A stretch of DNA of 64,000 bases from assembly GCA_020348445.1 (NCBI GenBank), contig CP070751.1, forward strand, positions 3,206,621 to 3,270,620, given 5' to 3'. The notes beneath the pieces were generated by a model that had not been told where the DNA came from, did no database searches, and saw nothing but the letters and a program-made list of their open reading frames with translations. Positions 1 through 64,000 of this stretch are shown here, one piece after another. The position numbers were made by a program, and so were the translations under genes. The DNA comes from Thermoplasmata archaeon (lineage in GTDB: Archaea > Thermoplasmatota > Thermoplasmata > GCA-020350865). How positions within the stretch are numbered: the first letter of the stretch is position 1; each line of letters begins with the position of its first letter.

Positions 1-2057
1 ACGATGGCAGAAATGCTGCCATCAACTGCAAGTATCATGGCCGTTTTTCCCTCGGATTCAAGTACCTTCATGGTTTCTTCTATTTCTTTGGTGTTTATTC
101 CATTGTTCTTCATCAGACGCCTGTTTCCAAGTAAGATGGTTTTTTCCTCGAAAACCACTTTGATTCCGTGTCCAGGAACAGCCTCAAAAAGTGATGGATC
201 GGGAATGTCCAGGCCTCTTTCTTTGGCACCCTTTACAATGGCCTCACCCAGTGGATGTTCAGAGCCTTTTTCAGCCAGTGCTGCGTATTTCAACGCGTCA
301 TTTTCCGTTAGTGAATCTGTCACAATCACATCTGTAAGCGCAGGTTCTCCTTTTGTTAAGGTTCCGGTTTTGTCAAATACCACAACCTGTAGATTTCTTG
401 CATCCTCAAGGTACTCTCCACCTCTAATCAATATCCCCCCCTCTGCGCCTTTACCCACACCAACCATCAATGCAGTGGGCGTGGCAATACCTAAGGCGCA
501 GGGGCATGAGATAATGAGGACCGCCACAAAGAACAGTACTGCGTTTGCCCATGTCCCCACAATGATCCAGGCAATGAATGTCAGAATACCCGCAAGTATT
601 ACAGCAGGTACGAAGTATGCCGCGACTTTATCAGCGTATCTTTGAATTGGTGCACTTGACACTTGGGCCTCTTCCACCATTTTAACTATCTGCATGAGCA
701 TTGTCTCTGAGCCGACTTTTGTTACCCTGAACTTGAATGATCCGAGCTTATTAATTGTGCCACCTATGACCTCATCACCTGATTTCTTCTCAACTGGTAT
801 GCTTTCACCTGTGAGCATCTTCTCGTCAACCGAGGATGTTCCATTAATAACCACACCATCTGTGGCTATGGCCTCTCCTGGTTTCACCAGGACTAAGTCT
901 CCTAGCTTTAGCTTTTCAACAGGAACTTCAACTTCTCTTCCGTTTTTAACCAATGTTGCCATCTTGGGCTTCAGATCAAGAAGGTTTTTTACTGCAGCGG
1001 AACTCTTTCTTCTAACGACGTCCTCCATATATTTTCCCAGAAGGATGAATGCAATGATCACAGCCGCTGTATCAAAATAAACCTCGCTTTCTGTACCGGG
1101 AAGGATGTCATAAGCAACAAATTGATCAATTACTATTATGGTACTATAAATATAAGCAGCCAGGGTTCCTATGCTGATTAGAAGATCCATGTTGGCCCTG
1201 CGATGTTTTATTGCTTTTGCGGCTCCAACATAGAAACTCTTTCCACCTATGAATATAATCGGTGTTGTGAGAATTAACATCCAGACTGCACCATTAAACC
1301 ACGGTAGAAAATCAAATGGTACCCATTCAATGATGGTAACACCTGCTGCAAGACCAATGAACAATCCCAGCCTGAATACACCCAGAAGGATAACTCCAGT
1401 TATTGCCACCGAAACACGTTTTTTCATATCCTGCAATTCTTTTTCAGGATCCTCGAAGGTCTTGGCACAGCTTTCCATACAGAAATAATAGGTCCTTCCT
1501 CCGATGACTCTTGTAATTGCTTTCCTTTTATCCACCTTCATTCCACAAACTGGGTCTATTGCCATGTACTTGGCTTCCACGTCCTCCTCCTTTGGCATGC
1601 CCTTCATAATAACCTTAGCCTTTTCTTCGATGGTTTTTAGCCCGGCTTCTTCAACCTGTTTTCTGAATGTATCTGCACAAGATTGCATGCAGAAATAGTA
1701 GGTCTTTCCCCCGATAACTTCCTTAATTGCAGTCTTTTTATCCACTGTCATGCCACAAACGGGATCTATTGCAGTATCAGTTTCAGATTCTGCTGTGGGG
1801 GGCATTTGACTCATGTCAGGGTGCATGTCATAGGCTTCGTACCCTGTTTTTTTCACAGTTTCCTTGATACTGTCCACATTAACTTTTTTAGGATCGTATT
1901 TAACAAGTGCAGTTTTATCAACTAAATTAACTCCTGCAAAATCCACACCATCCATTTTTTTAAGGTCTGTACCGATAGCTGAAGCACATGAGGTGCATGT
2001 CATACCCTTGATTCGAAGCTTGACTTCTTTTTGCTCCTCTTTTTTCTTATTTTCCAT
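1..2057 (-). CDS. copA: Copper-translocating P1B-type ATPase, 3' end runs off window; N-terminal HMA plus two YHS/TRASH domains
   Basis: Manual translation from ATG at 2057: MENKKKEEQKEVKLRIKGMTCTSC..., two DPVCGM..YYFC domains, LIISCPCALGIATP and FDKTGT motifs. Absent from the ORF track because there is no stop in the window. Confidence 0.95.
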   Translation of the reverse strand, partial: MENKKKEEQKEVKLRIKGMTCTSCASAIGTDLKKMDGVDFAGVNLVDKTALVKYDPKKVNVDSIKETVKKTGYEAYDMHPDMSQMPPTAESETDTAIDPVCGMTVDKKTAIKEVIGGKTYYFCMQSCADTFRKQVEEAGLKTIEEKAKVIMKGMPKEEDVEAKYMAIDPVCGMKVDKRKAITRVIGGRTYYFCMESCAKTFEDPEKELQDMKKRVSVAITGVILLGVFRLGLFIGLAAGVTIIEWVPFDFLPWFNGAVWMLILTTPIIFIGGKSFYVGAAKAIKHRRANMDLLISIGTLAAYIYSTIIVIDQFVAYDILPGTESEVYFDTAAVIIAFILLGKYMEDVVRRKSSAAVKNLLDLKPKMATLVKNGREVEVPVEKLKLGDLVLVKPGEAIATDGVVINGTSSVDEKMLTGESIPVEKKSGDEVIGGTINKLGSFKFRVTKVGSETMLMQIVKMVEEAQVSSAPIQRYADKVAAYFVPAVILAGILTFIAWIIVGTWANAVLFFVAVLIISCPCALGIATPTALMVGVGKGAEGGILIRGGEYLEDARNLQVVVFDKTGTLTKGEPALTDVIVTDSLTENDALKYAALAEKGSEHPLGEAIVKGAKERGLDIPDPSLFEAVPGHGIKVVFEEKTILLGNRRLMKNNGINTKEIEETMKVLESEGKTAMILAVDGSISAI

Positions 2058-2095
2058 TCCTAATAATCCTCCTCTATCCGCTCCAATTAAACTCC

Positions 2096-2566
2096 CTAAC
2101 TTCTTATATCTTTTTTCATTCTTTGGTAATCTTCCCTTGTTATCTCGCCCCTTGCGTACCTCTCATCTATAATGGCATTTGCACTTTTTTGAAGGGGTCT
2201 ATCAACTACCTTGTCTTTTCGGATTATCAGGTATATAACCAAAAATAGTATTCCTATCCAGGGCAGTATGACAAGTATAAACCATAAAAGGCCGCTCATT
2301 CCCCTTTCTTCTGCATCCTTATAGACCAGGAAGGCAATGACAAGAAATACGAGCCATAGTCCAATCATCCAAAAGCCCATAAAGGGCATTCCCCACCAAT
2401 CCATATCCATCATATGGCCATCTTCCATGTGATCATCGTCTCCATCGGCTATTGCTGTCCCAGTAAATAGAAGAATAATACCGAGGATTACAAATGAAAA
2501 TAGTAATATTGTTCTTACCCCAGTATATTTCTTTCTTCTTCTCATATTTTTCTCATATTCAAACAT
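2096..2566 (-). CDS. Membrane protein with His/Met-rich loop and C-terminal SHOCT domain
   Basis: TM segments, DDDHMEDGHMMDM stretch, C-terminal IIDERYARGEITREDYQRMK SHOCT signature; directly upstream of copA. Confidence 0.8.
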   Translation of the reverse strand: MFEYEKNMRRRKKYTGVRTILLFSFVILGIILLFTGTAIADGDDDHMEDGHMMDMDWWGMPFMGFWMIGLWLVFLVIAFLVYKDAEERGMSGLLWFILVILPWIGILFLVIYLIIRKDKVVDRPLQKSANAIIDERYARGEITREDYQRMKKDIRS

Positions 2567-2694
2567 TTTATCTCCTCTATTTGTAATTCTCCATTGATTT
2601 ATTTATATTTATTAAGTTTTCAAATTTATGTGAAGAGCATATACAAATTTCTTATAAATTCCTGGTATGATTGTTCTTCCAGGAGGTCATATGC

Positions 2695-2826
2695 TTAATG
2701 TCCTTCATAACCTCCACAATAGTTATGTTCATTTGATTTGACCAAAATTTTCTTTTTTTTCTCGATTTCGTCCATATCGTCAATTTCTTCTTTTTTTCGG
2801 TTGTGTGAACCGCTACAGCAGTGCAT
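2695..2826 (-). CDS. Small 43-aa Cys/His-containing peptide (putative metal-binding)
   Basis: MHCCSGSHNRKKEEIDDMDEIEKKKKILVKSNEHNYCGGYEGH*, preceded by GAGGTG RBS; same strand as the SHOCT gene and copA. Confidence 0.5.
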   Translation of the reverse strand: MHCCSGSHNRKKEEIDDMDEIEKKKKILVKSNEHNYCGGYEGH

Positions 2827-2953
2827 TTTTCTTCACCTCACAATATACATAAACCTCCCTCCCTTTTGGATTGTCGATATGTAAAATATAAAAAATAGGA
2901 GATTGAAATTGACAAACGTAAAGTTTAATTAGAGAATATTTTATGTATGTCTT

Positions 2954-3553
2954 ATGAAACTCGAAAAAGTTGATGTAGAAATCCTTAAAATCCTTGAAAA
3001 GGACGGCAGGGCCTCTTTTAGAGATATTGCCAAGAAGGTTGGTGTCACAACTCCCACGGTGAGCAACAAGGTCAGCATGTACGAGCAGATGGGAATAATA
3101 AAAGGTTTCAGTGTAAATGTTGACACAGAAGCCTTAGGTGAAATAAGTATTCTTTTATCTGTAAAATGCAAACCCTCGGATGTCCCCAAAACAGCCGAGA
3201 AATTAAAAGAAGCAGAAGAAGTACGAGAGGTGTACATAGTTGGGGGTTCCTGGATTTGGGCTAAGGTCACATTAATTGATAACACCCATTTGAACCAGTT
3301 CATCTCGGAACTCACGAAAATGGAGAAAATCCTCGATTACGAATACAAGACCATTGTTAGCACCATAAAAGAGGAGTCCAGAGCGGTTTTGTCTGAGGGT
3401 GTTAACGCCGTTTTGAGCTGTTTCTACTGCCGAAAACCCATGCACGACAAGCCCGTGAAACTGAAAATGGATGGGAAGGACCATTTTGTTTGCTGCAATA
3501 CCTGCGCCAAGGAGTACAAGATTAAATACGAGAAATTGAAAGAGGGCATCTGA
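2954..3553 (+). CDS. Lrp/AsnC-type regulator with C-terminal TRASH domain (CopR/CopT-like copper regulator)
   Basis: N-terminal HTH (ILEKDGRASFRDIAKKVGVTTPTV), C-terminal CFYCRK...FVCCNTC; divergent from the copA cluster. Confidence 0.85.
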   Translation: MKLEKVDVEILKILEKDGRASFRDIAKKVGVTTPTVSNKVSMYEQMGIIKGFSVNVDTEALGEISILLSVKCKPSDVPKTAEKLKEAEEVREVYIVGGSWIWAKVTLIDNTHLNQFISELTKMEKILDYEYKTIVSTIKEESRAVLSEGVNAVLSCFYCRKPMHDKPVKLKMDGKDHFVCCNTCAKEYKIKYEKLKEGI

Positions 3554-3589
3554 GGATGTGGCCTTATTGTAAAAACCGAGGGCTAATTC

Positions 3590-4474
3590 ATGTTCCCTGA
3601 TCACTGCAAGGAAGTGAGTCTAAAAAGGGTTTTGTTCCCCCTTACAAAGGACAAAATAGAAGAGAACTTGATAAACAAATCCGCCTACAAGAAAACGAAG
3701 TTCATGGTTCTCAATAACGGTAATGACTGGGCTGTGGTGAGCATACAAAAACCGGAAGGCAAAACCCTATTTTCGAAGATAGAGAACATCGAAATAATTT
3801 CACTTCCCGATTCAACTAAGTACGTTGAGGATCCCAAAATCGATGTCCTTTCACCCACGAAAATGTTGGAAAAAGCAGAAGAAATGGGCACCAAGACCCT
3901 TGTTATAAAGGGTAAATTCGAGCATATTTCATTTATTCATGAAGAGAAGATGCAGCCTGTGAGGGTATTGGAAGTTGTGCCCCCAGAGCCTCCTAAACTA
4001 GTAGAATTGGTGAAAAAGGTCCTCTATTCTGGGAACGTTAATAAACCTGTGAAAATTGTGCCAGATATCCTTGATCTCAGCGAAATTGCCCAAAAAAGTG
4101 GGAAAAAAAAGATAATTTTCCCATGTCATTCCTCAGGACTTAAAGGTGATGGCGATTCCTTATACCTTGATCAGAGTCCTGAAATTCATGAAGATTCTGA
4201 TGAACTGGTTCTTATAGGTTGTGATCTTTCCCTAAAGATCTTCAAGACTTTATATAAGAAAGAGCCAGAATTTTACAATTTCTGCCCCAAAAAAAAGATT
4301 TTAGAGCAATCACAGAATATCCCCACTATCACAAAATGCTGCGAGCAAAAAGAGGGACATGAGCGTGTTGAAAATGTGGCAATCGTTCCTTGGGGGGCCA
4401 CTGCAAAAGAGGTGGAGGAGGCGCTATTAGACATTTTGGGGGATGTAGATGCTCCGAGACCTTCACCACAATAA
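3590..4474 (+). CDS. Conserved hypothetical protein with several Cys motifs
   Basis: 294-aa ORF with host-like codon use; FPCH, LIGCD, NFCP, KCCE motifs. Confidence 0.7.
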   Translation: MFPDHCKEVSLKRVLFPLTKDKIEENLINKSAYKKTKFMVLNNGNDWAVVSIQKPEGKTLFSKIENIEIISLPDSTKYVEDPKIDVLSPTKMLEKAEEMGTKTLVIKGKFEHISFIHEEKMQPVRVLEVVPPEPPKLVELVKKVLYSGNVNKPVKIVPDILDLSEIAQKSGKKKIIFPCHSSGLKGDGDSLYLDQSPEIHEDSDELVLIGCDLSLKIFKTLYKKEPEFYNFCPKKKILEQSQNIPTITKCCEQKEGHERVENVAIVPWGATAKEVEEALLDILGDVDAPRPSPQ

Positions 4475-4617
4475 AATCCTTAATATTTACCCTTTATCTG
4501 CAAGCAAAAACCTTTTAATATGGCATTGTACATATGCTTTCCACACCAAAAAATCACCAAATTTAAGTTAAATAAAATCCAAAAAAACCTCGAATTTCCT
4601 GATTTGGAGGAGATAAT

Positions 4618-5139
4618 ATGGCGAATGAGGCTGTCGACTACAAAAGGGAATATGAAAAGGAGCAGGAGCGCCTGACCAAACTATGGGACGCCTACGAAAT
4701 CCAAGAAAAAGATTTTGAACAGGCCAAGGAGAAGATAAAAGTTCTCGAGGATGTAGTTGAGGAGAAGGAGCGAATAATAATCAGTTTGAGACAGGTTGCT
4801 GAGAACAGGGATTCGGAAATAAGAGATCTGGAAATCAGGCTCTCTTCATTGGAAAGGGAAAATGCGGATTTCGAGCCAAAAATGAAGGAACTGGAAAAGG
4901 AATTGAAAAAACAGCGGGATCAATTTGCTAAACTATACTCATTGGCCGAGGAATTGGATGAGGAACTGAGATATGCGAGAAAGGAAATCGAAATCAGGGA
5001 CGATTGGTTCAGGGATCATATAAACGTATTCAAAAGCATGTGCAACGCCATCTCATCCAGAGAGGAAATCGTGCGAGAAACAGCATTGAAAAAGTCAATT
5101 ACATCTCCAAAGGGTGAATTTTCAGATTTAGAGATGTAA
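4618..5139 (+). CDS. Coiled-coil protein
   Basis: Heptad-rich E/K/L sequence; GGAG RBS upstream. Confidence 0.75.
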   Translation: MANEAVDYKREYEKEQERLTKLWDAYEIQEKDFEQAKEKIKVLEDVVEEKERIIISLRQVAENRDSEIRDLEIRLSSLERENADFEPKMKELEKELKKQRDQFAKLYSLAEELDEELRYARKEIEIRDDWFRDHINVFKSMCNAISSREEIVRETALKKSITSPKGEFSDLEM

Positions 5140-5268
5140 ATCTTTCATATTATTTTACCCATCTTTGGGAATATATAATTGAAAAAAATACCTCTTTTAG
5201 TGCAGACTCTTAATCACATTGTAATGAAGAGAAAAAGCTCTTTTTTCCCAACCAAAGGGCCCGAACTA

Positions 5269-5448
5269 TTACTCTGGCATGGAGATTGCGCTATTTGGGC
5301 ACTCGTCAACGCATGCCTCACAGTCCACGCATTCCTCTGGATCCACCTTGGCCTTCTCGTCATCACCGATTGCTATGGCCTCTGCAGGACATGACTCGAC
5401 ACACGTTGCGCAACCGTCACATTTCTCCTTGTCTATTAATACAACCAT
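5269..5448 (-). CDS. 2[4Fe-4S] ferredoxin (59 aa, below ORF-track cutoff)
   Basis: MVVLIDKEKCDGCATCVESCPAEAIAIGDDEKAKVDPEECVDCEACVDECPNSAISMPE*; two CxxCxxCxxxCP motifs; GGAG RBS. Confidence 0.95.
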   Translation of the reverse strand: MVVLIDKEKCDGCATCVESCPAEAIAIGDDEKAKVDPEECVDCEACVDECPNSAISMPE

Positions 5449-5579
5449 TTAAGCAACTCCTTTTAAGCGTTGGGGGGATGGATAATATCATTTATAATGA
5501 TTTCTCTGTGCTTTGGGTAGGTTACATATTCGCAAACTATCGCAACTCTTATCCCTCACAACAATATATCTTGGATAAT

Positions 5580-6533
5580 ATGTATAAGATTCCTTCTATC
5601 CTCACTGCTGACGAGATCATAGACAAGGCATTTAAAAAGGCGAAAAAGGTTCAGGTTGTTGTTAAGGGCAAATCCAAAAAAGACAACAAAATTGCTATAG
5701 CCAAGGTGAAAGCCGTGAAAAACACCATTTCCTCCTCCCTTAACAGGTATGTAAAATCCTTTCCAAGCTTTGATACTATACCTCCTTTTTATTACGAACT
5801 CTTTGATGCCTCAATCGGTGTTGATGCACTTAGAAAATCCCTCGGGGCTTTGGACTGGTGCAGAAAAACCATCGAGAATATCGCAGATGAGACCGTAGCT
5901 AAAATAAGGCGCTCTGATAACAGGGAATATATTAAAGCACAGAGGACCTGTTTCTTTGGCAGGTCTTCATCGGTGATAAAGCAGATATCAAAAGACCTGG
6001 ATTTTCTGAATAGAGCAAGACGCAAGTTACTTTCTGTACCCGAAATATATCCAGAAAAACCCACCATTGTCATTGCAGGTGCACCCAATGTGGGTAAATC
6101 ACTGCTTGTTACGCAGATATCATCTGCCAAACCCAAGATCGCATCCTATCCTTTTACCACAAAGGGCATCTCGGTGGGGCACTTTGAATCAGAGGGAATA
6201 ATCTACCAAGTCATAGACACCCCAGGTCTTCTGGATAGGGAGATGGAGAAAAGAAATGAAATGGAACAAAAAGCAATTTTGGCCTTAAGACATTTGGCCA
6301 ATATCATCGTTTTCGTAATAGACCCTTCAGAATATTGCGGCTATACTATGGATTCCCAACTTAGGATACTATCAGATATCAAAACGCGTTTTAGGGAAAT
6401 TTCTGTAATCGAGGTGGAAAACAAGGTCGACATCGTCAAATTGGATACCTCCCGTTTCAAAATCTCGGCTCTAAGGGGGGATGGTGTTATGGAATTGAAA
6501 GATATAGTCGTTTCGAATTTGAAGGGAATGTGA
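5580..6533 (+). CDS. NOG1-family ribosome biogenesis GTPase
   Basis: MYKIPSILTADEIIDKAF N-terminus, GAPNVGKS, YPFTT, DTPG, NKVD motifs; start revised from 5286 to ATG 5580. Confidence 0.93.
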   Translation: MYKIPSILTADEIIDKAFKKAKKVQVVVKGKSKKDNKIAIAKVKAVKNTISSSLNRYVKSFPSFDTIPPFYYELFDASIGVDALRKSLGALDWCRKTIENIADETVAKIRRSDNREYIKAQRTCFFGRSSSVIKQISKDLDFLNRARRKLLSVPEIYPEKPTIVIAGAPNVGKSLLVTQISSAKPKIASYPFTTKGISVGHFESEGIIYQVIDTPGLLDREMEKRNEMEQKAILALRHLANIIVFVIDPSEYCGYTMDSQLRILSDIKTRFREISVIEVENKVDIVKLDTSRFKISALRGDGVMELKDIVVSNLKGM

Positions 6534-6564
6534 AATTGGAGTATCAAACATGGGTATTTTCGTG

Positions 6565-6576
6565 GAAAAATTTAAA
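6565..6576 (+). promoter_or_regulatory. BRE/TATA promoter, probably leaderless transcript of the ligase gene
   Basis: GAAAAA-TTTAAA about 27 nt before ATG 6603; no RBS. Confidence 0.5.
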
Positions 6577-6602
6577 TTGAACTCTTTCTCTCTACTCTTT
6601 TA

Positions 6603-8111
6603 ATGCCGGGCCGAGATTACTGGTTTGACGAAGTAGGCGCTAGAGATAAGTATGCTGTTTCTGGTGACTGCCAGGAACTTGAATTCACCCACGGCATCGA
6701 GGTAGAGTACATCCTTGTTGATAAGAACGGTAAGAAACTCTCACATGCTGAATTTGGGGAGATTTACAACTTTATTCTTACAGAATGGCTTAGAGATGCC
6801 TTGGAACACAACATTCCGAGATTCTATGATGTAAAGACCTCTTCTTTGGAGATTGCACCTTCGAGAAACTCCACTTACGATGCCCTTTATGTTACCTATA
6901 AGGCAAGAGGTAAAAATGTCAGGGTTGAGCTAATATCTGTTGATAGAAATGTTGTGGAATGGCCCCTTGTGGAGATTGCCACTCCCCCATGTGAATCCTA
7001 TTACGAACTGGGATGGTGGTCATCAACACTGTTAACCCTAATCAACTTTCGTCTCAATCAGGAAGGATACAAGAACCATATAATGCCATTTGGAGTCAAT
7101 CCTTATGAAGAACTGGAGACCATCACACAGACCGATTCGTTTCCCACATGCGGAGAGCATCACCATATAAAGTTGATTGATCCACAGACCATGGGTCTTG
7201 ATGAAAGAGCATTCTTTACAAATTTTTACCATCTTGTAAGGTTCTTCACAGCGTATTTAATACTGCTTTCGGCCTGCTCGCCCTTTGCCTCTAGGGGATT
7301 ATGGGGACGGTTTCGTGCTGATGACCCAGAGATGCCTTTTCCTAGATGTGTGAGAAGTATTAGGGTCCTGTATAACAAGAAGCACCTTTGTAACTTCCAG
7401 GAGGGCGAATACATGCCCTACCTCGAAAAGGGATGGCTGGATAAGAAATACTTTGTGGAAGAGTTCAAAGCACAATCCAATTCCTACCGAACAGACACCC
7501 ATTTCCTTGATGTTGATCCCATATCAAAGGCAAACCACACCACAGAAATAAGGTTCTTTGATTCGCAACCCAGTGTGGCAAGAAGAGTGGGCCTTGCCGT
7601 TCTCATACAGATGCTGGCCAGAAAGGCAAAGAAGCTAGTTGTCGAGGATGAGGACAATCTTCTCGAGGTTTTAAAGGAGCCAAATGAAACTCTGCACGCC
7701 CTGAAGAAAACGGCCTGTGAGGGAGGAAATTGGTTTAGACCTTCAAAGGATCCCATCTTCGGGGAACTCTCCGATAAACTCAAGCTTAAAAAATCGAGAA
7801 TCGAAAAGAACATTCTTTCTGATCTGGCTTTGGGCATGATGTACATCATCAGAACAGAAATAAAAGAAAGCAATGTCATCTATTCCCATTTCTTGGATCC
7901 CATCCGTCATTCCATCTACGGAATGGATGGAAACGGCATCTCCCCTGCCCAATACTGGCTTTTTACCTATATCAACTTGGAACAGAACATAAATCCAGTT
8001 GTTGAAAAGATTCTCGATGCTTCTAAACGAGGAATGAATATGTGGTATGATCCAATTGTAAACGAACCGATATTCATGAACAACGGATTCAAAACTCGAG
8101 GTGATCGGTGA
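6603..8111 (+). CDS. Glutamate-cysteine ligase family 2 (YbdK/GCS2-like carboxylate-amine ligase)
   Basis: GIEVEYILVD, LVEIATPP, CGEHHHI, LLSACSPF, TTEIRFFD motifs match the GCS2 fold. Confidence 0.8.
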   Translation: MPGRDYWFDEVGARDKYAVSGDCQELEFTHGIEVEYILVDKNGKKLSHAEFGEIYNFILTEWLRDALEHNIPRFYDVKTSSLEIAPSRNSTYDALYVTYKARGKNVRVELISVDRNVVEWPLVEIATPPCESYYELGWWSSTLLTLINFRLNQEGYKNHIMPFGVNPYEELETITQTDSFPTCGEHHHIKLIDPQTMGLDERAFFTNFYHLVRFFTAYLILLSACSPFASRGLWGRFRADDPEMPFPRCVRSIRVLYNKKHLCNFQEGEYMPYLEKGWLDKKYFVEEFKAQSNSYRTDTHFLDVDPISKANHTTEIRFFDSQPSVARRVGLAVLIQMLARKAKKLVVEDEDNLLEVLKEPNETLHALKKTACEGGNWFRPSKDPIFGELSDKLKLKKSRIEKNILSDLALGMMYIIRTEIKESNVIYSHFLDPIRHSIYGMDGNGISPAQYWLFTYINLEQNINPVVEKILDASKRGMNMWYDPIVNEPIFMNNGFKTRGDR

Positions 8112-8115
8112 TTCA

Positions 8116-9567
8116 ATGCTTATCCTAAAGGACGAGTACGATGTGATCCACAATTTCGTGCTACTGGATGCACATACGCACCTTAGAGTTAACAAGTTAG
8201 AGGGACTTGTACCGTCCGAGTTCGTCAGAAGGTATTCCAAAGTCGTAAAGGACGTTGTCCGCGATATCAAAAAGAGTCCAAAGGAGTATCGATATCATTT
8301 CCCATGGAAATTGAAGAATATATCCACAGATTATTACCAATTCTGTCAGAGGGACATATATACAGTTTTTCACCCCGGGGAGGAACTGAGCAAAGCACCT
8401 GAAAAATACTCTTGCTTTGACTTCATAATCAGTTTCTCAGCAAATCTAACCTCACCTCTTCCCCGAGATTACAGAAACGCAAATTCCAGGGTAAGGGAGA
8501 CCCTGATAGAAAAATCTCCTGATGATAATTCTCCTCATAATAACTTCCGTTTCATAGGTTTTGGAAGACTGGATCCCAATCACAGTGATTCACTGGATAC
8601 CTTCGACAACGTGTGTCAGTTGGGATTAAGAGGCTTAAAACTTCATCCAAAGGAGGAACAATTCGAGATAAATGATGCGAAAACAAAATATATTCTTAAA
8701 AGAGCGGCAAATAATAATATGCCTATTATTTTCCACACACAAGATGGAATGGCCAGTAATATCGAGGAAGTGGTGAATGAAACAATTTCCGATTTCATCG
8801 ATGCAGATAAAACCGACTTGATACCAAGGCTGAAAGTAATATTAGGCCATGCCCCTTGGAATGGTGTTGGGAATAAAAAGTTATACAGGGCCCTTTCCCA
8901 TCCAAATATATTTGGCGAGCTATCAACCCTGAAACCTGATAGCTATGAGGATTTCTTCTCTTCTGCAAAAAAAGATGTTAAATATGAGCGCATATTCGAT
9001 GTGAAACAGCTGTCAGAGCTGGATAAAAAAACAGTAGAAAGGTTGTATTTTAATGCATTCGGTTACAACAAATTGAATTACTGGTCCAGCAAACTTATGT
9101 TCGGATCAGATACACCTTACCCGCCCTCCCATGGAGCCACCCCTTTAATCAAACACATGCTTAGCAAAAGATTTGTCGGCAATGCCTCAGATATTCAGAA
9201 TATACTGGCTGTTAGTGCTTTAAGGTTGATTCCCCCAATAGCCAGAGCCAATCCCCAAATAACCAGGGAAAAGGCCACAACAAGCGGACAATATCATCCT
9301 ATGCAGCTGGAGATTCAAAAAAAGGATTCCAAAATCCTGGGTATGGATCCCATTCTTGAGGTGTTTCCGAAAGTGAGAATAAGCGGTGCTGTCTTCAGCT
9401 TTCTAAAGAATGGAGATGTTGGAAGCTATTTGTACAAATCACTCTTCAGCCCAAAGAAGCCATTGAATACGGTGATCCCAAATCCGATAAACCTGCCGTA
9501 TTCATCCATGACCACCAGTAGAGTAAACATGACAAGGAACATCGAGATGAGCCTTGGAGAAGAGTAG
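8116..9567 (+). CDS. Amidohydrolase family 2 metal-dependent hydrolase
   Basis: DAHTH, GLKLHP, IIFHT, VILGHA, LMFGSDTPYP motifs; GGTGA RBS overlaps the upstream stop codon. Confidence 0.85.
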   Translation: MLILKDEYDVIHNFVLLDAHTHLRVNKLEGLVPSEFVRRYSKVVKDVVRDIKKSPKEYRYHFPWKLKNISTDYYQFCQRDIYTVFHPGEELSKAPEKYSCFDFIISFSANLTSPLPRDYRNANSRVRETLIEKSPDDNSPHNNFRFIGFGRLDPNHSDSLDTFDNVCQLGLRGLKLHPKEEQFEINDAKTKYILKRAANNNMPIIFHTQDGMASNIEEVVNETISDFIDADKTDLIPRLKVILGHAPWNGVGNKKLYRALSHPNIFGELSTLKPDSYEDFFSSAKKDVKYERIFDVKQLSELDKKTVERLYFNAFGYNKLNYWSSKLMFGSDTPYPPSHGATPLIKHMLSKRFVGNASDIQNILAVSALRLIPPIARANPQITREKATTSGQYHPMQLEIQKKDSKILGMDPILEVFPKVRISGAVFSFLKNGDVGSYLYKSLFSPKKPLNTVIPNPINLPYSSMTTSRVNMTRNIEMSLGEE

Positions 9568-9594
9568 ACTCAATCGCTTTTTTCATATTGGTTT

Positions 9595-9609
9595 CGAAAG
9601 TATTATAAA
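9595..9609 (+). promoter_or_regulatory. BRE/TATA promoter of the vWA gene
   Basis: CGAAAG-TA-TTATAAA about 24 nt before ATG 9634. Confidence 0.5.
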
Positions 9610-9633
9610 CAAATTTAGACTTTCTTGTTTTCG

Positions 9634-11016
9634 ATGACACTGATTCTCAAAGCTACTTTAAAGGACGGGATTGATTCCTGGCTCATTAAGATCAATACAA
9701 AAGTGGCTCAGGAAAACAATATCAAAAGAAACGACATATGCGAGGTTTTTAACAGGGACAGAGGCAGCTCCCGGCATCTTAGGGTGAGGGTGGACGGTAG
9801 AATAAAATCAAACTTTGCCATAATCAACAGGGAGACTGCTCAATTGGAGGGTGCTGCAAACAACGACCAACTGGAGATTTCAAAGGAAGAACCAGTTGAG
9901 GCCAAGGAACTGCTTGTGAGGGTGGAGATGGAGGGTGTGGAGCGCGAGGAGCAGATCAGGATCATGAGCGAGATAAATCAGAATCAGGGCGAGATTATAC
10001 ATAAATTCTTTAGAAAAAAGAAACCGGTTTTCAACCAGGGCCTTAAGATTTTTTGGAAAGAAAAGGACTTGAACCTTAAAATATTGAATGTGGACCCCTT
10101 TCCCTACGCTGCCTATGTTCCAGGTACGAAGGTCAGGGTAGCATTGACCTCACCCTTTAATGGTATTCTCATGGTGGATACGTCCGGTTCCATGTACAAA
10201 CAGCTCATTCCCAATGAACCAGGAACGCTTAGACTCTCAGATGATCCTATTCTAAACGAACTAATGGAGAATCCAAAATATTCTATGCTCAAAGACGTGA
10301 TAAATGCAATCGAGAATGATTCGCAGGTGCCGAGGCTGTACGGTGCCCTGGGTGCAGTTCTACTCTATTTCTCTGAGAAGGCTGAGAGGGAGCTTTCTGA
10401 AAAGGTGGGATTGATAAGCTACTCCAACAAGGCTAGGGTGGCAAGTTACAAATACAACAATGACAACAGGCTCTGGTTGCAGGTGGGAAAAGGCGGTATA
10501 ACCAACTCCGATCAATACAAAGAGATGTTGGTAAAAACGCTTTTTAACTGTATAGGTGAGAACACCAAAAAGGTCACACACGGATACAATGCGTTCGTTG
10601 AGGCTTGGAAATTGTACAAAATGATGTCCAAGGAAGGAAAGCCCCTTCCCACGATGATCGTGATATTATCTGATGGGGAGTTCAATGGAGACAAGGGTAG
10701 CTTCGCTAAATTGGAGGATGTTCAAAATGTCTCTGATAAGGTTATGGACCTCATCAACAAGGGATTTACTGGCGATAAAAGGGTCGTGATAAATGCGGTT
10801 TATATAGGCGATGACCAAAGTCCCAGGGGCCAGATAGCAATCGACACCTTGAAGAATATTACACAGGTAACCAATGGTGAATTGATCCAACCAAATCAAC
10901 TGGTGGAACTTGCTAAATTCTACGAAAACGCAGCTCGCTCATTGGTATATGACCTGGGTACCAAGGAAGAATTTGATGAAGAGGATGAAGAGGAAGAAGA
11001 GGAAGTTGGGGAATAA
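9634..11016 (+). CDS. vWA-domain protein with N-terminal Cdc48-N-like region and acidic tail
   Basis: MIDAS ILMVDTSGSM, IVILSDGE, INAVYIG. N-terminus resembles the double-psi barrel and Cdc48_2 subdomain (by eye). Ends EEFDEEDEEEEEEVGE. Confidence 0.75.
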   Translation: MTLILKATLKDGIDSWLIKINTKVAQENNIKRNDICEVFNRDRGSSRHLRVRVDGRIKSNFAIINRETAQLEGAANNDQLEISKEEPVEAKELLVRVEMEGVEREEQIRIMSEINQNQGEIIHKFFRKKKPVFNQGLKIFWKEKDLNLKILNVDPFPYAAYVPGTKVRVALTSPFNGILMVDTSGSMYKQLIPNEPGTLRLSDDPILNELMENPKYSMLKDVINAIENDSQVPRLYGALGAVLLYFSEKAERELSEKVGLISYSNKARVASYKYNNDNRLWLQVGKGGITNSDQYKEMLVKTLFNCIGENTKKVTHGYNAFVEAWKLYKMMSKEGKPLPTMIVILSDGEFNGDKGSFAKLEDVQNVSDKVMDLINKGFTGDKRVVINAVYIGDDQSPRGQIAIDTLKNITQVTNGELIQPNQLVELAKFYENAARSLVYDLGTKEEFDEEDEEEEEEVGE

Positions 11017-11064
11017 GAACTGCAGAGCATAGATTAGGGTCCAAGTTCTGAGTGGAAAATATAT

Positions 11065-11472
11065 TTACTCTGTTTCTGAGCCTGTTTCTATAACTGTCAT
11101 GAATCCACAGACATCACAGACTATGGCCTCATCCACTGTGAAGTCGCCCACCTTCTCTGCGGTGTCCTTGATCATAACGTCCCCGATATTCAAATTCTCA
11201 TACTCTTTCAGTGTCCCTTCTTTACAAAGGCTGCATTTTTTATCTGTATCTTTTCTGGGTTTTCCTGAGGTTCCCCTGAAGTATATGGATTTACAGGATT
11301 CGCACCGCCAGGGGTTGATCTTGTAGTGGATGTTGTAGATATGGGAGACCATATCTTGTGCCAGGTCCAAATCGATATTCGCAAAGTCTGTTAGGGGTAA
11401 TGTGCTCATGTCAAGCTCTTTCACACTTTCCTCGGCTCCGCACCTTATGCAATTGTAGGGCATTTTGACCAC
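11065..11472 (-). CDS. Zinc-ribbon protein, four CxxC pairs (paralog A)
   Basis: CIRC, CESC, CSLC, CDVC; clear similarity to the neighbouring gene. Confidence 0.8.
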   Translation of the reverse strand: MVKMPYNCIRCGAEESVKELDMSTLPLTDFANIDLDLAQDMVSHIYNIHYKINPWRCESCKSIYFRGTSGKPRKDTDKKCSLCKEGTLKEYENLNIGDVMIKDTAEKVGDFTVDEAIVCDVCGFMTVIETGSETE

Positions 11473-11582
11473 AGATATACATTAGGGCTTTTATATAAAT
11501 ATATTTTGCCCAGCATTAATACAAAAAATGGATAAAAAAAGGGCAAATCCATTATATATTTATTAAGTTGAAAAACCGGCTA

Positions 11583-11993
11583 TTAATCCTCGATTTCCTT
11601 ACCAGTTTCCAACACCCTCAAAAATCCGCATTTGTCGCAGACGAGGGCCTCGTCGATGGTCAGTTCGCCCACCCTCTCGAAGGTATCTCTGACAACAAGC
11701 TCCCCTATCGCCGCATTTTCAAATTCCGCGTACTTGCCTTTCTTGCAGAGCTTGCATTTGAATTTTGTTTTATTTCGCACATTATCTCCCCTTCCCCGGA
11801 GCAAAACGCTCTGGCATGCTTCGCATCGCCACGGAGGTAAAATATACAGCACATCCAGGGTATGTTTCGGGTCCTCTGTAAATATGTTGATATTGGCATA
11901 GTCGAGTTGGGAAAACGCCTCAGTGGAAAACTCCTTGACGCTCCCTTTTTTTCCGCATGTGGGACAATCGAAAGGCATTATTTCACCATTCAT
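11583..11993 (-). CDS. Zinc-ribbon protein, four CxxC pairs (paralog B)
   Basis: CPTC, CEAC, CKLC, CDKC. Confidence 0.8.
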   Translation of the reverse strand: MNGEIMPFDCPTCGKKGSVKEFSTEAFSQLDYANINIFTEDPKHTLDVLYILPPWRCEACQSVLLRGRGDNVRNKTKFKCKLCKKGKYAEFENAAIGELVVRDTFERVGELTIDEALVCDKCGFLRVLETGKEIED

Positions 11994-12061
11994 GTATCGA
12001 GGAGTATTTATTAAAAGTTTTTGAGTTGATTAAAAAGGTAAAAGGAGTGCGAGGATTGGGT

Positions 12062-12108
12062 GTGTCCGAGATTAAGATTGAAGTCGAATACTAACATAAC
12101 TCGTACAC
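12062..12108 (+). repeat. Conserved-loop hairpin, copy 1
   Basis: GTGTCCGAG / 29-nt loop ATTAAGA...ATAA / CTCGTACAC (8 of 9 pairs). Confidence 0.6.
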
Positions 12109-12190
12109 AAAGCCATTTTGCGTGTGTCCGAGATTAATAGATATTATTGGACCTAAACATTCCCGAATTTCATTATAACGAAGTTGAGGG

Positions 12191-12289
12191 TGCGAGGGCC
12201 TCGTGTTCAAGTTATGCTTATACTATGTTCGTATCTTAAGCTTGAACACAAAACCCACGCATCTTTGATTGTTGAATAATAATATACGA
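12191..12289 (-). repeat. 99-bp tRNA-Leu 3'-trailer element (contains hairpin copy 2 at 12203-12249)
   Basis: 24-nt loop, inverted tRNA end (TGCGTGGG), GTGTTCAAG/29-nt loop/CTTGAACAC, then direct copy CCCTCGCA 99 bp from the tRNA end. Confidence 0.75.
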
Positions 12290-12373
12290 TGCGAGGGTTG
12301 GGATTTGAACCCAAGAACCTCTATGGACAGGACCCTCAATCCTGCGCCGTTGACCAAGCTTAGCTACCCTCGC
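12290..12373 (-). tRNA. tRNA-Leu(GAG)
   Basis: Acceptor GCGAGGG/CCCTCGC-A, anticodon arm CAGGA-TTGAGGG-TCCTG, long variable arm, TTGGG-TTCAAAT-CCCAA; no intron, CCA not encoded. Confidence 0.96.
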
Positions 12374-12620
12374 ATTAAGGCGGATTACAGCTGATAGGAT
12401 AGCTAAGCTCGCTCCCGAAGACAAACCTATGGGTTGTTAAGGTGAAGGGTTGGATTCTCCAACCCTGGGCCGCAGGATATGTTTTTATTTCCGAGGGCTA
12501 AGATGGGGCCCTTGGCCGCATCTGGCGTAGCTACCCTCGCATTTGAGGTAGTGATTAACCCTAATGGATAAGGTTGTTTAAGTCAATTGCTGTTGGTTTT
12601 TGTATTGATTTCTGGGTGGG

Positions 12621-12668
12621 TGCCCTTAGGCTTAAGATATCAGCTCATAACTACATAACCTAAGGGCA
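12621..12668 (+). repeat. Conserved-loop hairpin, copy 3
   Basis: TGCCCTTAGG / 28-nt loop CTTAAGA...ATAA / CCTAAGGGCA (10-bp perfect stem). Confidence 0.7.
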
Positions 12669-12822
12669 AAGTGGACTATGAATTAGTCATATAGGAAATG
12701 GAATAGGCCACGATGGAGGGGGTAGTGGAAGGAGGGGAGTCTAGGGAGGAGTGGGCACTAGATGTTGTAAAGAAATCCAATACCACAAACTACAAATCGA
12801 TTTATCCCTATACGGGAAATTC

Positions 12823-13500
12823 ATGCCCGAGCAAGAAGAAAAGGAGCTGAAATTCGAGTTCATAAAGGCCTTCAGCTTACCTGATGCATGGTACCAGTGC
12901 CTAACCAGAATCTTTGAAAGCGGCCATGAATACACAATAGACAGGGGAAGCTATGAAGGTCAAAAACGCTTGGAATTTGATTACATAACAGTGCAGATCA
13001 CCCATCCATTTGTCAAGCCCCTGGTACCTGACATCCCAGAAGGACTTGGCGTTCCGCCTCCGTCCTCAATTGAGTATGTGGAGAAGTACCTGGAGAAGAT
13101 CATTACCTCTGTAAAAAGCCCTGAGGAGGATTATACATACGGAGAGGACCTGGAGAGGCAGATTCCCCATGTCATAGAGATGTATAAAAGAGATGGCTTT
13201 GGAACAAACCAGGCCTACATGGCCGTGGGAAATGCAGATTCCCTGCTTTTAAATGACCCACAATGCCTTAGGGGAGTGGACACCAGAATCAGGTACGGCA
13301 AGCTCAATTTCATGCTGTATTTCAGGTCCTGGGACCTGTGGGCGGGCTTTCCTTCTAATCTGGCCGCTCTTCAAATGGTAAAGGAGTACATGGCAAAGGA
13401 GGTAGGGGTTGAGGATGGGGAAATCATAGCCTCAAGCAAGGGCTTGCACCTCTACGACTACGCCTGGGATATGGCAAAAAAACGTCTTAGGAAAATCTAA
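12823..13500 (+). CDS. thyA: Thymidylate synthase (short archaeal-type ThyA)
   Basis: DPQCLR catalytic Cys, YFRSWDL, FPSNL, GLHLY motifs; start revised to ATG 12823. Confidence 0.85.
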   Translation: MPEQEEKELKFEFIKAFSLPDAWYQCLTRIFESGHEYTIDRGSYEGQKRLEFDYITVQITHPFVKPLVPDIPEGLGVPPPSSIEYVEKYLEKIITSVKSPEEDYTYGEDLERQIPHVIEMYKRDGFGTNQAYMAVGNADSLLLNDPQCLRGVDTRIRYGKLNFMLYFRSWDLWAGFPSNLAALQMVKEYMAKEVGVEDGEIIASSKGLHLYDYAWDMAKKRLRKI

Positions 13501-13518
13501 AATCCATTGAAAAAAGAT

Positions 13519-13555
13519 ACCTACTTGAAAACCGGATGCTGATTTCCAAGTAGGT
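13519..13555 (+). terminator. Inverted repeat after thyA, possible terminator
   Basis: ACCTACTTG...CAAGTAGGT 9-bp perfect stem 18 nt after the stop. Confidence 0.4.
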
Positions 13556-13894
13556 GCGGATTTTGCCCACGCCGCTCCTAAGTTCCTTTTATAACAAATA
13601 TGTGGGGTTGGGTACTCAGAAGTGCGATATTTGAGATTAATACTGTATCTACTACTTAACGGTTTTAGAACAATTTTTGAACATTATTAGGGATACTATC
13701 CCAAATTGTACAAGATTGTTAATGCAAGAATTAAGATTTTTTTTATCTCGGCACTTTTACAATTTCTTTTAAAAAGCCAGGCATGACTTTTTGGCTTCTA
13801 CTTTCATTTTCCTCTGCCTTTCATCTTTAATAATAATCCCCCCTATAGTAACCTTTGCCTACATAGAAGAAAAACGGTAGGAGGTGTAAAACGC

Positions 13895-14011
13895 ATGTTT
13901 ATTGTGCCCAAAAATAGAGGTTATGTCCTTCTGACATCTTTCCAGGCCTTAAGACATCTGGCCATGGAAACTGTTGAGGAGTACTACAATGGCTGGAAGC
14001 TGATTGAATAA
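13895..14011 (+). CDS. Small 38-aa protein
   Basis: GGAGGTG RBS 8 nt before ATG; MFIVPKNRGYVLLTSFQALRHLAMETVEEYYNGWKLIE*. Confidence 0.45.
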   Translation: MFIVPKNRGYVLLTSFQALRHLAMETVEEYYNGWKLIE

Positions 14012-14096
14012 TGATTTTAATTGGAATCATCTAGACTTATTTTCCGTAATATAATCTCATTATATTAGCTGAAAACACGGTTAAAACAAATTCCCC

Positions 14097-14855
14097 TCAA
14101 CTTGCTTTAAGGTCCTCTTCAAAAAAGCTCTCGTCCACAATGAGCACATTCTTTGGTGCGTGTGCGCCATCGATGAATCCGAACCAGTAGACCACGATAC
14201 CCTGCCCAAATATTTCTGTATATGCCTTAAGCTGTCTTTTGGTATTTCTTCGAATTTCAGTCTCGTCACCGAAGCTGGCTTTTGACTCGATCCATTTTAT
14301 GCTCATTCCATTTGTCTGAAGGGGTTTGGAAAGGAGTGCATCAGGAGTTTTTGAATACTGGCCCTTTAACTCGTTTTCAGTTTTATATTTCAAGTTCTGT
14401 TTGTCCAGCCACTCACAAAGCCTCCGCTCCCCCATTTTACCTCTTTTATACTGCATCTCGTTTCCCTCGGGGGAGTACACTATGTCTTTTTCAACAATCT
14501 CTGATATCTCCTTTCGCATACGGTTATCCTTGATATTTTCGGGATTTTTAACTAAATCCCAGAATCGTTTTCTTGTGATGTTGTTTTCCAAAAGGATCAG
14601 ATATGCCGTTAAAATAGGGGGAAATTTTAATTCCCGGGAAAGAGAAAGAAATGATCTACCCTCATTCCATTTTTTAAGGAGGCTCTTGGCACGATGTTTC
14701 ACCTTATAAAAGCGTCTTGTAGCCAATCTTACGGTCTTCTGGGTGTAGAGCACCAAAACCAATTCCCGATCCAGGCCGGTGTTCTTTGCTACTCGATCAA
14801 TATCACCCAGGTTATTGAGTTCATCGTACAATCGTTTGTATTCACTTTTTTTCAT
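14097..14855 (-). CDS. C15orf41/CDIN1-family (TPD domain) PD-(D/E)xK nuclease
   Basis: KTPDALL...WIESKASFG...VVYWFGF motifs. Confidence 0.85.
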   Translation of the reverse strand: MKKSEYKRLYDELNNLGDIDRVAKNTGLDRELVLVLYTQKTVRLATRRFYKVKHRAKSLLKKWNEGRSFLSLSRELKFPPILTAYLILLENNITRKRFWDLVKNPENIKDNRMRKEISEIVEKDIVYSPEGNEMQYKRGKMGERRLCEWLDKQNLKYKTENELKGQYSKTPDALLSKPLQTNGMSIKWIESKASFGDETEIRRNTKRQLKAYTEIFGQGIVVYWFGFIDGAHAPKNVLIVDESFFEEDLKAS

Positions 14856-15034
14856 CGAAACACTTTCCAAATAAAAAGTGCATTTGCCTATTTTCTGGTC
14901 GTAGATTTAGATATGAGCTTAACGTATAAGAATATTTCTGGTTATTTATCTTTCTAATCCTTTCACTCACCCCCCTCCCGCAAATATATAAGCAGACACA
15001 GCATTGGGGTTGTGAGACAATTCCTATATAGAAA

Positions 15035-16372
15035 ATGGAGGAATCTGAAATGAAAGAAAATGAAGATATTGCACCCCATGTTGAGGATATCGCAAGGGTG
15101 CTAGGTGACAAAGTTGATAAAGAAGAAATAGACAGGGAGTTGAAGCAGTACTTGAAAGAATACAGGATACCTCTTTCCACTGCAAAGCAGATGCTTGTAA
15201 AGAAGTACGGTGGTGCACCATCGAATCTGGGTCTTGGTGTATTCAAAACCGTAGAGCAGCTTACACCCAACGAGCCCAGCGTGGATTTGCTTTGTAGATT
15301 AATCTCAGTGAACCACAAAGATGTGGAAGTGGGCGGAGAGAAGAAACCCATAGTATATGGTATCCTTGGAGATCAAACAGCCAGTGTTCCGTTTACAGCG
15401 TGGGAGGTAGGTGATTGGCAGTTTCAGAAGGGGGATGTGGTTCGTGTCCGCAACGCCTACACAAAGGAATGGAAGGGGCAGCCACAACTTAATTTCGGCG
15501 AGAGAACGAATATAGAACGGGAATCAAAGGATGCACTGCCGAACTTCGCACCCACACCGATCTCGGATCCAAAGAAATATGAGGTCAAGGACCTTAAGGG
15601 GGGAATGAGCAACATATCCCTTGTTGCTAGGGTGCTTTTTGTTGAAAAGCGTAATGTGAATGTTGGTGGAGAGGAAAAAGCCGTTTTCTCGGGAATAATG
15701 GCAGATAAGAGCGGTAAGGTACAGTTCTCGGCATGGCACGACTTCGGGCTTTCAGAAGGTGATGTGATCAAAGTGGAAGGCGGCTATGTGAAAAACTGGC
15801 GGGGAATTCCCCAGTTCGGCTTCGATGAGAGAGTAAAATTTGAGGTTTTGGATACAGATAAGATGCCCCCACTAGACGAACTTGCAGAAAGACACGTCTA
15901 TCAGATAGGAGAACTCATCGATAGGGGCGGAGCAATCGATGTAGTCGTTGAGGGTGTTATAATTGACATCAAGAGTGGAAGCGGATTGATATTCAGGTGC
16001 CCGGAGTGCAAGCGAGTGCTCCAAAAAGGCGTTTGCAGAATCCACGGTGAGGTTGAGGGTAAAGCCGATTTAAGGATCAAGGCTGTGCTGGATGATGGAA
16101 CCGGCGCGTTAACTGCTGTATTGGGTAGAGACATAACTGAAAAGCTCATTGGAAAAGATGTAAAGGAATGCAGGGAAATCGCCAAGAAGGCCATGGATCA
16201 GAGTGTGATTGCGGATGATCTCAAGGACCTTCTTATCGCAACGCCCATCAGAATCTCGGGTGATGCGTCCTTCGATGATTTTGGCATCATGTTGATAGCA
16301 AAAGATGCACAAATGATGAGTATCGACGTGCAAAAAGAAGCAAAAACCATGCTCGATGAGCTGGAGGTGTGA
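15035..16372 (+). CDS. rpa: Replication protein A (multiple OB folds plus Zn finger)
   Basis: Repeated OB motifs (GILGDQTASVPFTAW, GIMADKSGKVQFSAW, LDDGTG) and CPEC..CRIH. Confidence 0.9.
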   Translation: MEESEMKENEDIAPHVEDIARVLGDKVDKEEIDRELKQYLKEYRIPLSTAKQMLVKKYGGAPSNLGLGVFKTVEQLTPNEPSVDLLCRLISVNHKDVEVGGEKKPIVYGILGDQTASVPFTAWEVGDWQFQKGDVVRVRNAYTKEWKGQPQLNFGERTNIERESKDALPNFAPTPISDPKKYEVKDLKGGMSNISLVARVLFVEKRNVNVGGEEKAVFSGIMADKSGKVQFSAWHDFGLSEGDVIKVEGGYVKNWRGIPQFGFDERVKFEVLDTDKMPPLDELAERHVYQIGELIDRGGAIDVVVEGVIIDIKSGSGLIFRCPECKRVLQKGVCRIHGEVEGKADLRIKAVLDDGTGALTAVLGRDITEKLIGKDVKECREIAKKAMDQSVIADDLKDLLIATPIRISGDASFDDFGIMLIAKDAQMMSIDVQKEAKTMLDELEV

Positions 16373-17256
16373 TCATGATCGCAAGAGAGGTGGCATGGCG
16401 TATTTTTGCAGGCGAATACAATTCATCCATCCATGTGGAATCAGGGGTGGGGGAAAGGGCACCCAGCTACGTTGTCACGCCCTTGGGAGCAAAGGTAAAT
16501 CGGCTGTTTGTTGTGGGTGTGGTAACGGATGTCGAGAATATCGGTACTGATACTGAACCCATGTGGAGGGCAAGACTCGCTGATCCCACAGGAGTATTCT
16601 TTCTCTCCGCCGGTCAATACCAACCAGAGGCTGCACAGATACTGTCCAAACTCAAACCTCCTAAGTTCGTTGCAGTTATAGGGAAAAGCCGTACCTATTC
16701 TCCAGAGGAGGGAGTGATATACGTTTCCATAAGGCCTGAAACCATCAAAGAGGTCAATTCAGAACTTAGGGATTTTTGGGTGTTGAACTCGTGCAGGAGC
16801 CTCAAGAAGAGGCTGGAAATCGTAAGCGAAGCAATGAAGATGGAAAAGCCAAGCATCGAGAACATAATCTCCCTTGGTGCGGACAGAAACCTTGCCGAGG
16901 GCATTATGTCAGCAATCGAGCACTACGATTACATCGACATCGCTAGGTTCAGCAGCATGCTCCAAGACGGTCTAAAACACCTTCTACCCGAGCATCAAGA
17001 AATCGACGGGGGAGAAGGAGTAGAAGCAGAAGAGCGGCAAAACAAGGAGTCCGAAGACAACATCGAGAACGAGGAGAAATTCCTTGAGATCATAGAAGAA
17101 TTGGACAAAGATGTTAAGGGCGCCGCCTGGGAGGAAATCATGGAAATGGCCCAAAAAAAGGGATTGAGTAGGATACAGATCGAGGAAACCACAAATTCCC
17201 TATTGGACAAGGGCCTGATATACGAACCTGTGCTTGGTAGGATTAAAAAGATATAG
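16369..17256 (+). CDS. RPA-associated/RPA2-like OB-fold protein with C-terminal winged helix
   Basis: REVAWRIFAGE, RLFVVGV, ADPTG; C-terminal LLDKGLIYEP; overlaps rpa. Confidence 0.85.
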   Translation: MIMIAREVAWRIFAGEYNSSIHVESGVGERAPSYVVTPLGAKVNRLFVVGVVTDVENIGTDTEPMWRARLADPTGVFFLSAGQYQPEAAQILSKLKPPKFVAVIGKSRTYSPEEGVIYVSIRPETIKEVNSELRDFWVLNSCRSLKKRLEIVSEAMKMEKPSIENIISLGADRNLAEGIMSAIEHYDYIDIARFSSMLQDGLKHLLPEHQEIDGGEGVEAEERQNKESEDNIENEEKFLEIIEELDKDVKGAAWEEIMEMAQKKGLSRIQIEETTNSLLDKGLIYEPVLGRIKKI

Positions 17257-17270
17257 TTAATAGAATAACA

Positions 17271-18194
17271 TTATGTCCGTGCAGCCCACTCCTTTAGAGG
17301 GAAGGTTTCACCGCAGCTTTTGCATTCTACACCATCAGTGAGTTCTTTTTCGCATGCATCGCATTTTTCCTTTCCGTATAAGGCCATGCTTCCACAGTGA
17401 GTACAAGGCAGAACATAGGCCTCTGAAGTGACACACCAACCAAAGTTCTGGATGTTATTGCATGATGGGCATGATTTCTTCTCTACTTTCAATTTGGTGC
17501 CGCATTCAGGGCACATGTTTCTTACCTTTGCCACTTTTTTCTTCAAGACCTTTGACTTATCGAAAATGAATTTCGTTGCAGGAGATTCTGGCAAATCTTC
17601 AACGGTCCAGTTCAGACTTCTGTCCGGAAGCCAAAGAATATAGACCAAAAGGAAGGCAATTATTGGTTCAAGTACCATATAAAATTGAATTTCTCCCCCA
17701 CCCGAATCCACCCAAAGAGACCAGCTGATAATTGATAAAACTGAAAAGGCCATGAAAAACATCACGCTGATACTCCAGAACCCAAGGGGTAGATATTCCT
17801 CTTTTTGAGCAACTGTATCTCGCGTCTTTTTTACGCTCTGGACGATGTGAAACGCCATATAAAACGCAGCTATTATGAAGAAGATACCAATCAAGATGGG
17901 AAGGGATATTCCAAAGACGTTTAGGTAGTCATACCAAAAAAAAAGGAGTATAACACCGAAAGCCGAGATACCATAACAGGCATATAATAGAAAACTGTAG
18001 GGCCAGGTATTTGGAAATGCGAAATATATGCAAAGAAGGGCACCGCCACCCAATGCAGCCCACAAAACAGCAGAAATAAGACCGGGCTGTAAACCAAAAT
18101 AAAGGGATAAAAGCACGCATACAAAGGTTGCTATAACCAGTTGATCTTCGGTTTTATCCAGGGAAAGAAATCCAGCTCCCTCAAACTTTACCAT
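17271..18194 (-). CDS. Multi-pass membrane protein with C-terminal multi-zinc-ribbon
   Basis: About 6 hydrophobic segments, then CPEC, CPSC, CTHC, CDAC, CKSC; probable start MVKFEG. Confidence 0.75.
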   Translation of the reverse strand: MVKFEGAGFLSLDKTEDQLVIATFVCVLLSLYFGLQPGLISAVLWAALGGGALLCIYFAFPNTWPYSFLLYACYGISAFGVILLFFWYDYLNVFGISLPILIGIFFIIAAFYMAFHIVQSVKKTRDTVAQKEEYLPLGFWSISVMFFMAFSVLSIISWSLWVDSGGGEIQFYMVLEPIIAFLLVYILWLPDRSLNWTVEDLPESPATKFIFDKSKVLKKKVAKVRNMCPECGTKLKVEKKSCPSCNNIQNFGWCVTSEAYVLPCTHCGSMALYGKEKCDACEKELTDGVECKSCGETFPLKEWAART

Positions 18195-18435
18195 TAATAT
18201 CGGCGAGTATACCGATAAGATTGTATTAATGAATTTCGGTGAAGGCACTTTTTACAAAAAAACTGGTGCCACTCAGATCGCCCATCACTCATCATCTTTC
18301 AGATCGGCGTTCTTCTTCATCGTGGCATAATACGTATGACTTAGAAGGAGATAGATTTTACTATGATGTAAAATGCATATAATCTCTGATTTTAAAACAT
18401 TGGGAGCAACCGAAAATATGGAGATGTTAAGAATG

Positions 18436-19323
18436 CTATTTGAGCTTCCCAGTCAAGCCACGCAGCTCCTCAAACTCGTCCTCCAGGATGTCCAAGGCAA
18501 AGGTCAAAGCTTCCTTCGCCGTCAAAGACCCGTCTGTCTCAAATTGGAAAATGAACTTCTTATCATCCCCTGATACCTTGATGGCACCAAGGGAGCAAAC
18601 CTCCTCGCATTTTTTGCACATGTTGCAATTTTCAATATCGGTGATCACTATTTTCTTGTCTTTTATGGCGAGAACGTTTTTTGGACAGTTGGAAATGCAA
18701 GATGCACCCATATCGCACTTATCATGGGAGATATTTATCTCAGGGTAGTACTGATAACCCACTGCCTGGGCTGTCTGCCATTTTGCATGTAGACTACCGG
18801 TGCCCAATTCTGCTGTTGCGTAAAGAAGCAAGGCCTGGCTTTTATTCAACTTCACAATCGGTATTTTTTTGTCGATTTGGAAGTGCTCTGCATATTTCTT
18901 TTCAGAAAGTCCTTCCACCTTTTGTACAACCAGTTGCAGTTCATCTGCGTAGACAGTGACACTTTTCTCGTCATCCTCTTCAGAAGGTCCCCTTTTATTG
19001 AGGGAGTACATGATGGTACAGTTTGGACAACCCTCTCCTTTGCACACACAGTCCTCTCTGAAAACGAAAACACCAAGATCCGTGGGAATTGGAATCATCC
19101 CCAGTCTATGGGAAATAATCTCGTCAAATAAGGGTGTCACACTCTCATACTCTTTGCCATGTTCATCTCTGATGGGCCCAAGATGAAATTCAACAGTAGA
19201 AATGGCCATCTTTGGAACATCGGCGATCAATGTCCTTCTCAATGCATTGACAACCGGAGGAGATATGTCAGAGATGATGAATTTGGCACTCGTGTCCGTT
19301 AGTTCTAAAATATCAAACTTCAT
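18436..19323 (-). CDS. rpoD: DNA-directed RNA polymerase subunit D (Rpo3) with ferredoxin-like domain
   Basis: NALRRTLIADVP, SHRLGMIP, HAKW, CxxC ferredoxin motifs. Confidence 0.96.
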   Translation of the reverse strand: MKFDILELTDTSAKFIISDISPPVVNALRRTLIADVPKMAISTVEFHLGPIRDEHGKEYESVTPLFDEIISHRLGMIPIPTDLGVFVFREDCVCKGEGCPNCTIMYSLNKRGPSEEDDEKSVTVYADELQLVVQKVEGLSEKKYAEHFQIDKKIPIVKLNKSQALLLYATAELGTGSLHAKWQTAQAVGYQYYPEINISHDKCDMGASCISNCPKNVLAIKDKKIVITDIENCNMCKKCEEVCSLGAIKVSGDDKKFIFQFETDGSLTAKEALTFALDILEDEFEELRGLTGKLK

Positions 19324-19405
19324 TGTATTTCCCCTTTATTATCACAAATCATTGAACGTCCTATCAATGATAAATATATTACTGTTTTTGCTCACACTCG
19401 GATCA

Positions 19406-19789
19406 TCAGACCCTTCTACCCCTTCGTCCACCTTTCTTTTTGGTGCCGTCATGGGGTATGGGAGTAACGTCCTCTATCCGGCCTATTCGAATCCCTGCCC
19501 TTGCCAGCGCCCGAATAGCCGCTTGTGCTCCCGGACCTGGTGAAGTTGATTTGTTGCCTCCAGGAGCTCTAATTTTAATGTGAATGTTGTTAATACCTTT
19601 TTCCTTGGCTGCATCGGCAGCTTTCTCAGCAGCCTTCATGGCGGCATAAGGTGATGCTTCGTCCTTTGCAGCCTTGACAACCATGCCGCCTGAGCAGCGG
19701 GTAATTGTCTCTGCACCAGTTAAATCAGTTATTGTGATGATGATATTGTTGAAGGAGGCATGGATATGGGCTATTCCCCACTTGACCAT
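19406..19789 (-). CDS. rps11: 30S ribosomal protein S11
   Basis: [35 protein letters not shown]. Confidence 0.98.
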
Positions 19790-20568
19790 TAGGCTTCACC
19801 CCCGGCCTTGGATTTTTCGCTATCGGGTTTGTCCTTTGGCTCCTTTCCCTTTCCCCCCTTCTTCTTGGGTTCCTCACCCTTCTTATCTTTCCCCTCGGAT
19901 TCCTTTTCTTTGCCCTTTACTTCCTCGGTTTTCTTCTTCTGGTCTTTTTCCCCAATTGCGCCCTTCTTTTGGGTTGGCTCGATCTCATCGACTTTCTCGG
20001 TTTCCTTCTGCATGGTAAATTCCCTTGATACTCTTTCTATATGCTCTGCTGTGGGTCTTGCAGGGTGTAGCTCGCTTGCAAGTGGTGAATATGGATTGTA
20101 GGCAATACTTGGCTCTTCGTTCTTTTTTACCAAATAACCAGGTACCGTAACCATACGCTCATTTACTGTGGCATGGCCGTGAACAATAAGCTGTCTCGCT
20201 TGTTTTGGCGTATATGCTAGGCCCTTTATATACACCAAGGTCTGCAATCTACGTTCCAGCATCCTCTCCACATCCAAGGCCAAAACATCATCCAAAGTTG
20301 CATCCTCCGGTAGGACTCCGAGATTGGCGAGTTTTTTCAAGAGGCCTTTCCTCTCCTTTTGTGCCTGCATATCACCCAATCGAAGTCTGGCGAGGAGGGT
20401 TCTTGCCTGTCTTCTGTAATTTCTAAGTTCGGACTGTGCCTTCCAGAGCTCGCGTTTGTTTTTAAGACCGTATTTCTTTAAAAGTTCGTTCTCCTCCTTG
20501 ATCCTGGTCCCTTGCCAGGGATGCGATGGTGTGTCATATTTTCTTCTTGAGAATTTTGGATCACCCAT
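19789..20568 (-). CDS. rps4: 30S ribosomal protein S4 with charged C-terminal extension
   Basis: [30 protein letters not shown]. Confidence 0.98.
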
Positions 20569-20613
20569 TTATTCACTTTTCCTTTAAGACCTACTTTGTC
20601 CCGATTCTCTTTT

Positions 20614-21138
20614 TTATTTGGCCTTCTGCGCTTTTTTCACCACTCCAACGGTCAGTCCTGTCCTACCATGGGCTTTGGTCCTCTGCCCCCTCACCTTCAG
20701 GCCTTTCTCATGCCGAATTCCCCGGTAACATCTGATTTTCTTCAGTATGTTGATGTCCTCTTGGCGTCGCATATCCATCTCTGAGCCCAGAAGATGTATA
20801 TCCTCCCCAGTCCAGGTATCCCTTTGCTTATTTAAAAGCCATCCCGGTGTGTGTTCCGATAGCTCCAAAACATATTCTTCTAATTTTTCTATATCTTGAT
20901 CTGATAAGTTGCCTATCTTCTCGTCCCTGGGTAATTTAGTTAGCTTGAGTACCACCTCTGCCACCCTATCCCCAACCCCTTTTACGGCAGTTAAGGCATG
21001 AACCACAGTCTTGTTACCATCCAAATCAGTGTTTGCTATTCTGACAATATATTTGAAGTCGTCTGGTTGATCCTCATCTTTCTTAGACTCCTTGACTATT
21101 TCTTTTGGAGCTGCGATTTTTTCATTTTCGTCTGCCAA
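20614..21138 (-). CDS. rps13: 30S ribosomal protein S13
   Basis: KYIVRIANTDLDG, YRGIRHEKGLKVRGQRTK; TTG start after GGAGG. Confidence 0.97.
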   Translation of the reverse strand: MADENEKIAAPKEIVKESKKDEDQPDDFKYIVRIANTDLDGNKTVVHALTAVKGVGDRVAEVVLKLTKLPRDEKIGNLSDQDIEKLEEYVLELSEHTPGWLLNKQRDTWTGEDIHLLGSEMDMRRQEDINILKKIRCYRGIRHEKGLKVRGQRTKAHGRTGLTVGVVKKAQKAK

Positions 21139-21465
21139 ACCTTATCCTCCAGGTATATAGAATTATTTGGAAGGCAAGATGCCCTTAAGTGATTTTTATT
21201 ATTTAAGGTTATTGGGATTGGATGTATCAGTTTCTTGAATATCATTGAATAAAACTCGTAATTACACCCATCACCTCCCCCAAGAAAGTGATTATCCAGT
21301 TATAACATATCTACTTTACGGTATTTGTTTGTCATGTGATCAATGAAAATCCCTTGAAAGAATATTCATCTATATAGATTCTTTATTAATATATAGTGAA
21401 TATATTCTATATAAGCTAATTAATTATACTGGGTACCCTTTTCTATCATTAGGTTTTGAGTCTTC

Positions 21466-22785
21466 ATGAACAATAAAGAAGATGATAATAATCCTGATTC
21501 AAAGGACGAGTGTATTGAGGATATAGTACTGAAATCTGAAGAACAGACTTCTCAACCAAAGAAAAAAGTCCGGGTCTTAAAGGACGATTACATCCCAAGA
21601 AAGCCAAAATCTAAGTTAAAAGCGGGCTGGCTGACACTGAACAGGAGAATCTCCCCATACCTTAACCACAGATACACAAGGGCGTTTATCCTCATTCTCT
21701 CCGTCTATTTCTTCATCGTGGGAATAAAAACCATGAGCGGCGGCTTCAAGGACATGGGTAAGGGATTCTCGGAAGGGTTGATAGAAAACGCTTCAAATCC
21801 TTTGGTGGGATTGTTCATTGGTATCTTTGCCACATCTGCAATTCAAAGTTCCTCTGCAACTACCTCCATGGTGGTGGGAATGGTGGCTGCAGAGCCTAGA
21901 TTTCTTCCCATGGCCATTCCAATCATCATAGGCGCCAACATTGGTACTTCTGTTACGAACATGATAGTCTCCTTTGGTCATATCACGAGAGGTGCCGAGT
22001 TTGAAAGAGCATTCTCAGGAGCTGTCGTACACGATTTCTTCAATGTGATTGCTGCAAGCATTCTCTTCCCTGTTGAAGTTATAACCCAGTATTTATGGGG
22101 GGGTAAAGGTCTTCTCCAAAGAGCCTCAATGTATCTTGCTGAGAACTTCGTAGGAACTGCCGGAGTAGGGAAATTCACACTTATCAATGATATCGTAAAT
22201 CCCATTGTAAATCCCATCAGAGATTTTTCCAAGGGTGCTGGTATACAGTGGCTTTCAGTACTTGTTGGAATCATAATCCTCTTTTTAGCCTTGAAGTTCA
22301 TAACAAGCTCCATGAGAATATTGATTGAGGGCAGATTACAGATCATCATCAGCAAGTACCTTTTTAAAACCACTTTAACCAGTTTCGGCTTCGGGATTCT
22401 ACTAACGGCATTGGTTCAGAGCAGCTCTATAACGACCTCCCTCGTGGTACCCCTGGTTGGTGGCGGAGTCTTGTCTGTTGAGCAGATTTTCCCTTACACC
22501 CTGGGAGCAAATGTGGGAACCACTGTTACTGCTCTTTTAGCTGCTTTCGTGGAATGGGGCAGCGCAAGCCAGGCCGGTAGTGCTGTTGCGGCATTGTCCA
22601 TTGCCTTTGCACATCTTTTGTTCAACGTGATCGCAATATGTCTTATTTATCCATTTAAAAAGCTGCCCATAGGCATGGCCAAAAGATTGGGGGGTTATGT
22701 GGTTAATAACAAAAAAATGGCGGTAATCTATATAATCGTTGCATTCTATATAATACCGGGATTGGTAATACTACTTCTGAGGTGA
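21466..22785 (+). CDS. Na/Pi cotransporter (NptA/NaPi-II family)
   Basis: Duplicated QSSS and GANIGT/GANVGT motifs. Confidence 0.92.
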   Translation: MNNKEDDNNPDSKDECIEDIVLKSEEQTSQPKKKVRVLKDDYIPRKPKSKLKAGWLTLNRRISPYLNHRYTRAFILILSVYFFIVGIKTMSGGFKDMGKGFSEGLIENASNPLVGLFIGIFATSAIQSSSATTSMVVGMVAAEPRFLPMAIPIIIGANIGTSVTNMIVSFGHITRGAEFERAFSGAVVHDFFNVIAASILFPVEVITQYLWGGKGLLQRASMYLAENFVGTAGVGKFTLINDIVNPIVNPIRDFSKGAGIQWLSVLVGIIILFLALKFITSSMRILIEGRLQIIISKYLFKTTLTSFGFGILLTALVQSSSITTSLVVPLVGGGVLSVEQIFPYTLGANVGTTVTALLAAFVEWGSASQAGSAVAALSIAFAHLLFNVIAICLIYPFKKLPIGMAKRLGGYVVNNKKMAVIYIIVAFYIIPGLVILLLR

Positions 22786-22792
22786 GAAAAGC

Positions 22793-23476
22793 ATGTCATT
22801 TAAAAGAATATACGATGCGTTGACAAAGGCCCCCCTCCTGGAAAAGGCGTATAATGATGCATGGAAGATGCACGCACTCGTAAAGGAGATGTTCGAGGAG
22901 TCCTCAAAATGTTTAATTGGGTGTGACATAAGTGTGGCAAAAAAACTCTCCTTGGAAGACAAGCGTATCAACAAGGCCGAGAAGAAAATCAGAAGGGAGG
23001 TTATGGAATACCTGGCAGTGACAACGGCTCCCAACCTCAGTGCCTCATTGATTTTAATAAGCATAGTTATTGATTATGAAAGAATTGGAGATCTCTGCAA
23101 GAACATAGCCCAGGTCTGCATAGAATATCCTGCAGATTTTGATGACGAAGAATATGTTAAGGATATTAACGAAATTAAAAATAACCTCTCGAAAATGTTT
23201 GATTTAACTTTAGTAGCAATAGAACAATCTGATACCGAGAAGGCCAAGGAAGCCATTGGAATACATGACAATATTAAGGAGATTCACAACAGTATAATTA
23301 AAAGATTGAACGAAGACGAGAAGATTTCCACAACCAATGCCATAAGTTATGCATTGTTAACAGGGTACTTCAGAAGGATCAATGCCCACCTAGCTAATAT
23401 TTGTACGGGTGTGCTTTACCCCTTCCCTGCTTTGGGCTTTGGATATGAGGTGGGTGGAGATTTGGATGGGCCGTAA
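22793..23476 (+). CDS. phoU: PhoU-domain phosphate uptake regulator
   Basis: DKRIN, DYERIGD, RRINAH helical repeats; follows the Na/Pi transporter. Confidence 0.85.
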   Translation: MSFKRIYDALTKAPLLEKAYNDAWKMHALVKEMFEESSKCLIGCDISVAKKLSLEDKRINKAEKKIRREVMEYLAVTTAPNLSASLILISIVIDYERIGDLCKNIAQVCIEYPADFDDEEYVKDINEIKNNLSKMFDLTLVAIEQSDTEKAKEAIGIHDNIKEIHNSIIKRLNEDEKISTTNAISYALLTGYFRRINAHLANICTGVLYPFPALGFGYEVGGDLDGP

Positions 23477-23494
23477 GCAGTGGTAGTGCCTTTT

Positions 23495-23851
23495 TCATCC
23501 TGATAAATTAAAATCATTGCCAAGATCCAGCTTTCCCTGACAAAGGACTTTTCCATCCAAAACCAGTGCAGGAAGTGTGTCGATCCCCAGCCTCCTCATT
23601 CTCATTCTCGCCTTGAATTTTTTCCATTTTACAATTGCCCTTATTCTGCTGTCACTTTGGGAGGGAATGACCATTTCATAACTTTCTTTGTTTTTCCACA
23701 CCAAGTGTTTTGCATACCTCAACATCTTCCTGCTTTGCTCAGTTTGTTTTGGTATGGGTTTTAAACAGCAGCTTCCTCCAGATGTTTTTGGAATAGTGAA
23801 AATAACCTCAGGAAAGAATTCCAATTTATGTTTGGATTTTGACATTTTCAA
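23495..23851 (-). CDS. Small thioredoxin-like protein with vicinal CC motif
   Basis: GGSCC and C-terminal TLPALVLDGKV; downstream of the DsbD/TlpA genes. Confidence 0.55.
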   Translation of the reverse strand: MKMSKSKHKLEFFPEVIFTIPKTSGGSCCLKPIPKQTEQSRKMLRYAKHLVWKNKESYEMVIPSQSDSRIRAIVKWKKFKARMRMRRLGIDTLPALVLDGKVLCQGKLDLGNDFNLSG

Positions 23852-23961
23852 TCACTGATTTTGTTGTAATGTTAATTAATTAATTCTTCATATATATTGA
23901 TTTATTGTATTACAATTCATGTAAATTATCAGAATTTATTTTACAAATGTAATTCATTCCA

Positions 23962-25773
23962 TTATAAACTCGCGGTAGAAACATAAATCCATACAAGATA
24001 TATTCCAACTACGATCAAAACAGCCCCACTTATTTTCTTAATGACTTCTGTGTACTGGGATAATTTCTGGGCTGCACCGGCTCCGAAATGGGCTATGGCA
24101 ATGGTAATACTTATCATTAATACGGCTGCCACTAGATTATAGAGAATTAGAACAGACAATCCAAATATTAATCCAGCATTCAATGCAGCCACTAAAACTG
24201 CAATAAAAATGGGAGCAGTGCACCCCGCAGCAGCGGCCCCATATCCTAAACCGTATAAGAACAATCCTCCATAGAATCCCGATTCTCCTCCAGTGGTAGT
24301 GGGATCGCTAGATTCACTGACCTCTCCATCCTTGGATTTTTTCTGAAACTTGCTTCGCAGCTTTGCCCAAAAGGCCTGAATCGGTCGTATGATCTTCCAG
24401 TATTGAAAGGGTGTGAGTAGAAGTCCTCCCAGTACTATCAGGATGATTCCCACAATAAGTCCAAAAACAGCCACTCCCTCCAGTATGGAAGTTCCAGCAA
24501 GGATAACTACTATGCCTAAAAGTAAACTCACGATTATTATACCAGCAGCCGAGATGGTCCCAGCCATTGCAGCTCTTCGCAGTGGTATCTTTCCCCCTTC
24601 CTCGGCTCCTTTTTTGAGATAGTATGCTAGATATCCCGGAAGCATGGGAAATGCACAGGGAGAGAAGAAGAATGCAAATCCAGCTAAAATTGCCAGGGAA
24701 ACATAACTTGCCTCCTGAATGGCAATTGCCTCAGCTTCACCTGATATTGCATCATCAAGTTCTTTTTTCAGGGTGCTTACATCTTCGACTTCGCCTTCGA
24801 ATGTGGCATAACCATCACCATTGATGATTATGATCTTTGGAATGAGTTCAGCACGGTATTTGAGAATCAGATCATCAGTATCCCGTGCAATGGCCCAATC
24901 GATATTGTGGGAATCCCTGTAATCCTGGAGCATCCCGTCTGTATCATCCACCAAGATATCCACACTTATAAAAACAACTTCATCTTTATAATCCGGATAT
25001 ATCTCCTTAAGGTTCTTCTCAACGATTTTACATCCTTTGCAGGGAATGGACATCATGTCCAATATAACGACCTTTCCCCTAAAATCCGTGAGATTGAAAG
25101 TGTTGCCGTCTATGTCAGTCAATGTGAATCCAGGTGCCTCAGTAACCTCACTCGGGCTGAGGAAAAGTACACCCATTACAATAAAAATCAAGATAAAGAT
25201 AACTAAAATTATAGCTTGCATCTTCTTATTCATTGGTATAGTTTTATCCTTCCTCTTGACGTGTTTTACAACCAAGAACACAAGGATAACTACAAGAATG
25301 ACTATAAGAACCTGCATGGCCAAATTACTTTCAGTTGGACAGGGTGGAGCTTCACCGCCCTCAAGGCTCGTGTTTATATCTATGTAATGATAATCTTCCC
25401 CTCCTAAAGGTGAATATTCTTTACTGCCATCATCATATGTTACTGTGATGTTTATGCCAAGTAATGTTACCCCTTCAAGATCCCTTGTTATAATAGTAGA
25501 ATAAGTGTTGTTCTCCCCCAGGGTTAAATTGTGTAAATCAGGATAACATCCCTCTTCGGGTTCGATTTGACAGTACAGCATATTGACCTTTGTAATATTT
25601 GATGTGTCATTTACCTGTACATACACGGTAATCTCATCATATGAAAATGGTTTTTCTGGATAATAGGTAACGCTCCTAATATTTGATTCGGCACTCACAG
25701 ATGGAAGGAATGACAGGGAAATCATTAAAATTATGAAGACCCAAAACGGCACTAACTTTTTTACACAACTCAC
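23962..25773 (-). CDS. Fusion: secreted Ig-like domain, TlpA redoxin and CcdA/DsbD membrane domain
   Basis: APGFTLTDIDG, PCKGC, FFSPCAFPMLPGY, AAGCTAPIF. Confidence 0.85.
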   Translation of the reverse strand: MSCVKKLVPFWVFIILMISLSFLPSVSAESNIRSVTYYPEKPFSYDEITVYVQVNDTSNITKVNMLYCQIEPEEGCYPDLHNLTLGENNTYSTIITRDLEGVTLLGINITVTYDDGSKEYSPLGGEDYHYIDINTSLEGGEAPPCPTESNLAMQVLIVILVVILVFLVVKHVKRKDKTIPMNKKMQAIILVIFILIFIVMGVLFLSPSEVTEAPGFTLTDIDGNTFNLTDFRGKVVILDMMSIPCKGCKIVEKNLKEIYPDYKDEVVFISVDILVDDTDGMLQDYRDSHNIDWAIARDTDDLILKYRAELIPKIIIINGDGYATFEGEVEDVSTLKKELDDAISGEAEAIAIQEASYVSLAILAGFAFFFSPCAFPMLPGYLAYYLKKGAEEGGKIPLRRAAMAGTISAAGIIIVSLLLGIVVILAGTSILEGVAVFGLIVGIILIVLGGLLLTPFQYWKIIRPIQAFWAKLRSKFQKKSKDGEVSESSDPTTTGGESGFYGGLFLYGLGYGAAAAGCTAPIFIAVLVAALNAGLIFGLSVLILYNLVAAVLMISITIAIAHFGAGAAQKLSQYTEVIKKISGAVLIVVGIYLVWIYVSTASL

Positions 25774-25782
25774 TTTCGCACC

Positions 25783-26340
25783 TCAAATAAGTCTCTCTAC
25801 CTCTTTCGATAGGGTCTGGAAAGACGTTTCGCCCTCATGATAATGCCTGATTATACCCTCTCTATCTATGATTACTATGGTTGGAGTATATCTTACGTTG
25901 TATTTATTTTCTACATCGTCCGTGTCTCTTGCAAAAGTCCAATTATCACCGTATTTTTCGCGAAAAGTGCTCAAATCTTCGTTTGAATCGCTGTTATCAA
26001 TGGATATTGTCATAATAACCAATTCTTCAGAAGGGTATCTGTTATATACACCTTTTAGATGCTCCATTTCGCTGATACAGGGAGGACATGTGGTGGTCAT
26101 GATATCCAATATTATGACCTTACCGAAATTGTCTGAAAGTTTAATCTCTTCTCCATCAATACTCTTCAGATTGAAATTAGGAGCTTTTTCTCCCACAAGA
26201 TCTATAAAAAAAGGGCGTATCAATATATAAGCCAAAACGATGATTAGAATGATCACGACTATTATTATGATATTCCCTTTTAAAAACTGCTTTACCTTGT
26301 TGGCTTTTAAATTCTCTTTATCAGGCTCCTTTTCATCCAA
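25783..26340 (-). CDS. Membrane-anchored TlpA-family redoxin
   Basis: APNFNLKSIDG, TTCPPC, YTPTIVIID. Confidence 0.9.
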   Translation of the reverse strand: MDEKEPDKENLKANKVKQFLKGNIIIIVVIILIIVLAYILIRPFFIDLVGEKAPNFNLKSIDGEEIKLSDNFGKVIILDIMTTTCPPCISEMEHLKGVYNRYPSEELVIMTISIDNSDSNEDLSTFREKYGDNWTFARDTDDVENKYNVRYTPTIVIIDREGIIRHYHEGETSFQTLSKEVERLI

Positions 26341-26529
26341 GAATGAGCACCTAAGGGATAAAAACGCTGTTTATTGGATATAAGTTTTACCTAGGTAAAA
26401 AAATCCCAAATGATTATCAGCCTAGATAACAACAAGGTATAATTTATCTACTCAGAGTTATATAGGAAAAACATTATAGCCAATGCTCTCAGGGATTTGG
26501 GGCCCAAGAGCGTAAAAGAAGATGAGGAC

Positions 26530-26685
26530 ATGACTTCACTAATACCTCATGGAAAGGAAGTTTCTGTGGTGCACCTCAATTCAGACTGGGGTTACTTGGC
26601 TTATATTGAGAAATGTTTAGATAAACACGGAGAGACTACCTACAAGGTTGTTAGAGTACCCTTGGAAGATGGATTTAAAAAATAA
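26530..26685 (+). CDS. Possible small hypothetical protein (51 aa)
   Basis: GAGG RBS before ATG 26530; no recognisable motif. Confidence 0.3.
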   Translation: MTSLIPHGKEVSVVHLNSDWGYLAYIEKCLDKHGETTYKVVRVPLEDGFKK

Positions 26686-26865
26686 CAGAATGTGAATCCA
26701 TAATAATAACCGTTTTTACGATTTTTTCTTTTAATCTGGAGTTTAAATATCACTATCATTTCGACAGTAATGGGCAATTTGGGGCCTGATATCTTTATTA
26801 TGGGAATTTCCTGTCCTAAACAACCCGCAATCATTTTATTGTACAATTTCCTTAAACCTCAATGT

Positions 26866-26943
26866 GGCCCAGTGGGGTAGCTTGGTCGATCCTATGGCGT
26901 TCGGGACGCTGTGACTCCGATTCAAATTCGGACTGGGCCACCA
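26866..26943 (+). tRNA. tRNA-Pro(CGG)
   Basis: Acceptor GGCCCAG/CTGGGCC-A-CCA, anticodon arm TGGCG-TTCGGGA-CGCTG, T arm TCCGA-TTCAAAT-TCGGA. Confidence 0.93.
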
Positions 26944-27039
26944 TTCTAATTTTTATACAATTATATTCATGGTGGCCCATTCGTGTTTTGGCTTAAGACC
27001 CAAGCAAATGATAGTATAACCAAAACACGGACTGGGCCA
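26941..27039 (+). repeat. 99-bp tRNA-Pro 3'-trailer element (contains hairpin copy 4 at 26982-27029)
   Basis: 24-nt loop, inverted tRNA end (ATGGTGGCCCA), CGTGTTTTGG/28-nt loop/CCAAAACACG, direct copy CGGACTGGGCCA 99 bp from the tRNA end. Confidence 0.75.
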
Positions 27040-27148
27040 ACATATCATAATTTGCAGATTTAAATATGTAACCTATAACATCTCGGGCGTTTTAAAGAAA
27101 CAATAAAATATGACGAAGTGGTTAACCAATTGTTAGGGGGGATACAAC

Positions 27149-28375
27149 ATCAAGCTGACTGTCAACGAACGAATACTTCTACATCTTAGAAGGTACTACT
27201 CCGCTAAAAAGGATGTGGAGGCACCCCAGGCCGTAACCCAAAAGGGAATAGCAGACGCCATTGACATCAGGGTAACGCATGTCCCAAGATCTGTTAAGAA
27301 GCTGGATGAGGAAGGTATGATATATGAAAGTGTGATGCACATAGAGGGTATGGACAAAAGAAGGAAGGCCTATTTTCTCACAGACAAGGGCATGTATCAC
27401 GCAAAAGAAATCAAGAGAAACCTCGAGGAAAGGAGGATACCACTGAGAGATTCTAAAGGCAAGATCAAAGATGTGAAAATCAATGAACTAGAGGAAATCA
27501 CAGGTGTGAAAATCGATATTTTGGATTTGCTGAGACTTATCGATAAGGGGGGAATATTAAATCAAAAATCCATGGAACTGTTTGCAAAAAGCGAAAAAAA
27601 AGTGGCTCCTGAGAAGAAGACAGGACTCTTTGACTTTCCGCACAGGATTACTCAACCAAAGAAGTTTGTGGACAGAAAAAAGGAGATAGATACATTACTG
27701 AAATGGATAAAAAACAAAGATGTGGTTCTCATCTCAGTCAATGGAAATACAGGTATTGGTAAGACCTCTCTTGTTGGGAAGGTGTTATCAAAACTTGAAA
27801 AAGACGTCAATGTATTTAATTACGATTTTAAAAAAGGGGAGGATTTCGATGATTTAACTGAATATCTCTCCGAGTTTTTGGCTAGGTTGAACCGAACAGA
27901 GCTAAAATCCATCTTGAAATCAAAGAGAAGAGGACAAAGAGACGTTTTAAAGGGAACAATTAATTCCATTACCGATACAAATGCGATTTTGGTTTTAGAT
28001 ACCTTGGATCAAGCCGATAAAACATCGAGAAAATTTATATCCACCTTATCCCAAGAGTTGAATGGGCTCACCAATGTAAAGATAGTTACAATACATGATG
28101 GCAAAAAAGCGCTCTTCATCGAAGAGGTGCTGGATTCTGCGCAATTCCGTACCTTGGAATTAAAAGGGTTGGATAGAAAAAGTGCAAAGTCTCTTTTGGG
28201 GATAAAAAAACTTGATTTGGAGGATTTCGAAAGAATTTTCAGATTGACTGAGGGCAATCCTCTGGCATTGAAACTGATAAAATCCGAGGATGTAAGCAAT
28301 CTTAAAAAAACAGGTAGGTTCACTTCTGATGAATTGACTCTGATAAAATACCTCAAATCCCTTGAGAAGTTATAA
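27149..28375 (+). CDS. Winged-helix plus STAND/NB-ARC-like P-loop ATPase
   Basis: N-terminal wHTH (TQKGIADAIDIRVTHV), FVDRKKEI, GNTGIGKTSL, LVLDT, LTEGNPLAL. Probable start is non-canonical ATC 27149; the track uses GTG 27215. Confidence 0.8.
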   Translation: MKLTVNERILLHLRRYYSAKKDVEAPQAVTQKGIADAIDIRVTHVPRSVKKLDEEGMIYESVMHIEGMDKRRKAYFLTDKGMYHAKEIKRNLEERRIPLRDSKGKIKDVKINELEEITGVKIDILDLLRLIDKGGILNQKSMELFAKSEKKVAPEKKTGLFDFPHRITQPKKFVDRKKEIDTLLKWIKNKDVVLISVNGNTGIGKTSLVGKVLSKLEKDVNVFNYDFKKGEDFDDLTEYLSEFLARLNRTELKSILKSKRRGQRDVLKGTINSITDTNAILVLDTLDQADKTSRKFISTLSQELNGLTNVKIVTIHDGKKALFIEEVLDSAQFRTLELKGLDRKSAKSLLGIKKLDLEDFERIFRLTEGNPLALKLIKSEDVSNLKKTGRFTSDELTLIKYLKSLEKL

Positions 28376-28397
28376 TTTAGTTAATTTAGACCTTAAT

Positions 28398-29099
28398 TTA
28401 TATCGCCTGGCCAGCTTGGAATTCAGCGTCTTTGAATTCTAGCGTGAAGTATCCGGTATTGTGATTCACGCCCCTCATTTTTACACATCTAATACGACGG
28501 GAAACATCCACTTCATTGACTCTTTCCATGGTCAAGAGAATGATGCCGTCAGCCAAGAACTCCTCTGGATATACCATGGTGGGATCAGGGGATATCTCAG
28601 CTATGATGAATGTGGTAACTTTCAAGTCTCTCAACCACTCAAAGAAATAGAATAGGTAGGCTCGTTCGTCCTCAATCTTCGATATCATTTCCACTACAGG
28701 CAATGAATCTATGACAAGCATATCGAAATTCAGGCTATCTTTCAGGTAAATAAGGTGTTTTTTCAGAACATCGAGCCATGGCCGCTCTTTTGTCATGTCC
28801 ACCTCTTTTCGTATCTTCGCCATATCGAGAATCGTTAGTTTGAGATCCTCGATATCGTGCTGCCCCAAACTTTCGATCTGAAACAGTAGGTTTTCCCTGC
28901 TCTGCTCCAATGAAACATAAATGCCCACAGAACCTTCATGTTTGATATTATTGTACAGAATGTTGTATGCCACAGATGATTTCATTGTGCCTGGTGTCCC
29001 TGATACGAGAATCAAATGGCCCTCTGGAATCCCTCCACCCAATTCCTCATCAAAACCCCTGATATAAGTCTTGTATTTACGCACCATGAAATCCACCAT
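28398..29099 (-). CDS. KaiC/RAD55-like RecA-superfamily ATPase
   Basis: GFDEELGGGIP, GTPGTMKS, LVIDSL, EFLADGII, VKMRG; start at MVDF or MVRK. Confidence 0.9.
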   Translation of the reverse strand: MVDFMVRKYKTYIRGFDEELGGGIPEGHLILVSGTPGTMKSSVAYNILYNNIKHEGSVGIYVSLEQSRENLLFQIESLGQHDIEDLKLTILDMAKIRKEVDMTKERPWLDVLKKHLIYLKDSLNFDMLVIDSLPVVEMISKIEDERAYLFYFFEWLRDLKVTTFIIAEISPDPTMVYPEEFLADGIILLTMERVNEVDVSRRIRCVKMRGVNHNTGYFTLEFKDAEFQAGQAI

Positions 29100-29452
29100 T
29101 ACTTTAAGAGATGTCAAATTATATAATTTTTTGTAGGAAATAAGAGCATAATCATAGATTGTCAAGGTTTTTAAAAGAAATATGCTCCATTTATTGATAC
29201 TTTACTGCCATCTGTACCCCTCCCTATTTTCATAAGAACCGTTACTTGAATTATAATACAATCAAAATAGATTAACTCTGACATATGTAATTGGTAACAG
29301 ACCTGATAACAATCACTGCTAATTCATATTACACTGATAACAAATCGTGTACAAAAAGGCTTTTAAAGGCAATAAATTATTCCCCTCATACCTCAGTGTT
29401 TTGCTTTCTGTTTGAAATACTGGGTGCACAATCTCGCTAGAAGGGATGCTCA

Positions 29453-31780
29453 ATGGAAACCTTAAATATAGAGATTAGCAATGGTACTCTCGGTATGAAG
29501 GAAGGACAAGATAGAAGTTCAAAGAAAAAATCCAAATCAAAAAGATTACCACTTACAGAAAATGCCATCAAGGTATTGGAAAGAAGATACCTAAAAAAAG
29601 ACGAGAGCGGTAAACCAATAGAGAAACCTGAGGATATGTTCCACAGGGTTTCTGAGAATATCGCCCAAGCTGATGCCACTTATGATGAGAAAGCCGATGT
29701 CAAATTCGTGGAATCAGAATTCTATGATATAATGAGCAAACTGGAATTTCTTCCTAACTCCCCAACACTCTTTAATGCAGGAAGGGAGCTTCAGGAGCTG
29801 TCTGCATGTTTTGTTTTACCTATTGAGGACTCCATGGACAGCATATTCGAGGCAATAAAGAGCACTGCACTGATACACAAAAGCGGGGGAGGAACTGGCT
29901 TCTCTTTCTCCAGGATCAGACCTAAAAACGATGTGGTCAAATCTACAAAAGGCGTTTCCTCAGGACCGATTTCATTTATGACGGTCTTTGATGCCGCAAC
30001 AGAGACTATAAAGCAGGGAGGCACAAGACGTGGTGCGAACATGGCAATCTTGCGGGTGGACCATCCTGATATCATGGAGTTCATAACCTGCAAGGAGGAT
30101 AATGACAAACTCAACAATTTCAATATATCTGTTGGAATGACAGAGGAGTTCATGAAGGCTGTTGCAGATAATAGGGATTACGACCTGGTAAATCCCCGCA
30201 CCAAAAAGGTGGTAGAAAGCCTAAATGCCAAGAAAGTCTTTGATAAGATCGCTGAGATGGCATGGAAAAACGGGGAACCTGGCATCGTATTTTTGGACAG
30301 GTTGAACAGGGATAATCCAACCCCAAAATTAGGTGAGATAGAAAGCACGAATCCATGCGGGGAGCAGCCTCTTTTACCCTACGAATCCTGCAATCTAGGT
30401 TCAATTAACCTATCGAAGATGGTGACCGATAAAGAGATAGACTGGAAGAAACTGGAAATTACTGTGAAATGCGCCGTGCACTTTCTTGATAATGTGATAA
30501 CAATGAACCACTTTCCCCTGGATAAAATAAAGGAGATGACAGAGGCCAATAGGAAGATAGGTTTAGGATTAATGGGATTTGCTGACACGCTCATAATGTT
30601 GGATATACCATATAATTCAAACGAGGCCATTGACCTGGCCGAGAAGTTGATGTCATTTATCAGTAAGAAGGCCAAGGAAATGTCGGCAGAACTGGCAGTG
30701 CAGAGAGGCCCATTTCCCAACTTCGAAGAGAGCATATACAATGTTAATGGGCAACCCAAATTAAGAAACGCCACCACCACCACCATCGCACCTACAGGAA
30801 GCATAGGCATAATCGCGGGCTGTTCCAGCGGAATAGAACCGCTGTTTGCAATCTCCTACATCAGGGCTAACGTGCTTAATGATGAGGAACTCATTGAGGT
30901 CAATCCATTGTTCGAGAAGATAGCAAAAGAAAGAGGTTTTTACTCAAAAGAGTTAATGGCCAAGATAGCGAAAAAAGGCTCTGTCCAAGGAATGGATGAG
31001 GTTCCAGAGAATGTCCAGAAAATCTTTGTAACTGCCCTTGATATCACCCCAAAGTGGCATATCAGGATGCAAGCAGCATTTCAAAAGTACGTTGATAATG
31101 CAGTTTCGAAGACCGTTAACTTTCCCAACAGCGCCACGACCCGCGACATCAAGAAGGTCTATCAACTGGCGTACGAACTTGGCTGCAAGGGTGTGACAGT
31201 CTACAGGGACGGAAGCAGAGAAAAGCAGGTATTGAACATAGGATCAGTTAAGGGAAAGCCGCAGACTGTAATCAAACCCAGACCAAGACCCATGATGATG
31301 CAGGGCACGACGATGCGAATCGATACCGGTTGTGGGAAACTGTATGTGACCATAAACGAGGACGAGCAAGGTTTATTTGAGGTGTTTGCCCAGATGGGTA
31401 AGTCAGGCGGCTGTGCTATGTCCCAATCCGAAGCAGTGGCCAGACTTATATCCCTGGCTTTAAGAGCGGGTGTGGATAAAGATGCAATTCTCAAACAGCT
31501 AAGAGGTATAAGATGTCCAGCACCCCTCTTATCAAAAGGAGGCGTGGTGCTCTCCTGTCCAGACGCCATGTCCAAGGCCATCGAAAGGCACATTAAAAAG
31601 AAAAGGGATATTGGTGAGGAAGACATTATAGAGCAGGCCACAACATTGGACAACTTCGTTGAGCACAAGGAAGGAAGCAACGTGGTTGGAGTATGTCCCG
31701 ACTGCGGAGGACCTCTGATATTTGAAGAAGGATGTTCAAAGTGTTTAAATAGGAGCTGCGGTTATACCAAGTGCGGATAA
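29453..31780 (+). CDS. nrdJ: Adenosylcobalamin-dependent class II ribonucleotide reductase with C-terminal TSCPD/Zn-ribbon domain
   Basis: PNSPTL, LSACFV, TNPCGEQ, TTIAPTG, CKGVTVYRDGSR; no ATP cone, no intein. Confidence 0.95.
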   Translation: METLNIEISNGTLGMKEGQDRSSKKKSKSKRLPLTENAIKVLERRYLKKDESGKPIEKPEDMFHRVSENIAQADATYDEKADVKFVESEFYDIMSKLEFLPNSPTLFNAGRELQELSACFVLPIEDSMDSIFEAIKSTALIHKSGGGTGFSFSRIRPKNDVVKSTKGVSSGPISFMTVFDAATETIKQGGTRRGANMAILRVDHPDIMEFITCKEDNDKLNNFNISVGMTEEFMKAVADNRDYDLVNPRTKKVVESLNAKKVFDKIAEMAWKNGEPGIVFLDRLNRDNPTPKLGEIESTNPCGEQPLLPYESCNLGSINLSKMVTDKEIDWKKLEITVKCAVHFLDNVITMNHFPLDKIKEMTEANRKIGLGLMGFADTLIMLDIPYNSNEAIDLAEKLMSFISKKAKEMSAELAVQRGPFPNFEESIYNVNGQPKLRNATTTTIAPTGSIGIIAGCSSGIEPLFAISYIRANVLNDEELIEVNPLFEKIAKERGFYSKELMAKIAKKGSVQGMDEVPENVQKIFVTALDITPKWHIRMQAAFQKYVDNAVSKTVNFPNSATTRDIKKVYQLAYELGCKGVTVYRDGSREKQVLNIGSVKGKPQTVIKPRPRPMMMQGTTMRIDTGCGKLYVTINEDEQGLFEVFAQMGKSGGCAMSQSEAVARLISLALRAGVDKDAILKQLRGIRCPAPLLSKGGVVLSCPDAMSKAIERHIKKKRDIGEEDIIEQATTLDNFVEHKEGSNVVGVCPDCGGPLIFEEGCSKCLNRSCGYTKCG

Positions 31781-31857
31781 ATCAACTCGCAATAAAATTA
31801 TATCAGTCTTTACCTATACGGGGGTATAAATAACATCATAATATTCACGGTGTATTC

Positions 31858-32340
31858 ATGAAGAGAGTGGCGAAAGTCCGTTTGAGGGAGCTGAAAGGGT
31901 CTGGGTATACCTGTCCTGTTTGCAAAGAGGGGGAGCTCATCGAGATCAAAAGCGAAAAGAACTTTGGCAACATCAATATAAAGTTCAAAACCCAAGATAA
32001 GATAGGTTTTGAGTTTTCCTGCGATATCAAGAACAACTATTTCTTTTTATGCAAAAACGAAAGATGTAGGGCCAGGTTTGAGAGAACCTCCTGGCGGAAA
32101 GGAGAGAAGAAGGTGGGACCTCCGTGCCCCACCGGCAAATGTGAAGGCTCATTGAACACATATAAGAACGTTCCCGTTGCAAAGGTACATCCCAAAAAGG
32201 ATGCTGATAAGGTTGTCCTGATAGTTGGTAAAAACGAGCCTCTATACTTTAAGATAATTTCAGGTCAACTTTCATACGATGAAGCTGGAATTTGCACAAA
32301 ATGCCACGTTGTCGGGCCAAAGGAGATAGATTTAAGGTGA
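31858..32340 (+). CDS. Zinc-ribbon protein (paralog C)
   Basis: YTCPVC...LSYDEAGICTKC. Confidence 0.8.
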   Translation: MKRVAKVRLRELKGSGYTCPVCKEGELIEIKSEKNFGNINIKFKTQDKIGFEFSCDIKNNYFFLCKNERCRARFERTSWRKGEKKVGPPCPTGKCEGSLNTYKNVPVAKVHPKKDADKVVLIVGKNEPLYFKIISGQLSYDEAGICTKCHVVGPKEIDLR

Positions 32341-32346
32341 AATTGG

Positions 32347-32889
32347 ATGATAAAAGCAAAGAAGACACCATACACATGCCCTGTCTGCGAAAGTAAGAAG
32401 TACAAGCTGCTGGTAATTATGGGGTCAATGGACTATGGGGATGTGAAGGTGCTCTTAAATCCTGCTGAGGGATCTGAAAGAAAAGTCTGGTTGGAGTTCG
32501 ATATTAGGGAAAATAATTTTTACTACTGTGCAAACTGTAAGATGCGGTTCAGCAGAGTGGATCCCACCAAACTCCCAAAATACAAAGGAAAAAGGATTCC
32601 TGGGATATTTTCTGAATGCATACTAAAGGAATGCAGGGATAAATATGGCGGGAGGCTTGGAACATACAAAGAAGTGGTGGTGGGAGAGATCTATGTAAAG
32701 GGCGAGGATCCAAGGATCACGAGACGAAGGAAACGTATCAGGGAGCTTCTGCATAAGGCGGATTTAGAGGAGATACCAGACGCAGTTGACAATTTTTTAA
32801 AGGAATTCTCCGGCGAGTTCACACTTGATCAGGCAGGAATATGCAGCGAGTGCGGGATCGTCGTGCCAAGAGAAGTCGATTTGAAATGA
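32347..32889 (+). CDS. Zinc-ribbon protein (paralog D)
   Basis: YTCPVC...FTLDQAGICSEC. Confidence 0.8.
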   Translation: MIKAKKTPYTCPVCESKKYKLLVIMGSMDYGDVKVLLNPAEGSERKVWLEFDIRENNFYYCANCKMRFSRVDPTKLPKYKGKRIPGIFSECILKECRDKYGGRLGTYKEVVVGEIYVKGEDPRITRRRKRIRELLHKADLEEIPDAVDNFLKEFSGEFTLDQAGICSECGIVVPREVDLK

Positions 32890-33042
32890 TTTGTTTTAAT
32901 AAAAAACAAATTGATCACAATTGTTATATATAATACAAAATCTCCTATTATATTGACGAAATCGGTCATATTTTCAAGGTTTTCCGTAATAAATATTAAA
33001 TATCCATGATTCTATATTATCATCCCATTAGGAGGGAGTTTA

Positions 33043-36000
33043 ATGGTAAAAGATACGAGATTTAGAACTTTAAAGAGCGTGAGCGCGATTTTTGCAGTGT
33101 TTTGTGCTGCAGTCCTGGTTTCTGCGAGCTTTGCAGGCGTTGTAGAAACGGAGTTCACAGAGACTCAGGATTCAGAAGAACAACAGATATCAGATGTTGT
33201 GAAAGACCAAACAGAACTGGAGGATATGGGAACAGAAATGTGGGGTCCCGTGCTTCTTGGGCCAAACGAACCTCCTGTTGCCAATGCCGGACCTATGATA
33301 ACTGTGGATACTAATGAAGTTGTACAGTTCGACGGCTCTGATTCGAATGACCCTGACGGTTCCATTGTCAGTTACAAATGGTACTTCCAGGATGACAGCA
33401 CTGGATCCGGAGTGAATCCCACGCATTCATACACAAAAGAGGGTTTCTATAACGTGATTCTTGTTGTGGAGGATAACAATGGGGCAACTGATCAAGATTC
33501 TGTTCTCATCACGGTCCATAATGTGTATCCAGATGCACATACAAGTATAGATGTGACTGCGTATGAGGATGAGCTTGTTACCTTCGATGCCAGCGGTTCC
33601 CTGGATACTCCATCAGATCAGTCAACTCTAACCTATGTATGGGACTTTGGAGATGGCTCTATTGGAGTTGGAAAGATCATGACTCATACCTATACCATAT
33701 CAGGATTGTACACTGTCATACTTTCAGTACTGGATAATGATGCAGTCCTTGACAGAGATATCATGACGGTTTCTGTTGAGAATCTACCACCTGTTGCGGA
33801 TGCAGGACCCGATCAAATTGTCGACGAAGACAGTTTGGTATTATTTGACGGAAGTGGCTCAACCGATACCCCCTCGGATCTACCGGGTCTTAGTTATTCA
33901 TGGGACTTTGGTGATGGTCACATAGGAACAGGTGTCAGTCCGAGCCATCTCTATTCCAGAGAGGGAACTTATACAGTCTATCTTACAGTTCATGACTGCG
34001 GTGATTGTGTCAGTGATGTCGACTCTCTGATAGTTATAGTAAACAACTTGCAGCCCGCCGCAGATGCAGGACCAGATCAAACTGTCAATGAAGATCAATT
34101 GGTGTTCTTCAGTGGCGCAGGTCAGGATTCGGCATCGGACTATCCTATACTTTCATATGCCTGGAATTTCGGTGATGGTACAGTAGGCTTTGGAAAAAAT
34201 CCCACCCATGCATTTCAGGATCAGGGAACATATACAGTTACCTTAACCGTTGTAGATGACAACGGAGAGTTTGGTCAGGATACCATGTTCGTTACAGTTG
34301 TGAACTTGGGACCTGTGGTGGATGCTGGACCTGATGTGGAGGTAAACGAGGATGTCCCTGTTCAGTTCATGGGTTATGCCTATGATACTCCATCCGATGA
34401 ACAGTCCTTCTCATATTCATGGGATTACGGGGATGGCAGCACTGGATCTGGAGAATATACCACCTATACATACACAACCCAAGGAACGTATACAGTTACT
34501 CTAACAGTTATGGACGATGATTCGGAGATCGGCACAGATACCTTGACCGTAACTGTCAAGAACATACCACCCACGGTGGTCGTTACTTACACATCACCAT
34601 GTCCAATTATTATTGCGGGTGATATGCTGACTTTCGATGCTATGGTTTTTGACTCTCCGTCCGATATGGCTACCCTGACATTCACCTGGGACTTTGGTGA
34701 TGGTACTATTGTGACAGGAGCACCCCCTGTTACACATGCATACGCAAACCCCGGTATCTACAAAGTCACCTTGACAGTTACAGATGATGATGGAGCTGTT
34801 GGGCAGGATATTGTAGTAATTGTTGTAGAGGAGCATTCAATGGAGTTGGAAATCATTCCATTAGTGTACGAAGTAATGCCTGGCGAGACTGCTGAATACA
34901 TAATAATTCTCAGAAATACTGGGACCATAGATGATGCCTATACCCTCACACTCACAACGTCTACAGATCCATTGTGGGCCGGTTGCCCGCCTTGTAAATT
35001 CCATCTTGGAGTAGAACAAATTTTAGTTCCGGCAAAGAGCGAGAGAAGGATAGCATTGCCTTTCACGCCACTCGAAAACCTTCCATTGGATGCTGATACC
35101 ACACTTGGATTTGAGGTTACTGCTACCTGCGTTCATCAAGCCAATGAGGTTAGTAATGCCCCCCTGTTTGATTCTGCAGGTGATGACCTAATAATTATCG
35201 CAACATATGAAAGCAGATTGAGATGGGCCCAGGTTGAAATCGAGAGCCTGATTACAGACTTCTCTGGAGGCAATCCCACAGATGCCACGCTTTTGAAAGC
35301 TCTGGAGGAGGTAAGCGAGGCTCTGTTCTTTTCATCAACATCTGACTCCCCGGACTTTAACTACGTGATGTCCATTGAACATGTGAAGGCTGGCCTTCAT
35401 AACCTGGAGACAACAAGTGGTTCAGTTCCAACAGGTGTAATCATTGATCTATTATTGATAGCAGTGGACAATATGGTAGAAGATACAATTACCACAGCAG
35501 AAATTCAAGCAGGACCAAGTAACATCCATGTTATGGATGCTTGGAATCTTCATACCACTGCTCAGGGAAGGATCGCTGTAGGCGATATCGAAAATGGAAT
35601 GGAGCAGTACAAGAACGCATATATGGAAGCTGAAAGGGCCGAGGGCGAATGGGTACCCCGGGAATATGCGGATGCTCTTACGCAGGCAATAAGTGACATC
35701 AATATTCTGCTTTTAGGCCCATATTCTGCACCAGCATTAAATAAATTACAGATGGCAGAGGATGAGTTGATTGCGGCACAAGGTAAAATCGGGTATGGAC
35801 TGATGAAGGACTCATTTATAAATGTAAAAAACGCGATTCAGCATCTTCAAGTTGCAGAAACCCAGGGTGCACCCACAGCAAGCATTATGCTGGATCTAAC
35901 AAATGCAATAGAAAGCACAACTGAGATGTTGATAACCGAGACCGAGACACATGTGGGCATGGAGGTAAACGACATAAAGCAAGCATGGAGCAAGTTCTAT

Positions 36001-39000
36001 CAGGGCAAGTCCTTTGCCATGGTAGGTCAATACCTCCAAGCCATAGATAAATACGACGGAGCCTACAAACATGCCCTTTTAGCAGAGGACTGGATTCCAA
36101 TTGCAGATGCAGGAGCAGATCAAACTGCAATCGAGGATGATGTGGTTTACTTTGATGCATCAAACTCAAGGGACAGAGACGGTATTGTGCTCTTCTATGA
36201 GTGGAACTTTGGGGACGGATGCACTGAATATGGAGTCTTTACAAGTCATGCCTACAAGGATGCTGGACCTTACATTGTGACGTTGTTGATAACCGACAAT
36301 GAAGGTCTCAAGGACATTGACACAATGGTCGTAACTGTTCACAATGTTGCCCCAACTGCTGATATCGTTTTGAATTATCTTCCAGCGAGCTCTTCACCAC
36401 CCAATACCGTGTATATGGATGATGTAATACTCTTTGATGCGATATACTCAGACACTCCATCTGACCTACCGGGCTTGATAATTAAGTGGGATTTTGGTGA
36501 CGATACAATTGGCTTCGGTGCTCATATCCACCATGCTTATACGGCCCCAGGGACCTTTTTGGTGACTCTCACTGTCTTTGATGAGGATGGTGATTTCGGA
36601 TCTGCAACTGAGATAATCACTGTAAAAAATGTCATTCCAGAGGCAGTAGTCACCTTTTCCCAGATCGCTTTCGAGGATGAGGTCGTGTATCTAAGTGGTT
36701 ACGGCCATGATTCTCCCTCTGATATGGACACCCTAACCTACTCCTGGGACTTTGGAGACGGTACAACTGGGATGGGCAAGGATGTTATACATGTGTACAC
36801 TGACGAAGGAATCTATACTGTGACCCTTACTGTAACGGATATTCATGGAGGTTCGGGTTCCAGCACCATCACTGTCTCTGTTATAAATCCACCTCCTATG
36901 GCAGATGCTGGATGGATACAATATAGTAAAGAAGACAGCACAGTGAATTTCCTTGGTACTGGTTCGGACACTCCCTCAGATAAATCCTCTTTGACCTATT
37001 CTTGGGAATTCGGCGATGGGACAAGCGCAAGTGGAGCTGCTCAATCCCATGTCTACTCACTCTCGGGAGCGTACATGGTAACCCTGACCGTAACTGATGA
37101 TGACGGGGACATAGGTGTGGACAGAATACCTGTTTTTGTGGAGAATGTGGAGCCAACTGCAAATGCTGGACCCGATCAGATTGTAAATGAAGACGATGTT
37201 GTGGTCTTTGGTCCGGGCGGCTCGGACTCGTCTTCAGACATTTCATCCCTCCAGTATTATATGTGTGTATGCCCAAAGTGCGTGGGATTAGGAACCTCCC
37301 ACATCCATGTTTACAATCTAAAAGGTGTATACACTGTAATCCTCACGGTTGTGGATGATGATGGAGCAGAGGCTTACGATGAGATGACAGTTACAGTTAA
37401 CAACGTTGCACCTGTTGCCTACGCAGGATCTGATGTGACAGTGAATGAGAATGAACTCGTATTCTTCAGTGGCTCAGCAACAGATACTCCCTCTGATCAT
37501 CCATTGCTCGAATATGCATGGGACTATGATGGAGATGGAGATACAGAGGCATTTGGAAGGGAGGTTATGCACGCCTTTGAATCTTCAGGTACATACACGG
37601 TAACTCTGATTGTAACCGATAATGATGGCGCAGTAAGTACAGATACAGTTACAGTAACAGTGGACAATTTGGTACCAACTGCCTACGCAGGACCCGATCT
37701 TGTAGTCACTGGAGGAGCAAGGTATTTGGATTTCCATGGATTGGGCTTTGACACTCCCTCAGATCAATATTCGCTTGCGTACTCCTGGAATTTCGGAGAT
37801 GGAGGAACTGCAACTGGGGAATATGTAAGGCATCTTTACAGTTCAGGAGGAACCTACACCGTAACTCTAACTGTGACAGACAACGACGGTGCCACTGCTA
37901 CAGATACTGCCATAATAATGATACTGCTCGACTCTGATGAGGATGGATTACCTGACTACTGGGAGATTTTATACGGACTCGATCCAAATGATCCAGATGG
38001 AGACAATGGCGGGCAGGGAGACCCAGACGGTGACGATTTGACAAATCTCGAGGAATACGGCTATGGCACACATCCAAAGAACCGCGATACAGATGGTGAC
38101 AGTCACAACAACAACTTCTGGGACGGAGCAGAAATCGCTTACTGGTTATCTAAGGGAAAGACAGATGATCAAGCAGGAACAAACGCCAATACCTGGGATG
38201 TCGATGGAGATGGTATGCCGGACGGATGGGAGGTGTGGTACGCACAGAACCCGGCATCTGGAGCAGCCTACAATCTGCTAAATCCAGATAATTACGGGGA
38301 TAGAAATCAAGACCCTGATGGGGACGGGCTGACAAATATCCAGGAGTATAATGCTGGTACAGATCCCACCAACCCAGATACAGATGGCGATGGAATGCCA
38401 GATGGCTGGGAGGTAACATACGGACTCAATCCCCTCTGGTATTGGGATCGCTACGGGGACATGGATAGCGATGGTTTGAACAATATCAAGGAGTACCAGC
38501 ATGGCACAAATCCCACTAATCCTGATACTGACGGCGATACCATGGCCGACGGCTGGGAGGTTACTTATGGATTGGATCCCACTTCCCCCGGAGATAAAAA
38601 TGGAGATTCTGATGACGACGGCCTGAAAAATTACCAGGAATACGCTCTTAGGGGAAAGGGTGCCAAACCAAATTACAAAGATCTATTTGTCGAAATAGAC
38701 TATATGTCAGGGCACAAACCCCGGGATTCTGTTCTGGATTACATAGAAGACTACTACTCAGATCGGGGAATTCATTTGCTCTTTGAAGTTGATGAGCAGG
38801 TTCCCCATGACAGCTCCATGACAAGTGCCGAATGGGATTCCTATCATTCCACATACCTTGATAATGTTGGTACCCATAAACATGTGATTTTCATGCACAA
38901 ATATCATGACGGTTCACTCGGAGTATGCACATTACCAATACCCGATGATCAAACTATAATTGCAGATCAGGAATGCGAGGATTGGGTGCTCCAACATAAT

Positions 39001-39279
39001 CTCATGCATGCGGCAATTGCGGCTCTCATGGGCATAATAGCCGGCGCCATATACTATGCACTTATGCATATAACAGAATGGCAGGCAGAAGCAGTGGTTC
39101 TTATGCATGAACTCGGGCACTCTATAAACATTGTTGATTTCAACCCGTATCCAGTCGAGGATTACTGCTCTGACAAATCCTGTGTAATGGCGCTTGGGAA
39201 TTACAAGAATTGTAAGAGTAACCCCGGCTACTGCAGCCATCACTGGAGCCAAAGAGATCTTTCCCCTGTTAAGCAATAG
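33043..39279 (+). CDS. Giant secreted protein: about 13 PKD domains, helical insert, DxDGDG Ca-binding repeats, C-terminal HExxH metallopeptidase-like domain
   Basis: Signal peptide; repeated WDFGDG/Y..G.YTVTLTV.D; DTDGDG repeats; KDLFVEIDYM; MHELGHS; CVM. Confidence 0.9.
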   Translation: MVKDTRFRTLKSVSAIFAVFCAAVLVSASFAGVVETEFTETQDSEEQQISDVVKDQTELEDMGTEMWGPVLLGPNEPPVANAGPMITVDTNEVVQFDGSDSNDPDGSIVSYKWYFQDDSTGSGVNPTHSYTKEGFYNVILVVEDNNGATDQDSVLITVHNVYPDAHTSIDVTAYEDELVTFDASGSLDTPSDQSTLTYVWDFGDGSIGVGKIMTHTYTISGLYTVILSVLDNDAVLDRDIMTVSVENLPPVADAGPDQIVDEDSLVLFDGSGSTDTPSDLPGLSYSWDFGDGHIGTGVSPSHLYSREGTYTVYLTVHDCGDCVSDVDSLIVIVNNLQPAADAGPDQTVNEDQLVFFSGAGQDSASDYPILSYAWNFGDGTVGFGKNPTHAFQDQGTYTVTLTVVDDNGEFGQDTMFVTVVNLGPVVDAGPDVEVNEDVPVQFMGYAYDTPSDEQSFSYSWDYGDGSTGSGEYTTYTYTTQGTYTVTLTVMDDDSEIGTDTLTVTVKNIPPTVVVTYTSPCPIIIAGDMLTFDAMVFDSPSDMATLTFTWDFGDGTIVTGAPPVTHAYANPGIYKVTLTVTDDDGAVGQDIVVIVVEEHSMELEIIPLVYEVMPGETAEYIIILRNTGTIDDAYTLTLTTSTDPLWAGCPPCKFHLGVEQILVPAKSERRIALPFTPLENLPLDADTTLGFEVTATCVHQANEVSNAPLFDSAGDDLIIIATYESRLRWAQVEIESLITDFSGGNPTDATLLKALEEVSEALFFSSTSDSPDFNYVMSIEHVKAGLHNLETTSGSVPTGVIIDLLLIAVDNMVEDTITTAEIQAGPSNIHVMDAWNLHTTAQGRIAVGDIENGMEQYKNAYMEAERAEGEWVPREYADALTQAISDINILLLGPYSAPALNKLQMAEDELIAAQGKIGYGLMKDSFINVKNAIQHLQVAETQGAPTASIMLDLTNAIESTTEMLITETETHVGMEVNDIKQAWSKFYQGKSFAMVGQYLQAIDKYDGAYKHALLAEDWIPIADAGADQTAIEDDVVYFDASNSRDRDGIVLFYEWNFGDGCTEYGVFTSHAYKDAGPYIVTLLITDNEGLKDIDTMVVTVHNVAPTADIVLNYLPASSSPPNTVYMDDVILFDAIYSDTPSDLPGLIIKWDFGDDTIGFGAHIHHAYTAPGTFLVTLTVFDEDGDFGSATEIITVKNVIPEAVVTFSQIAFEDEVVYLSGYGHDSPSDMDTLTYSWDFGDGTTGMGKDVIHVYTDEGIYTVTLTVTDIHGGSGSSTITVSVINPPPMADAGWIQYSKEDSTVNFLGTGSDTPSDKSSLTYSWEFGDGTSASGAAQSHVYSLSGAYMVTLTVTDDDGDIGVDRIPVFVENVEPTANAGPDQIVNEDDVVVFGPGGSDSSSDISSLQYYMCVCPKCVGLGTSHIHVYNLKGVYTVILTVVDDDGAEAYDEMTVTVNNVAPVAYAGSDVTVNENELVFFSGSATDTPSDHPLLEYAWDYDGDGDTEAFGREVMHAFESSGTYTVTLIVTDNDGAVSTDTVTVTVDNLVPTAYAGPDLVVTGGARYLDFHGLGFDTPSDQYSLAYSWNFGDGGTATGEYVRHLYSSGGTYTVTLTVTDNDGATATDTAIIMILLDSDEDGLPDYWEILYGLDPNDPDGDNGGQGDPDGDDLTNLEEYGYGTHPKNRDTDGDSHNNNFWDGAEIAYWLSKGKTDDQAGTNANTWDVDGDGMPDGWEVWYAQNPASGAAYNLLNPDNYGDRNQDPDGDGLTNIQEYNAGTDPTNPDTDGDGMPDGWEVTYGLNPLWYWDRYGDMDSDGLNNIKEYQHGTNPTNPDTDGDTMADGWEVTYGLDPTSPGDKNGDSDDDGLKNYQEYALRGKGAKPNYKDLFVEIDYMSGHKPRDSVLDYIEDYYSDRGIHLLFEVDEQVPHDSSMTSAEWDSYHSTYLDNVGTHKHVIFMHKYHDGSLGVCTLPIPDDQTIIADQECEDWVLQHNLMHAAIAALMGIIAGAIYYALMHITEWQAEAVVLMHELGHSINIVDFNPYPVEDYCSDKSCVMALGNYKNCKSNPGYCSHHWSQRDLSPVKQ

Positions 39280-39345
39280 GAAAATTTGGTTTCCTAAAAT
39301 TGAATTGAACAGCCACTTACTATGTAGACTTTGTTAGTGAGTTCC

Positions 39346-39963
39346 ATGGAGAAAGAAAGAAAGGTATTGATAATCGTACTGATCGCTTTTGCGATAGTAA
39401 TAGCATCGATAGGTTATTTTGTATATTTAATAATAGAAGTTGAGACTGTAGAAAGAAGCCAATCATACGAATATAAATTGGAGATAATTCCTGATGAGAC
39501 CGGGGAATATACAGTGTACGTCCCAATTGTGATCAATGAAGATAAATCGATTTCAGAGCTTATGGATGACCTCCATATAACAAAAGGTGATGCAACATAT
39601 GAGATCATTGAAACAGAACATGGATGGGCCCTTAAAATCGTATCAAATACAGAAGTAAGTATCGAATCATCCATAGATGAACCTATTTCTTTCCCGTATC
39701 TCAGCATGTTGAACGAATCCATTGAAAGAAAAGAAGCTCATAGCGAAGTGAATTTCTGGGTTTTTTATGATAAACTAGAAGGGGAAGGGAATATAACCTT
39801 AAGTGTCCACCTTTCTACAGATTCAGAAAGAGTTTGGTATAACGGTTTGGGTCTAGAAAAATGGAGCAGCGGTACTCATAGAGAGGAAAAAATAGATGAA
39901 GTGACTGTAACTTCCGGATGGCAAAAGGTTCCTGGTTATATCTCGATTGAGGTTTCAAATTAG
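39346..39963 (+). CDS. Membrane-anchored hypothetical protein
   Basis: Single N-terminal TM followed by a beta-rich domain. Confidence 0.7.
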   Translation: MEKERKVLIIVLIAFAIVIASIGYFVYLIIEVETVERSQSYEYKLEIIPDETGEYTVYVPIVINEDKSISELMDDLHITKGDATYEIIETEHGWALKIVSNTEVSIESSIDEPISFPYLSMLNESIERKEAHSEVNFWVFYDKLEGEGNITLSVHLSTDSERVWYNGLGLEKWSSGTHREEKIDEVTVTSGWQKVPGYISIEVSN

Positions 39964-40148
39964 ATTGACAAAGGGTGGGAAAGGAGAAAACATATGCTGA
40001 AATAAACTTATGAAAGGAAAGTTATTTATTTAACTAGTATGTTAAAGTCTGGGGTGTAATTCATGACAAGGCTTATCTTACTGGGTAATTGTTTGAATAT
40101 GATAATCCTCTTATGTAAATCATCTCTATATACAATAGTCAGGAGGCG

Positions 40149-41915
40149 ATGATTTATATGAGAAGGGCAATTGGGATATCACTTGCTTTGATTATCTTGC
40201 TTAGTGGATTGTATCTGGTAGCACAAACTCCAAGTGCCACACCATATACCACACCTGATACTGGGGTGACTTGGTACATGGACGACTTGGTGCTAAATTC
40301 TGGCGGGACCGTTATCGGAGGTGGTGGTACTTATGTTATCACGGACCACGTATACATATCCCCAAGAGACACCATAATCATTCAACCTGGAGAGATCATA
40401 AAATTCGATTCAGGTGTAAATTTAACAGTAAACGGAACACTGATTGCAGACGGGAATGGAGCCAATATGATAACATTCACATCAAACGCATCCAGCCCTG
40501 GTGCAGGGGATTGGGGGTGCATCATATTTGAAGATACAAGTTCAGATGCAAATTGTATAATAAACTATAGTACGATTGAGTTCTCAAACTATGGAATTTT
40601 ATGCGAACATGCCTCCCCGACTATCACGAACAACACCATAACAATGAATGCACTTTTTGGAATGGTCTTAAATGCTTCCTCTCCTTTAATAGAGAATAAT
40701 ACTATCTCATCCAATTTGTACGGTATCGTATGTGGTTACCCTTCCAAACCCGTAATTAGAAACAACCAAATTTTAGACAATTTTATAAGCGGTATTTTCA
40801 GCACCGATTCTAATGCCGAAATCGATGGAAACACCATCTCAGGGGGCATGTCTGCCATCTTTTGTGCATTTGGCTCACCTGACATCAAGAATAACACATT
40901 ATCGAGCATGGCCCCCTATTCTATCCTCGCAGTTAATGTCACTGATATCAATGTCACAGACAATACCTTCATCGACTCCCAAATGATAATATATAATTCA
41001 TCTATAAATAAAATGTTGCTCGTGGATTCAGTTGCAACCACAGTGAACTGCACATATCCAATACCAACTCTTGATATAGATTCCAATTCGATTCTCATTG
41101 TTCAGAACTACCTGCATGTAAAGGTAATTGATAGCGGAAGTGCCCCAATGCAGGGTGCATGGGTGAATGTAACTGATAATGGAGATCAGATATATTCAAG
41201 ACAAACAGATGCTGATGGGTATTGTCTGTGGTTCGAGGTAACAGATAGGGTATACTATTATGGAAATAGCCCTACAGAGAATATTACCGGAATTACCGTC
41301 GAAAATGGTACCATGTCTTTTACTTGCCTTACAAGCGCCGACCCATCTGACATCGACATGTTTTTGTCTCATGTGGAAATCTTTCAAGGCTCTCCTGATT
41401 ATGGTATCAATTTGGTATTTGGCTGGAATCTAATATCGATACCATTTATTCAATCTGATACTAACATTAATTCTGTTCTGTCCACTATTTCTGGGGACTA
41501 CGATGCCGTGCAGTGGTACAATGCAAGTGATACAGCTGATCAGTGGAAACACAATCGACCAGGAAAACCATCCCAACTAAACGATCTGAATGACATAGAC
41601 CATACCATGGGATTTTGGATACATATCACCGATATAAATGGCGTTCTATTTCTTTATCCCGGAACCGAACCTGTAGTTAACCAGAATATCAACCTCCGTT
41701 CCGGTTGGAACCTCGTGGGTTATCCCTCCGTGACCAGCTACAACAGGACAGATGGACTGAACACCCTCAAGTTCGATTTCGAGGTTAACATGATCTTATA
41801 CTATAATGCTGGGTTGCAGAAGTGGACCAAGATGGGTGAGACCGACAATTTTCAGCATGGAAAGGGATACTACATTCACGCAACAACAGATTGCGTTTGG
41901 AATATCCCTTTGTAG
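40149..41915 (+). CDS. Secreted right-handed beta-helix (NosD/CASH-like) protein with duplicated GWNL C-terminal domain
   Basis: Signal peptide, I.NN.I repeats, FGWNLISIP and SGWNLVGYP. Confidence 0.85.
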   Translation: MIYMRRAIGISLALIILLSGLYLVAQTPSATPYTTPDTGVTWYMDDLVLNSGGTVIGGGGTYVITDHVYISPRDTIIIQPGEIIKFDSGVNLTVNGTLIADGNGANMITFTSNASSPGAGDWGCIIFEDTSSDANCIINYSTIEFSNYGILCEHASPTITNNTITMNALFGMVLNASSPLIENNTISSNLYGIVCGYPSKPVIRNNQILDNFISGIFSTDSNAEIDGNTISGGMSAIFCAFGSPDIKNNTLSSMAPYSILAVNVTDINVTDNTFIDSQMIIYNSSINKMLLVDSVATTVNCTYPIPTLDIDSNSILIVQNYLHVKVIDSGSAPMQGAWVNVTDNGDQIYSRQTDADGYCLWFEVTDRVYYYGNSPTENITGITVENGTMSFTCLTSADPSDIDMFLSHVEIFQGSPDYGINLVFGWNLISIPFIQSDTNINSVLSTISGDYDAVQWYNASDTADQWKHNRPGKPSQLNDLNDIDHTMGFWIHITDINGVLFLYPGTEPVVNQNINLRSGWNLVGYPSVTSYNRTDGLNTLKFDFEVNMILYYNAGLQKWTKMGETDNFQHGKGYYIHATTDCVWNIPL

Positions 41916-41957
41916 TATCGGAAGGTATTTATCTCATTATATCAATTGCTCTGACTA

Positions 41958-42857
41958 ATGACTAGAAAGATAGCCAGATTAGGTGGATTGATTGTCTGCT
42001 GCCTTTTAATAATCGGGAATTCACCCATTATAGTTGTTGGTGACTGCCAAAAACCTGAATGGAAAGTCGGGGATGAATGGAAGTACAATATGACTGTGAT
42101 GGGCATAAAAGTAAAAGTTACACATAAAGTTACAGAGGTTACCAACATAAATGTAAATGGAACAGATTATGAAGTATACCATGTAGAAGTCAAGGGGGCC
42201 GGAGGAACAGAGCATCAGTATTATACAAAAAATGACTTATCTTTGGTGAAGAGGGAGGTTCCTTCAACAACTGTGACCTCATCTTATACAATCACCTATA
42301 ATCCACCCAAGAAGGAGTTCGATTTCCCACTTGTGATCGGTAAAAACTGGGTTTCCGAATGCAATGAGCACATATATGGAGAGGACATAGGCTATGCCAA
42401 CATAACGGTGAAGGATAACTATACGATCGTGGGAATGGAATCTGTTTCCCTTTCCGCAGGTGTTTTCGAATGCTATAAAATCGAATCAGTTGATCGTTAT
42501 GAGATCACATACACAACAAGATGGTATTCTGAAGAAGTTAAAAATGTAGTAAAAAGTTCTGTGAATATGTCAGGGGTTGTAACTGAGATGGAGCTTGATT
42601 CATTTTCTTCTGGGACTGAGGATGATGATGGCGAGGAGGAGAATGGATCTGGGCCAAAGGATTCATCAGATGATCTGCCCCTTATTTTCATTCCAATAAT
42701 TATTGTGATTGTTATTGTAGTTCTTGTGTTTATTTTGTTGAGAAGTAGAAAAGGGAAGGCAAAAGGACAACAGCCACCGCAAGCCTCATCAGTACCACCA
42801 CCCATTTATGAAAGCCCACCTTTTCCCCCGCAACAAAAACCTCCACAGTCTCTGTAA
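41958..42857 (+). CDS. Secreted protein with C-terminal TM anchor and Pro/Gln-rich cytoplasmic tail
   Basis: PEWKVGDEWKY, VSLSAGVFECYKI, hydrophobic anchor followed by basic residues. Confidence 0.8.
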   Translation: MTRKIARLGGLIVCCLLIIGNSPIIVVGDCQKPEWKVGDEWKYNMTVMGIKVKVTHKVTEVTNINVNGTDYEVYHVEVKGAGGTEHQYYTKNDLSLVKREVPSTTVTSSYTITYNPPKKEFDFPLVIGKNWVSECNEHIYGEDIGYANITVKDNYTIVGMESVSLSAGVFECYKIESVDRYEITYTTRWYSEEVKNVVKSSVNMSGVVTEMELDSFSSGTEDDDGEEENGSGPKDSSDDLPLIFIPIIIVIVIVVLVFILLRSRKGKAKGQQPPQASSVPPPIYESPPFPPQQKPPQSL

Positions 42858-42951
42858 AATGTATCCAAAAACAGGATATTTTGGGAGGTCCTCCTATAAA
42901 ACATACTTTTTTATTTTAAAAACTCATTTCAATTGTAAAAGAGGCCATCTA

Positions 42952-43185
42952 ATGCCCGATATAATGACTGAAACCGATGCCGAGAAATTGATTCTGTCCC
43001 TTTTAGGCAGTGCCGAAAAACCCCTTACCACAAGGGAAATCGAAAAGATAGTTCAGGGCAAGGGAAAACAGTGCCCTGACTCGGCAGTTCGATTTCTAAC
43101 CAAGATGCGTTACAAGGAGATGATAAAAGGGGAGCTTTCCATGGAACACAAGGGATGGATATGGTGGATAGAAAAAGAAAGGTGA
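42952..43185 (+). CDS. Small winged-helix protein
   Basis: EKPLTTREIEK...AVRFLTKM...GWIWW; start revised to ATG 42952. Confidence 0.65.
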   Translation: MPDIMTETDAEKLILSLLGSAEKPLTTREIEKIVQGKGKQCPDSAVRFLTKMRYKEMIKGELSMEHKGWIWWIEKER

Positions 43186-43191
43186 AACAAA

Positions 43192-44079
43192 ATGGATAAG
43201 TTGATGATAATAGGGGGAAGCGGTCTTCTCGGGGGGCATCTTGCAAGGTTTGCCCAAGAGGAATACGAAGTTGTGGCTACCTACATGGGCCACCCGATCG
43301 AGATTCCTGGCTGTAGAACCACCTCCATGGATATCAGGGATTTCTATAAAACCGAGAATAAAATATCAAAAGAAAAGCCAGATCTTATTATCCTCTCCGC
43401 AGCGCAAAGAAATGTGGACTATTGCGAGAAAAAACCAGAGGAGGTCTGGAAAATAAACGTGCAAGGTGCCAAGAATGTTGCCATCGCATCCAAGAAAGTC
43501 CAAGCCAAGTTGATATACCTCTCCACAGATTTGGTATTCGACGGGGAAAAAGAGGGATACCAGGAGGAGGAGGATCCAAATCCAATTAACTATTACGGCA
43601 AAACCAAACTGGAAGGTGAGAAAGAGGTGGCCAAGGCTTGTGAGGATTATGCAATAGCCAGGGTGAGCGTGCTCTATGACTGGAACCCATTTGAGCATAC
43701 CTTCAATTTCGTGTCCTGGGTTTATAACAGCCTAAAAGAAAAAAAGGAGATATCTCTTTTTACTGATCAATTCAGAAATGCCACGTACATCAAGAACGCC
43801 TGCGATGCATTGCTGGGTATACATAAGAAAGGCGAGCAAGGGATTTTCCACGTTGCAGGGAAAAACTGTGTGAACAGACACGAAATAGGTGAGAAGGTGG
43901 CTGAAATATTTGGATTTGATGAAAAACTCATCACGACGTGTACAAGTGAAGACAGTAACTGGGTGGCAAAAAGACCCAAGAGATGCTGCCTAAACTCAGA
44001 GAAAATGAATGATAGACTCGGCATAAAATCCATGAGCATTGAAGAAGGACTAGATGCAATGAAAAGGGAGATACAATGA
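43192..44079 (+). CDS. rfbD: dTDP-4-dehydrorhamnose reductase (SDR)
   Basis: GGSGLLG, YLSTDLVFDG, PINYYGKTK. Confidence 0.9.
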   Translation: MDKLMIIGGSGLLGGHLARFAQEEYEVVATYMGHPIEIPGCRTTSMDIRDFYKTENKISKEKPDLIILSAAQRNVDYCEKKPEEVWKINVQGAKNVAIASKKVQAKLIYLSTDLVFDGEKEGYQEEEDPNPINYYGKTKLEGEKEVAKACEDYAIARVSVLYDWNPFEHTFNFVSWVYNSLKEKKEISLFTDQFRNATYIKNACDALLGIHKKGEQGIFHVAGKNCVNRHEIGEKVAEIFGFDEKLITTCTSEDSNWVAKRPKRCCLNSEKMNDRLGIKSMSIEEGLDAMKREIQ

Positions 44080-44405
44080 TGCCCCAAAAGAGCCAAAGGA
44101 ACAAAAAAAGGTACATCGCCTTTACAGTTCACGCACCCAGATCGATTTCCAGAAAGGAGTTCATATCTGCGATCAGAGAGAACATAAAGGATAAAAACTC
44201 CTGGAACAGAATCAAACCCTGGCTCACGGTTTTTGCTGACAACGAGGGGATTCTTCGTTGCTCCCATTCTGCAAAGGATGAGGCAATAGCACTGCTTAGT
44301 TCCATAACAACTTGCGGGAGGGAAAACATAAAAATAAAAGTGGAGACGAAAGCCACCTCTGGCACCATAAAAAAGGCAAAAAGAAAAATTTCAAAAATCC
44401 AATAA
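44076..44405 (+). CDS. rnp2: Ribonuclease P protein component 2 (Pop5/Rpp14)
   Basis: KRYIAF, GILRC, TSGTIKKAK; first gene of the proteasome/exosome superoperon. Confidence 0.85.
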   Translation: MMPQKSQRNKKRYIAFTVHAPRSISRKEFISAIRENIKDKNSWNRIKPWLTVFADNEGILRCSHSAKDEAIALLSSITTCGRENIKIKVETKATSGTIKKAKRKISKIQ

Positions 44406-44467
44406 AAGAAAAACTAACACCATTAGTTTTATATCTCTCATTCACATTTACCGCATGAGGAATCACT

Positions 44468-45184
44468 ATGCAACCCGGACAAATGGCATACGATAGAGCT
44501 ATTACGGTCTTCTCACCAGATGGAAGACTATTTCAAGTGGAATATGCAAGAGAGGCTGTCAAACGAGGTACCACCACCGTGGGGCTTAAGTTCAAGGATG
44601 GTGTGGCCCTGATAATTGATAAGAGGGTAACCAGCAGGTTAATCGAGCCCACTTCAATTGAAAAGATCTTTCAGATTGATCAGCACATAGGTTGTGCCAC
44701 TTCGGGTTTGGTGGCAGACGCCCGGGCCTTGGTGGACTACGCCAGAATCACGGCTCAAATAAATAGGGTTACCTACAATGAGCGGGTCTCAGTAGAGCAG
44801 CTGGTAAAGAGGATATGTGATTACAAACAAAATTATACCCAATTCGGTGGTGTTAGGCCCTTTGGAACTGCACTTCTGGTTGCCGGAGTTGATGATTTCG
44901 GCACACATCTTTTTGAAACCGATCCAAGCGGTGCTCTTATGGCCTATAAGGCAGGCAGCATTGGCGCCGGCAGGAACGTGGTTATCGAGATATTTGAGGA
45001 TAAATACAAAGATGATATGTCAATGAACGATTCCATAGTGCTGGGATTGGAAGCTCTTCAAAAGGCAACAGAAGGCGAACCCAACGTTCTCTCTGTGGAA
45101 ATCGGAGTAGTCAAGGCCGGAGAAACATTCAGGAAGTTGGAGACAAAAGAAGTGGAAAAATTCGTGGGTAAGTTGGGTAAATAA
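44468..45184 (+). CDS. psmA: Proteasome alpha subunit
   Basis: YDRAITVFSPDGRLFQVEYA. Confidence 0.98.
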   Translation: MQPGQMAYDRAITVFSPDGRLFQVEYAREAVKRGTTTVGLKFKDGVALIIDKRVTSRLIEPTSIEKIFQIDQHIGCATSGLVADARALVDYARITAQINRVTYNERVSVEQLVKRICDYKQNYTQFGGVRPFGTALLVAGVDDFGTHLFETDPSGALMAYKAGSIGAGRNVVIEIFEDKYKDDMSMNDSIVLGLEALQKATEGEPNVLSVEIGVVKAGETFRKLETKEVEKFVGKLGK

Positions 45185-45209
45185 TTGAGTTTGAAAGTGA
45201 GATAATACT

Positions 45210-45905
45210 ATGGTTAAGTTGGAAGACGCCGTTATCGCGAGGTTGGAGATTGAAAACGAACACTTTGAAATCCTTATAGAACCTGAAGCTGCCCAGAAGT
45301 TCAAAGACGGGGAGGATATTTCTATTTTAGAGAGCCTCGTCATCGATACGATTTTCAAGGATTCAAAAAAAGGTGACAAGGCCTCCGAGGACAAGATAAA
45401 CAAGATATTTGGAACAAACGATACTTCTGAGATCGCAAAAAGGATTCTTCGGGAGGGCACCATACAGCTCACCACTGAGCAGCGGAAGAAGATGCAGGAG
45501 AACAAGAGGAAGCAGATAGTTGCCTCGATTGTGCGAAACGCCATCAATCCGCAAACCGGATCTCCCCATCCGGCCCAGAGAATCGAGCTTGCAATGAAGG
45601 AGGCCAAGGTTCAGATAGACCCCTTCAAGCCAGTGGACATCCAGGTTCAAAGCGTGCTGGACAAGCTCAAGGTCATAATTCCAATACGATTCGAAAAGAT
45701 AAAGATAGCAGTGAAATTATCAGGCGAGAATTACGGAAGGACTTATGCAGACATCACAGGTTTTGGGAAAATCACCCGTGAAGAGTGGCAAAAGAATGGC
45801 TTCTGGATAGGCGTGGTGGAGATCCCGGCCGGCCTTCAAGGTGAATTCTTCGATAAATTGAATAAAAAGACCAAAGGAGATGTGGAAACCAAAATCATAA
45901 AATAA
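45210..45905 (+). CDS. sdo1: Ribosome assembly factor SBDS/Sdo1
   Basis: MVKLEDAVIARL, INPQTGSPHPAQRIE. Confidence 0.96.
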   Translation: MVKLEDAVIARLEIENEHFEILIEPEAAQKFKDGEDISILESLVIDTIFKDSKKGDKASEDKINKIFGTNDTSEIAKRILREGTIQLTTEQRKKMQENKRKQIVASIVRNAINPQTGSPHPAQRIELAMKEAKVQIDPFKPVDIQVQSVLDKLKVIIPIRFEKIKIAVKLSGENYGRTYADITGFGKITREEWQKNGFWIGVVEIPAGLQGEFFDKLNKKTKGDVETKIIK

Positions 45906-45968
45906 TAAAACTGTGTTATGGATGCGCTTTGTGTGGATTTAACTTGAGTTTAGGTAGATGTGATTTGA

Positions 45969-46700
45969 ATGAAAAATGTTGAAAAAGGCCCTGATTCTTC
46001 CAATGAGATTAAGGTCGAAAGGGAACTGGTAATACCCGGGGATTTTTTAAGCGAGAAAGATCTGAAATCAGGAATGGGCACCTACAACGATACCGAAAGG
46101 ACCTATGCATCGCAGTTGGGTGTGAAGAACATAAGGGCAGGGTACATAAATGTGGTTCCCCTGGGGGGAAGGTACATCCCCAGATCAGGAGATTATGTCA
46201 TAGGCAATATAATAGATATCGGACCCTCCAACTGGCTTGTGGATATCAAGGCCCCGTATCCTGCACCTCTGCACGTCAACGAGGTGCCCTGGCGAGTGGA
46301 GTTCGGGGATACCGCGAGATTCCTTTTTGTGGGAGACACCATACTGGCCAAGATACAGAATGTTGATGAGATCAAAAGGGTTCATGTGACCATGAACGAT
46401 CATGACCTGAGAAAGCTAACAGGCGGCCTTATCACCGAGATATCCCACTCAAAGGTCCCGAGGGTGATTGGAAAAGGAGGTTCTATGATCACTTTGATCA
46501 AAAGATACACTAAATGTCGAATGTTCGTGGGTCAGAACGGCAGAATATGGATAGACGGAAATGCTGATGATATCATGGTCGCGGTCAGTACAATCGAAAG
46601 AATCGAGGCCGAGGCCCAAGTGATGGGGCTTACAGATTCCATCAAAGATTATTTGGAGGAGCGCTACTCAGAAAGGTCTGAGGAAATTGAGACAAAATAG
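45969..46700 (+). CDS. rrp4: Exosome RNA-binding subunit Rrp4
   Basis: VIPGD, YIPRSGDYVIG, KH motif VPRVIGKGGSM. Confidence 0.96.
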   Translation: MKNVEKGPDSSNEIKVERELVIPGDFLSEKDLKSGMGTYNDTERTYASQLGVKNIRAGYINVVPLGGRYIPRSGDYVIGNIIDIGPSNWLVDIKAPYPAPLHVNEVPWRVEFGDTARFLFVGDTILAKIQNVDEIKRVHVTMNDHDLRKLTGGLITEISHSKVPRVIGKGGSMITLIKRYTKCRMFVGQNGRIWIDGNADDIMVAVSTIERIEAEAQVMGLTDSIKDYLEERYSERSEEIETK

Positions 46701-46745
46701 AGTGTATGTGTATGGTGAAGAGATCGATTTGAGTTTTAAGATTAG

Positions 46746-47513
46746 GTGAGTTACATGGGAGATTCTGGTGATTTGAAATTAATAGATGATTCTGGTAAAA
46801 GGCTGGACGGGAGGAAACTCGATGAGCTTCGGCCCATTAAAATCGAGGCCAACGTACTGAGGAGGGCGGACGGCTCCGCATACCTTGAGTGGGGAGGAAA
46901 TAAAATACTGGCCGCGGTCTACGGCCCAAGGGAGGCCCATCCGAGACATCTGCAGGATCCCACAAAGGCCATTGTTCAATGCCGATACAACATGGCCGCT
47001 TTCTCTGTAATGGACAGAAAAAGGCCTGGCCCTGACAGAAGATCTGTTGAGATATCCAAGATATTGTCAGAGGCCTTAGCATATGTCGTGTTCACAGAGC
47101 AGTTTCCCAGAACCTCAATTGATGTCTTTATAGAGGTTTTGCAGGCTGATGCGGGAACGAGATGCTCGGGTCTTACCGCAGCCTCTGTGGCACTTGCAGA
47201 CGCAGGTATCCCTATGAAGGACCTCATCGTTTCCTGCGCATTTGGCAAGGTGGGTGGAAAGGTGGTTTTGGACCTATATAAGGAGGAGGACAATTTGGGG
47301 GAGGCTGATGTCCCAATTGCCGTTGTGCCCAGGACCGAGGAGATCGTCTTACTTCAGATGGATGGACATCTCACAGTTGAGGAACTGAACCATGGATTGA
47401 CCATGACAATGGATGCATGCAAATACATCTATGGCCTTCAGAGGGATGCTCTAAAAAATAGGTACTCCACGGGCATGGATAATGAAGAGAATCCAAAGGA
47501 GGCATCCAAATGA
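46746..47513 (+). CDS. rrp41: Exosome subunit Rrp41
   Basis: [29 protein letters not shown]. Confidence 0.97.
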
Positions 47514-48286
47514 ACGAGGAGGTCATATCTGAGATTAATCGAAATTTCATCTATCAACTGGCTGAAAAGGGAAGGAGGATCGACAACAGGGCACCTGATG
47601 AGTTCAGACCAATTGGCGTGGAAAAAGGCGTTGTCAATACTGCGGAGGGCTCGGCAAGGGTTCATATAGGCAGAACAGATGTCCTGGCAGGGGTGAAGAT
47701 CGGAATTGGCGAGCCCTTCCCCGATACACCCGCAAAGGGTGTTCTCACCACCAATGCAGAGCTAATTCCCTTGGCCTCACCGACATTCGAGTTTGGTCCA
47801 CCAAGGGAGGATTCAATAGAGCTCGCCAGGGTTGTGGACAGGGGCATTCGTGAGTCTGGCACAATAGATCTTGAGAAGCTGTGCTTGGAGGAGGGGGAAA
47901 AGGTTTGGATTGTGTTCATAGATATTCATGTGCTGGATTATGACGGAAACCTGTTCGACGCCTCTGCCCTGGGCGCCCTTGCAGCGCTTACCGATACAAC
48001 TGTTCCGGCCTCACGGTTCGAGCTGGGCGATGATTTCAAATTACCTGTGCTACACTATCCAATAGCCTGTACCACCGTTAAAGTGGAGAATACACTCCTT
48101 TTGGACCCGGCACTGGAGGAAGAGAAGATCGCATCCGCCCGCCTCACAGTCACAACCGATGAGAATAAAGACGTTAGAGCCATGCAAAAGGGAAAAAGCG
48201 GCTCCTTCACATTAGATGAGGTTAAGAAGATAATAACCTCCTCCCAGGAGGTTGCAGAAAAGAACAGAAAAAAAATAATAGAATAA
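47510..48286 (+). CDS. rrp42: Exosome subunit Rrp42
   Basis: [27 protein letters not shown]. Confidence 0.97.
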
Positions 48287-48329
48287 AGTTCATGACCCGA
48301 TTCCCATAACACTGGCAGGAGGACCCAAT

Positions 48330-48605
48330 ATGTCACGAAAAAAGAAAAGCGTTGGTATCGCCGGTAAATACGGACCAAGATACGGTGTAAAGGTCAGAAA
48401 GCAGATTCAAGCCATAGAAAAGGAGAAGGTTAAAAGGCATATCTGCCCTCGCTGCAAGCACAAGTCAGTGAAGAGAATGGGTTCGGGTATATGGAGGTGC
48501 AGGCGCTGTGATTTGACCTTCGCAAGCGGTGCATATTCTCCAATTCATTCCAAGATCGTGGCTGCCGAAGCATATAATCCAACGGAGGAAGAGGAAAATG
48601 TATAA
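48330..48605 (+). CDS. rpl37ae: 50S ribosomal protein L37Ae
   Basis: GKYGPRYG, CPRC, GIWRCRRC. Confidence 0.97.
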   Translation: MSRKKKSVGIAGKYGPRYGVKVRKQIQAIEKEKVKRHICPRCKHKSVKRMGSGIWRCRRCDLTFASGAYSPIHSKIVAAEAYNPTEEEENV

Positions 48606-48729
48606 ATGCTCAAGATGTAAAGAGCCGATTCGAACTGATATAAATACCGTGGGGATACAATGCGAAAGATGCGGCTCGAAAATATTCTTCAAGGAAAGGC
48701 CAAATGTGAAGAAGGTAATAAGAACCTGA
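48598..48729 (+). CDS. rpoP: RNA polymerase subunit P (Rpo12)
   Basis: MYKCSRC...QCERCGSKIFFKERP. Confidence 0.95.
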   Translation: MYKCSRCKEPIRTDINTVGIQCERCGSKIFFKERPNVKKVIRT

Positions 48730-48778
48730 TATTCACGGTTTTCACAGGCCATGGATACATGATCCCGGGGGACATTAA

Positions 48779-49924
48779 ATGGCATACCAGTCCATCGAGA
48801 ATCTGAAAGCGCAAGATGTGATGTCCAAGAATTTTGTCTGCGCATCCGAGGAAGACAACCTTTCGGATGTCCTTGCGAAATTGAAAAAGCACGATATCAG
48901 CGAGCTGCCAGTAATCCGCAAGAACAAGCTCGTGGGATTGGTGAGCTACGATACACTCATCAAGAGAAGGAACCTGCCCCTGACAACCAAGGTGGAGCAC
49001 ATAATGTCCACTCCCCCAAAACTCTCTGAAGATACTCCCTTGACCACAGTTGCCGAGATGTTCATGAGCTCAGGATTTCGAACCCTGCCCATCACGTCCA
49101 AAGGAAAGAAACTGGCGGGCATGGTCTCACGAACCGATCTTCTAAAGGGCATTAAACAGGACAAGAAGCTGGCCGAACTTCCCATCAGCTCCATAATGAC
49201 CAAGGTACCCCAGTGCATCCGCGAGGACGACAATATAACCCAAGCAAGGGATCTTATGAAAAGGCTGAGCATGCGCACCGTACCTGTTGTTGACGATCAC
49301 GAGAAACTGGTGGGCGTAATTGGTGTCAAGGACATCGCCAAGATCTGGACACCAAAGACCAAGGAGAGCAGGGGGGAGCTTGCTGGTGAGAAAATTTCCT
49401 TGGATGTGGAGGTTTCCAGCGTCATGAACCCCGATCCAGTTCATATCGAGAAGGAGGAGAACGTGAAATCAGTCATTTCCCTCATGCACAAGCACGACAT
49501 CTCAAGTGTCCTGATCACGGAGAAGCAAAAACCAATTGGTATAATCACACCCCTTGATCTAATTGAGCTGCTTGTTCGAACCCAAGAGCGCGAATCCCTC
49601 TATGTGCAGATAACGGGACTTGATGAAGAGGACGCCGAGTTCTATGATGATATGCACGGCCTTATTCAAAAATCCATGAAGAAGATAAACAAGATACAAA
49701 AAACGCGCATATTTGCACTTCATGTCTCCCAGTACCACGACAAGAGCTTTGTAAAGGAGTACGAACTCAGAGCGCGGCTGTCCACTGATAAACACATGTT
49801 CTATGCCCAAGGCGAGGGATGGAACCTGGTTGGGGCCCTGGATGAGCTCCTCGATACCCTTGAGGGTATGGTGACAAAAGAAAAGGATCGGAGATTGGGG
49901 GCCAGAAAGAAGGGAAGCTTTTAA
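48779..49924 (+). CDS. Four-CBS-domain protein with C-terminal HPF/RaiA-like domain
   Basis: Four CBS repeats, then a beta-alpha-beta-beta-beta-alpha segment (LYVQITG...ELRARL...FYAQGEGWNLVGALDELLDTLE) and a basic tail. Confidence 0.8.
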   Translation: MAYQSIENLKAQDVMSKNFVCASEEDNLSDVLAKLKKHDISELPVIRKNKLVGLVSYDTLIKRRNLPLTTKVEHIMSTPPKLSEDTPLTTVAEMFMSSGFRTLPITSKGKKLAGMVSRTDLLKGIKQDKKLAELPISSIMTKVPQCIREDDNITQARDLMKRLSMRTVPVVDDHEKLVGVIGVKDIAKIWTPKTKESRGELAGEKISLDVEVSSVMNPDPVHIEKEENVKSVISLMHKHDISSVLITEKQKPIGIITPLDLIELLVRTQERESLYVQITGLDEEDAEFYDDMHGLIQKSMKKINKIQKTRIFALHVSQYHDKSFVKEYELRARLSTDKHMFYAQGEGWNLVGALDELLDTLEGMVTKEKDRRLGARKKGSF

Positions 49925-49935
49925 CTAAAAAATAA

Positions 49936-50943
49936 TTATAGATTCCAATAACTAGCTTGAATTTCTTTTACTCTTTCTATAGTCTCTTTACCGAGGACGT
50001 CAAGATCATATATCTCACCGAAAAATATTGGAGTTTCCTCGTTTCGGAATTTTGCCACGATGCCGGCTATTATGTCTGCCAAGGCACCTGTGTGGTAGCC
50101 CCCTTCGAGGTAGAACGATATCCTGCCTTCGCAGAGTTGTCTTGCTGTTTTTATGAGTTTATCTGCAAAACCCACGTACCCGAGGCTTGACCATGTGAGG
50201 CTTGCTAAAGGGTCCATGTAATGTGCATCCCCGCCAACTGAAACAAGCATTGCCTCGGGTTTGTACTGATTCAGTATCGGTGATATTATTTCCTCCCAGG
50301 CCGCATCGTATGTCGTGTCCCCGGATCTTGAGGGAAATGGGAGGTTCACAGTGAAACCCTGACCGTCTTCTTCCCCAATGTAGTTGAAAGGCCCGGTGCC
50401 TGGATAGATGCCCCACTGATGCGTGGATAAGTAAAGGACATCGCTTCGCTTACAAAATATATCACTTGTACCATTTCCATGATGCACGTCTATATCCACT
50501 ATTGCCACCTTCTTAACATCCTGCAAAAGAGTCTCTGCTGCCAAGGCCAGATTGTTGAAGTAGCAGAATCCTCCTGCATAATCTGGACCTGCGTGATGTC
50601 CTGGAGGTCGCAGAAGACCCATTGCCGGTTTTTTTTCCAAGTATGATTTTTGGGCAGCCTCCATTGCACCTCCTGCGGCAAGAAGTGCTATTTCGAAGGT
50701 TTCTTTGTGGGAGACAGTGTCCATATCGATTCTCCCTTCTCCTACTCTTCTTATGAATTCGATGTGATCTTTTGTGTGTACTCTTTCGAGGTCATTCATG
50801 GAGGCTGGATCCGGAGTCAGGACATCTTCCAGAAGATTCTCTTCCTCCAGTTTGGCATTTATGGCCACGAGTCTCTGGGGGCTTTCGGGGTGGTATGAAT
50901 CCTGGTAGTGGTTAAGGAATTGAGGATGGTAGATTATGGTCAT
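49936..50943 (-). CDS. Histone deacetylase / acetoin utilization family deacetylase
   Basis: HPESPQRL, RPPGHHA, GFCYFNN, DIDVHHGNGT, EGGY. Confidence 0.95.
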   Translation of the reverse strand: MTIIYHPQFLNHYQDSYHPESPQRLVAINAKLEEENLLEDVLTPDPASMNDLERVHTKDHIEFIRRVGEGRIDMDTVSHKETFEIALLAAGGAMEAAQKSYLEKKPAMGLLRPPGHHAGPDYAGGFCYFNNLALAAETLLQDVKKVAIVDIDVHHGNGTSDIFCKRSDVLYLSTHQWGIYPGTGPFNYIGEEDGQGFTVNLPFPSRSGDTTYDAAWEEIISPILNQYKPEAMLVSVGGDAHYMDPLASLTWSSLGYVGFADKLIKTARQLCEGRISFYLEGGYHTGALADIIAGIVAKFRNEETPIFFGEIYDLDVLGKETIERVKEIQASYWNL

Positions 50944-51165
50944 GGTGAGGGTGTATAAATTAAGGGGTTTTAAAAGTTATTCCAGTGGATTTTCAAAATG
51001 ATAATTATTTGCGTCATTTTTGCGAAGATTTTATAAGTCTCGAACTCCATGTATTTCTTGAAGGGTACCCACACTTCATGGAATAAGGGAACCTGCAGAG
51101 GATCCTTTGAGGGCAAGTAAGTCGTATGGGCATCCGTTTCGCGAATCTGGAGGGGGGTTTAGAAA

Positions 51166-54100
51166 GTGAGTGGCAAAATCTCAAGTCTCTTTCTTTGTTC
51201 ATTACTTATAGCAAATGCTTTTGGGGGGATGGTCTCTAATGTTGGGGAGTTGAGTTTGAGCCCTGATGAAACGGAGGGACCACCTGATCATATTCCTCAA
51301 GATGTTGGGGAGCCAGGTTTGAGTTTGAGCGGGGGAGGCGGGCTTGCTGATTCGCCATGGCCAATGTTTCGGCAGAACCTCAACCATACTGGTCAAAGTC
51401 CTTATGATACGAGTGGGAATGATGGCCAGTTGAAGTGGAGTTTCAGAACTGGAAACCCTGTATTCTCATCACCTGCAATTGGCACTGATGGTACGATTTA
51501 TGTTGGCTCCATTGAAGGTAAATTATTCGCAATCAACTCAGATGGCACTGAGAAATGGAACTTCACGACTGGTTTCGGTTTGTACTCATCACCTGCAATT
51601 GGCTCTGATGGAACGATATATGTTGGTTCTTTTGATAATAAGCTATATGCAATAAATCTAGATGGCACTGAAAAATGGAATTTCACAACCAGTGGTTGGG
51701 TACACTCATCACCGGCAATCGGCTCCGATGGAACGATTTATGTCGGCTCTGCCGACGATAAACTCTATGCAATCAAACCTGATGGAACTGAAAAATGGAA
51801 TTTCACAACTACGGCAGATGTGGACTCATCACCCGCAATCGGTTCTGATGGAACGATCTATATAGGTTCTGAAGACAATAATCTGTATGCGATCAATCCA
51901 GATGGCATAAAAAAATGGAGTTTTACAACTGGGTCCATGGTGTACTCATCATCTGCAATCGGGTCCGATGGAACGATCTATGTAGGCTGTTGGATAAATG
52001 ACCATAAACTATATGCAATCAATCCGGACGGCACGGAAAAATGGAACTTCACAACAAATGCCAAATTGTTCTCATCACCAGCAATTGGCTCCGATGGAAC
52101 GATTTATGTCGGCTCTAGCGACCATAAACTCTATGCAATCAAACCTGATGGCACGGAAAAATGGAGTTTTAAAACTAACCAAGACGTGTATTCATCCCCT
52201 GCAATCGGGTCCGATGGAACAATCTATTTTGGTTCTTTTGATCATAAACTTTATGCGATTAATCCAGATAGCACTGAGAAATGGAATTTTACTACAGGAG
52301 ACTGGGTACAGTCGTCACCTGCAATCGGATTCGATGGGACAATTTATATTGGCTCTCGCGATGGTAAACTGTATGCTATTGGGAATCCAACGTCCCTTGA
52401 GGTCGAGGTAACTTCACATTTTTCAGAATTAAATTCCGCAGCCCAATCCACAATCACAGTCCATGTTACTGATAGCACAAATTCAATTCAAGGTGCAACC
52501 GTAACTCTATCTTCAGACAATGGAGGATTGTTCAGCCCGCAAAGCGGAATCACAGACAGCAACGGCAATTTCGAATGCATATTCAATGCACCTACTGTGA
52601 CGACAGAGATGATCTGTAGGATTACTGCTGAGGCTACAAAATCTGGATATGCTAGTGGTTCTGGATCTGTTGATGTGACTATGAAGCCGATACCGTGGCC
52701 GATGTTTCGGCAGAATTTGAATCATACAGGATTGAGTCCATATGATACGAGTACAAATCCTGGTAAGTTAAAATGGTATTTCACAACCGATAGCTATATA
52801 CACTCATCTGCTGCAATAGACTCTAAAGGTATAATTTATATTGGTTCCAAGGATGGTAGATTGTATGCAATGAATCTAGATGGCTCTCAAAAATGGAACT
52901 TTACAACAGGAAGAGGTGTTCTTTCATCACCAGCAATTGGTTCTGATGGGATAATTTATGTCGGCTCTTATGATAATAAAATATATGCAATCAACCCAGA
53001 TGGCACTGAGAAATGGAATTTTACGACTAGTAATAGTATATATTCATCACCTGCAATAGGTTCTGATGGGACTATCTATGTGGGCTCCCAAAATCATCAA
53101 CTGTATGCGATTAATTCAAGTGGCATAGAGAAATGGCACATTAAGACAAGTGGACCTGTGTACTCATCACCTACAATCGGCTTCGATGGGACAATCTATA
53201 TCGGATCAGACGACGATAAATTACATTCGATCAACCCAGATGGCACCGAGAAATGGAATTTCTCGACTGGTGGCGATGTGATATCATCACCTGCAATCGG
53301 CTCCGATGGGACAATCTATATCGGTTCAACCGATGATAAATTATATGCAATCAATCCAGATGGTACTGAAAAATGGAGTTTTTCAACGGGTGGAAATGTT
53401 GATTCCTCTCCAGCAATTGGCTTTGATGGAACAATTTATTTCGGCTCTAATGACAATAAATTATATGCACTTCACCATTACGGAACAGAGAAATGGAATT
53501 TTACTACTGGTTTGAATATAGCATCATCACCTGCAATCGGTTCCGATGGAACAATTTATTTTGGATCTTATGATTCAAAGCTGTACGCGGTACATCCGAA
53601 TGGAACCCAAAAATGGAATTTTACATCTGGTGGTAATGTAGTATCATCACCTACAATCGCCTCCGATGGTACAATTTATTTCGGTTCCAGAGACTTTAAA
53701 CTGTATGCCATTGGAGAGGGTATTACACCACCCATCGCAAACGCAGGCCCCGACCAAACAGTAGACGAAGGCGACACTGTCCAATTCGATGGCTCAGCCT
53801 CCTACGATCCCGACGGCACAATCGTATCCTACGAATGGGATTTCGGCGACGGCTCACCAACGGGATCAGGGATTGCCCCCACGCATATCTATAGCACACC
53901 CGGTAACTACACTGTTACTCTTACGGTTACAGATGATGATAATGCAACAGATTCTGATACATGTGTAATCACTGTTTTACCTGCTATAATACCTCCGGTT
54001 GCGGATGCAGGATCAGATCAGACAGTAGATGAGGGGGATGTAGTACAATTTAAAGGATGCGGTTCTATTGGCTCTTCTAGCAATCTACCCATTGATCCGG

Positions 54101-55932
54101 ATGTTGTGGCTTTATGGCATATGAACGAGGGTTGTGGGGATATAATCTACGATGAAACTGCCAACCATAACGACGGAACCATCTCAGGTGCATTATGGGA
54201 TAGTGGCATGTTCGGTTCTGCTTTGAGTTTTGACGGTGTCGATGATTATGTCGATGCTGGAAACGATATCAGTTTAAACATCTCTGATGAAATCACCATT
54301 GAAGCATGGGTTTATCCCAAAGAATATAATTGGGGAAGAATTGTCTCAAAAAGTCAGTATCCCTATTACACCTACATGTTACACTTTGGGGCCTTTGACG
54401 AGAGGTTTTTTAAATTCCGTATAGGTCTAACATTGTTGGGGTCATCACCCGTGGATTTAAATGAATGGTATCATGTTGTTGGAACCTACGACGGAACTAC
54501 AATGCGCATTTATATAAATGGTAATCTTAGCAATTCGAGACTAGGGCCAGGGAAAATTCCCACAAATCCCTCAACTCATCTTTTTATTGGAAGTGATCCT
54601 AATTATTGGGATAATACTTATGATAAGTTCAATGGTACCATTGACGAAGTTATAATTTATAATAGAGCACTGTCTGCACAAGAAATCCTAGACTGCTATA
54701 AAAGTGGAAAAGAGCATTTTGTTACCGGTAGCAGTGATTCCAAAGAAATCATCTCCTACGAATGGGACTTCGAATCCGACGGAATCTATGATTATCAAGA
54801 AACACCAAATAACGCTCCGGATGGCACATTTGACAGAAAGACCACATATATCTACGGTGACAATGGAATTTACACTGTGACCCTAAGAGTCACCGATGAA
54901 ACCAACGCCACCGATACCGACACATGTAATATTACGGTCAACAATGTCGATCCGATAGTACAACCCACAGGCGATCTTACCGTTGATGAAAACTCACCAT
55001 TTACCCTAACAATACAAACTGCTGATATAGGAAGCGACGATCTGACACTCACCTGGAACTTTGGTTACGGCACACCAGAAATCACGAACACATTTTACAA
55101 TGACGGGACAGGCCCTGATCCGTATCCCAGCCCCTGGGGAACATTTCCGTTTTATACTACCGATACTCAGAGTCACACTTACGGTGATGATGGTGTGTTC
55201 AATGTCACATTAACAGTTACTGATGATGATAGAGGTTCGATTGTTTATACAATAAAAGTCACGGTACAGAATGTCGACCCAACTGCAACCATAATATCTA
55301 CACTGATGGATGTCGAAATCGGAATTAGAGTTGCAGGAAGAAAATATAACAACGTCAGCATGACTTTGTTCGAGGACGGAATCCAGATTGGGTATGTCTC
55401 CATAGAACGCCAGCCAGGCTCGCCAGACGAGCAGATGGCCTGGATTCCATGGGTTCTGGACATGACAAAAACCTATTCGGCAATCGTAACTTACGAACCC
55501 GAAGATCCGCCAAACGTAGGAGGAAATCCGGTTTGGATTTACATAAAACTCGAAAATGGAAGCATAAGAAAAATCCACCACACATTCAACATCCAGCAAT
55601 CCAAAAATCGGGACAGTGATCATTGGAACCATGTGGATCCCTGGGAAGTGGATTTGAATGTCAATCTTTTCGGGTGCCCATTTGAGGTGACTAGTCATGT
55701 CACAGATCCAGGAAGTGACGATGAAACACTCACCTTTACTTATGGTTCTCAGACAGTTTCTGTTACGCACTTGAACAATCCACCAAATCCCGATCCATAT
55801 CCTTCGCCAGAAATTAGCCCTGTGGATATTACGGACACAACAGCTCTGAATTATGAAGGGCCGGGAACCATATATCTTACAGTTGTGGATGATGACGGAG
55901 GGACAGACATTGCAACATTGGACATTACTTGA
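51166..55932 (+). CDS. Surface protein 1: two 8-bladed PQQ-like propellers, Ig-like, PKD domains, LamG insert, shared C-terminal domain
   Basis: 16 SSPAIGSDG-type repeats, WPMFRQN, LamG (TIEAW, WYHVVGTY, FNGTIDEV), PKD motifs. Confidence 0.9.
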   Translation: MSGKISSLFLCSLLIANAFGGMVSNVGELSLSPDETEGPPDHIPQDVGEPGLSLSGGGGLADSPWPMFRQNLNHTGQSPYDTSGNDGQLKWSFRTGNPVFSSPAIGTDGTIYVGSIEGKLFAINSDGTEKWNFTTGFGLYSSPAIGSDGTIYVGSFDNKLYAINLDGTEKWNFTTSGWVHSSPAIGSDGTIYVGSADDKLYAIKPDGTEKWNFTTTADVDSSPAIGSDGTIYIGSEDNNLYAINPDGIKKWSFTTGSMVYSSSAIGSDGTIYVGCWINDHKLYAINPDGTEKWNFTTNAKLFSSPAIGSDGTIYVGSSDHKLYAIKPDGTEKWSFKTNQDVYSSPAIGSDGTIYFGSFDHKLYAINPDSTEKWNFTTGDWVQSSPAIGFDGTIYIGSRDGKLYAIGNPTSLEVEVTSHFSELNSAAQSTITVHVTDSTNSIQGATVTLSSDNGGLFSPQSGITDSNGNFECIFNAPTVTTEMICRITAEATKSGYASGSGSVDVTMKPIPWPMFRQNLNHTGLSPYDTSTNPGKLKWYFTTDSYIHSSAAIDSKGIIYIGSKDGRLYAMNLDGSQKWNFTTGRGVLSSPAIGSDGIIYVGSYDNKIYAINPDGTEKWNFTTSNSIYSSPAIGSDGTIYVGSQNHQLYAINSSGIEKWHIKTSGPVYSSPTIGFDGTIYIGSDDDKLHSINPDGTEKWNFSTGGDVISSPAIGSDGTIYIGSTDDKLYAINPDGTEKWSFSTGGNVDSSPAIGFDGTIYFGSNDNKLYALHHYGTEKWNFTTGLNIASSPAIGSDGTIYFGSYDSKLYAVHPNGTQKWNFTSGGNVVSSPTIASDGTIYFGSRDFKLYAIGEGITPPIANAGPDQTVDEGDTVQFDGSASYDPDGTIVSYEWDFGDGSPTGSGIAPTHIYSTPGNYTVTLTVTDDDNATDSDTCVITVLPAIIPPVADAGSDQTVDEGDVVQFKGCGSIGSSSNLPIDPDVVALWHMNEGCGDIIYDETANHNDGTISGALWDSGMFGSALSFDGVDDYVDAGNDISLNISDEITIEAWVYPKEYNWGRIVSKSQYPYYTYMLHFGAFDERFFKFRIGLTLLGSSPVDLNEWYHVVGTYDGTTMRIYINGNLSNSRLGPGKIPTNPSTHLFIGSDPNYWDNTYDKFNGTIDEVIIYNRALSAQEILDCYKSGKEHFVTGSSDSKEIISYEWDFESDGIYDYQETPNNAPDGTFDRKTTYIYGDNGIYTVTLRVTDETNATDTDTCNITVNNVDPIVQPTGDLTVDENSPFTLTIQTADIGSDDLTLTWNFGYGTPEITNTFYNDGTGPDPYPSPWGTFPFYTTDTQSHTYGDDGVFNVTLTVTDDDRGSIVYTIKVTVQNVDPTATIISTLMDVEIGIRVAGRKYNNVSMTLFEDGIQIGYVSIERQPGSPDEQMAWIPWVLDMTKTYSAIVTYEPEDPPNVGGNPVWIYIKLENGSIRKIHHTFNIQQSKNRDSDHWNHVDPWEVDLNVNLFGCPFEVTSHVTDPGSDDETLTFTYGSQTVSVTHLNNPPNPDPYPSPEISPVDITDTTALNYEGPGTIYLTVVDDDGGTDIATLDIT
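51436..53712 (+). repeat. Two blocks of eight ~120-nt coding repeats (PQQ-like blades)
   Basis: TCATCACCTGCAAT(C/T)GG...GATGG recurs about every 120 nt. Confidence 0.9.
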
Positions 55933-55977
55933 GGAGATTTGTCAAAATAAAATCGTGAAATATAGGTGGTTTAGAAA

Positions 55978-58900
55978 ATGAAAAGAAAGATATCGAGCGT
56001 TTTTGTATGTGCAGTACTTATGCTAAATGTTTTCGGGGGTATGGTTCAGAATGTGGAAGAATCGAGTTCTATTTTAAGTGGAACTGGAGAACTTCAAGAC
56101 CCTATACCTCCAAATATTGATAATCCAAATCCAAGTTCGAGTGGAACAAAAGATCTTACAGAGCCTAATCCTCAAAATGCTAAACAACCCCAAAATATAG
56201 TAGAAGAAACACGAAAATCCTCTTCAGCACCTATTGATTGGCCTATGTTTCACAGGACACCTGATCATCAAGGGTATACCCCTACTAATGGGCCTACTAA
56301 TTCGAGCCTATTATGGACTAAATATCTTCAGGCAAGAATTGCCGCCTCCCCTGCAGTGGTAGACGGGAGATTATATATAAATGGATTCTTAAATTCAACA
56401 GATACATTTTATTGCTTGGATGCAAAAACAGGTGCAACTATATGGGAATTTTATGTTCCTTCCGGTATTCCCACTACTGCTCCCGCTGTAGCCGATGGTA
56501 AGGTCTATATTGGCACGCATAATGGTGATGGGATATTCTATGCTTTGGATGCTTATACTGGAAGTGTAGTGTGGGAAAGGTTTGTTGGTGATATGTACTC
56601 TCAAGGAGCTGTTGTGGTAGGAGACATAGTCTATGTCCCAACAAGTGGGGCCGGAATATATGCTTTGAACACAATTAATGGTTCAGAGATTTGGAGGGGT
56701 TCTGGTGGATCAATACACACTGGTGTCGCCGTTGATGGTGATATGATATTTACACCATACATTAACGGTATAAGGGCCTTGAATAGATTTAATGGAACTA
56801 CCATATGGACAGGAACAGGTGGTTATGACCGTTCTACACCTTGTGTAGCATATGATAAGATATTCTTTAAATCGTACTATGCTCCACACATTTTTGCCCT
56901 GAATAAAAATAATGGAACTTTAGTCTGGAAATATGACCTAGGGGCTAACCATTGGTTTGGTTCTGCATCATCTCCAGCAGCTGGTTTTGGTAGAATTTTT
57001 GTTGGAGTTGAAACTGGTGGAAGTGCGGACGACAGTACAGGAAAGTTCCTTTGTTTTGATGCAGAGAATGGCACACTACTTTGGTCAGTAGATACAGATG
57101 GAACAGTACACAGTTCACCAGCAATATCTGGAAATGGTATTGTATATGTTGGCTCAGATAGTCTATATGCATGGGATGTTTATAATGGAACAGAAATATG
57201 GAAATATTATATGCGTAAATGGTCTACACATATTGACCCCGCAATTTACAATGGTGTGGTTTATATTGCAACATCTAGCATAGTATATGCATTTGGTCAG
57301 TATGATGAACCTCCGACTGTTAATCAACCCCCCATCGCCAATGCAGGCCCCGACCAAACCGTCGATGAAGGCGACACTGTCCAGTTCAACGGCTCAGCCT
57401 CCTACGACCCCGATGCGCAATGGGAAATAACAATCCCGGATTCAGCACCTCATGGCGGATATTATACGTCTATTGCACTCGATAGTCAAGATTACCCCCA
57501 CATAAGTTATTACAGTGATGGGAATCTTAAATATACGAAATGGGATGGCAATTCCTGGAACATTGAAACCGTGGATGATAATGGAACTACTGGAGTGTCT
57601 ACTTCAATATCATTAGACAGCAATGATAATGCGCATATCAGCTATTATCATTTCCTTCCACCTCAGAATCTTAAATATGCTAAATGGGATGGAAGTTCAT
57701 GGAATATAGAAATAGTGGATAGTAATGGAAATGTGGGTTTCTCCTCTTCATTAGAATTAGATAGCAATAACTATCCACATATTATTTATTTAAACGACTC
57801 CAGTAAGAGACTGAAATATGCGATGTGGACAGGAAGTGAATGGGATATTCAGATAATAGACACACCTGGTAACGTAGGACACCTTTCAATTTGTTTAGCC
57901 CTAGATAAAGAAGATAATCCACATATTATTTGGTTTGGGCACCAACCTGACCACAGCCTTTATTATGGGAAACGATATGGAAATAATTGGAGCATTACAC
58001 TAGTAGATACCACTGCTTATTTGAAAGCTGGTTCGTCTTTGACAATTGATAACAATGGCTATGTTCATATAAGTTATGTTGATGTAAGTTCAGGTTTCCT
58101 TAAATATGCAAAATTAATCGAATCAAATTGTAGCTTGGTAAATGTTTGTAATATCGGTGGTAGTGATGTGTATACGTCAATTGCTATTGATGTTAATGGA
58201 TATCCGCATATAAGTTTCTATGACAGCACACCTAACTACGATCTCAAGTATGTAAAATGGACAGGATTTGATTGGAACGTCGAGACTGTTGACCCCTCAA
58301 AAAGGGTGGGTCAGTGGAATTCTATTGTGCTTGATAAAAATGGAAACCCACACATCAGTTATTCAGATAGGGGTAATACAACGCTGAGATATGCAAGAAA
58401 AGTAAACAATATAATCTCTTATGAATGGGATTTCGGCGATGGCTCGCCAACTGGATCAGAAGTTGCCCCCACGCATATCTACAGCACCCCAGGAAACTAC
58501 ACAGTTACTCTTACCGTCACGGATAATGACAATGCCACTGATTCAGATACTTGCATAATCACTGTTTTACCTGCTATAATACCACCTGTTGCGGATGCGG
58601 GAGAAGATCAAACAGTATATGAAGGGACACCACTTCTCTTTGATGGCAGTAATTCAACAGGTTCTCAAAGATCAAGTAGTTCATTATTTGGATTAAAAAA
58701 GAGGATTCCTGATGCAGAGCTTATTTCTCAACAAAAGCCATCTATAACAATGGATAAAAATGGAATTATGTATGCGTCATGGACGGATTTTCGAGATAGC
58801 TATGCAGCTGATATATATTTTGCAAAATCGATAGATGAGAATTTAAACTTCAGTAAAAATATCAGGGTAAATGATGAATTATCATATTCCATGCAAGGTT

Positions 58901-60708
58901 CTTCAAATATTGCTGTTGGTGAAAATGGTTATATATATATTGCATGGGTGGATGATCGTAGCGGAAGGGATGTATACTTTTCTAGGTCTGTGGATGGTGG
59001 ATTAACTTTTGAGGGGGACATAAAAATAAGTGATATTTATTATCCAGGCTTAGCCTGGACTGACATTGCAGCTAGCGGCCCTAATGTATATGTTGTATGG
59101 AATGGAGCCACCACGATGGGTTATGATATTTATTTTGTAAAATCCAGTGATTACGGAATATCCTTTGGAGAACCCATTAGGGTAAATGACGATCTTTATA
59201 GCCCAAAGGATACTCAGCAATACAGTCCCAAAATAGCAATCGATAGTATGGGTAATCCATTAGTTGTTTGGGAAGATTTCAGGGAAGGTAATTTCTCTGA
59301 TATATACTTTGCAAGGTCAAATAATCAAGGAGAAAGCTTCCAACCTAATATTAGAGTGGCTCCTTACTTGGATGAAAATATCCCTCAGTTCTTACCATCT
59401 ATTGCAGTGGATAGTGAAGATACAATTTATGTTGTATGGACAGATTCTAGAGAAGGAGACTGGACAAAAGACGAGTGGAATATATTTTTAGCAAAGTCCG
59501 TAAATAAGGGGATATCATTTGAAATGAGCACCAGGATCGATAATGAAGAAAGCCATATAAGAACTACCCCCATAGGCATAGCTGCCGACGAAAATAACGT
59601 TTATGTTGCATGGGTTGATAAAAGAGAAGGTGATTATGACGTATATTTTGCCATGTCCACAGATAAGGGTTCGAATTTTGGAAGGAATATTAGGGTAAAT
59701 GAGGAGGATTTTGGCCTGAGGAATCAGGGTTATCCTGGTATTGAAGTTCATGAAAAGAAAGTATATGTGGCGTGGTGGGATAAAATGGCATCGGGACCAC
59801 CCTATCAGACAATATACATAGCCTCTGCTGAAATGAAGGCCGATTCATATCCCATTGTATCCTATGAATGGGATTTCGAAAGTGATGGAATCTACGATTA
59901 TAAGGAAACGAAAGATAATGCACCTGATGGTTCTTTTGATGGTAAAACCACTCATGTTTACGGCGATAATGGTGTTTATGAGGTAACTTTGAGGATTGTG
60001 GATGAACAAAACCTAACTGATACAGATACCTGCAATATAACTGTGTTAAATGTGAATCCAACCGCATCAATCATATCTGCCCAAATGGATGTCGAAATCG
60101 GATTAAGAGTGGCAGGCAGAAAGTATAACAATGTGAGCATGACTTTATCCGAGGAAGGAATCCAAATTGCGCATGTATCCATTGAGCGCCTACCAGGCTC
60201 GCCAGATGAGCAGATGGCCTGGATTCCTTGGATCCTGGACATAACAAAAACGTACTCTGCAACCGTGACCTACGAACCCGAGGATCCGCCAAATGTAGGA
60301 GGGAATCCGGTTTGGATCTACATGAAGTTAGAGAACGGAAGTATCAGGAAAATCCACCACACATTTAACATCCAACAATCCAAAAATCGGGACAGCGAGC
60401 ACTGGAATCATGTAGAGCCCTGGGAAGTAGATTTAAATGCTCATCTAATCGGTCTTCCATTTGAGGTCACTAGTCATGTTGAAGATCCTGGGAGTGATGA
60501 CGAAATCTTAACTTACACATATGGTTCTCAGGTTGTTAATGTTACATACCTGAACAATCCACCAAATCCTGATCCTTATCCCTCACCAGAAATCAATCCG
60601 AGGGACATCACAGATATAACGATCTTGAGTTATGAGGGCTCAGGAAATATATCTCTTCAAGTAGTGGACGACGATTATGGAGAAGTGATAACAAGCATAA
60701 TTATATAA
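55978..60708 (+). CDS. Surface protein 2: PQQ-like propeller, two split PKD domains carrying propeller inserts, shared C-terminal domain
   Basis: WPMFHRT, SIALDS..YPHISY repeats, BNR-like YFxRSxDxG repeats. Confidence 0.9.
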   Translation: MKRKISSVFVCAVLMLNVFGGMVQNVEESSSILSGTGELQDPIPPNIDNPNPSSSGTKDLTEPNPQNAKQPQNIVEETRKSSSAPIDWPMFHRTPDHQGYTPTNGPTNSSLLWTKYLQARIAASPAVVDGRLYINGFLNSTDTFYCLDAKTGATIWEFYVPSGIPTTAPAVADGKVYIGTHNGDGIFYALDAYTGSVVWERFVGDMYSQGAVVVGDIVYVPTSGAGIYALNTINGSEIWRGSGGSIHTGVAVDGDMIFTPYINGIRALNRFNGTTIWTGTGGYDRSTPCVAYDKIFFKSYYAPHIFALNKNNGTLVWKYDLGANHWFGSASSPAAGFGRIFVGVETGGSADDSTGKFLCFDAENGTLLWSVDTDGTVHSSPAISGNGIVYVGSDSLYAWDVYNGTEIWKYYMRKWSTHIDPAIYNGVVYIATSSIVYAFGQYDEPPTVNQPPIANAGPDQTVDEGDTVQFNGSASYDPDAQWEITIPDSAPHGGYYTSIALDSQDYPHISYYSDGNLKYTKWDGNSWNIETVDDNGTTGVSTSISLDSNDNAHISYYHFLPPQNLKYAKWDGSSWNIEIVDSNGNVGFSSSLELDSNNYPHIIYLNDSSKRLKYAMWTGSEWDIQIIDTPGNVGHLSICLALDKEDNPHIIWFGHQPDHSLYYGKRYGNNWSITLVDTTAYLKAGSSLTIDNNGYVHISYVDVSSGFLKYAKLIESNCSLVNVCNIGGSDVYTSIAIDVNGYPHISFYDSTPNYDLKYVKWTGFDWNVETVDPSKRVGQWNSIVLDKNGNPHISYSDRGNTTLRYARKVNNIISYEWDFGDGSPTGSEVAPTHIYSTPGNYTVTLTVTDNDNATDSDTCIITVLPAIIPPVADAGEDQTVYEGTPLLFDGSNSTGSQRSSSSLFGLKKRIPDAELISQQKPSITMDKNGIMYASWTDFRDSYAADIYFAKSIDENLNFSKNIRVNDELSYSMQGSSNIAVGENGYIYIAWVDDRSGRDVYFSRSVDGGLTFEGDIKISDIYYPGLAWTDIAASGPNVYVVWNGATTMGYDIYFVKSSDYGISFGEPIRVNDDLYSPKDTQQYSPKIAIDSMGNPLVVWEDFREGNFSDIYFARSNNQGESFQPNIRVAPYLDENIPQFLPSIAVDSEDTIYVVWTDSREGDWTKDEWNIFLAKSVNKGISFEMSTRIDNEESHIRTTPIGIAADENNVYVAWVDKREGDYDVYFAMSTDKGSNFGRNIRVNEEDFGLRNQGYPGIEVHEKKVYVAWWDKMASGPPYQTIYIASAEMKADSYPIVSYEWDFESDGIYDYKETKDNAPDGSFDGKTTHVYGDNGVYEVTLRIVDEQNLTDTDTCNITVLNVNPTASIISAQMDVEIGLRVAGRKYNNVSMTLSEEGIQIAHVSIERLPGSPDEQMAWIPWILDITKTYSATVTYEPEDPPNVGGNPVWIYMKLENGSIRKIHHTFNIQQSKNRDSEHWNHVEPWEVDLNAHLIGLPFEVTSHVEDPGSDDEILTYTYGSQVVNVTYLNNPPNPDPYPSPEINPRDITDITILSYEGSGNISLQVVDDDYGEVITSIII

Positions 60709-60801
60709 TGAAATATTGTATTATGAATATCATAAAATCCAAAAAAATAGGCAAAAAGCGTTCCAAAGTCCATTAATAATACGGGTTCAATAAAACGGAA
60801 G

Positions 60802-63800
60802 ATGAACAAGATAGGGGGAAGTAAAATATTCCGCGAAAGGTGGGCTGTAAAAAATACACTTGTCACTTTAGCTATTTTGCTTTTGGTCATGGACCCCATT
60901 GTGATAGCTCCTGGTAGAGCAGGAGGCGACGGCTTCCTTGGTCCATTTATCACTTGGGAAGGATATGGAGGTTATGTATCAGGGGGAATAGGCACCTGGG
61001 GCTCCGAAAGTGGAATAGTATCCATTCAGGACATACCCTCAGGGGCTTTTATTGAAATGGCATTCATATACTGGATGTGCACCTCAAGTGGTCTTGATCC
61101 ATTTATCTTTGTAAATGGTTATCCTGTCACAGGTGTTCAAATTGGTGTGGATGGATCCTGGTATTCCTTTAGATCAGATATAACAGCAATTGTTACAGGA
61201 AATGGTGATTACAGCATCACCAATATTACTGCGTTCGGTGCGAGCATAGTTGCCATCTACTCTGATTCCTCTTCAACTTATTCAGTGGTTCAGATAAATG
61301 ACGGGCAGGATACAGCCTGGGGAGAATCCCTTCCCCACTGGCTAAACGAGGTAACTTATTCAGGATTTGTTGCTTCACAGGAACCACAAGCAAAAATAAC
61401 ATACATATTAGGTGACGGCCAGACCTTTTACGTGGGACAGTGGCGCTATGATAAATACTCCTTCAATGGCATTGTTATCGCAGAGGATCACGCCGACGGT
61501 TCCGACAGTGGTGGGACCACCCACGGCTGGGACACGGACACCTACGATGTATCAGATTACGTATCACAAGGAGATACAATGGCCACGGCAAATATGTACG
61601 AGGAAAACGACGAATTGGGCTGGGTGGCGTCGGTCTTCTCTGTAACAATTGGACCTCCGCCACTAAAACAGGGTGCAGATGCAGGGCCGGATCAAACTGT
61701 AAACGAGGGTGATGAAGTTCAATTCAACGGATCTCTGTACACCCAGACAAGACATAGAATTTGGCCGGTGGATATTTCAGGTAATGGACAGTATCTGGCA
61801 GTTGGCTGGGACAATAATGTCTCCTTTTTCAGCACCGCCTCGAACGTCCCGATCTGGACAAATTATACCGGTGGAAGAGTTGGAGATCTCAAGCTCTCTG
61901 ACAATGGTCAATATCTTGTGGTGGGCAGTTACACAACATTCTACTTCTTTAACACAACATCAAGTATTCCACTTTGGTCAGTTAACACAGGAAGAAGATA
62001 CGATGGTGAACCCAGTAATTCACTAGATATGACCAGGGATGGGAATTATATTGCATCAACGGCCATTGGCAACAAGGTACAGGTTTTCGATTCAACAAGC
62101 CCGACACCAACAATTCCGTACTGGGACTATATTTTCGGGGATGATGTCATTGCAGTTCGATTTTCAGGTGATGGAAGATATTTGGCAATGGGTGGTAATC
62201 ATGGCCACCAATTCAAGCTTGGCTGGGTTCCTGGTAAAAGCATTAACTGGACCTACAGCGGCTCAGATCCATTTTGCAGTTCCTCGGTATCGTACAACGG
62301 AAATAGAATCTCAGCCGGACAGGGAATAAAACACATTGTCCGATTATGGGGTTCTGGTAGCAGCACTCCGATCTGGTCAGCTACTGTAATGGGAAGGCAG
62401 TTCGAACAGGCCATGTCTGATGATGGTAACTATTTTGCTTCGAGCAACCATGATGACGGCTCTGGGGGAACCTGGAGCGGTTATCTTCTCTGGAATACTT
62501 CGGATTCAACTCCGGTTTGGACTTATTCCACTGGTACGCCCGCAAGAGCTGATGCATTGGATATGGACCGCAATGCCAATTATGTGGTTGGAGGTAACCA
62601 CGATGGAAATGTCTATCTTTTCAGCCAGCTTTCGGATGGATTGCCAGATTGGAGCTCTTCGGATGGAACTCCAATATATACTTTTCAAACCGGTGACCAG
62701 ATAAGAAGGAACGGTGCTTCCTTGTCCCCTGATGGAACATATTTTGCTATAGGAAGTCTTGATGGGTGTGTCTATCTGTTTACGACAGTTGGCACACCGC
62801 ACCTTGTATGGACTTGGTGCGCAAATGTAAAAATCGCCGCAGATCCACCCCCAGGAAGTGTTAATTATTCGTGGGATTTCAACAACTATGAAGATTCCGA
62901 CGGTGACGGCAACTTCACAAACGATATAGATGCAGTGGGACAAAACCAGACACATGTCTTTGGTGATGATGGCATCTATGTTGTCACCATGAATGCTACA
63001 GACGATAAAAATGTGTCATACATTGATACGTGTGTCATCACAGTGAACAATGTGGCGCCAGCAATCCAGCCCTTTGGACCTTTTACCATAGAGGAAGGTT
63101 CTATATTGAGCATTAATGGGATTGCATCAGATCCAGGCAGTGATGATCTTAATTTTTCCTGGAGTTGGGGGGATGAAACACCAGATAACACCTCAATATA
63201 CTACAACGATGGTGCAAATCCTGATCTATACCCAAGTCCAAATGGAACCTTTCCATTCTCTAAAATCAATTCCACTAACCACACATACGTAAGTTTTGGA
63301 ATATATATATTGAATCTTACGGTAGAGGACGATGACGGTGGGATCACAATATATTCAACAAATGTAACTGTAATCAGTATTGCTCCTCCCGTACTTTATA
63401 TCAACATGAGCCAAGATAAAGAGGACGTGGTACTTTATTGGGAGCACCCTTTTCCTTTGGGTGTGGATTACTACCTAATTTACCGCTCGACACCTCAGAT
63501 AGCCTTCGATTTTAGCACTGTATGGGTGAACACATCGAGTGATAATGAAACAGGCGAGATAGACACTCTACCAACGAGGACCATGTGGAATGACACTTTT
63601 GCCGCACTTCCTGAGCATGATAACTATGAAGAGCAATATTATTATGTGATAAGGATGGTCAATATCCTTGGTAATGTCAGCAGAACTAGCAGAACAGTGG
63701 GGAAGTGGACGAAGGATTTTTTAGAAGGAACCTCTACCTTCTCCTTACCTTTAGAACCGGTGGTTCCTTTCTATACTGACTATTACACATCTGACATGAA

Positions 63801-64000
63801 CGCAAAATACATCAAATATATGGATTACGCATCACATATCTGGCGGCAGCACAATCTTGGGGATGGTAACACAAATAACACACTAATGAAATTGGGTGAA
63901 GGCTACGAGGTAAATTTCGCAAGCCAGACGAACTATACATTTACGGGAATGCCTGGTGCCATGATAAGTTATGATGATGCGTCATTTGGTTTTGATGCCA
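60802..64000 (+). CDS. Surface protein 3 (runs off window): beta-sandwich, split PKD with WD40-like propeller, PKD, FnIII-like
   Basis: Manual translation from ATG 60802 (MNKIGGSKIFRERWAVKNTLVTLAILLL...) is open to the window end; ADAGPDQTVNEGDEVQFNG, ISGNGQYLAVG-type repeats, YSWDF. Confidence 0.88.
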   Translation, partial: MNKIGGSKIFRERWAVKNTLVTLAILLLVMDPIVIAPGRAGGDGFLGPFITWEGYGGYVSGGIGTWGSESGIVSIQDIPSGAFIEMAFIYWMCTSSGLDPFIFVNGYPVTGVQIGVDGSWYSFRSDITAIVTGNGDYSITNITAFGASIVAIYSDSSSTYSVVQINDGQDTAWGESLPHWLNEVTYSGFVASQEPQAKITYILGDGQTFYVGQWRYDKYSFNGIVIAEDHADGSDSGGTTHGWDTDTYDVSDYVSQGDTMATANMYEENDELGWVASVFSVTIGPPPLKQGADAGPDQTVNEGDEVQFNGSLYTQTRHRIWPVDISGNGQYLAVGWDNNVSFFSTASNVPIWTNYTGGRVGDLKLSDNGQYLVVGSYTTFYFFNTTSSIPLWSVNTGRRYDGEPSNSLDMTRDGNYIASTAIGNKVQVFDSTSPTPTIPYWDYIFGDDVIAVRFSGDGRYLAMGGNHGHQFKLGWVPGKSINWTYSGSDPFCSSSVSYNGNRISAGQGIKHIVRLWGSGSSTPIWSATVMGRQFEQAMSDDGNYFASSNHDDGSGGTWSGYLLWNTSDSTPVWTYSTGTPARADALDMDRNANYVVGGNHDGNVYLFSQLSDGLPDWSSSDGTPIYTFQTGDQIRRNGASLSPDGTYFAIGSLDGCVYLFTTVGTPHLVWTWCANVKIAADPPPGSVNYSWDFNNYEDSDGDGNFTNDIDAVGQNQTHVFGDDGIYVVTMNATDDKNVSYIDTCVITVNNVAPAIQPFGPFTIEEGSILSINGIASDPGSDDLNFSWSWGDETPDNTSIYYNDGANPDLYPSPNGTFPFSKINSTNHTYVSFGIYILNLTVEDDDGGITIYSTNVTVISIAPPVLYINMSQDKEDVVLYWEHPFPLGVDYYLIYRSTPQIAFDFSTVWVNTSSDNETGEIDTLPTRTMWNDTFAALPEHDNYEEQYYYVIRMVNILGNVSRTSRTVGKWTKDFLEGTSTFSLPLEPVVPFYTDYYTSDMNAKYIKYMDYASHIWRQHNLGDGNTNNTLMKLGEGYEVNFASQTNYTFTGMPGAMISYDDASFGFDA

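Follow-up and report, generated by a model that had tools for sequence, protein, structure and literature searches.

A fold-back hairpin family beside tRNA genes in one genus of uncultured Thermoplasmata archaea, with outer arms that copy the tRNA gene end

The four hairpins found in the window, that is, the whole 64,000-nucleotide stretch of DNA analysed here, are members of a non-coding fold-back repeat family that has so far been found only in one genus of uncultured Thermoplasmata archaea. The hairpin itself makes up only the inner part of a larger module, the outer arms of which copy the end of the neighbouring tRNA gene. For this non-coding family beside tRNA genes we favour, at a probability of about 50%, a reading in which the active form is a strand-specific hairpin of single-stranded DNA.

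Results

Size and distribution of the hairpin family

All four copies picked out by the first-pass annotation exist at their positions with the loops that it quoted, and its statement that the window holds no others stands for full copies, the only addition being a remnant at 12122–12137. In the genome as a whole (G000) the family comprises 51–64 copies, depending on whether a pattern scan or a model is used. The unbiased scan required the loop signature, a G-C closing pair and a 9-bp stem in which up to two mismatches were allowed, whatever their type; it returned 51 copies, compared to none when the 3′ arm was taken 200 nt away. Our model of the hairpin, R1, matched 64 copies in G000 and 25–48 in each of four genomes of the same genus, in which a loop-only pattern gave 28–45 matches per genome against 1–5 for the reversed pattern. 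The family is present in all five sampled genomes of the genus, and the model search of 36 other Thermoplasmata gave a single marginal match (E 0.003). Rfam 15, searched at gathering and at permissive thresholds, matched only the tRNA, all other matches having E > 2. Scans with the commonest arm-plus-loop word gave 17 viral hits and 80 metagenome loci that were examined, all of them only chance matches by the model. Many hairpin copies lie at contig ends, which indicates that these repeats break assemblies.

Structure of the inner hairpin

The inner hairpin consists of a 9–10-bp stem, one extrahelical base, a TTA/TAA pairing and then a loop of ~22 nt with fixed ends and a free middle; the whole loop beyond the stem is 28–29 nt. 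Over 41 copies the structure is 99% paired, a figure to be read in the light of their having been selected by pairing, and both sides change in 8 of 12 pairs. The closing G-C pair and the TTA/TAA extension with its single extrahelical base are invariant in these copies. Two proposals of the first-pass annotation are thereby supported, namely that the stems differ yet stay paired with a G-C closure, and that G[C/A]TTA pairs with TAAC leaving one base extrahelical. Across 140 copies from five species the loop ends, closing pair and bulge do not vary while the loop middles drift, and in 17 hairpins a tandem 5′-GA/3′-AG is retained while the adjacent pairs covary.

Four known motifs or roles were considered for the hairpin and rejected. 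A K-turn needs a 3-nt bulge beside tandem G·A, whereas here the tandem G·A lies within a continuous helix and the sole bulge is 1 nt; likewise, a BHB motif needs two 3-nt bulges 4 bp apart and the hairpin has one of 1 nt. The loop middle shows no excess identity or complementarity (5.5 versus 5.1 nt) that would make it a guide to the host tRNA. Nor is the loop an ordinary archaeal promoter, as TTAAGA and CTTAAGA have no positional peak relative to starts, unlike TATA-like words, which peak at −40 to −30 from the ATG.

The outer arms copy the end of the adjacent tRNA gene

Read in the direction of the tRNA, a module is made up of an AT-rich spacer of ~24 nt, an inverted copy, a junction, the inner hairpin and a direct copy. 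The inverted copy comprises the last 10–14 bases of the tRNA gene plus 1–4 trailer bases and is joined to the inner hairpin by a 2×2 or 3×3 purine-purine junction. The direct copy repeats the same tRNA end at the distal side of the inner hairpin and is followed by a T-run, as is the tRNA itself. Module by module, the outer arms match the adjacent tRNA gene's own end, and they track the tRNA-Pro sequence differences between G000 and its congener G001. The copies match the gene's own post-discriminator bases and not the mature CCA, and mature-tRNA-primed reverse transcription was on this ground rejected as their source.

The same core is found behind more than 25 different tRNAs, and the majority of tRNA genes across the five genomes sampled from the genus carry such gene-less modules, which occur at 5′ ends of tRNA genes too. 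AT-rich, TATA-like spacers flank each unit, and in tandem arrays, which have a period of ~98 nt, the units are parted only by these ~24-nt spacers. The linkage to tRNA genes, which the first-pass annotation had left to be checked, is strong: in G000, 27 hairpin copies lie downstream of a tRNA gene at a distance of no more than 450 nt. The further claim that all four window copies lie near tRNAs holds for three of them, at tRNA-Leu(GAG) and tRNA-Pro(CGG); the copy at 12621–12668 belongs to a subfamily of seven without a tRNA link.

Modules and composite unit in the window

The tRNA-Leu(GAG) gene (12288–12374, minus strand) hosts modules at both ends. Behind its 3′ end, an AT-rich spacer (12261–12287, minus) leads to a complete module (12191–12260, minus; fold z −5.0) consisting of the inverted copy (12254–12260), hairpin copy 2 (12203–12249, minus; stem 12203–12211/12241–12249), the loop of which is flipped relative to the family rule, and the direct copy (12191–12199). 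Hairpin copy 1 (12062–12108, plus; stem 12062–12070/12100–12108, 9 bp with one C·T mismatch, 29-nt loop) is matched by R1 and has the standard orientation, with the CTTAAGA-type strand antisense to tRNA-Leu. The module around it has decayed as a whole (fold z −0.6); its distal outer arm is a decayed direct copy of the tRNA-Leu 3′ end (12048–12060, minus; 12 of 13 bases). A conserved linker and a truncated second hairpin, of which only the 5′ arm and loop start are left (12109–12137, plus; hairpin part 12122–12137), are the remnant of a double-hairpin module resembling the one behind tRNA-Leu(TAA). On the 5′ side, the tRNA-Leu module (12375–12545, minus) contains a spacer, an inverted copy and a distal direct copy of the first 13–14 tRNA bases, and sits between a conserved promoter-like box and the tRNA. 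The tRNA-Pro(CGG) gene, which encodes its CCA (26866–26943, plus), is followed by a module at 26944–27039 (plus; fold z −5.8) with its spacer at 26944–26969, inverted copy at 26970–26979, hairpin copy 4 at 26982–27029 (plus; stem 26982–26991/27020–27029, loop flipped) and direct copy at 27030–27039.

Hairpin copy 3 (12621–12668, plus; stem 12621–12630/12659–12668) forms, together with a second hairpin (12671–12711), a composite unit at 12611–12724 (plus). Such two-hairpin units are ~120 nt long, are dispersed in intergenic DNA in seven copies in G000, and carry both core types on the same strand without a tRNA between them; they may represent a dispersed, MITE-like form of the family. In five of seven cases in G000, and in about six of nine in a second congener, G002, the composite unit has the same orientation as a gene that starts 145–264 nt downstream. 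The genes that follow the G000 units (archease, Taw3, Dph5, a ThyA-like gene and an SbcD-like gene) suggested a tRNA-biogenesis regulon, an idea we rejected because in G002 the units are followed by a TrkA channel, an EMC3/YidC-like gene and a PfkB gene.

Strand specificity of the fold

The hairpins are oriented opposite to the tRNA in 24 of the 27 tRNA-linked copies of G000 and in 62 of the 63 congener copies downstream of a tRNA, so that overall the CTTAAGA strand is antisense to the tRNA in 86 of 90. On that strand, 88 distinct stems contain G·A in 21 cases versus C·T in 3 (p 3e-4) and G·T in 28 versus A·C in 8 (p 1e-3). The outer helices are likewise biased (G·A 26, C·T 6), and the junctions are G-rich on their 5′ side and A-rich on their 3′ side. 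The abundance of G·A, G·T and G·G follows the stability order of DNA mismatches. Because the non-Watson-Crick pairs are so strongly one-sided, our data demonstrate, as judged from the stem sequences, that selection for folding acts on just one strand, namely the CTTAAGA...ATAA strand, which is almost always antisense to the tRNA. This one-sided mismatch spectrum is a new result. The 5′-side modules, which are closely related copies with noisy detection and were left out of the count, indicate the same antisense strand. The outcome of a minimum-free-energy comparison of the two strands depends on the parameters, and the GC skew of the genome gave no replichore signal.

Search for a linked enzyme

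Across 41 genomes the integron integrase model TIGR02249 had no match over its cut-off, and in G000 there was none even at E ≤ 1e-5. Y1 HUH genes (PF01797) occur in all five genomes of the genus and also in 13 of 36 sampled relatives outside it, none of which 13 carries the hairpin family, and no R1 match was found beside the Y1 genes examined. The Y1 genes with a DnaA_C domain that turned up have a common bacterial-type architecture. Thus, neither an integrase nor an HUH gene, the co-occurrence of which the first-pass annotation had proposed to check, is linked to the hairpins. Its suggested likeness to attC and HUH substrates survives insofar as the mismatch spectrum reveals folding of one strand alone, a trait that an RNA motif would share, and fails as to the enzymes, there being no integron integrase and no specific association with Y1/HUH.

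Change at orthologous loci

G001, G002 and a further congener, G004, all lack the composite unit at the site that corresponds to 12611–12724. The 5′ module of tRNA-Leu is absent in G001 and shorter in G004, from which the 3′ module is absent. The tRNA-Pro orthologues of the four congeners carry one or two modules, all in the standard orientation, and the G001 orthologue of hairpin copy 2 has its loop in the opposite orientation. Both window copies that break the orientation rule, 2 and 4, are loop flips, which among the compared orthologous loci were seen in G000 only. The flank that in G000 lies past the distal 5′ copy has as its G001 orthologue the flank proximal to the tRNA. No empty-versus-filled pair of sites with sharp boundaries was recovered among the compared loci. 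These comparisons show that modules are gained, lost, tandemly amplified and loop-flipped between congeners.

Discussion

The hairpin modules resemble known palindromic and attC-like elements, and our literature search found no published description of the tRNA-end-copying hairpin family itself. With REP, BIME and REPIN elements (RAYT, Y1 HUH) and IS200/IS605-derived palindromes they share short, non-coding, imperfect intergenic palindromes in many copies, a tandem or paired arrangement, orientation bias, a conserved bulge with mismatches and a hairpin on one defined strand; dispersal of such a one-strand palindrome in intergenic DNA is seen in the composite units. However, REPs are not known to carry copies of neighbouring gene ends or to be tied to tRNA genes, the hairpin loop here has 28–29 nt with fixed ends, no dedicated single-copy RAYT-like gene is linked, and the distribution of Y1 HUH genes, with PF01797 in 13 of 36 relatives that lack the hairpin, does not match that of the repeats. 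Integron attC sites have in common with the modules a structure conserved while sequence varies, a variable terminal loop, one recombining strand, tandem arrays and a fold of one strand in which an unpaired spacer parts two helices and one base is extrahelical, here with one-sided mismatches. IntI, basal R/L boxes and cassette ORFs between sites were not found; unlike in attC, the conserved bases adjoin the loop at the apex and not the base, and the outer helix is copied from the tRNA gene. Escherichia coli has short tRNA-linked repeats that, as here, follow a tRNA gene and include its 3′ end, but these are direct repeats only and are not known to have a conserved hairpin core, inverted copy or 5′-side counterpart.

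We propose that the single-stranded DNA hairpin would be used by a strand-specific recombination or replication-linked process working like that of REP, IS200/IS605 ends or attC, and that gene conversion from the neighbouring tRNA end, together with hairpin-templated repair, may keep the arms identical to the tRNA. Against this proposal count the finding of no linked enzyme and the fact that we know of no mechanism by which a target would yield both an inverted and a direct copy of itself. More tentatively, the family may be a new class of strand-specific single-stranded DNA element that is directed at both the 5′ and the 3′ end of tRNA genes and renews its arms with the host gene as template, two distinct same-strand end hairpins either bracketing a tRNA gene or standing alone as a two-hairpin unit.

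The main rival to the single-stranded DNA fold-back is antisense RNA. Small structured RNAs would be made from the strand antisense to the tRNA, or, in the composite units, as the upstream region of the downstream gene, and be bound by a protein recognising the bulged hairpin and fixed loop ends, with the arms forming a tRNA-specific acceptor-like helix. The one-sided tolerance of G·U and G·A, the fixed orientation relative to the tRNA, the co-orientation of composite units with downstream genes (5/7 in G000, ~6/9 in G002) and the TATA-like spacers around each unit would all fit, yet we consider this somewhat unlikely. The T-runs lie on the sense strand and the antisense strand has no T-run terminator between module and antisense tRNA, neither window module faces a convergent gene, loop flips are tolerated, Rfam gives no match, and G·A is commoner than G·U with G·G also present, which is unusual in plain RNA helices. 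A role within the sense transcript, whether as trailer or leader structures of the pre-tRNA or as back-up terminators or insulators of highly transcribed tRNA genes, would account for the T-run after each direct copy, and the tRNA-Leu 5′ module, lying between promoter-like box and tRNA, should therefore be in the leader. This role is nevertheless highly improbable, as on the sense strand the non-canonical positions become C·U, A·C and C·C, the least stable choices, and the modules are missing at orthologous tRNAs in congeners and are therefore dispensable.

Two further explanations concern origin. Replication template switching at palindromes could leave neutral by-products with no trans-acting factor or function, and an alternating chain of palindromes can by itself favour slippage as well as the growth of tandem arrays and the inversion of loops; we think this unlikely given that loop ends, closing pair and bulge stay constant in 140 copies despite drifting loop middles, and that the strand-specific mismatches and conserved tandem G·A suggest selection or drive on a defined structure. 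Very unlikely, in our view, are scars of integrase-mediated integration into tRNA genes shrunk to ~100 nt, although integrated elements commonly leave tRNA fragments behind in archaea (PMC9897764). As in such attL/attR partial duplications (PMC9897764), the far border is marked by a direct repeat of the tRNA end and the tRNA gene is intact, and the orthology of the G000 flank past the distal 5′ copy to the G001 tRNA-proximal flank is in line with this. But the insert here is ~100 nt, gene-less, in arrays, at both tRNA ends and with an inverted copy, and borders no integrase-carrying DNA; no integrase remnants lie near and the neighbours are ordinary genes. Moreover, integration makes no inverted copy, conserved hairpin, ~98-nt tandem arrays or 5′-end modules, and one and the same core lies behind more than 25 different tRNAs.

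For the genus, the modules put long structured leaders between tRNA genes and their promoters. Mobile DNA classically lands in tRNA genes, to our knowledge always via integrases that leave only direct repeats. A new class of single-stranded DNA element, if true, would mean that there is an enzyme and a mechanism of recombination or replication-coupled copying yet to be described, and, if an enzyme or replication-linked process is involved, the family would represent a new way to copy and target DNA by local templating.

A hairpin family found in one genus

The four hairpins of the first-pass annotation, at 12062–12108(+), 12203–12249(−), 12621–12668(+) and 26982–27029(+) (copies 1 to 4), were found again with their loops as quoted when the window sequence was re-read. 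The genome that holds the window (G000) is assembled as a single contig of 5.16 Mb with 41.5% G+C. When this contig was scanned for hairpins with the loop signature and a 9-bp stem, in which at most two mismatches of any type were permitted, 51 copies came up, compared to none with the 3′ arm taken 200 nt away. In an alignment of 41 copies the closing G-C pair and the TTA/TAA extension are invariant, one extrahelical base is variable, the loop has fixed ends and a free middle, and 8 of 12 pairs show changes on both sides; because pairing was a criterion in choosing the copies, the percentage paired in this alignment carries no independent weight. A covariance model of these 41 copies gave 64 matches in G000, 25–48 in each of four same-genus genomes (G001–G004, two of which are the public MAGs Methanomassiliicoccales archaeon bin396 (CP070739.1) and Thermoplasmata archaeon SCS1bin.31), and one marginal match in 36 other Thermoplasmata genomes. 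The possibility that the motif belongs to a known Rfam family did not materialize, as an Rfam search returned no match for the hairpins.

The outer arms are templated from the adjacent tRNA gene

Downstream of many tRNA genes the hairpin is embedded in a module. In the tRNA direction, the module starts with an AT-rich spacer of ~24 nt that contains a T-run, after which come the last 10–14 bases of the tRNA gene in inverted copy and a short junction. The conserved hairpin follows, and then the same tRNA end in direct copy and another T-run. One to three such units are present, with a periodicity of ~98 nt. The modules behind tRNA-Leu(GAG) (12288–12374(−), ARAGORN) and tRNA-Pro(CGG) (26866–26943(+), ARAGORN) span 12191–12260 and 26944–27039 and fold as long rods with z values of −5.0 and −5.8, respectively. 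Copy 1 is the hairpin left over from a decayed double-hairpin module (z −0.6), of which a direct copy (12048–12060) and a truncated partner hairpin (12122–12137) can still be recognized.

The inverted copy is closer to the tRNA's own end (11.3 of 14 positions) than to the direct copy of the module (8.8 of 14), and, like the real tRNA end, the direct copy is bordered by a T-loop-like arm and a conserved spacer. At tRNA-Pro(CGG), which carries one or two modules in all five species, arm differences exactly match tRNA gene differences. In particular, the G001 tRNA-Pro gene has a non-CCA tail that is reproduced in both copies. Thus, the copies track the tRNA gene and not the mature tRNA, and priming by mature tRNA is ruled out as their source.

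Modules are absent from two sets of G000 tRNA genes outside the window. One is a dense array of ~25 tRNA genes on one strand (C1:4640570–4643566), many with odd features, which resembles a tRNA island of mobile-element or virus type. The other comprises several bacterial-looking genes with encoded CCA and bacterial-type sequences near 1.13, 1.68, 1.78, 1.86, 1.94 and 2.41 Mb. At ~1,866 kb there is a bacterial-style Y1+HTH (RAYT-like) gene. Combined with the genome size (5.16 Mb, against 2.3–3.7 Mb in the congeners) and an estimated completeness of 81.66%, the bacterial-looking tRNAs and the RAYT-like gene indicate that the G000 assembly may include foreign or mis-joined DNA.

A dispersed two-hairpin unit

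The first-pass annotation placed all four hairpins near tRNAs. This holds for copies 1, 2 and 4, which lie in the tRNA-Leu and tRNA-Pro modules, whereas copy 3 is a chance neighbor of tRNA-Leu. Its stem is shared by six further copies, all distant from any ARAGORN tRNA, and all seven contain a conserved ~120-nt block with a second hairpin (12671–12711 in the window) on the same strand, of the type found upstream of tRNA genes. G001, G002 and G004 all lack the whole unit at the orthologous position, so that its location close to tRNA-Leu is coincidental.

In five of the seven G000 units a co-oriented gene starts 180–220 nt downstream (archease, Dph5, Taw3, an SbcD-like phosphoesterase and the ThyA-like gene of the window). 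A tRNA-biogenesis regulon was considered and dropped, since the equivalent units in G002 precede genes for a TrkA channel, an EMC3/YidC-like protein and a PfkB kinase. The G002 units (loci L166, L167, L181, L183, L191 and L192) form a sister subfamily in which the stem has a fixed tandem G.A and the second half differs, and the G003 ortholog upstream of Dph5 has a single G.A; these units trace a transition from Watson-Crick to G.A pairing inside one subfamily. The ThyA-like gene (12823–13500(+)) is of methanogen type, its nearest relatives outside the genus are Deltaproteobacteria/Desulfobacterales MAGs (61–67% identity), and it may represent a cross-domain transfer.

Modules are gained, lost, amplified and flipped as DNA

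Modules flank tRNA-Leu(GAG) on both sides in G000, while G001 has the 3′ modules and no 5′ module, and G004 has a shorter 5′ module and no 3′ module. In G000 the 5′ module (12375–12545(−)) has a direct copy of the first 13–14 bases of the tRNA at each border. The flank past its distal copy is orthologous to the flank abutting the tRNA in G001, and a conserved promoter-like box in that flank (~12585–12592) lies at the same distance in both genomes. The 5′ module sits between this box and tRNA-Leu, and so should belong to a pre-tRNA leader of ~170 nt.

Among copies downstream of a tRNA, 24 in G000 and 62 in the congeners have the standard orientation (CTTAAGA...ATAA strand antisense to the tRNA), against 3 and 1, respectively, that are reversed. 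Both window copies with reversed orientation have a loop flip limited to the inner hairpin, with the flanking arms in the usual order, and their congener orthologs have the standard orientation. At L002, the G001 ortholog of 12040–12110, a proline-rich repeat ORF enters hairpin 1, takes the place of the hairpin's 5′ arm and terminates at a stop codon formed within the conserved loop start.

Strand selection and possible mechanism

Since mismatch type played no part in hairpin detection, a comparison between the strands is possible. On the CTTAAGA...ATAA strand, 89 hairpins from the four congeners contain 35 G.A, 22 G.T, 7 A.C and 1 C.T mismatches; the corresponding numbers in G000 are 14, 12, 2 and 2. 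When 88 distinct stems were each counted once, G.A was present in 21 versus C.T in 3 (p = 3e-4) and G.T in 28 versus A.C in 8 (p = 1e-3). A tandem 5′-GA/3′-AG is kept inside the stem of 17 hairpins, including the G003 tRNA-Pro ortholog, with covarying adjacent pairs. The junction of inner and outer helix harbors a 2x2 or 3x3 opposition of G on the 5′ side with A/G on the 3′ side, and the outer helices show the same bias. The tRNA-sense strand has pyrimidine-pyrimidine or A.C oppositions at these positions. The mismatch bias shows that the fold is selected on one strand, antisense to the tRNA, which argues against a sense-RNA role as terminator or tRNA mimic. The main rival, an antisense RNA bound by a protein, would account for the wobble bias as well as for the constant orientation, yet no terminator or promoter logic can be seen.

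Co-occurrence with an integrase or HUH gene, raised by the first-pass annotation, was not borne out, as no enzyme could be linked with the hairpins. Y1 transposases occur in the genus, but are just as common among relatives without hairpins, and none of the Y1 genes examined is adjoined by a hairpin; no integron integrase was found, and the window neighbors of the hairpins are ordinary genes. The family is closest in its working to the single-strand hairpins of REP and attC type, but belongs to neither, with the matching enzyme absent and a different box layout. Literature searches found no description of the hairpin family, and the only related phenomenon they brought up is the general one that tRNA gene fragments are left by integrated elements (PMC9897764). 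The inverted copy, the arrays and the 5′-side modules set the family apart from integrase scars.

We propose that the active form would be a single-stranded DNA hairpin that serves a strand-specific process, in a manner like that of REP/RAYT, IS200/IS605 ends and attC, and that gene conversion from the tRNA end, together with hairpin-templated repair, may keep the arms matched. The prominence of G.A, G.T and G.G agrees with the stability order of DNA mismatches. That the re-templating of the arms reflects a new mechanism is a real, if less than even, possibility. We regard the family as extragenic fold-back repeats of a new form.

What the first reader, a model, noticed from the sequence alone, without database searches (positions are those of the whole stretch)
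12191..27039. Both tRNAs are followed by a 99-bp element of the same design, tailored to each tRNA's acceptor end
Pro (26941-27039,+): CCAT | 24-nt AT-rich loop | ATGG TGGCCCA | TT | stem 10 | loop 28 | stem 10 | GAC | TGGGCCA. Leu (12289-12191,-): TC | 24-nt loop | GA TGCGTGGG | TTTT | stem 9 | loop 29 | stem 9 | GAGG | CCCTCGCA. Each sums to 99 nt, and the tRNA 3' end recurs exactly 99 bp later. The inverted arm can pair either with the real tRNA 3' strand or with the downstream copy, forming a mimic acceptor stem around the conserved hairpin. Hypotheses: (a) a tRNA-mimic small RNA released by RNase P/Z; (b) a folding switch controlling tRNA maturation; (c) a non-autonomous micro-element integrated at tRNA 3' ends, the duplication being its att site. 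Matching lengths with different sequences argue against chance.
Basis: partly seen in the sequence, partly recalled or inferred. Interest (0 to 1): 0.88.

Follow-up and report, generated by a model that had tools for sequence, protein, structure and literature searches.

The report
Hairpin repeat modules behind tRNA genes
The two 99-base elements are real copies of a roughly 60-member, apparently undescribed family of non-coding hairpin modules that sit behind most native tRNA genes in one genus of sediment archaea; each copy is built from its own tRNA's last bases, and in this genome both window copies have had the hairpin loop flipped.

Summary
Observation confirmed. Both tRNAs (Pro-CGG, Leu-GAG) are followed by the same sequence of parts: tRNA end, 24-nt AT-rich spacer, inverted copy of the tRNA end, hairpin, direct copy of the tRNA end, 99 bp apart.

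The match in length is not specific to this pair. A covariance model of the hairpin finds about 60 copies in this genome, and the repeat period across the family is 95-101 bp (mode 97-99). It finds 23-45 copies in each of the four other genomes of the genus. It finds none in 56 other Thermoplasmata genomes, none in IMG/VR, and an exact pattern occurs in no other species genome.

The scan had already found this family elsewhere in this genome.

New here:
- Both window units lie at syntenic sites in relatives.
- Their arms track changes in the tRNA acceptor stem and in the non-functional trailer.
- Their loops are reverse-complemented relative to every orthologue examined. Only 3 of about 85 tRNA-linked copies are flipped.
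- Hairpin stems covary almost purely Watson-Crick (2 G·U in 378 cells). This points to a DNA-level palindrome rather than a selected RNA fold.
- About a third of canonical spacers carry a TATA-like box at the offset this genome's leaderless genes use. An own-promoter hairpin RNA is therefore not excluded.

Best reading: a lineage-specific DNA foldback repeat anchored to tRNA ends. How it spreads and what it does remain unproven.

The parts
26866..26943 (+). tRNA-Pro(CGG) gene. The mature 3' end (discriminator A) is at 26940. The CCA here is a chance trailer, because relatives have TCA or TTA at that place.
26931..26944 (+). Arm X of the Pro unit: the tRNA 3' acceptor strand plus 4 trailer bases.
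   Evidence: inverted repeat I3 (14 nt, 93%, 24 nt between the arms)
26945..26968 (+). 24-nt AT-rich spacer: a T5 run followed by the TATA-like TTTATAC. That motif starts 30 nt before the first base of the hairpin.
26969..26979 (+). Inverted copy of the tRNA-Pro end, rc(X).
26982..27029 (+). Family hairpin with a 10-bp stem. The 28-nt loop (26992-27019) is reverse-complemented relative to the orthologues and to the family norm.
   Evidence: (I6)
27028..27039 (+). Direct copy X' of the tRNA-Pro 3' end, 99 bp after the original.
   Evidence: direct repeat D1
12288..12374 (-). tRNA-Leu(GAG) gene (Rfam places it at 12290-12373).
12264..12287 (-). 24-nt AT-rich spacer of the Leu unit. The TATA-like box has decayed here; it is intact in the G001 orthologue.
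12254..12263 (-). Inverted copy of the tRNA-Leu end including the trailer bases TC. It has one mismatch.
12203..12249 (-). Family hairpin with a 9-bp stem. The 29-nt loop (12212-12240) is reverse-complemented relative to the orthologues.
12191..12198 (-). Direct copy X' of the tRNA-Leu 3' end, 99 bp after the original.
   Evidence: direct repeat D9
12047..12109 (-). Second, partly decayed unit behind tRNA-Leu. It has a family hairpin at 12061-12109 with the loop in the normal orientation, and a third copy of the tRNA end at 12047-12054.
   Evidence: (D8)
12352..12414 (-). Mirror-image 5' cap. A 19-nt inverted copy of the tRNA-Leu 5' part (12396-12414) lies 25 nt upstream of the sequence it copies.
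   Evidence: (I1)
12614..12711 (-). Free-standing member of the family, not linked to a tRNA. Order of parts: GTGGCCTAT, 23 nt, ATAGTCCAC, TTT, hairpin. It belongs to a dispersed subfamily of about 14 copies and is absent from the orthologous site in G001.

Best explanation
The two 99-bp units are local members of a genus-restricted family of compound DNA palindromes attached to the 3' ends of native tRNA genes.

Each module has five parts in order:
1. The last 9-14 bp of the tRNA gene, including 1-5 trailer bases.
2. A 23-24-bp AT-rich spacer, with a T-run followed by a TATA-like box.
3. An inverted copy of that tRNA end.
4. A family hairpin: a 9-10-bp stem that covaries, and a 28-29-nt loop with invariant ends G|TTAT ... 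CTTAA|N|C.
5. A direct copy of the tRNA end.

Shown:
- The family exists and is confined to this genus among the genomes searched.
- The two window units are inherited at syntenic sites.
- Their arms change together with the tRNA and its trailer.
- Both loops were inverted inside the hairpin in this genome's lineage.

Inferred:
- The module works and is maintained at the DNA level. The three arms are kept matched by intrastrand template switching (quasi-palindrome correction), with the selected tRNA gene as the master copy.
- The spacer plus hairpin core spread from tRNA to tRNA, and into a few non-tRNA sites, by an unidentified hairpin-dependent single-strand DNA process. Arrays then grew by unequal exchange between the direct copies.
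- The loop flips are the 'flip-flop' recombination between stem arms known from plastid hairpins.

Any cellular role, such as tRNA terminator or outward promoter, is secondary and unproven.
For: Family and distribution:
- About 60 hairpins in G000, of which about 44 lie within 400 nt downstream of a tRNA.
- 58/32/27/23/45 copies in the five genomes of the genus, and 0 in 56 other genomes of the class.
- An exact pattern search of 185,579 species genomes hits only four MAGs of this genus.

Geometry:
- Spacer of 23-24 nt between maximal arms.
- Period of 95-101 bp.

Vertical inheritance:
- Pro units lie at the syntenic site in G001, G002, G003 and a JGI contig.
- Leu(GAG) units are present in G001 and G002.

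Concerted arms:
- The acceptor pair 6:67 is A:U in G000 and G003, and U:A in G001, G002 and L153. Both rc(X) and X' follow this change.
- The trailer reads CCAT, TCA or TTAT in different genomes and is mirrored by ATGG, TGA or ATAA in rc(X).

DNA-type palindrome:
- The inner stem is 95.8% paired, with 106 double changes over 8 of 9 pairs and only 2 G·U cells in 378.
- The cap hairpin arms have 478 Watson-Crick pairs, 0 G·T, 4 A·C and 14 other mismatches.

Ongoing turnover:
- The free-standing copy and the 5' module next to tRNA-Leu are absent from G001.
- Units are missing at Leu(GAG) in G004 and at Leu(CAG) in G002.
- Tandem arrays reach 6 hairpins.

Loop flip:
- G000 loops match orthologous loops better after reverse-complementing: Pro 21-23 of 28 versus 13-15; Leu alignment score 8-11 versus -2 to 1.
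- Contig L153 has the same stem as G000 but a forward loop.
- The linkers on both sides are unchanged.
- Such hairpin-bounded inversions are documented in plastomes (PMC6824564).
Against: - No enzyme was identified. The genome's IS200-type elements have unrelated end hairpins, and no Y1 gene lies beside a module.
- No clean filled-versus-empty pair was found for a canonical 3' unit, so the insertion boundaries are unknown.
- Four observations look more like purifying selection for a function than like a drifting selfish repeat: near-saturation of native tRNAs, invariant loop ends across five species, fixed loop orientation (about 81 forward against 3 flipped), and a positioned TATA-like box.
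- Some arm mismatches persist across species (the G-to-T change in rc(X) shared by G002 and L153), so copy-correction is not frequent.
- Re-tailoring of 9-14-nt arms for each new tRNA is postulated, not observed.
Confidence: 0.5

Rival explanations
1. Each unit is a small RNA gene with its own promoter. The spacer supplies the BRE/TATA. Transcription starts at the first base of the hairpin. The product is the family hairpin carrying a 3' tail identical to the neighbouring tRNA's 3' end, which could act as a tag, decoy or guide directed at that tRNA's processing or at its gene.
For: - TTTAWAW occurs in 18 of 55 canonical spacers, and 16 of these start at -32 to -28 from the hairpin base, against 1.9 expected from shuffled spacers.
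- The same motif peaks at -30 before the ATG of leaderless genes in this genome.
- The position before the hairpin is usually T and the first hairpin base is usually a purine, as at archaeal start sites.
- Loop ends are invariant and loop orientation is fixed.
- The free-standing subfamily lies about 100-170 nt upstream of co-oriented genes or tRNAs in 6 of 7 cases read.
Against: - Only a third of spacers keep a strict TATA box, and the BRE match is partial (one search compared).
- No consistent T-run terminator follows X'.
- The stems lack the G·U wobble expected of a selected RNA helix.
- Strand-asymmetry tests conflict.
- The mirror-image 5' caps carry the same box pointing away from the tRNA.
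- The positioned box may simply be inherited with the spacer.
- There are no RNA data.
Confidence: 0.2
2. The unit acts in cis as a pre-tRNA 3' trailer. The inverted arm pairs either with the tRNA 3' strand or with the downstream copy. This would give a maturation switch, or a tRNA-mimic minihelix released by RNase P/Z.
For: - The predicted RNA folds are very stable, and both alternative pairings are possible.
- The arms match genomic trailer bases, not the mature CCA end.
- T-runs behind tRNAs that carry a module (T3-T5) are shorter than behind module-free tRNAs (T6-T9). Some read-through is therefore conceivable.
Against: - A T-run sits between the tRNA and the inverted arm in most units.
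- The mimic stem pairs the discriminator and trailer, unlike RNase P/Z or CCA-enzyme substrates (this point rests on general knowledge).
- There is almost no wobble in any of the three helices.
- Free-standing copies lack any tRNA.
- Loop inversion is tolerated.
Confidence: 0.1
3. The direct repeats are att-site scars of integrase-mediated mobile elements that used the tRNA 3' ends and were later lost.
For: - Longer tRNA 3'-end repeats typical of integrated elements do occur at other tRNAs of the genus and class (L035, L041, L015, L019).
Against: - Only 99 bp lie between the repeats, and there is no gene there.
- The same conserved hairpin and spacer lie behind about 30 different tRNAs.
- The inverted arm and the fixed 24-nt geometry are not produced by att recombination.
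Confidence: 0.04

Closest known systems
REP/BIME/REPIN extragenic palindromes of bacteria (mobilised by RAYT Y1 transposases) and IS200/IS605-derived PATEs
   Same: - Short, gene-less, multi-copy imperfect palindromes whose stems covary while their motifs stay fixed.
- Likely recognised as folded single strands.
- In IS200/IS605 a guide lying 5' of the hairpin foot base-pairs with the flanking target. The inverted arm here occupies that same position.
   Different: - The arms here are 9-14 nt long and are copied from whichever tRNA lies alongside, whereas IS200/IS605 uses a fixed 4-5-nt target.
- A direct copy of the target follows the hairpin.
- No cognate transposase was found, and the genome's IS200 ends are unrelated.
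- The host is an archaeon.
tRNA-gene-targeting integrative elements (archaeal SSV-type and pNOB8-type, bacterial P4-like)
   Same: - Sit at tRNA 3' ends.
- Duplicate the tRNA end, so the gene stays intact.
   Different: - The unit is 99 bp with no integrase and no cargo.
- It has an additional inverted copy of the tRNA end.
- The same core lies behind nearly every native tRNA.
Inverted triplications (tandem inversion duplications) formed by replication template switching, and quasi-palindrome correction
   Same: - The direct, inverted, direct order of the tRNA end.
- Junctions at small palindromes.
- Perfect Watson-Crick arms without wobble.
   Different: - Those are sporadic, locus-specific events.
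- Here a homologous spacer and hairpin recur at dozens of loci and in five species, which requires copying between loci.
Hairpin-bounded small inversions ('flip-flop') in plastid genomes (PMC6824564; Kelchner & Wendel 1996, as cited in that paper)
   Same: - Only the loop between two stem arms is reverse-complemented, and the flanks are untouched.
- The state differs between close relatives.
   Different: - This explains only the flipped loops of the two window units.
- It does not explain the existence of the modules.
Tandem repeats downstream of E. coli tyrT that each contain the tRNA-Tyr 3' end (recalled from my own knowledge, not checked here)
   Same: - Tandem units behind a tRNA gene, each ending in a copy of the tRNA 3' end.
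   Different: - It is a single locus, with no inverted arm and no family hairpin shared between different tRNAs.

Membership tests
REP/BIME with RAYT | Many short extragenic palindromes of one family | tested here: met
   About 60 copies in G000 and 23-45 in each sister genome.
REP/BIME with RAYT | A cognate single-copy Y1 (RAYT) gene flanked by the palindromes | tested here: not met
   Y1 genes exist. However, the 661-bp IS200 copies have different end hairpins, the conserved divergent Y1 pair at 4.2145-4.2154 Mb has no family hairpin nearby, and one weaker Y1 match (1866358-1866678) was not inspected.
IS200/IS605-derived PATE | Ends identical to those of an autonomous IS in the same genome | tested here: not met
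   The IS200 left and right end hairpins (preceded by AATGAATAC) are unrelated to the family hairpin.
IS200/IS605-derived PATE | Insertion 3' of a fixed tetra- or pentanucleotide, without duplication | tested here: not met
   The flanking arms are tRNA-specific and 9-14 nt long, and a direct copy follows the hairpin.
MITE | Terminal inverted repeats and a short target-site duplication of fixed length | tested here: inconclusive
   Inverted and direct repeats are present, but they are copies of the neighbouring tRNA end and vary in length from 8 to more than 14 nt. No autonomous partner is known.
Integrase att-site duplication at a tRNA gene | Direct repeat of the tRNA 3' part flanking an element that encodes, or once encoded, an integrase | tested here: not met
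   The direct repeat is present, but only 99 bp of non-coding hairpin lie between the copies.
Integron attC site | R''/R' core boxes (RYYYAAC / GTTRRRY) at the ends of an imperfect palindrome beside gene cassettes | tested here: not met
   The outer arms are tRNA ends, not R boxes. The hairpin start GTTAT(A/G) does not fit GTTRRRY. The units sit behind tRNAs, not behind cassettes. An integron integrase was not searched for.
tRNA-like minihelix substrate of RNase P / RNase Z / CCA-adding enzyme | Acceptor stem of about 7 bp with an unpaired discriminator and 3' tail, stacked on a T-arm-like helix | tested here: not met
   In the predicted fold the discriminator and trailer are paired and an internal loop interrupts the stack. 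There is no tRNA hit on the units.
Any Rfam RNA family | Score at or above the family's gathering threshold | tested here: not met
   Only generic long-hairpin miRNA models match, at 14-23 bits against thresholds of 62-180.
Hairpin-bounded small inversion (flip-flop) | Loop reverse-complemented between orthologues, with stem and flanks unchanged | tested here: met
   Contig L153 has the identical 10-bp stem with the loop in the other orientation.

The most novel reading that the evidence does not exclude
The inverted arm is a working guide. A hairpin-specific single-strand DNA recombinase would use the 9-11-nt arm beside the hairpin foot to find, by base pairing, the 3' end of a tRNA gene. This would extend the 4-nt guide logic of IS200/IS605. 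It would make the module a naturally re-targetable micro-transposon whose guide is rewritten by template switching after each jump.

Alternatively, the units are self-promoted hairpin RNAs that each carry the 3'-end sequence of one tRNA as an address tag.
Probability: 0.15. Interest if true: 0.85.

Novelty: new variant of a known kind. Interest (0 to 1): 0.62.

Why it matters
Small foldback repeats such as REPs and MITEs are common. One whose arms are rewritten to match each host tRNA gene, and which occupies nearly every native tRNA of a genus, has not to my knowledge been described. My literature searches found nothing comparable.

It offers a natural system for three questions:
- How short palindromes are copied and corrected in archaeal DNA.
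- How tRNA gene ends attract and tolerate repeats.
- Whether sequence-programmable single-strand DNA insertion exists in archaea.

There are practical consequences too. These modules break short-read assemblies at tRNA loci. They also create hairpins that mimic tRNAs and could mislead annotation.

Tried and rejected
- **RNA evidence.** The look-up of sequencing runs listed no RNA holder, so expression could not be examined. Read laying gave contigs only.
- **Rfam.** The gathering run over the whole window returned nothing, not even the tRNAs. Permissive runs found only tRNA-Leu plus sub-threshold miRNA-like hairpin matches.
- **IS200/IS605 link.** Y1 genes are present, but their element ends are unrelated. 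The divergent Y1 pair has no module nearby.
- **Strand-of-action tests were inconclusive.**
  - Inner-stem single mismatches favour the strand opposite to the usual loop reading: A·C 22 against G·T 9 in G000, and 7 against 2 in relatives.
  - Whole-unit folding energies are equal on both strands.
  - The hairpin alone is more stable on the forward strand.
- **Mini-tRNA-gene origin.** I tested whether the spacer is a copy of the tRNA's own promoter. The Pro locus shows an 11/13 plus 15/20 collinear match (D2 and D3), but other tRNAs show no such similarity.
- **Large inversion.** I considered whether one inversion between the two window hairpins caused both flips. I rejected this because the stems differ, each X' matches its own tRNA, and the gene order equals that of G001.
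- **Mis-specified scans.** Two pattern scans used too long a loop gap and are void. The corrected scans are. The IMG/VR matches to the corrected pattern are chance, because only the 3 forced stem pairs match.
- **Literature.** Searches for an equivalent element found nothing.
Full report
**1. The observation**

ARAGORN finds two tRNA genes in the window: Leu(GAG) at 12288-12374 on the minus strand and Pro(CGG) at 26866-26943 on the plus strand.

- **Pro.** The tRNA end plus four trailer bases (26931-26944) is followed by a 24-nt AT-rich spacer. Next comes an 11-nt inverted copy, then TT, then a perfect 10-bp stem around a 28-nt loop. The unit closes with a 12-nt direct copy of the tRNA end, exactly 99 bp after the original.
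- **Leu.** The order of parts is the same: 24-nt spacer, 10-nt inverted copy with one mismatch, TTTT, 9-bp stem around a 29-nt loop, GAGG, 8-nt direct copy. The period is again 99 bp.

Both units fold far better than shuffled sequence (z -4.3 to -6.5). A unitig of the probable source run passes through the Pro unit without a difference or a fold-back joint. An unrelated JGI metagenome contig holds an orthologous unit. The feature is real DNA.

**2. It is a family, not a pair**

The same layout follows many other tRNAs of this genome. I aligned 42 hairpins (A1) and built a covariance model from them (R1).

- R1 finds 62 copies at E below 0.01 in this 5.16-Mb genome. About 44 of them lie within 400 nt downstream of a tRNA, singly or in arrays of up to six.
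- The invariant features are the closing G-C pair and the loop ends: TTAT after the G, and CTTAA plus one variable base before the C.
- With arms drawn maximally, the spacer is 23-24 nt. The distance from the tRNA end to its direct copy is 95-101 bp, most often 97-99.

So 99 = 99 is the family norm, not a coincidence between two independent designs.

Distribution:

| Search | Result |
|---|---|
| R1 on the five genomes of the genus | 58, 32, 27, 23 and 45 copies |
| R1 on 56 genomes of 33 other genera of the class | none |
| Exact stem-loop pattern in 185,579 species genomes | only four MAGs of this genus |
| Same pattern in IMG/VR | chance matches only |

One of the four MAGs is titled 'Methanomassiliicoccales archaeon isolate bin396' (CP070739.1), a 3.2-Mb single-contig chromosome that I take to be G001. 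The others are titled 'Thermoplasmata archaeon'.

Earlier notes of this scan had already described the family at other places in this genome. I used them as leads and re-tested what I rely on.

**3. The two window units through evolution**

The Pro unit lies at the same place, before the same downstream gene, in G001. It also follows tRNA-Pro(CGG) in G002, G003 and JGI contig L153. It is absent in the one other genome of the order and in about 25 further class members examined at this tRNA. The Leu(GAG) unit is present in G001 and G002. G004 has a different module there. The two tRNAs are 13.6-14.6 kb apart and point away from each other in both G000 and G001, so there has been no large rearrangement.

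Three findings follow.

- **The arms evolve together with the tRNA.**
  - Acceptor pair 6:67 is A:U in G000 and G003, and U:A in G001, G002 and L153.
  - Both the inverted arm and the direct copy carry the matching base in every case.
  - The non-functional trailer (CCAT, TCA, TTAT) is mirrored in the inverted arm (ATGG, TGA, ATAA).
- **The inner stems change by paired substitutions.** G000 has GTGTTTTGG/CCAAAACAC where G001 has GCGCTTCGG/CCGAAGCAC.
- **The loops of both G000 units are reverse-complemented.**
  - They differ in this way from all orthologues examined: four for Pro, two for Leu.
  - Identity rises from 13-15 to 21-23 of 28 for Pro when the G000 loop is reverse-complemented. For Leu the gain in identity is small (17-18 to 19-20 of 29), but the alignment score rises from -2 to 1 up to 8 to 11.
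  - L153 has exactly the G000 stem but a forward loop. The T-rich linker stays on the tRNA side.
  - The inversion is therefore confined to the hairpin and is recent.

Among tRNA-linked copies, only 3 of 44 in G000 are flipped. These are the two in this window plus the Ala(GGC) copy at 4.7896 Mb. None of about 40 copies in relatives is flipped. Loop inversion bounded by stem arms is the flip-flop mutation documented for plastid hairpins (PMC6824564).

**4. DNA or RNA?**

Evidence for a DNA-level palindrome:
- Across 42 hairpins, 95.8% of stem cells are paired.
- Eight of nine pairs show double changes (106 cells).
- Only 2 of 378 cells are G·U.
- In the cap hairpin (tRNA end paired with the inverted arm) I counted 478 Watson-Crick pairs, 0 G·T, 4 A·C and 14 other mismatches. 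The outer stem gave 447, 5, 9 and 21 respectively.

Selected RNA helices normally tolerate wobble. Strict Watson-Crick complementarity with sporadic true mismatches is what copy-correction of a DNA palindrome gives.

Tests for which strand folds disagree.

Evidence against read-through from the tRNA: a T-run, the archaeal terminator signal, directly follows most tRNAs. However, it is shorter (T3-T5) than behind module-free tRNAs (T6-T9).

Evidence for an own promoter:
- Crude leaderless genes of this genome have TTTAWAW starting 30 nt before the ATG, preceded by an A-rich BRE.
- In 16 of 55 canonical units the same motif starts 28-32 nt before the first hairpin base, against 1.9 expected from shuffled spacers.
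- The first hairpin base is usually a purine preceded by T.

This fits an outward promoter firing into the hairpin. Against it:
- Two thirds of spacers lack a strict box.
- No terminator follows the direct copy.
- The box may simply be inherited with the spacer.

No RNA run holds this organism, so the question stays open.

**5. Turnover and wider architecture**

The Leu locus shows that the process is still active.
- G000 has a 177-nt insertion relative to G001. It holds a free-standing family member (12614-12711). This belongs to a dispersed subfamily of about 14 copies that lie in unrelated intergenic regions.
- G000 also has a roughly 151-nt module between the conserved upstream region and the tRNA. 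That module contains a decayed tRNA-Leu duplicate, and a 19-nt inverted copy of the tRNA 5' part placed 25 nt upstream of the gene. It is homologous to the module upstream of tRNA-Leu(CAA).
- Several Ala and Gln tRNAs likewise have an inverted copy of their 5' end 24-28 nt upstream. The 24-nt cap therefore occurs in mirror image at both gene ends.
- Units are missing at some tRNAs in some genomes.

No mobilising enzyme was found.
- IS200-type elements are present, but their end hairpins are unrelated.

**6. Interpretation**

The best-supported reading has five parts:
- This is a lineage-specific DNA foldback repeat anchored to tRNA gene ends.
- It is inherited vertically over the life of the genus.
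- It shows occasional gain, loss and tandem growth.
- Its arms are kept matched to the selected tRNA gene by template switching.
- Its loops are occasionally flipped by intra-hairpin recombination.

How the conserved spacer and hairpin reach a new tRNA, and acquire that tRNA's arms, is inferred and not shown.

One lead comes from position. The inverted arm lies immediately 5' of the hairpin foot. The tRNA end lies upstream, and a copy follows the hairpin. This parallels the guide, left cleavage site and right cleavage site of IS200/IS605 ends. That parallel motivates the more novel reading of a guide-programmed single-strand element.

Several features keep a functional role alive, whether as an own-promoter hairpin RNA or as a terminator/promoter module:
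- near-saturation of native tRNAs;
- invariant loop ends;
- fixed loop orientation;
- the positioned TATA-like box.

The RNA-mimic and switch ideas have no positive support. They could not be tested with RNA data.

**7. Verdict**

The family appears undescribed: Rfam holds nothing comparable and my literature searches found nothing. The scan had already found it on other DNA of this genome.

What this window adds:
- two syntenic units with clear concerted evolution of their arms;
- two of the only three loop flips seen;
- a dated flip, with the stem shared with L153;
- filled-versus-empty evidence for neighbouring family members;
- the wobble and promoter-offset measurements.

Noticed in passing
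window 12602-12778 (minus strand): A free-standing family member with a C-rich leader. Order of parts: GTGGCCTAT, 23 nt, ATAGTCCAC, TTT, hairpin, TCCCACCC. It belongs to a dispersed subfamily of about 14 copies that is not linked to tRNAs. It is absent from the orthologous site in G001. In 6 of 7 copies read, a gene or tRNA starts 100-170 nt downstream in the same orientation.
   Followed up: partly
window 12374-12545 (minus strand): A module upstream of tRNA-Leu(GAG) holding a decayed partial duplicate of tRNA-Leu: a 5' stub at 12525-12543 and a T-arm-like hairpin at 12446-12466. It also holds a 19-nt inverted copy of the tRNA 5' part. The module is absent in G001 and G002, present in G004, and homologous to the region upstream of tRNA-Leu(CAA) at G000 1.3613 Mb.
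   Followed up: partly
G000 4,640,570-4,643,566 (outside the window): A dense cluster of about 22 tRNA genes within 3 kb. Their sequences are atypical, several have introns, and none carries a hairpin module. It looks like a virus- or element-borne tRNA array.
   Followed up: no
G000 1,678,782; 1,864,505; 1,942,922; 2,412,747 (outside the window): Bacterial-looking tRNA genes with encoded CCA (Glu-CTC, Leu-TAA, Arg-CCT and an initiator-like Met), without modules, inside this single 5.16-Mb contig. Sister genomes are 2.3-3.7 Mb. This suggests foreign segments or a chimeric assembly (completeness 81.7%, contamination 3.8%).
   Followed up: no
loci L032, L035, L036, L041 (G003, G004, G001): A second recurrent motif directly behind some Leu tRNAs or behind their units: TTTTATAATTTGAG(R)GG(R)ATTATAATTG. 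Beyond it lie longer copies of the tRNA 3' end, of the kind that bound integrated elements.
   Followed up: no
window 26830-26866: The TATA-like box of tRNA-Pro (TTTATTG) starts 31 nt before the mature 5' end. Transcription would therefore begin at or 1 nt before the tRNA, giving a leaderless tRNA. The 5 bases before the gene are also nearly complementary to the trailer.
   Followed up: no
window, whole: The Rfam gathering-threshold run over the full window reported no match at all, not even the two tRNAs. A short-range run found tRNA-Leu at 47 bits but still did not list tRNA-Pro.
   Followed up: no
G000 2,860,309-2,860,969 and 3,338,969-3,339,629: Two identical 661-bp IS200-type elements (Y1 transposase only) with AATGAATAC-prefixed end hairpins. 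One of them abuts a masked (N) stretch.
   Followed up: partly
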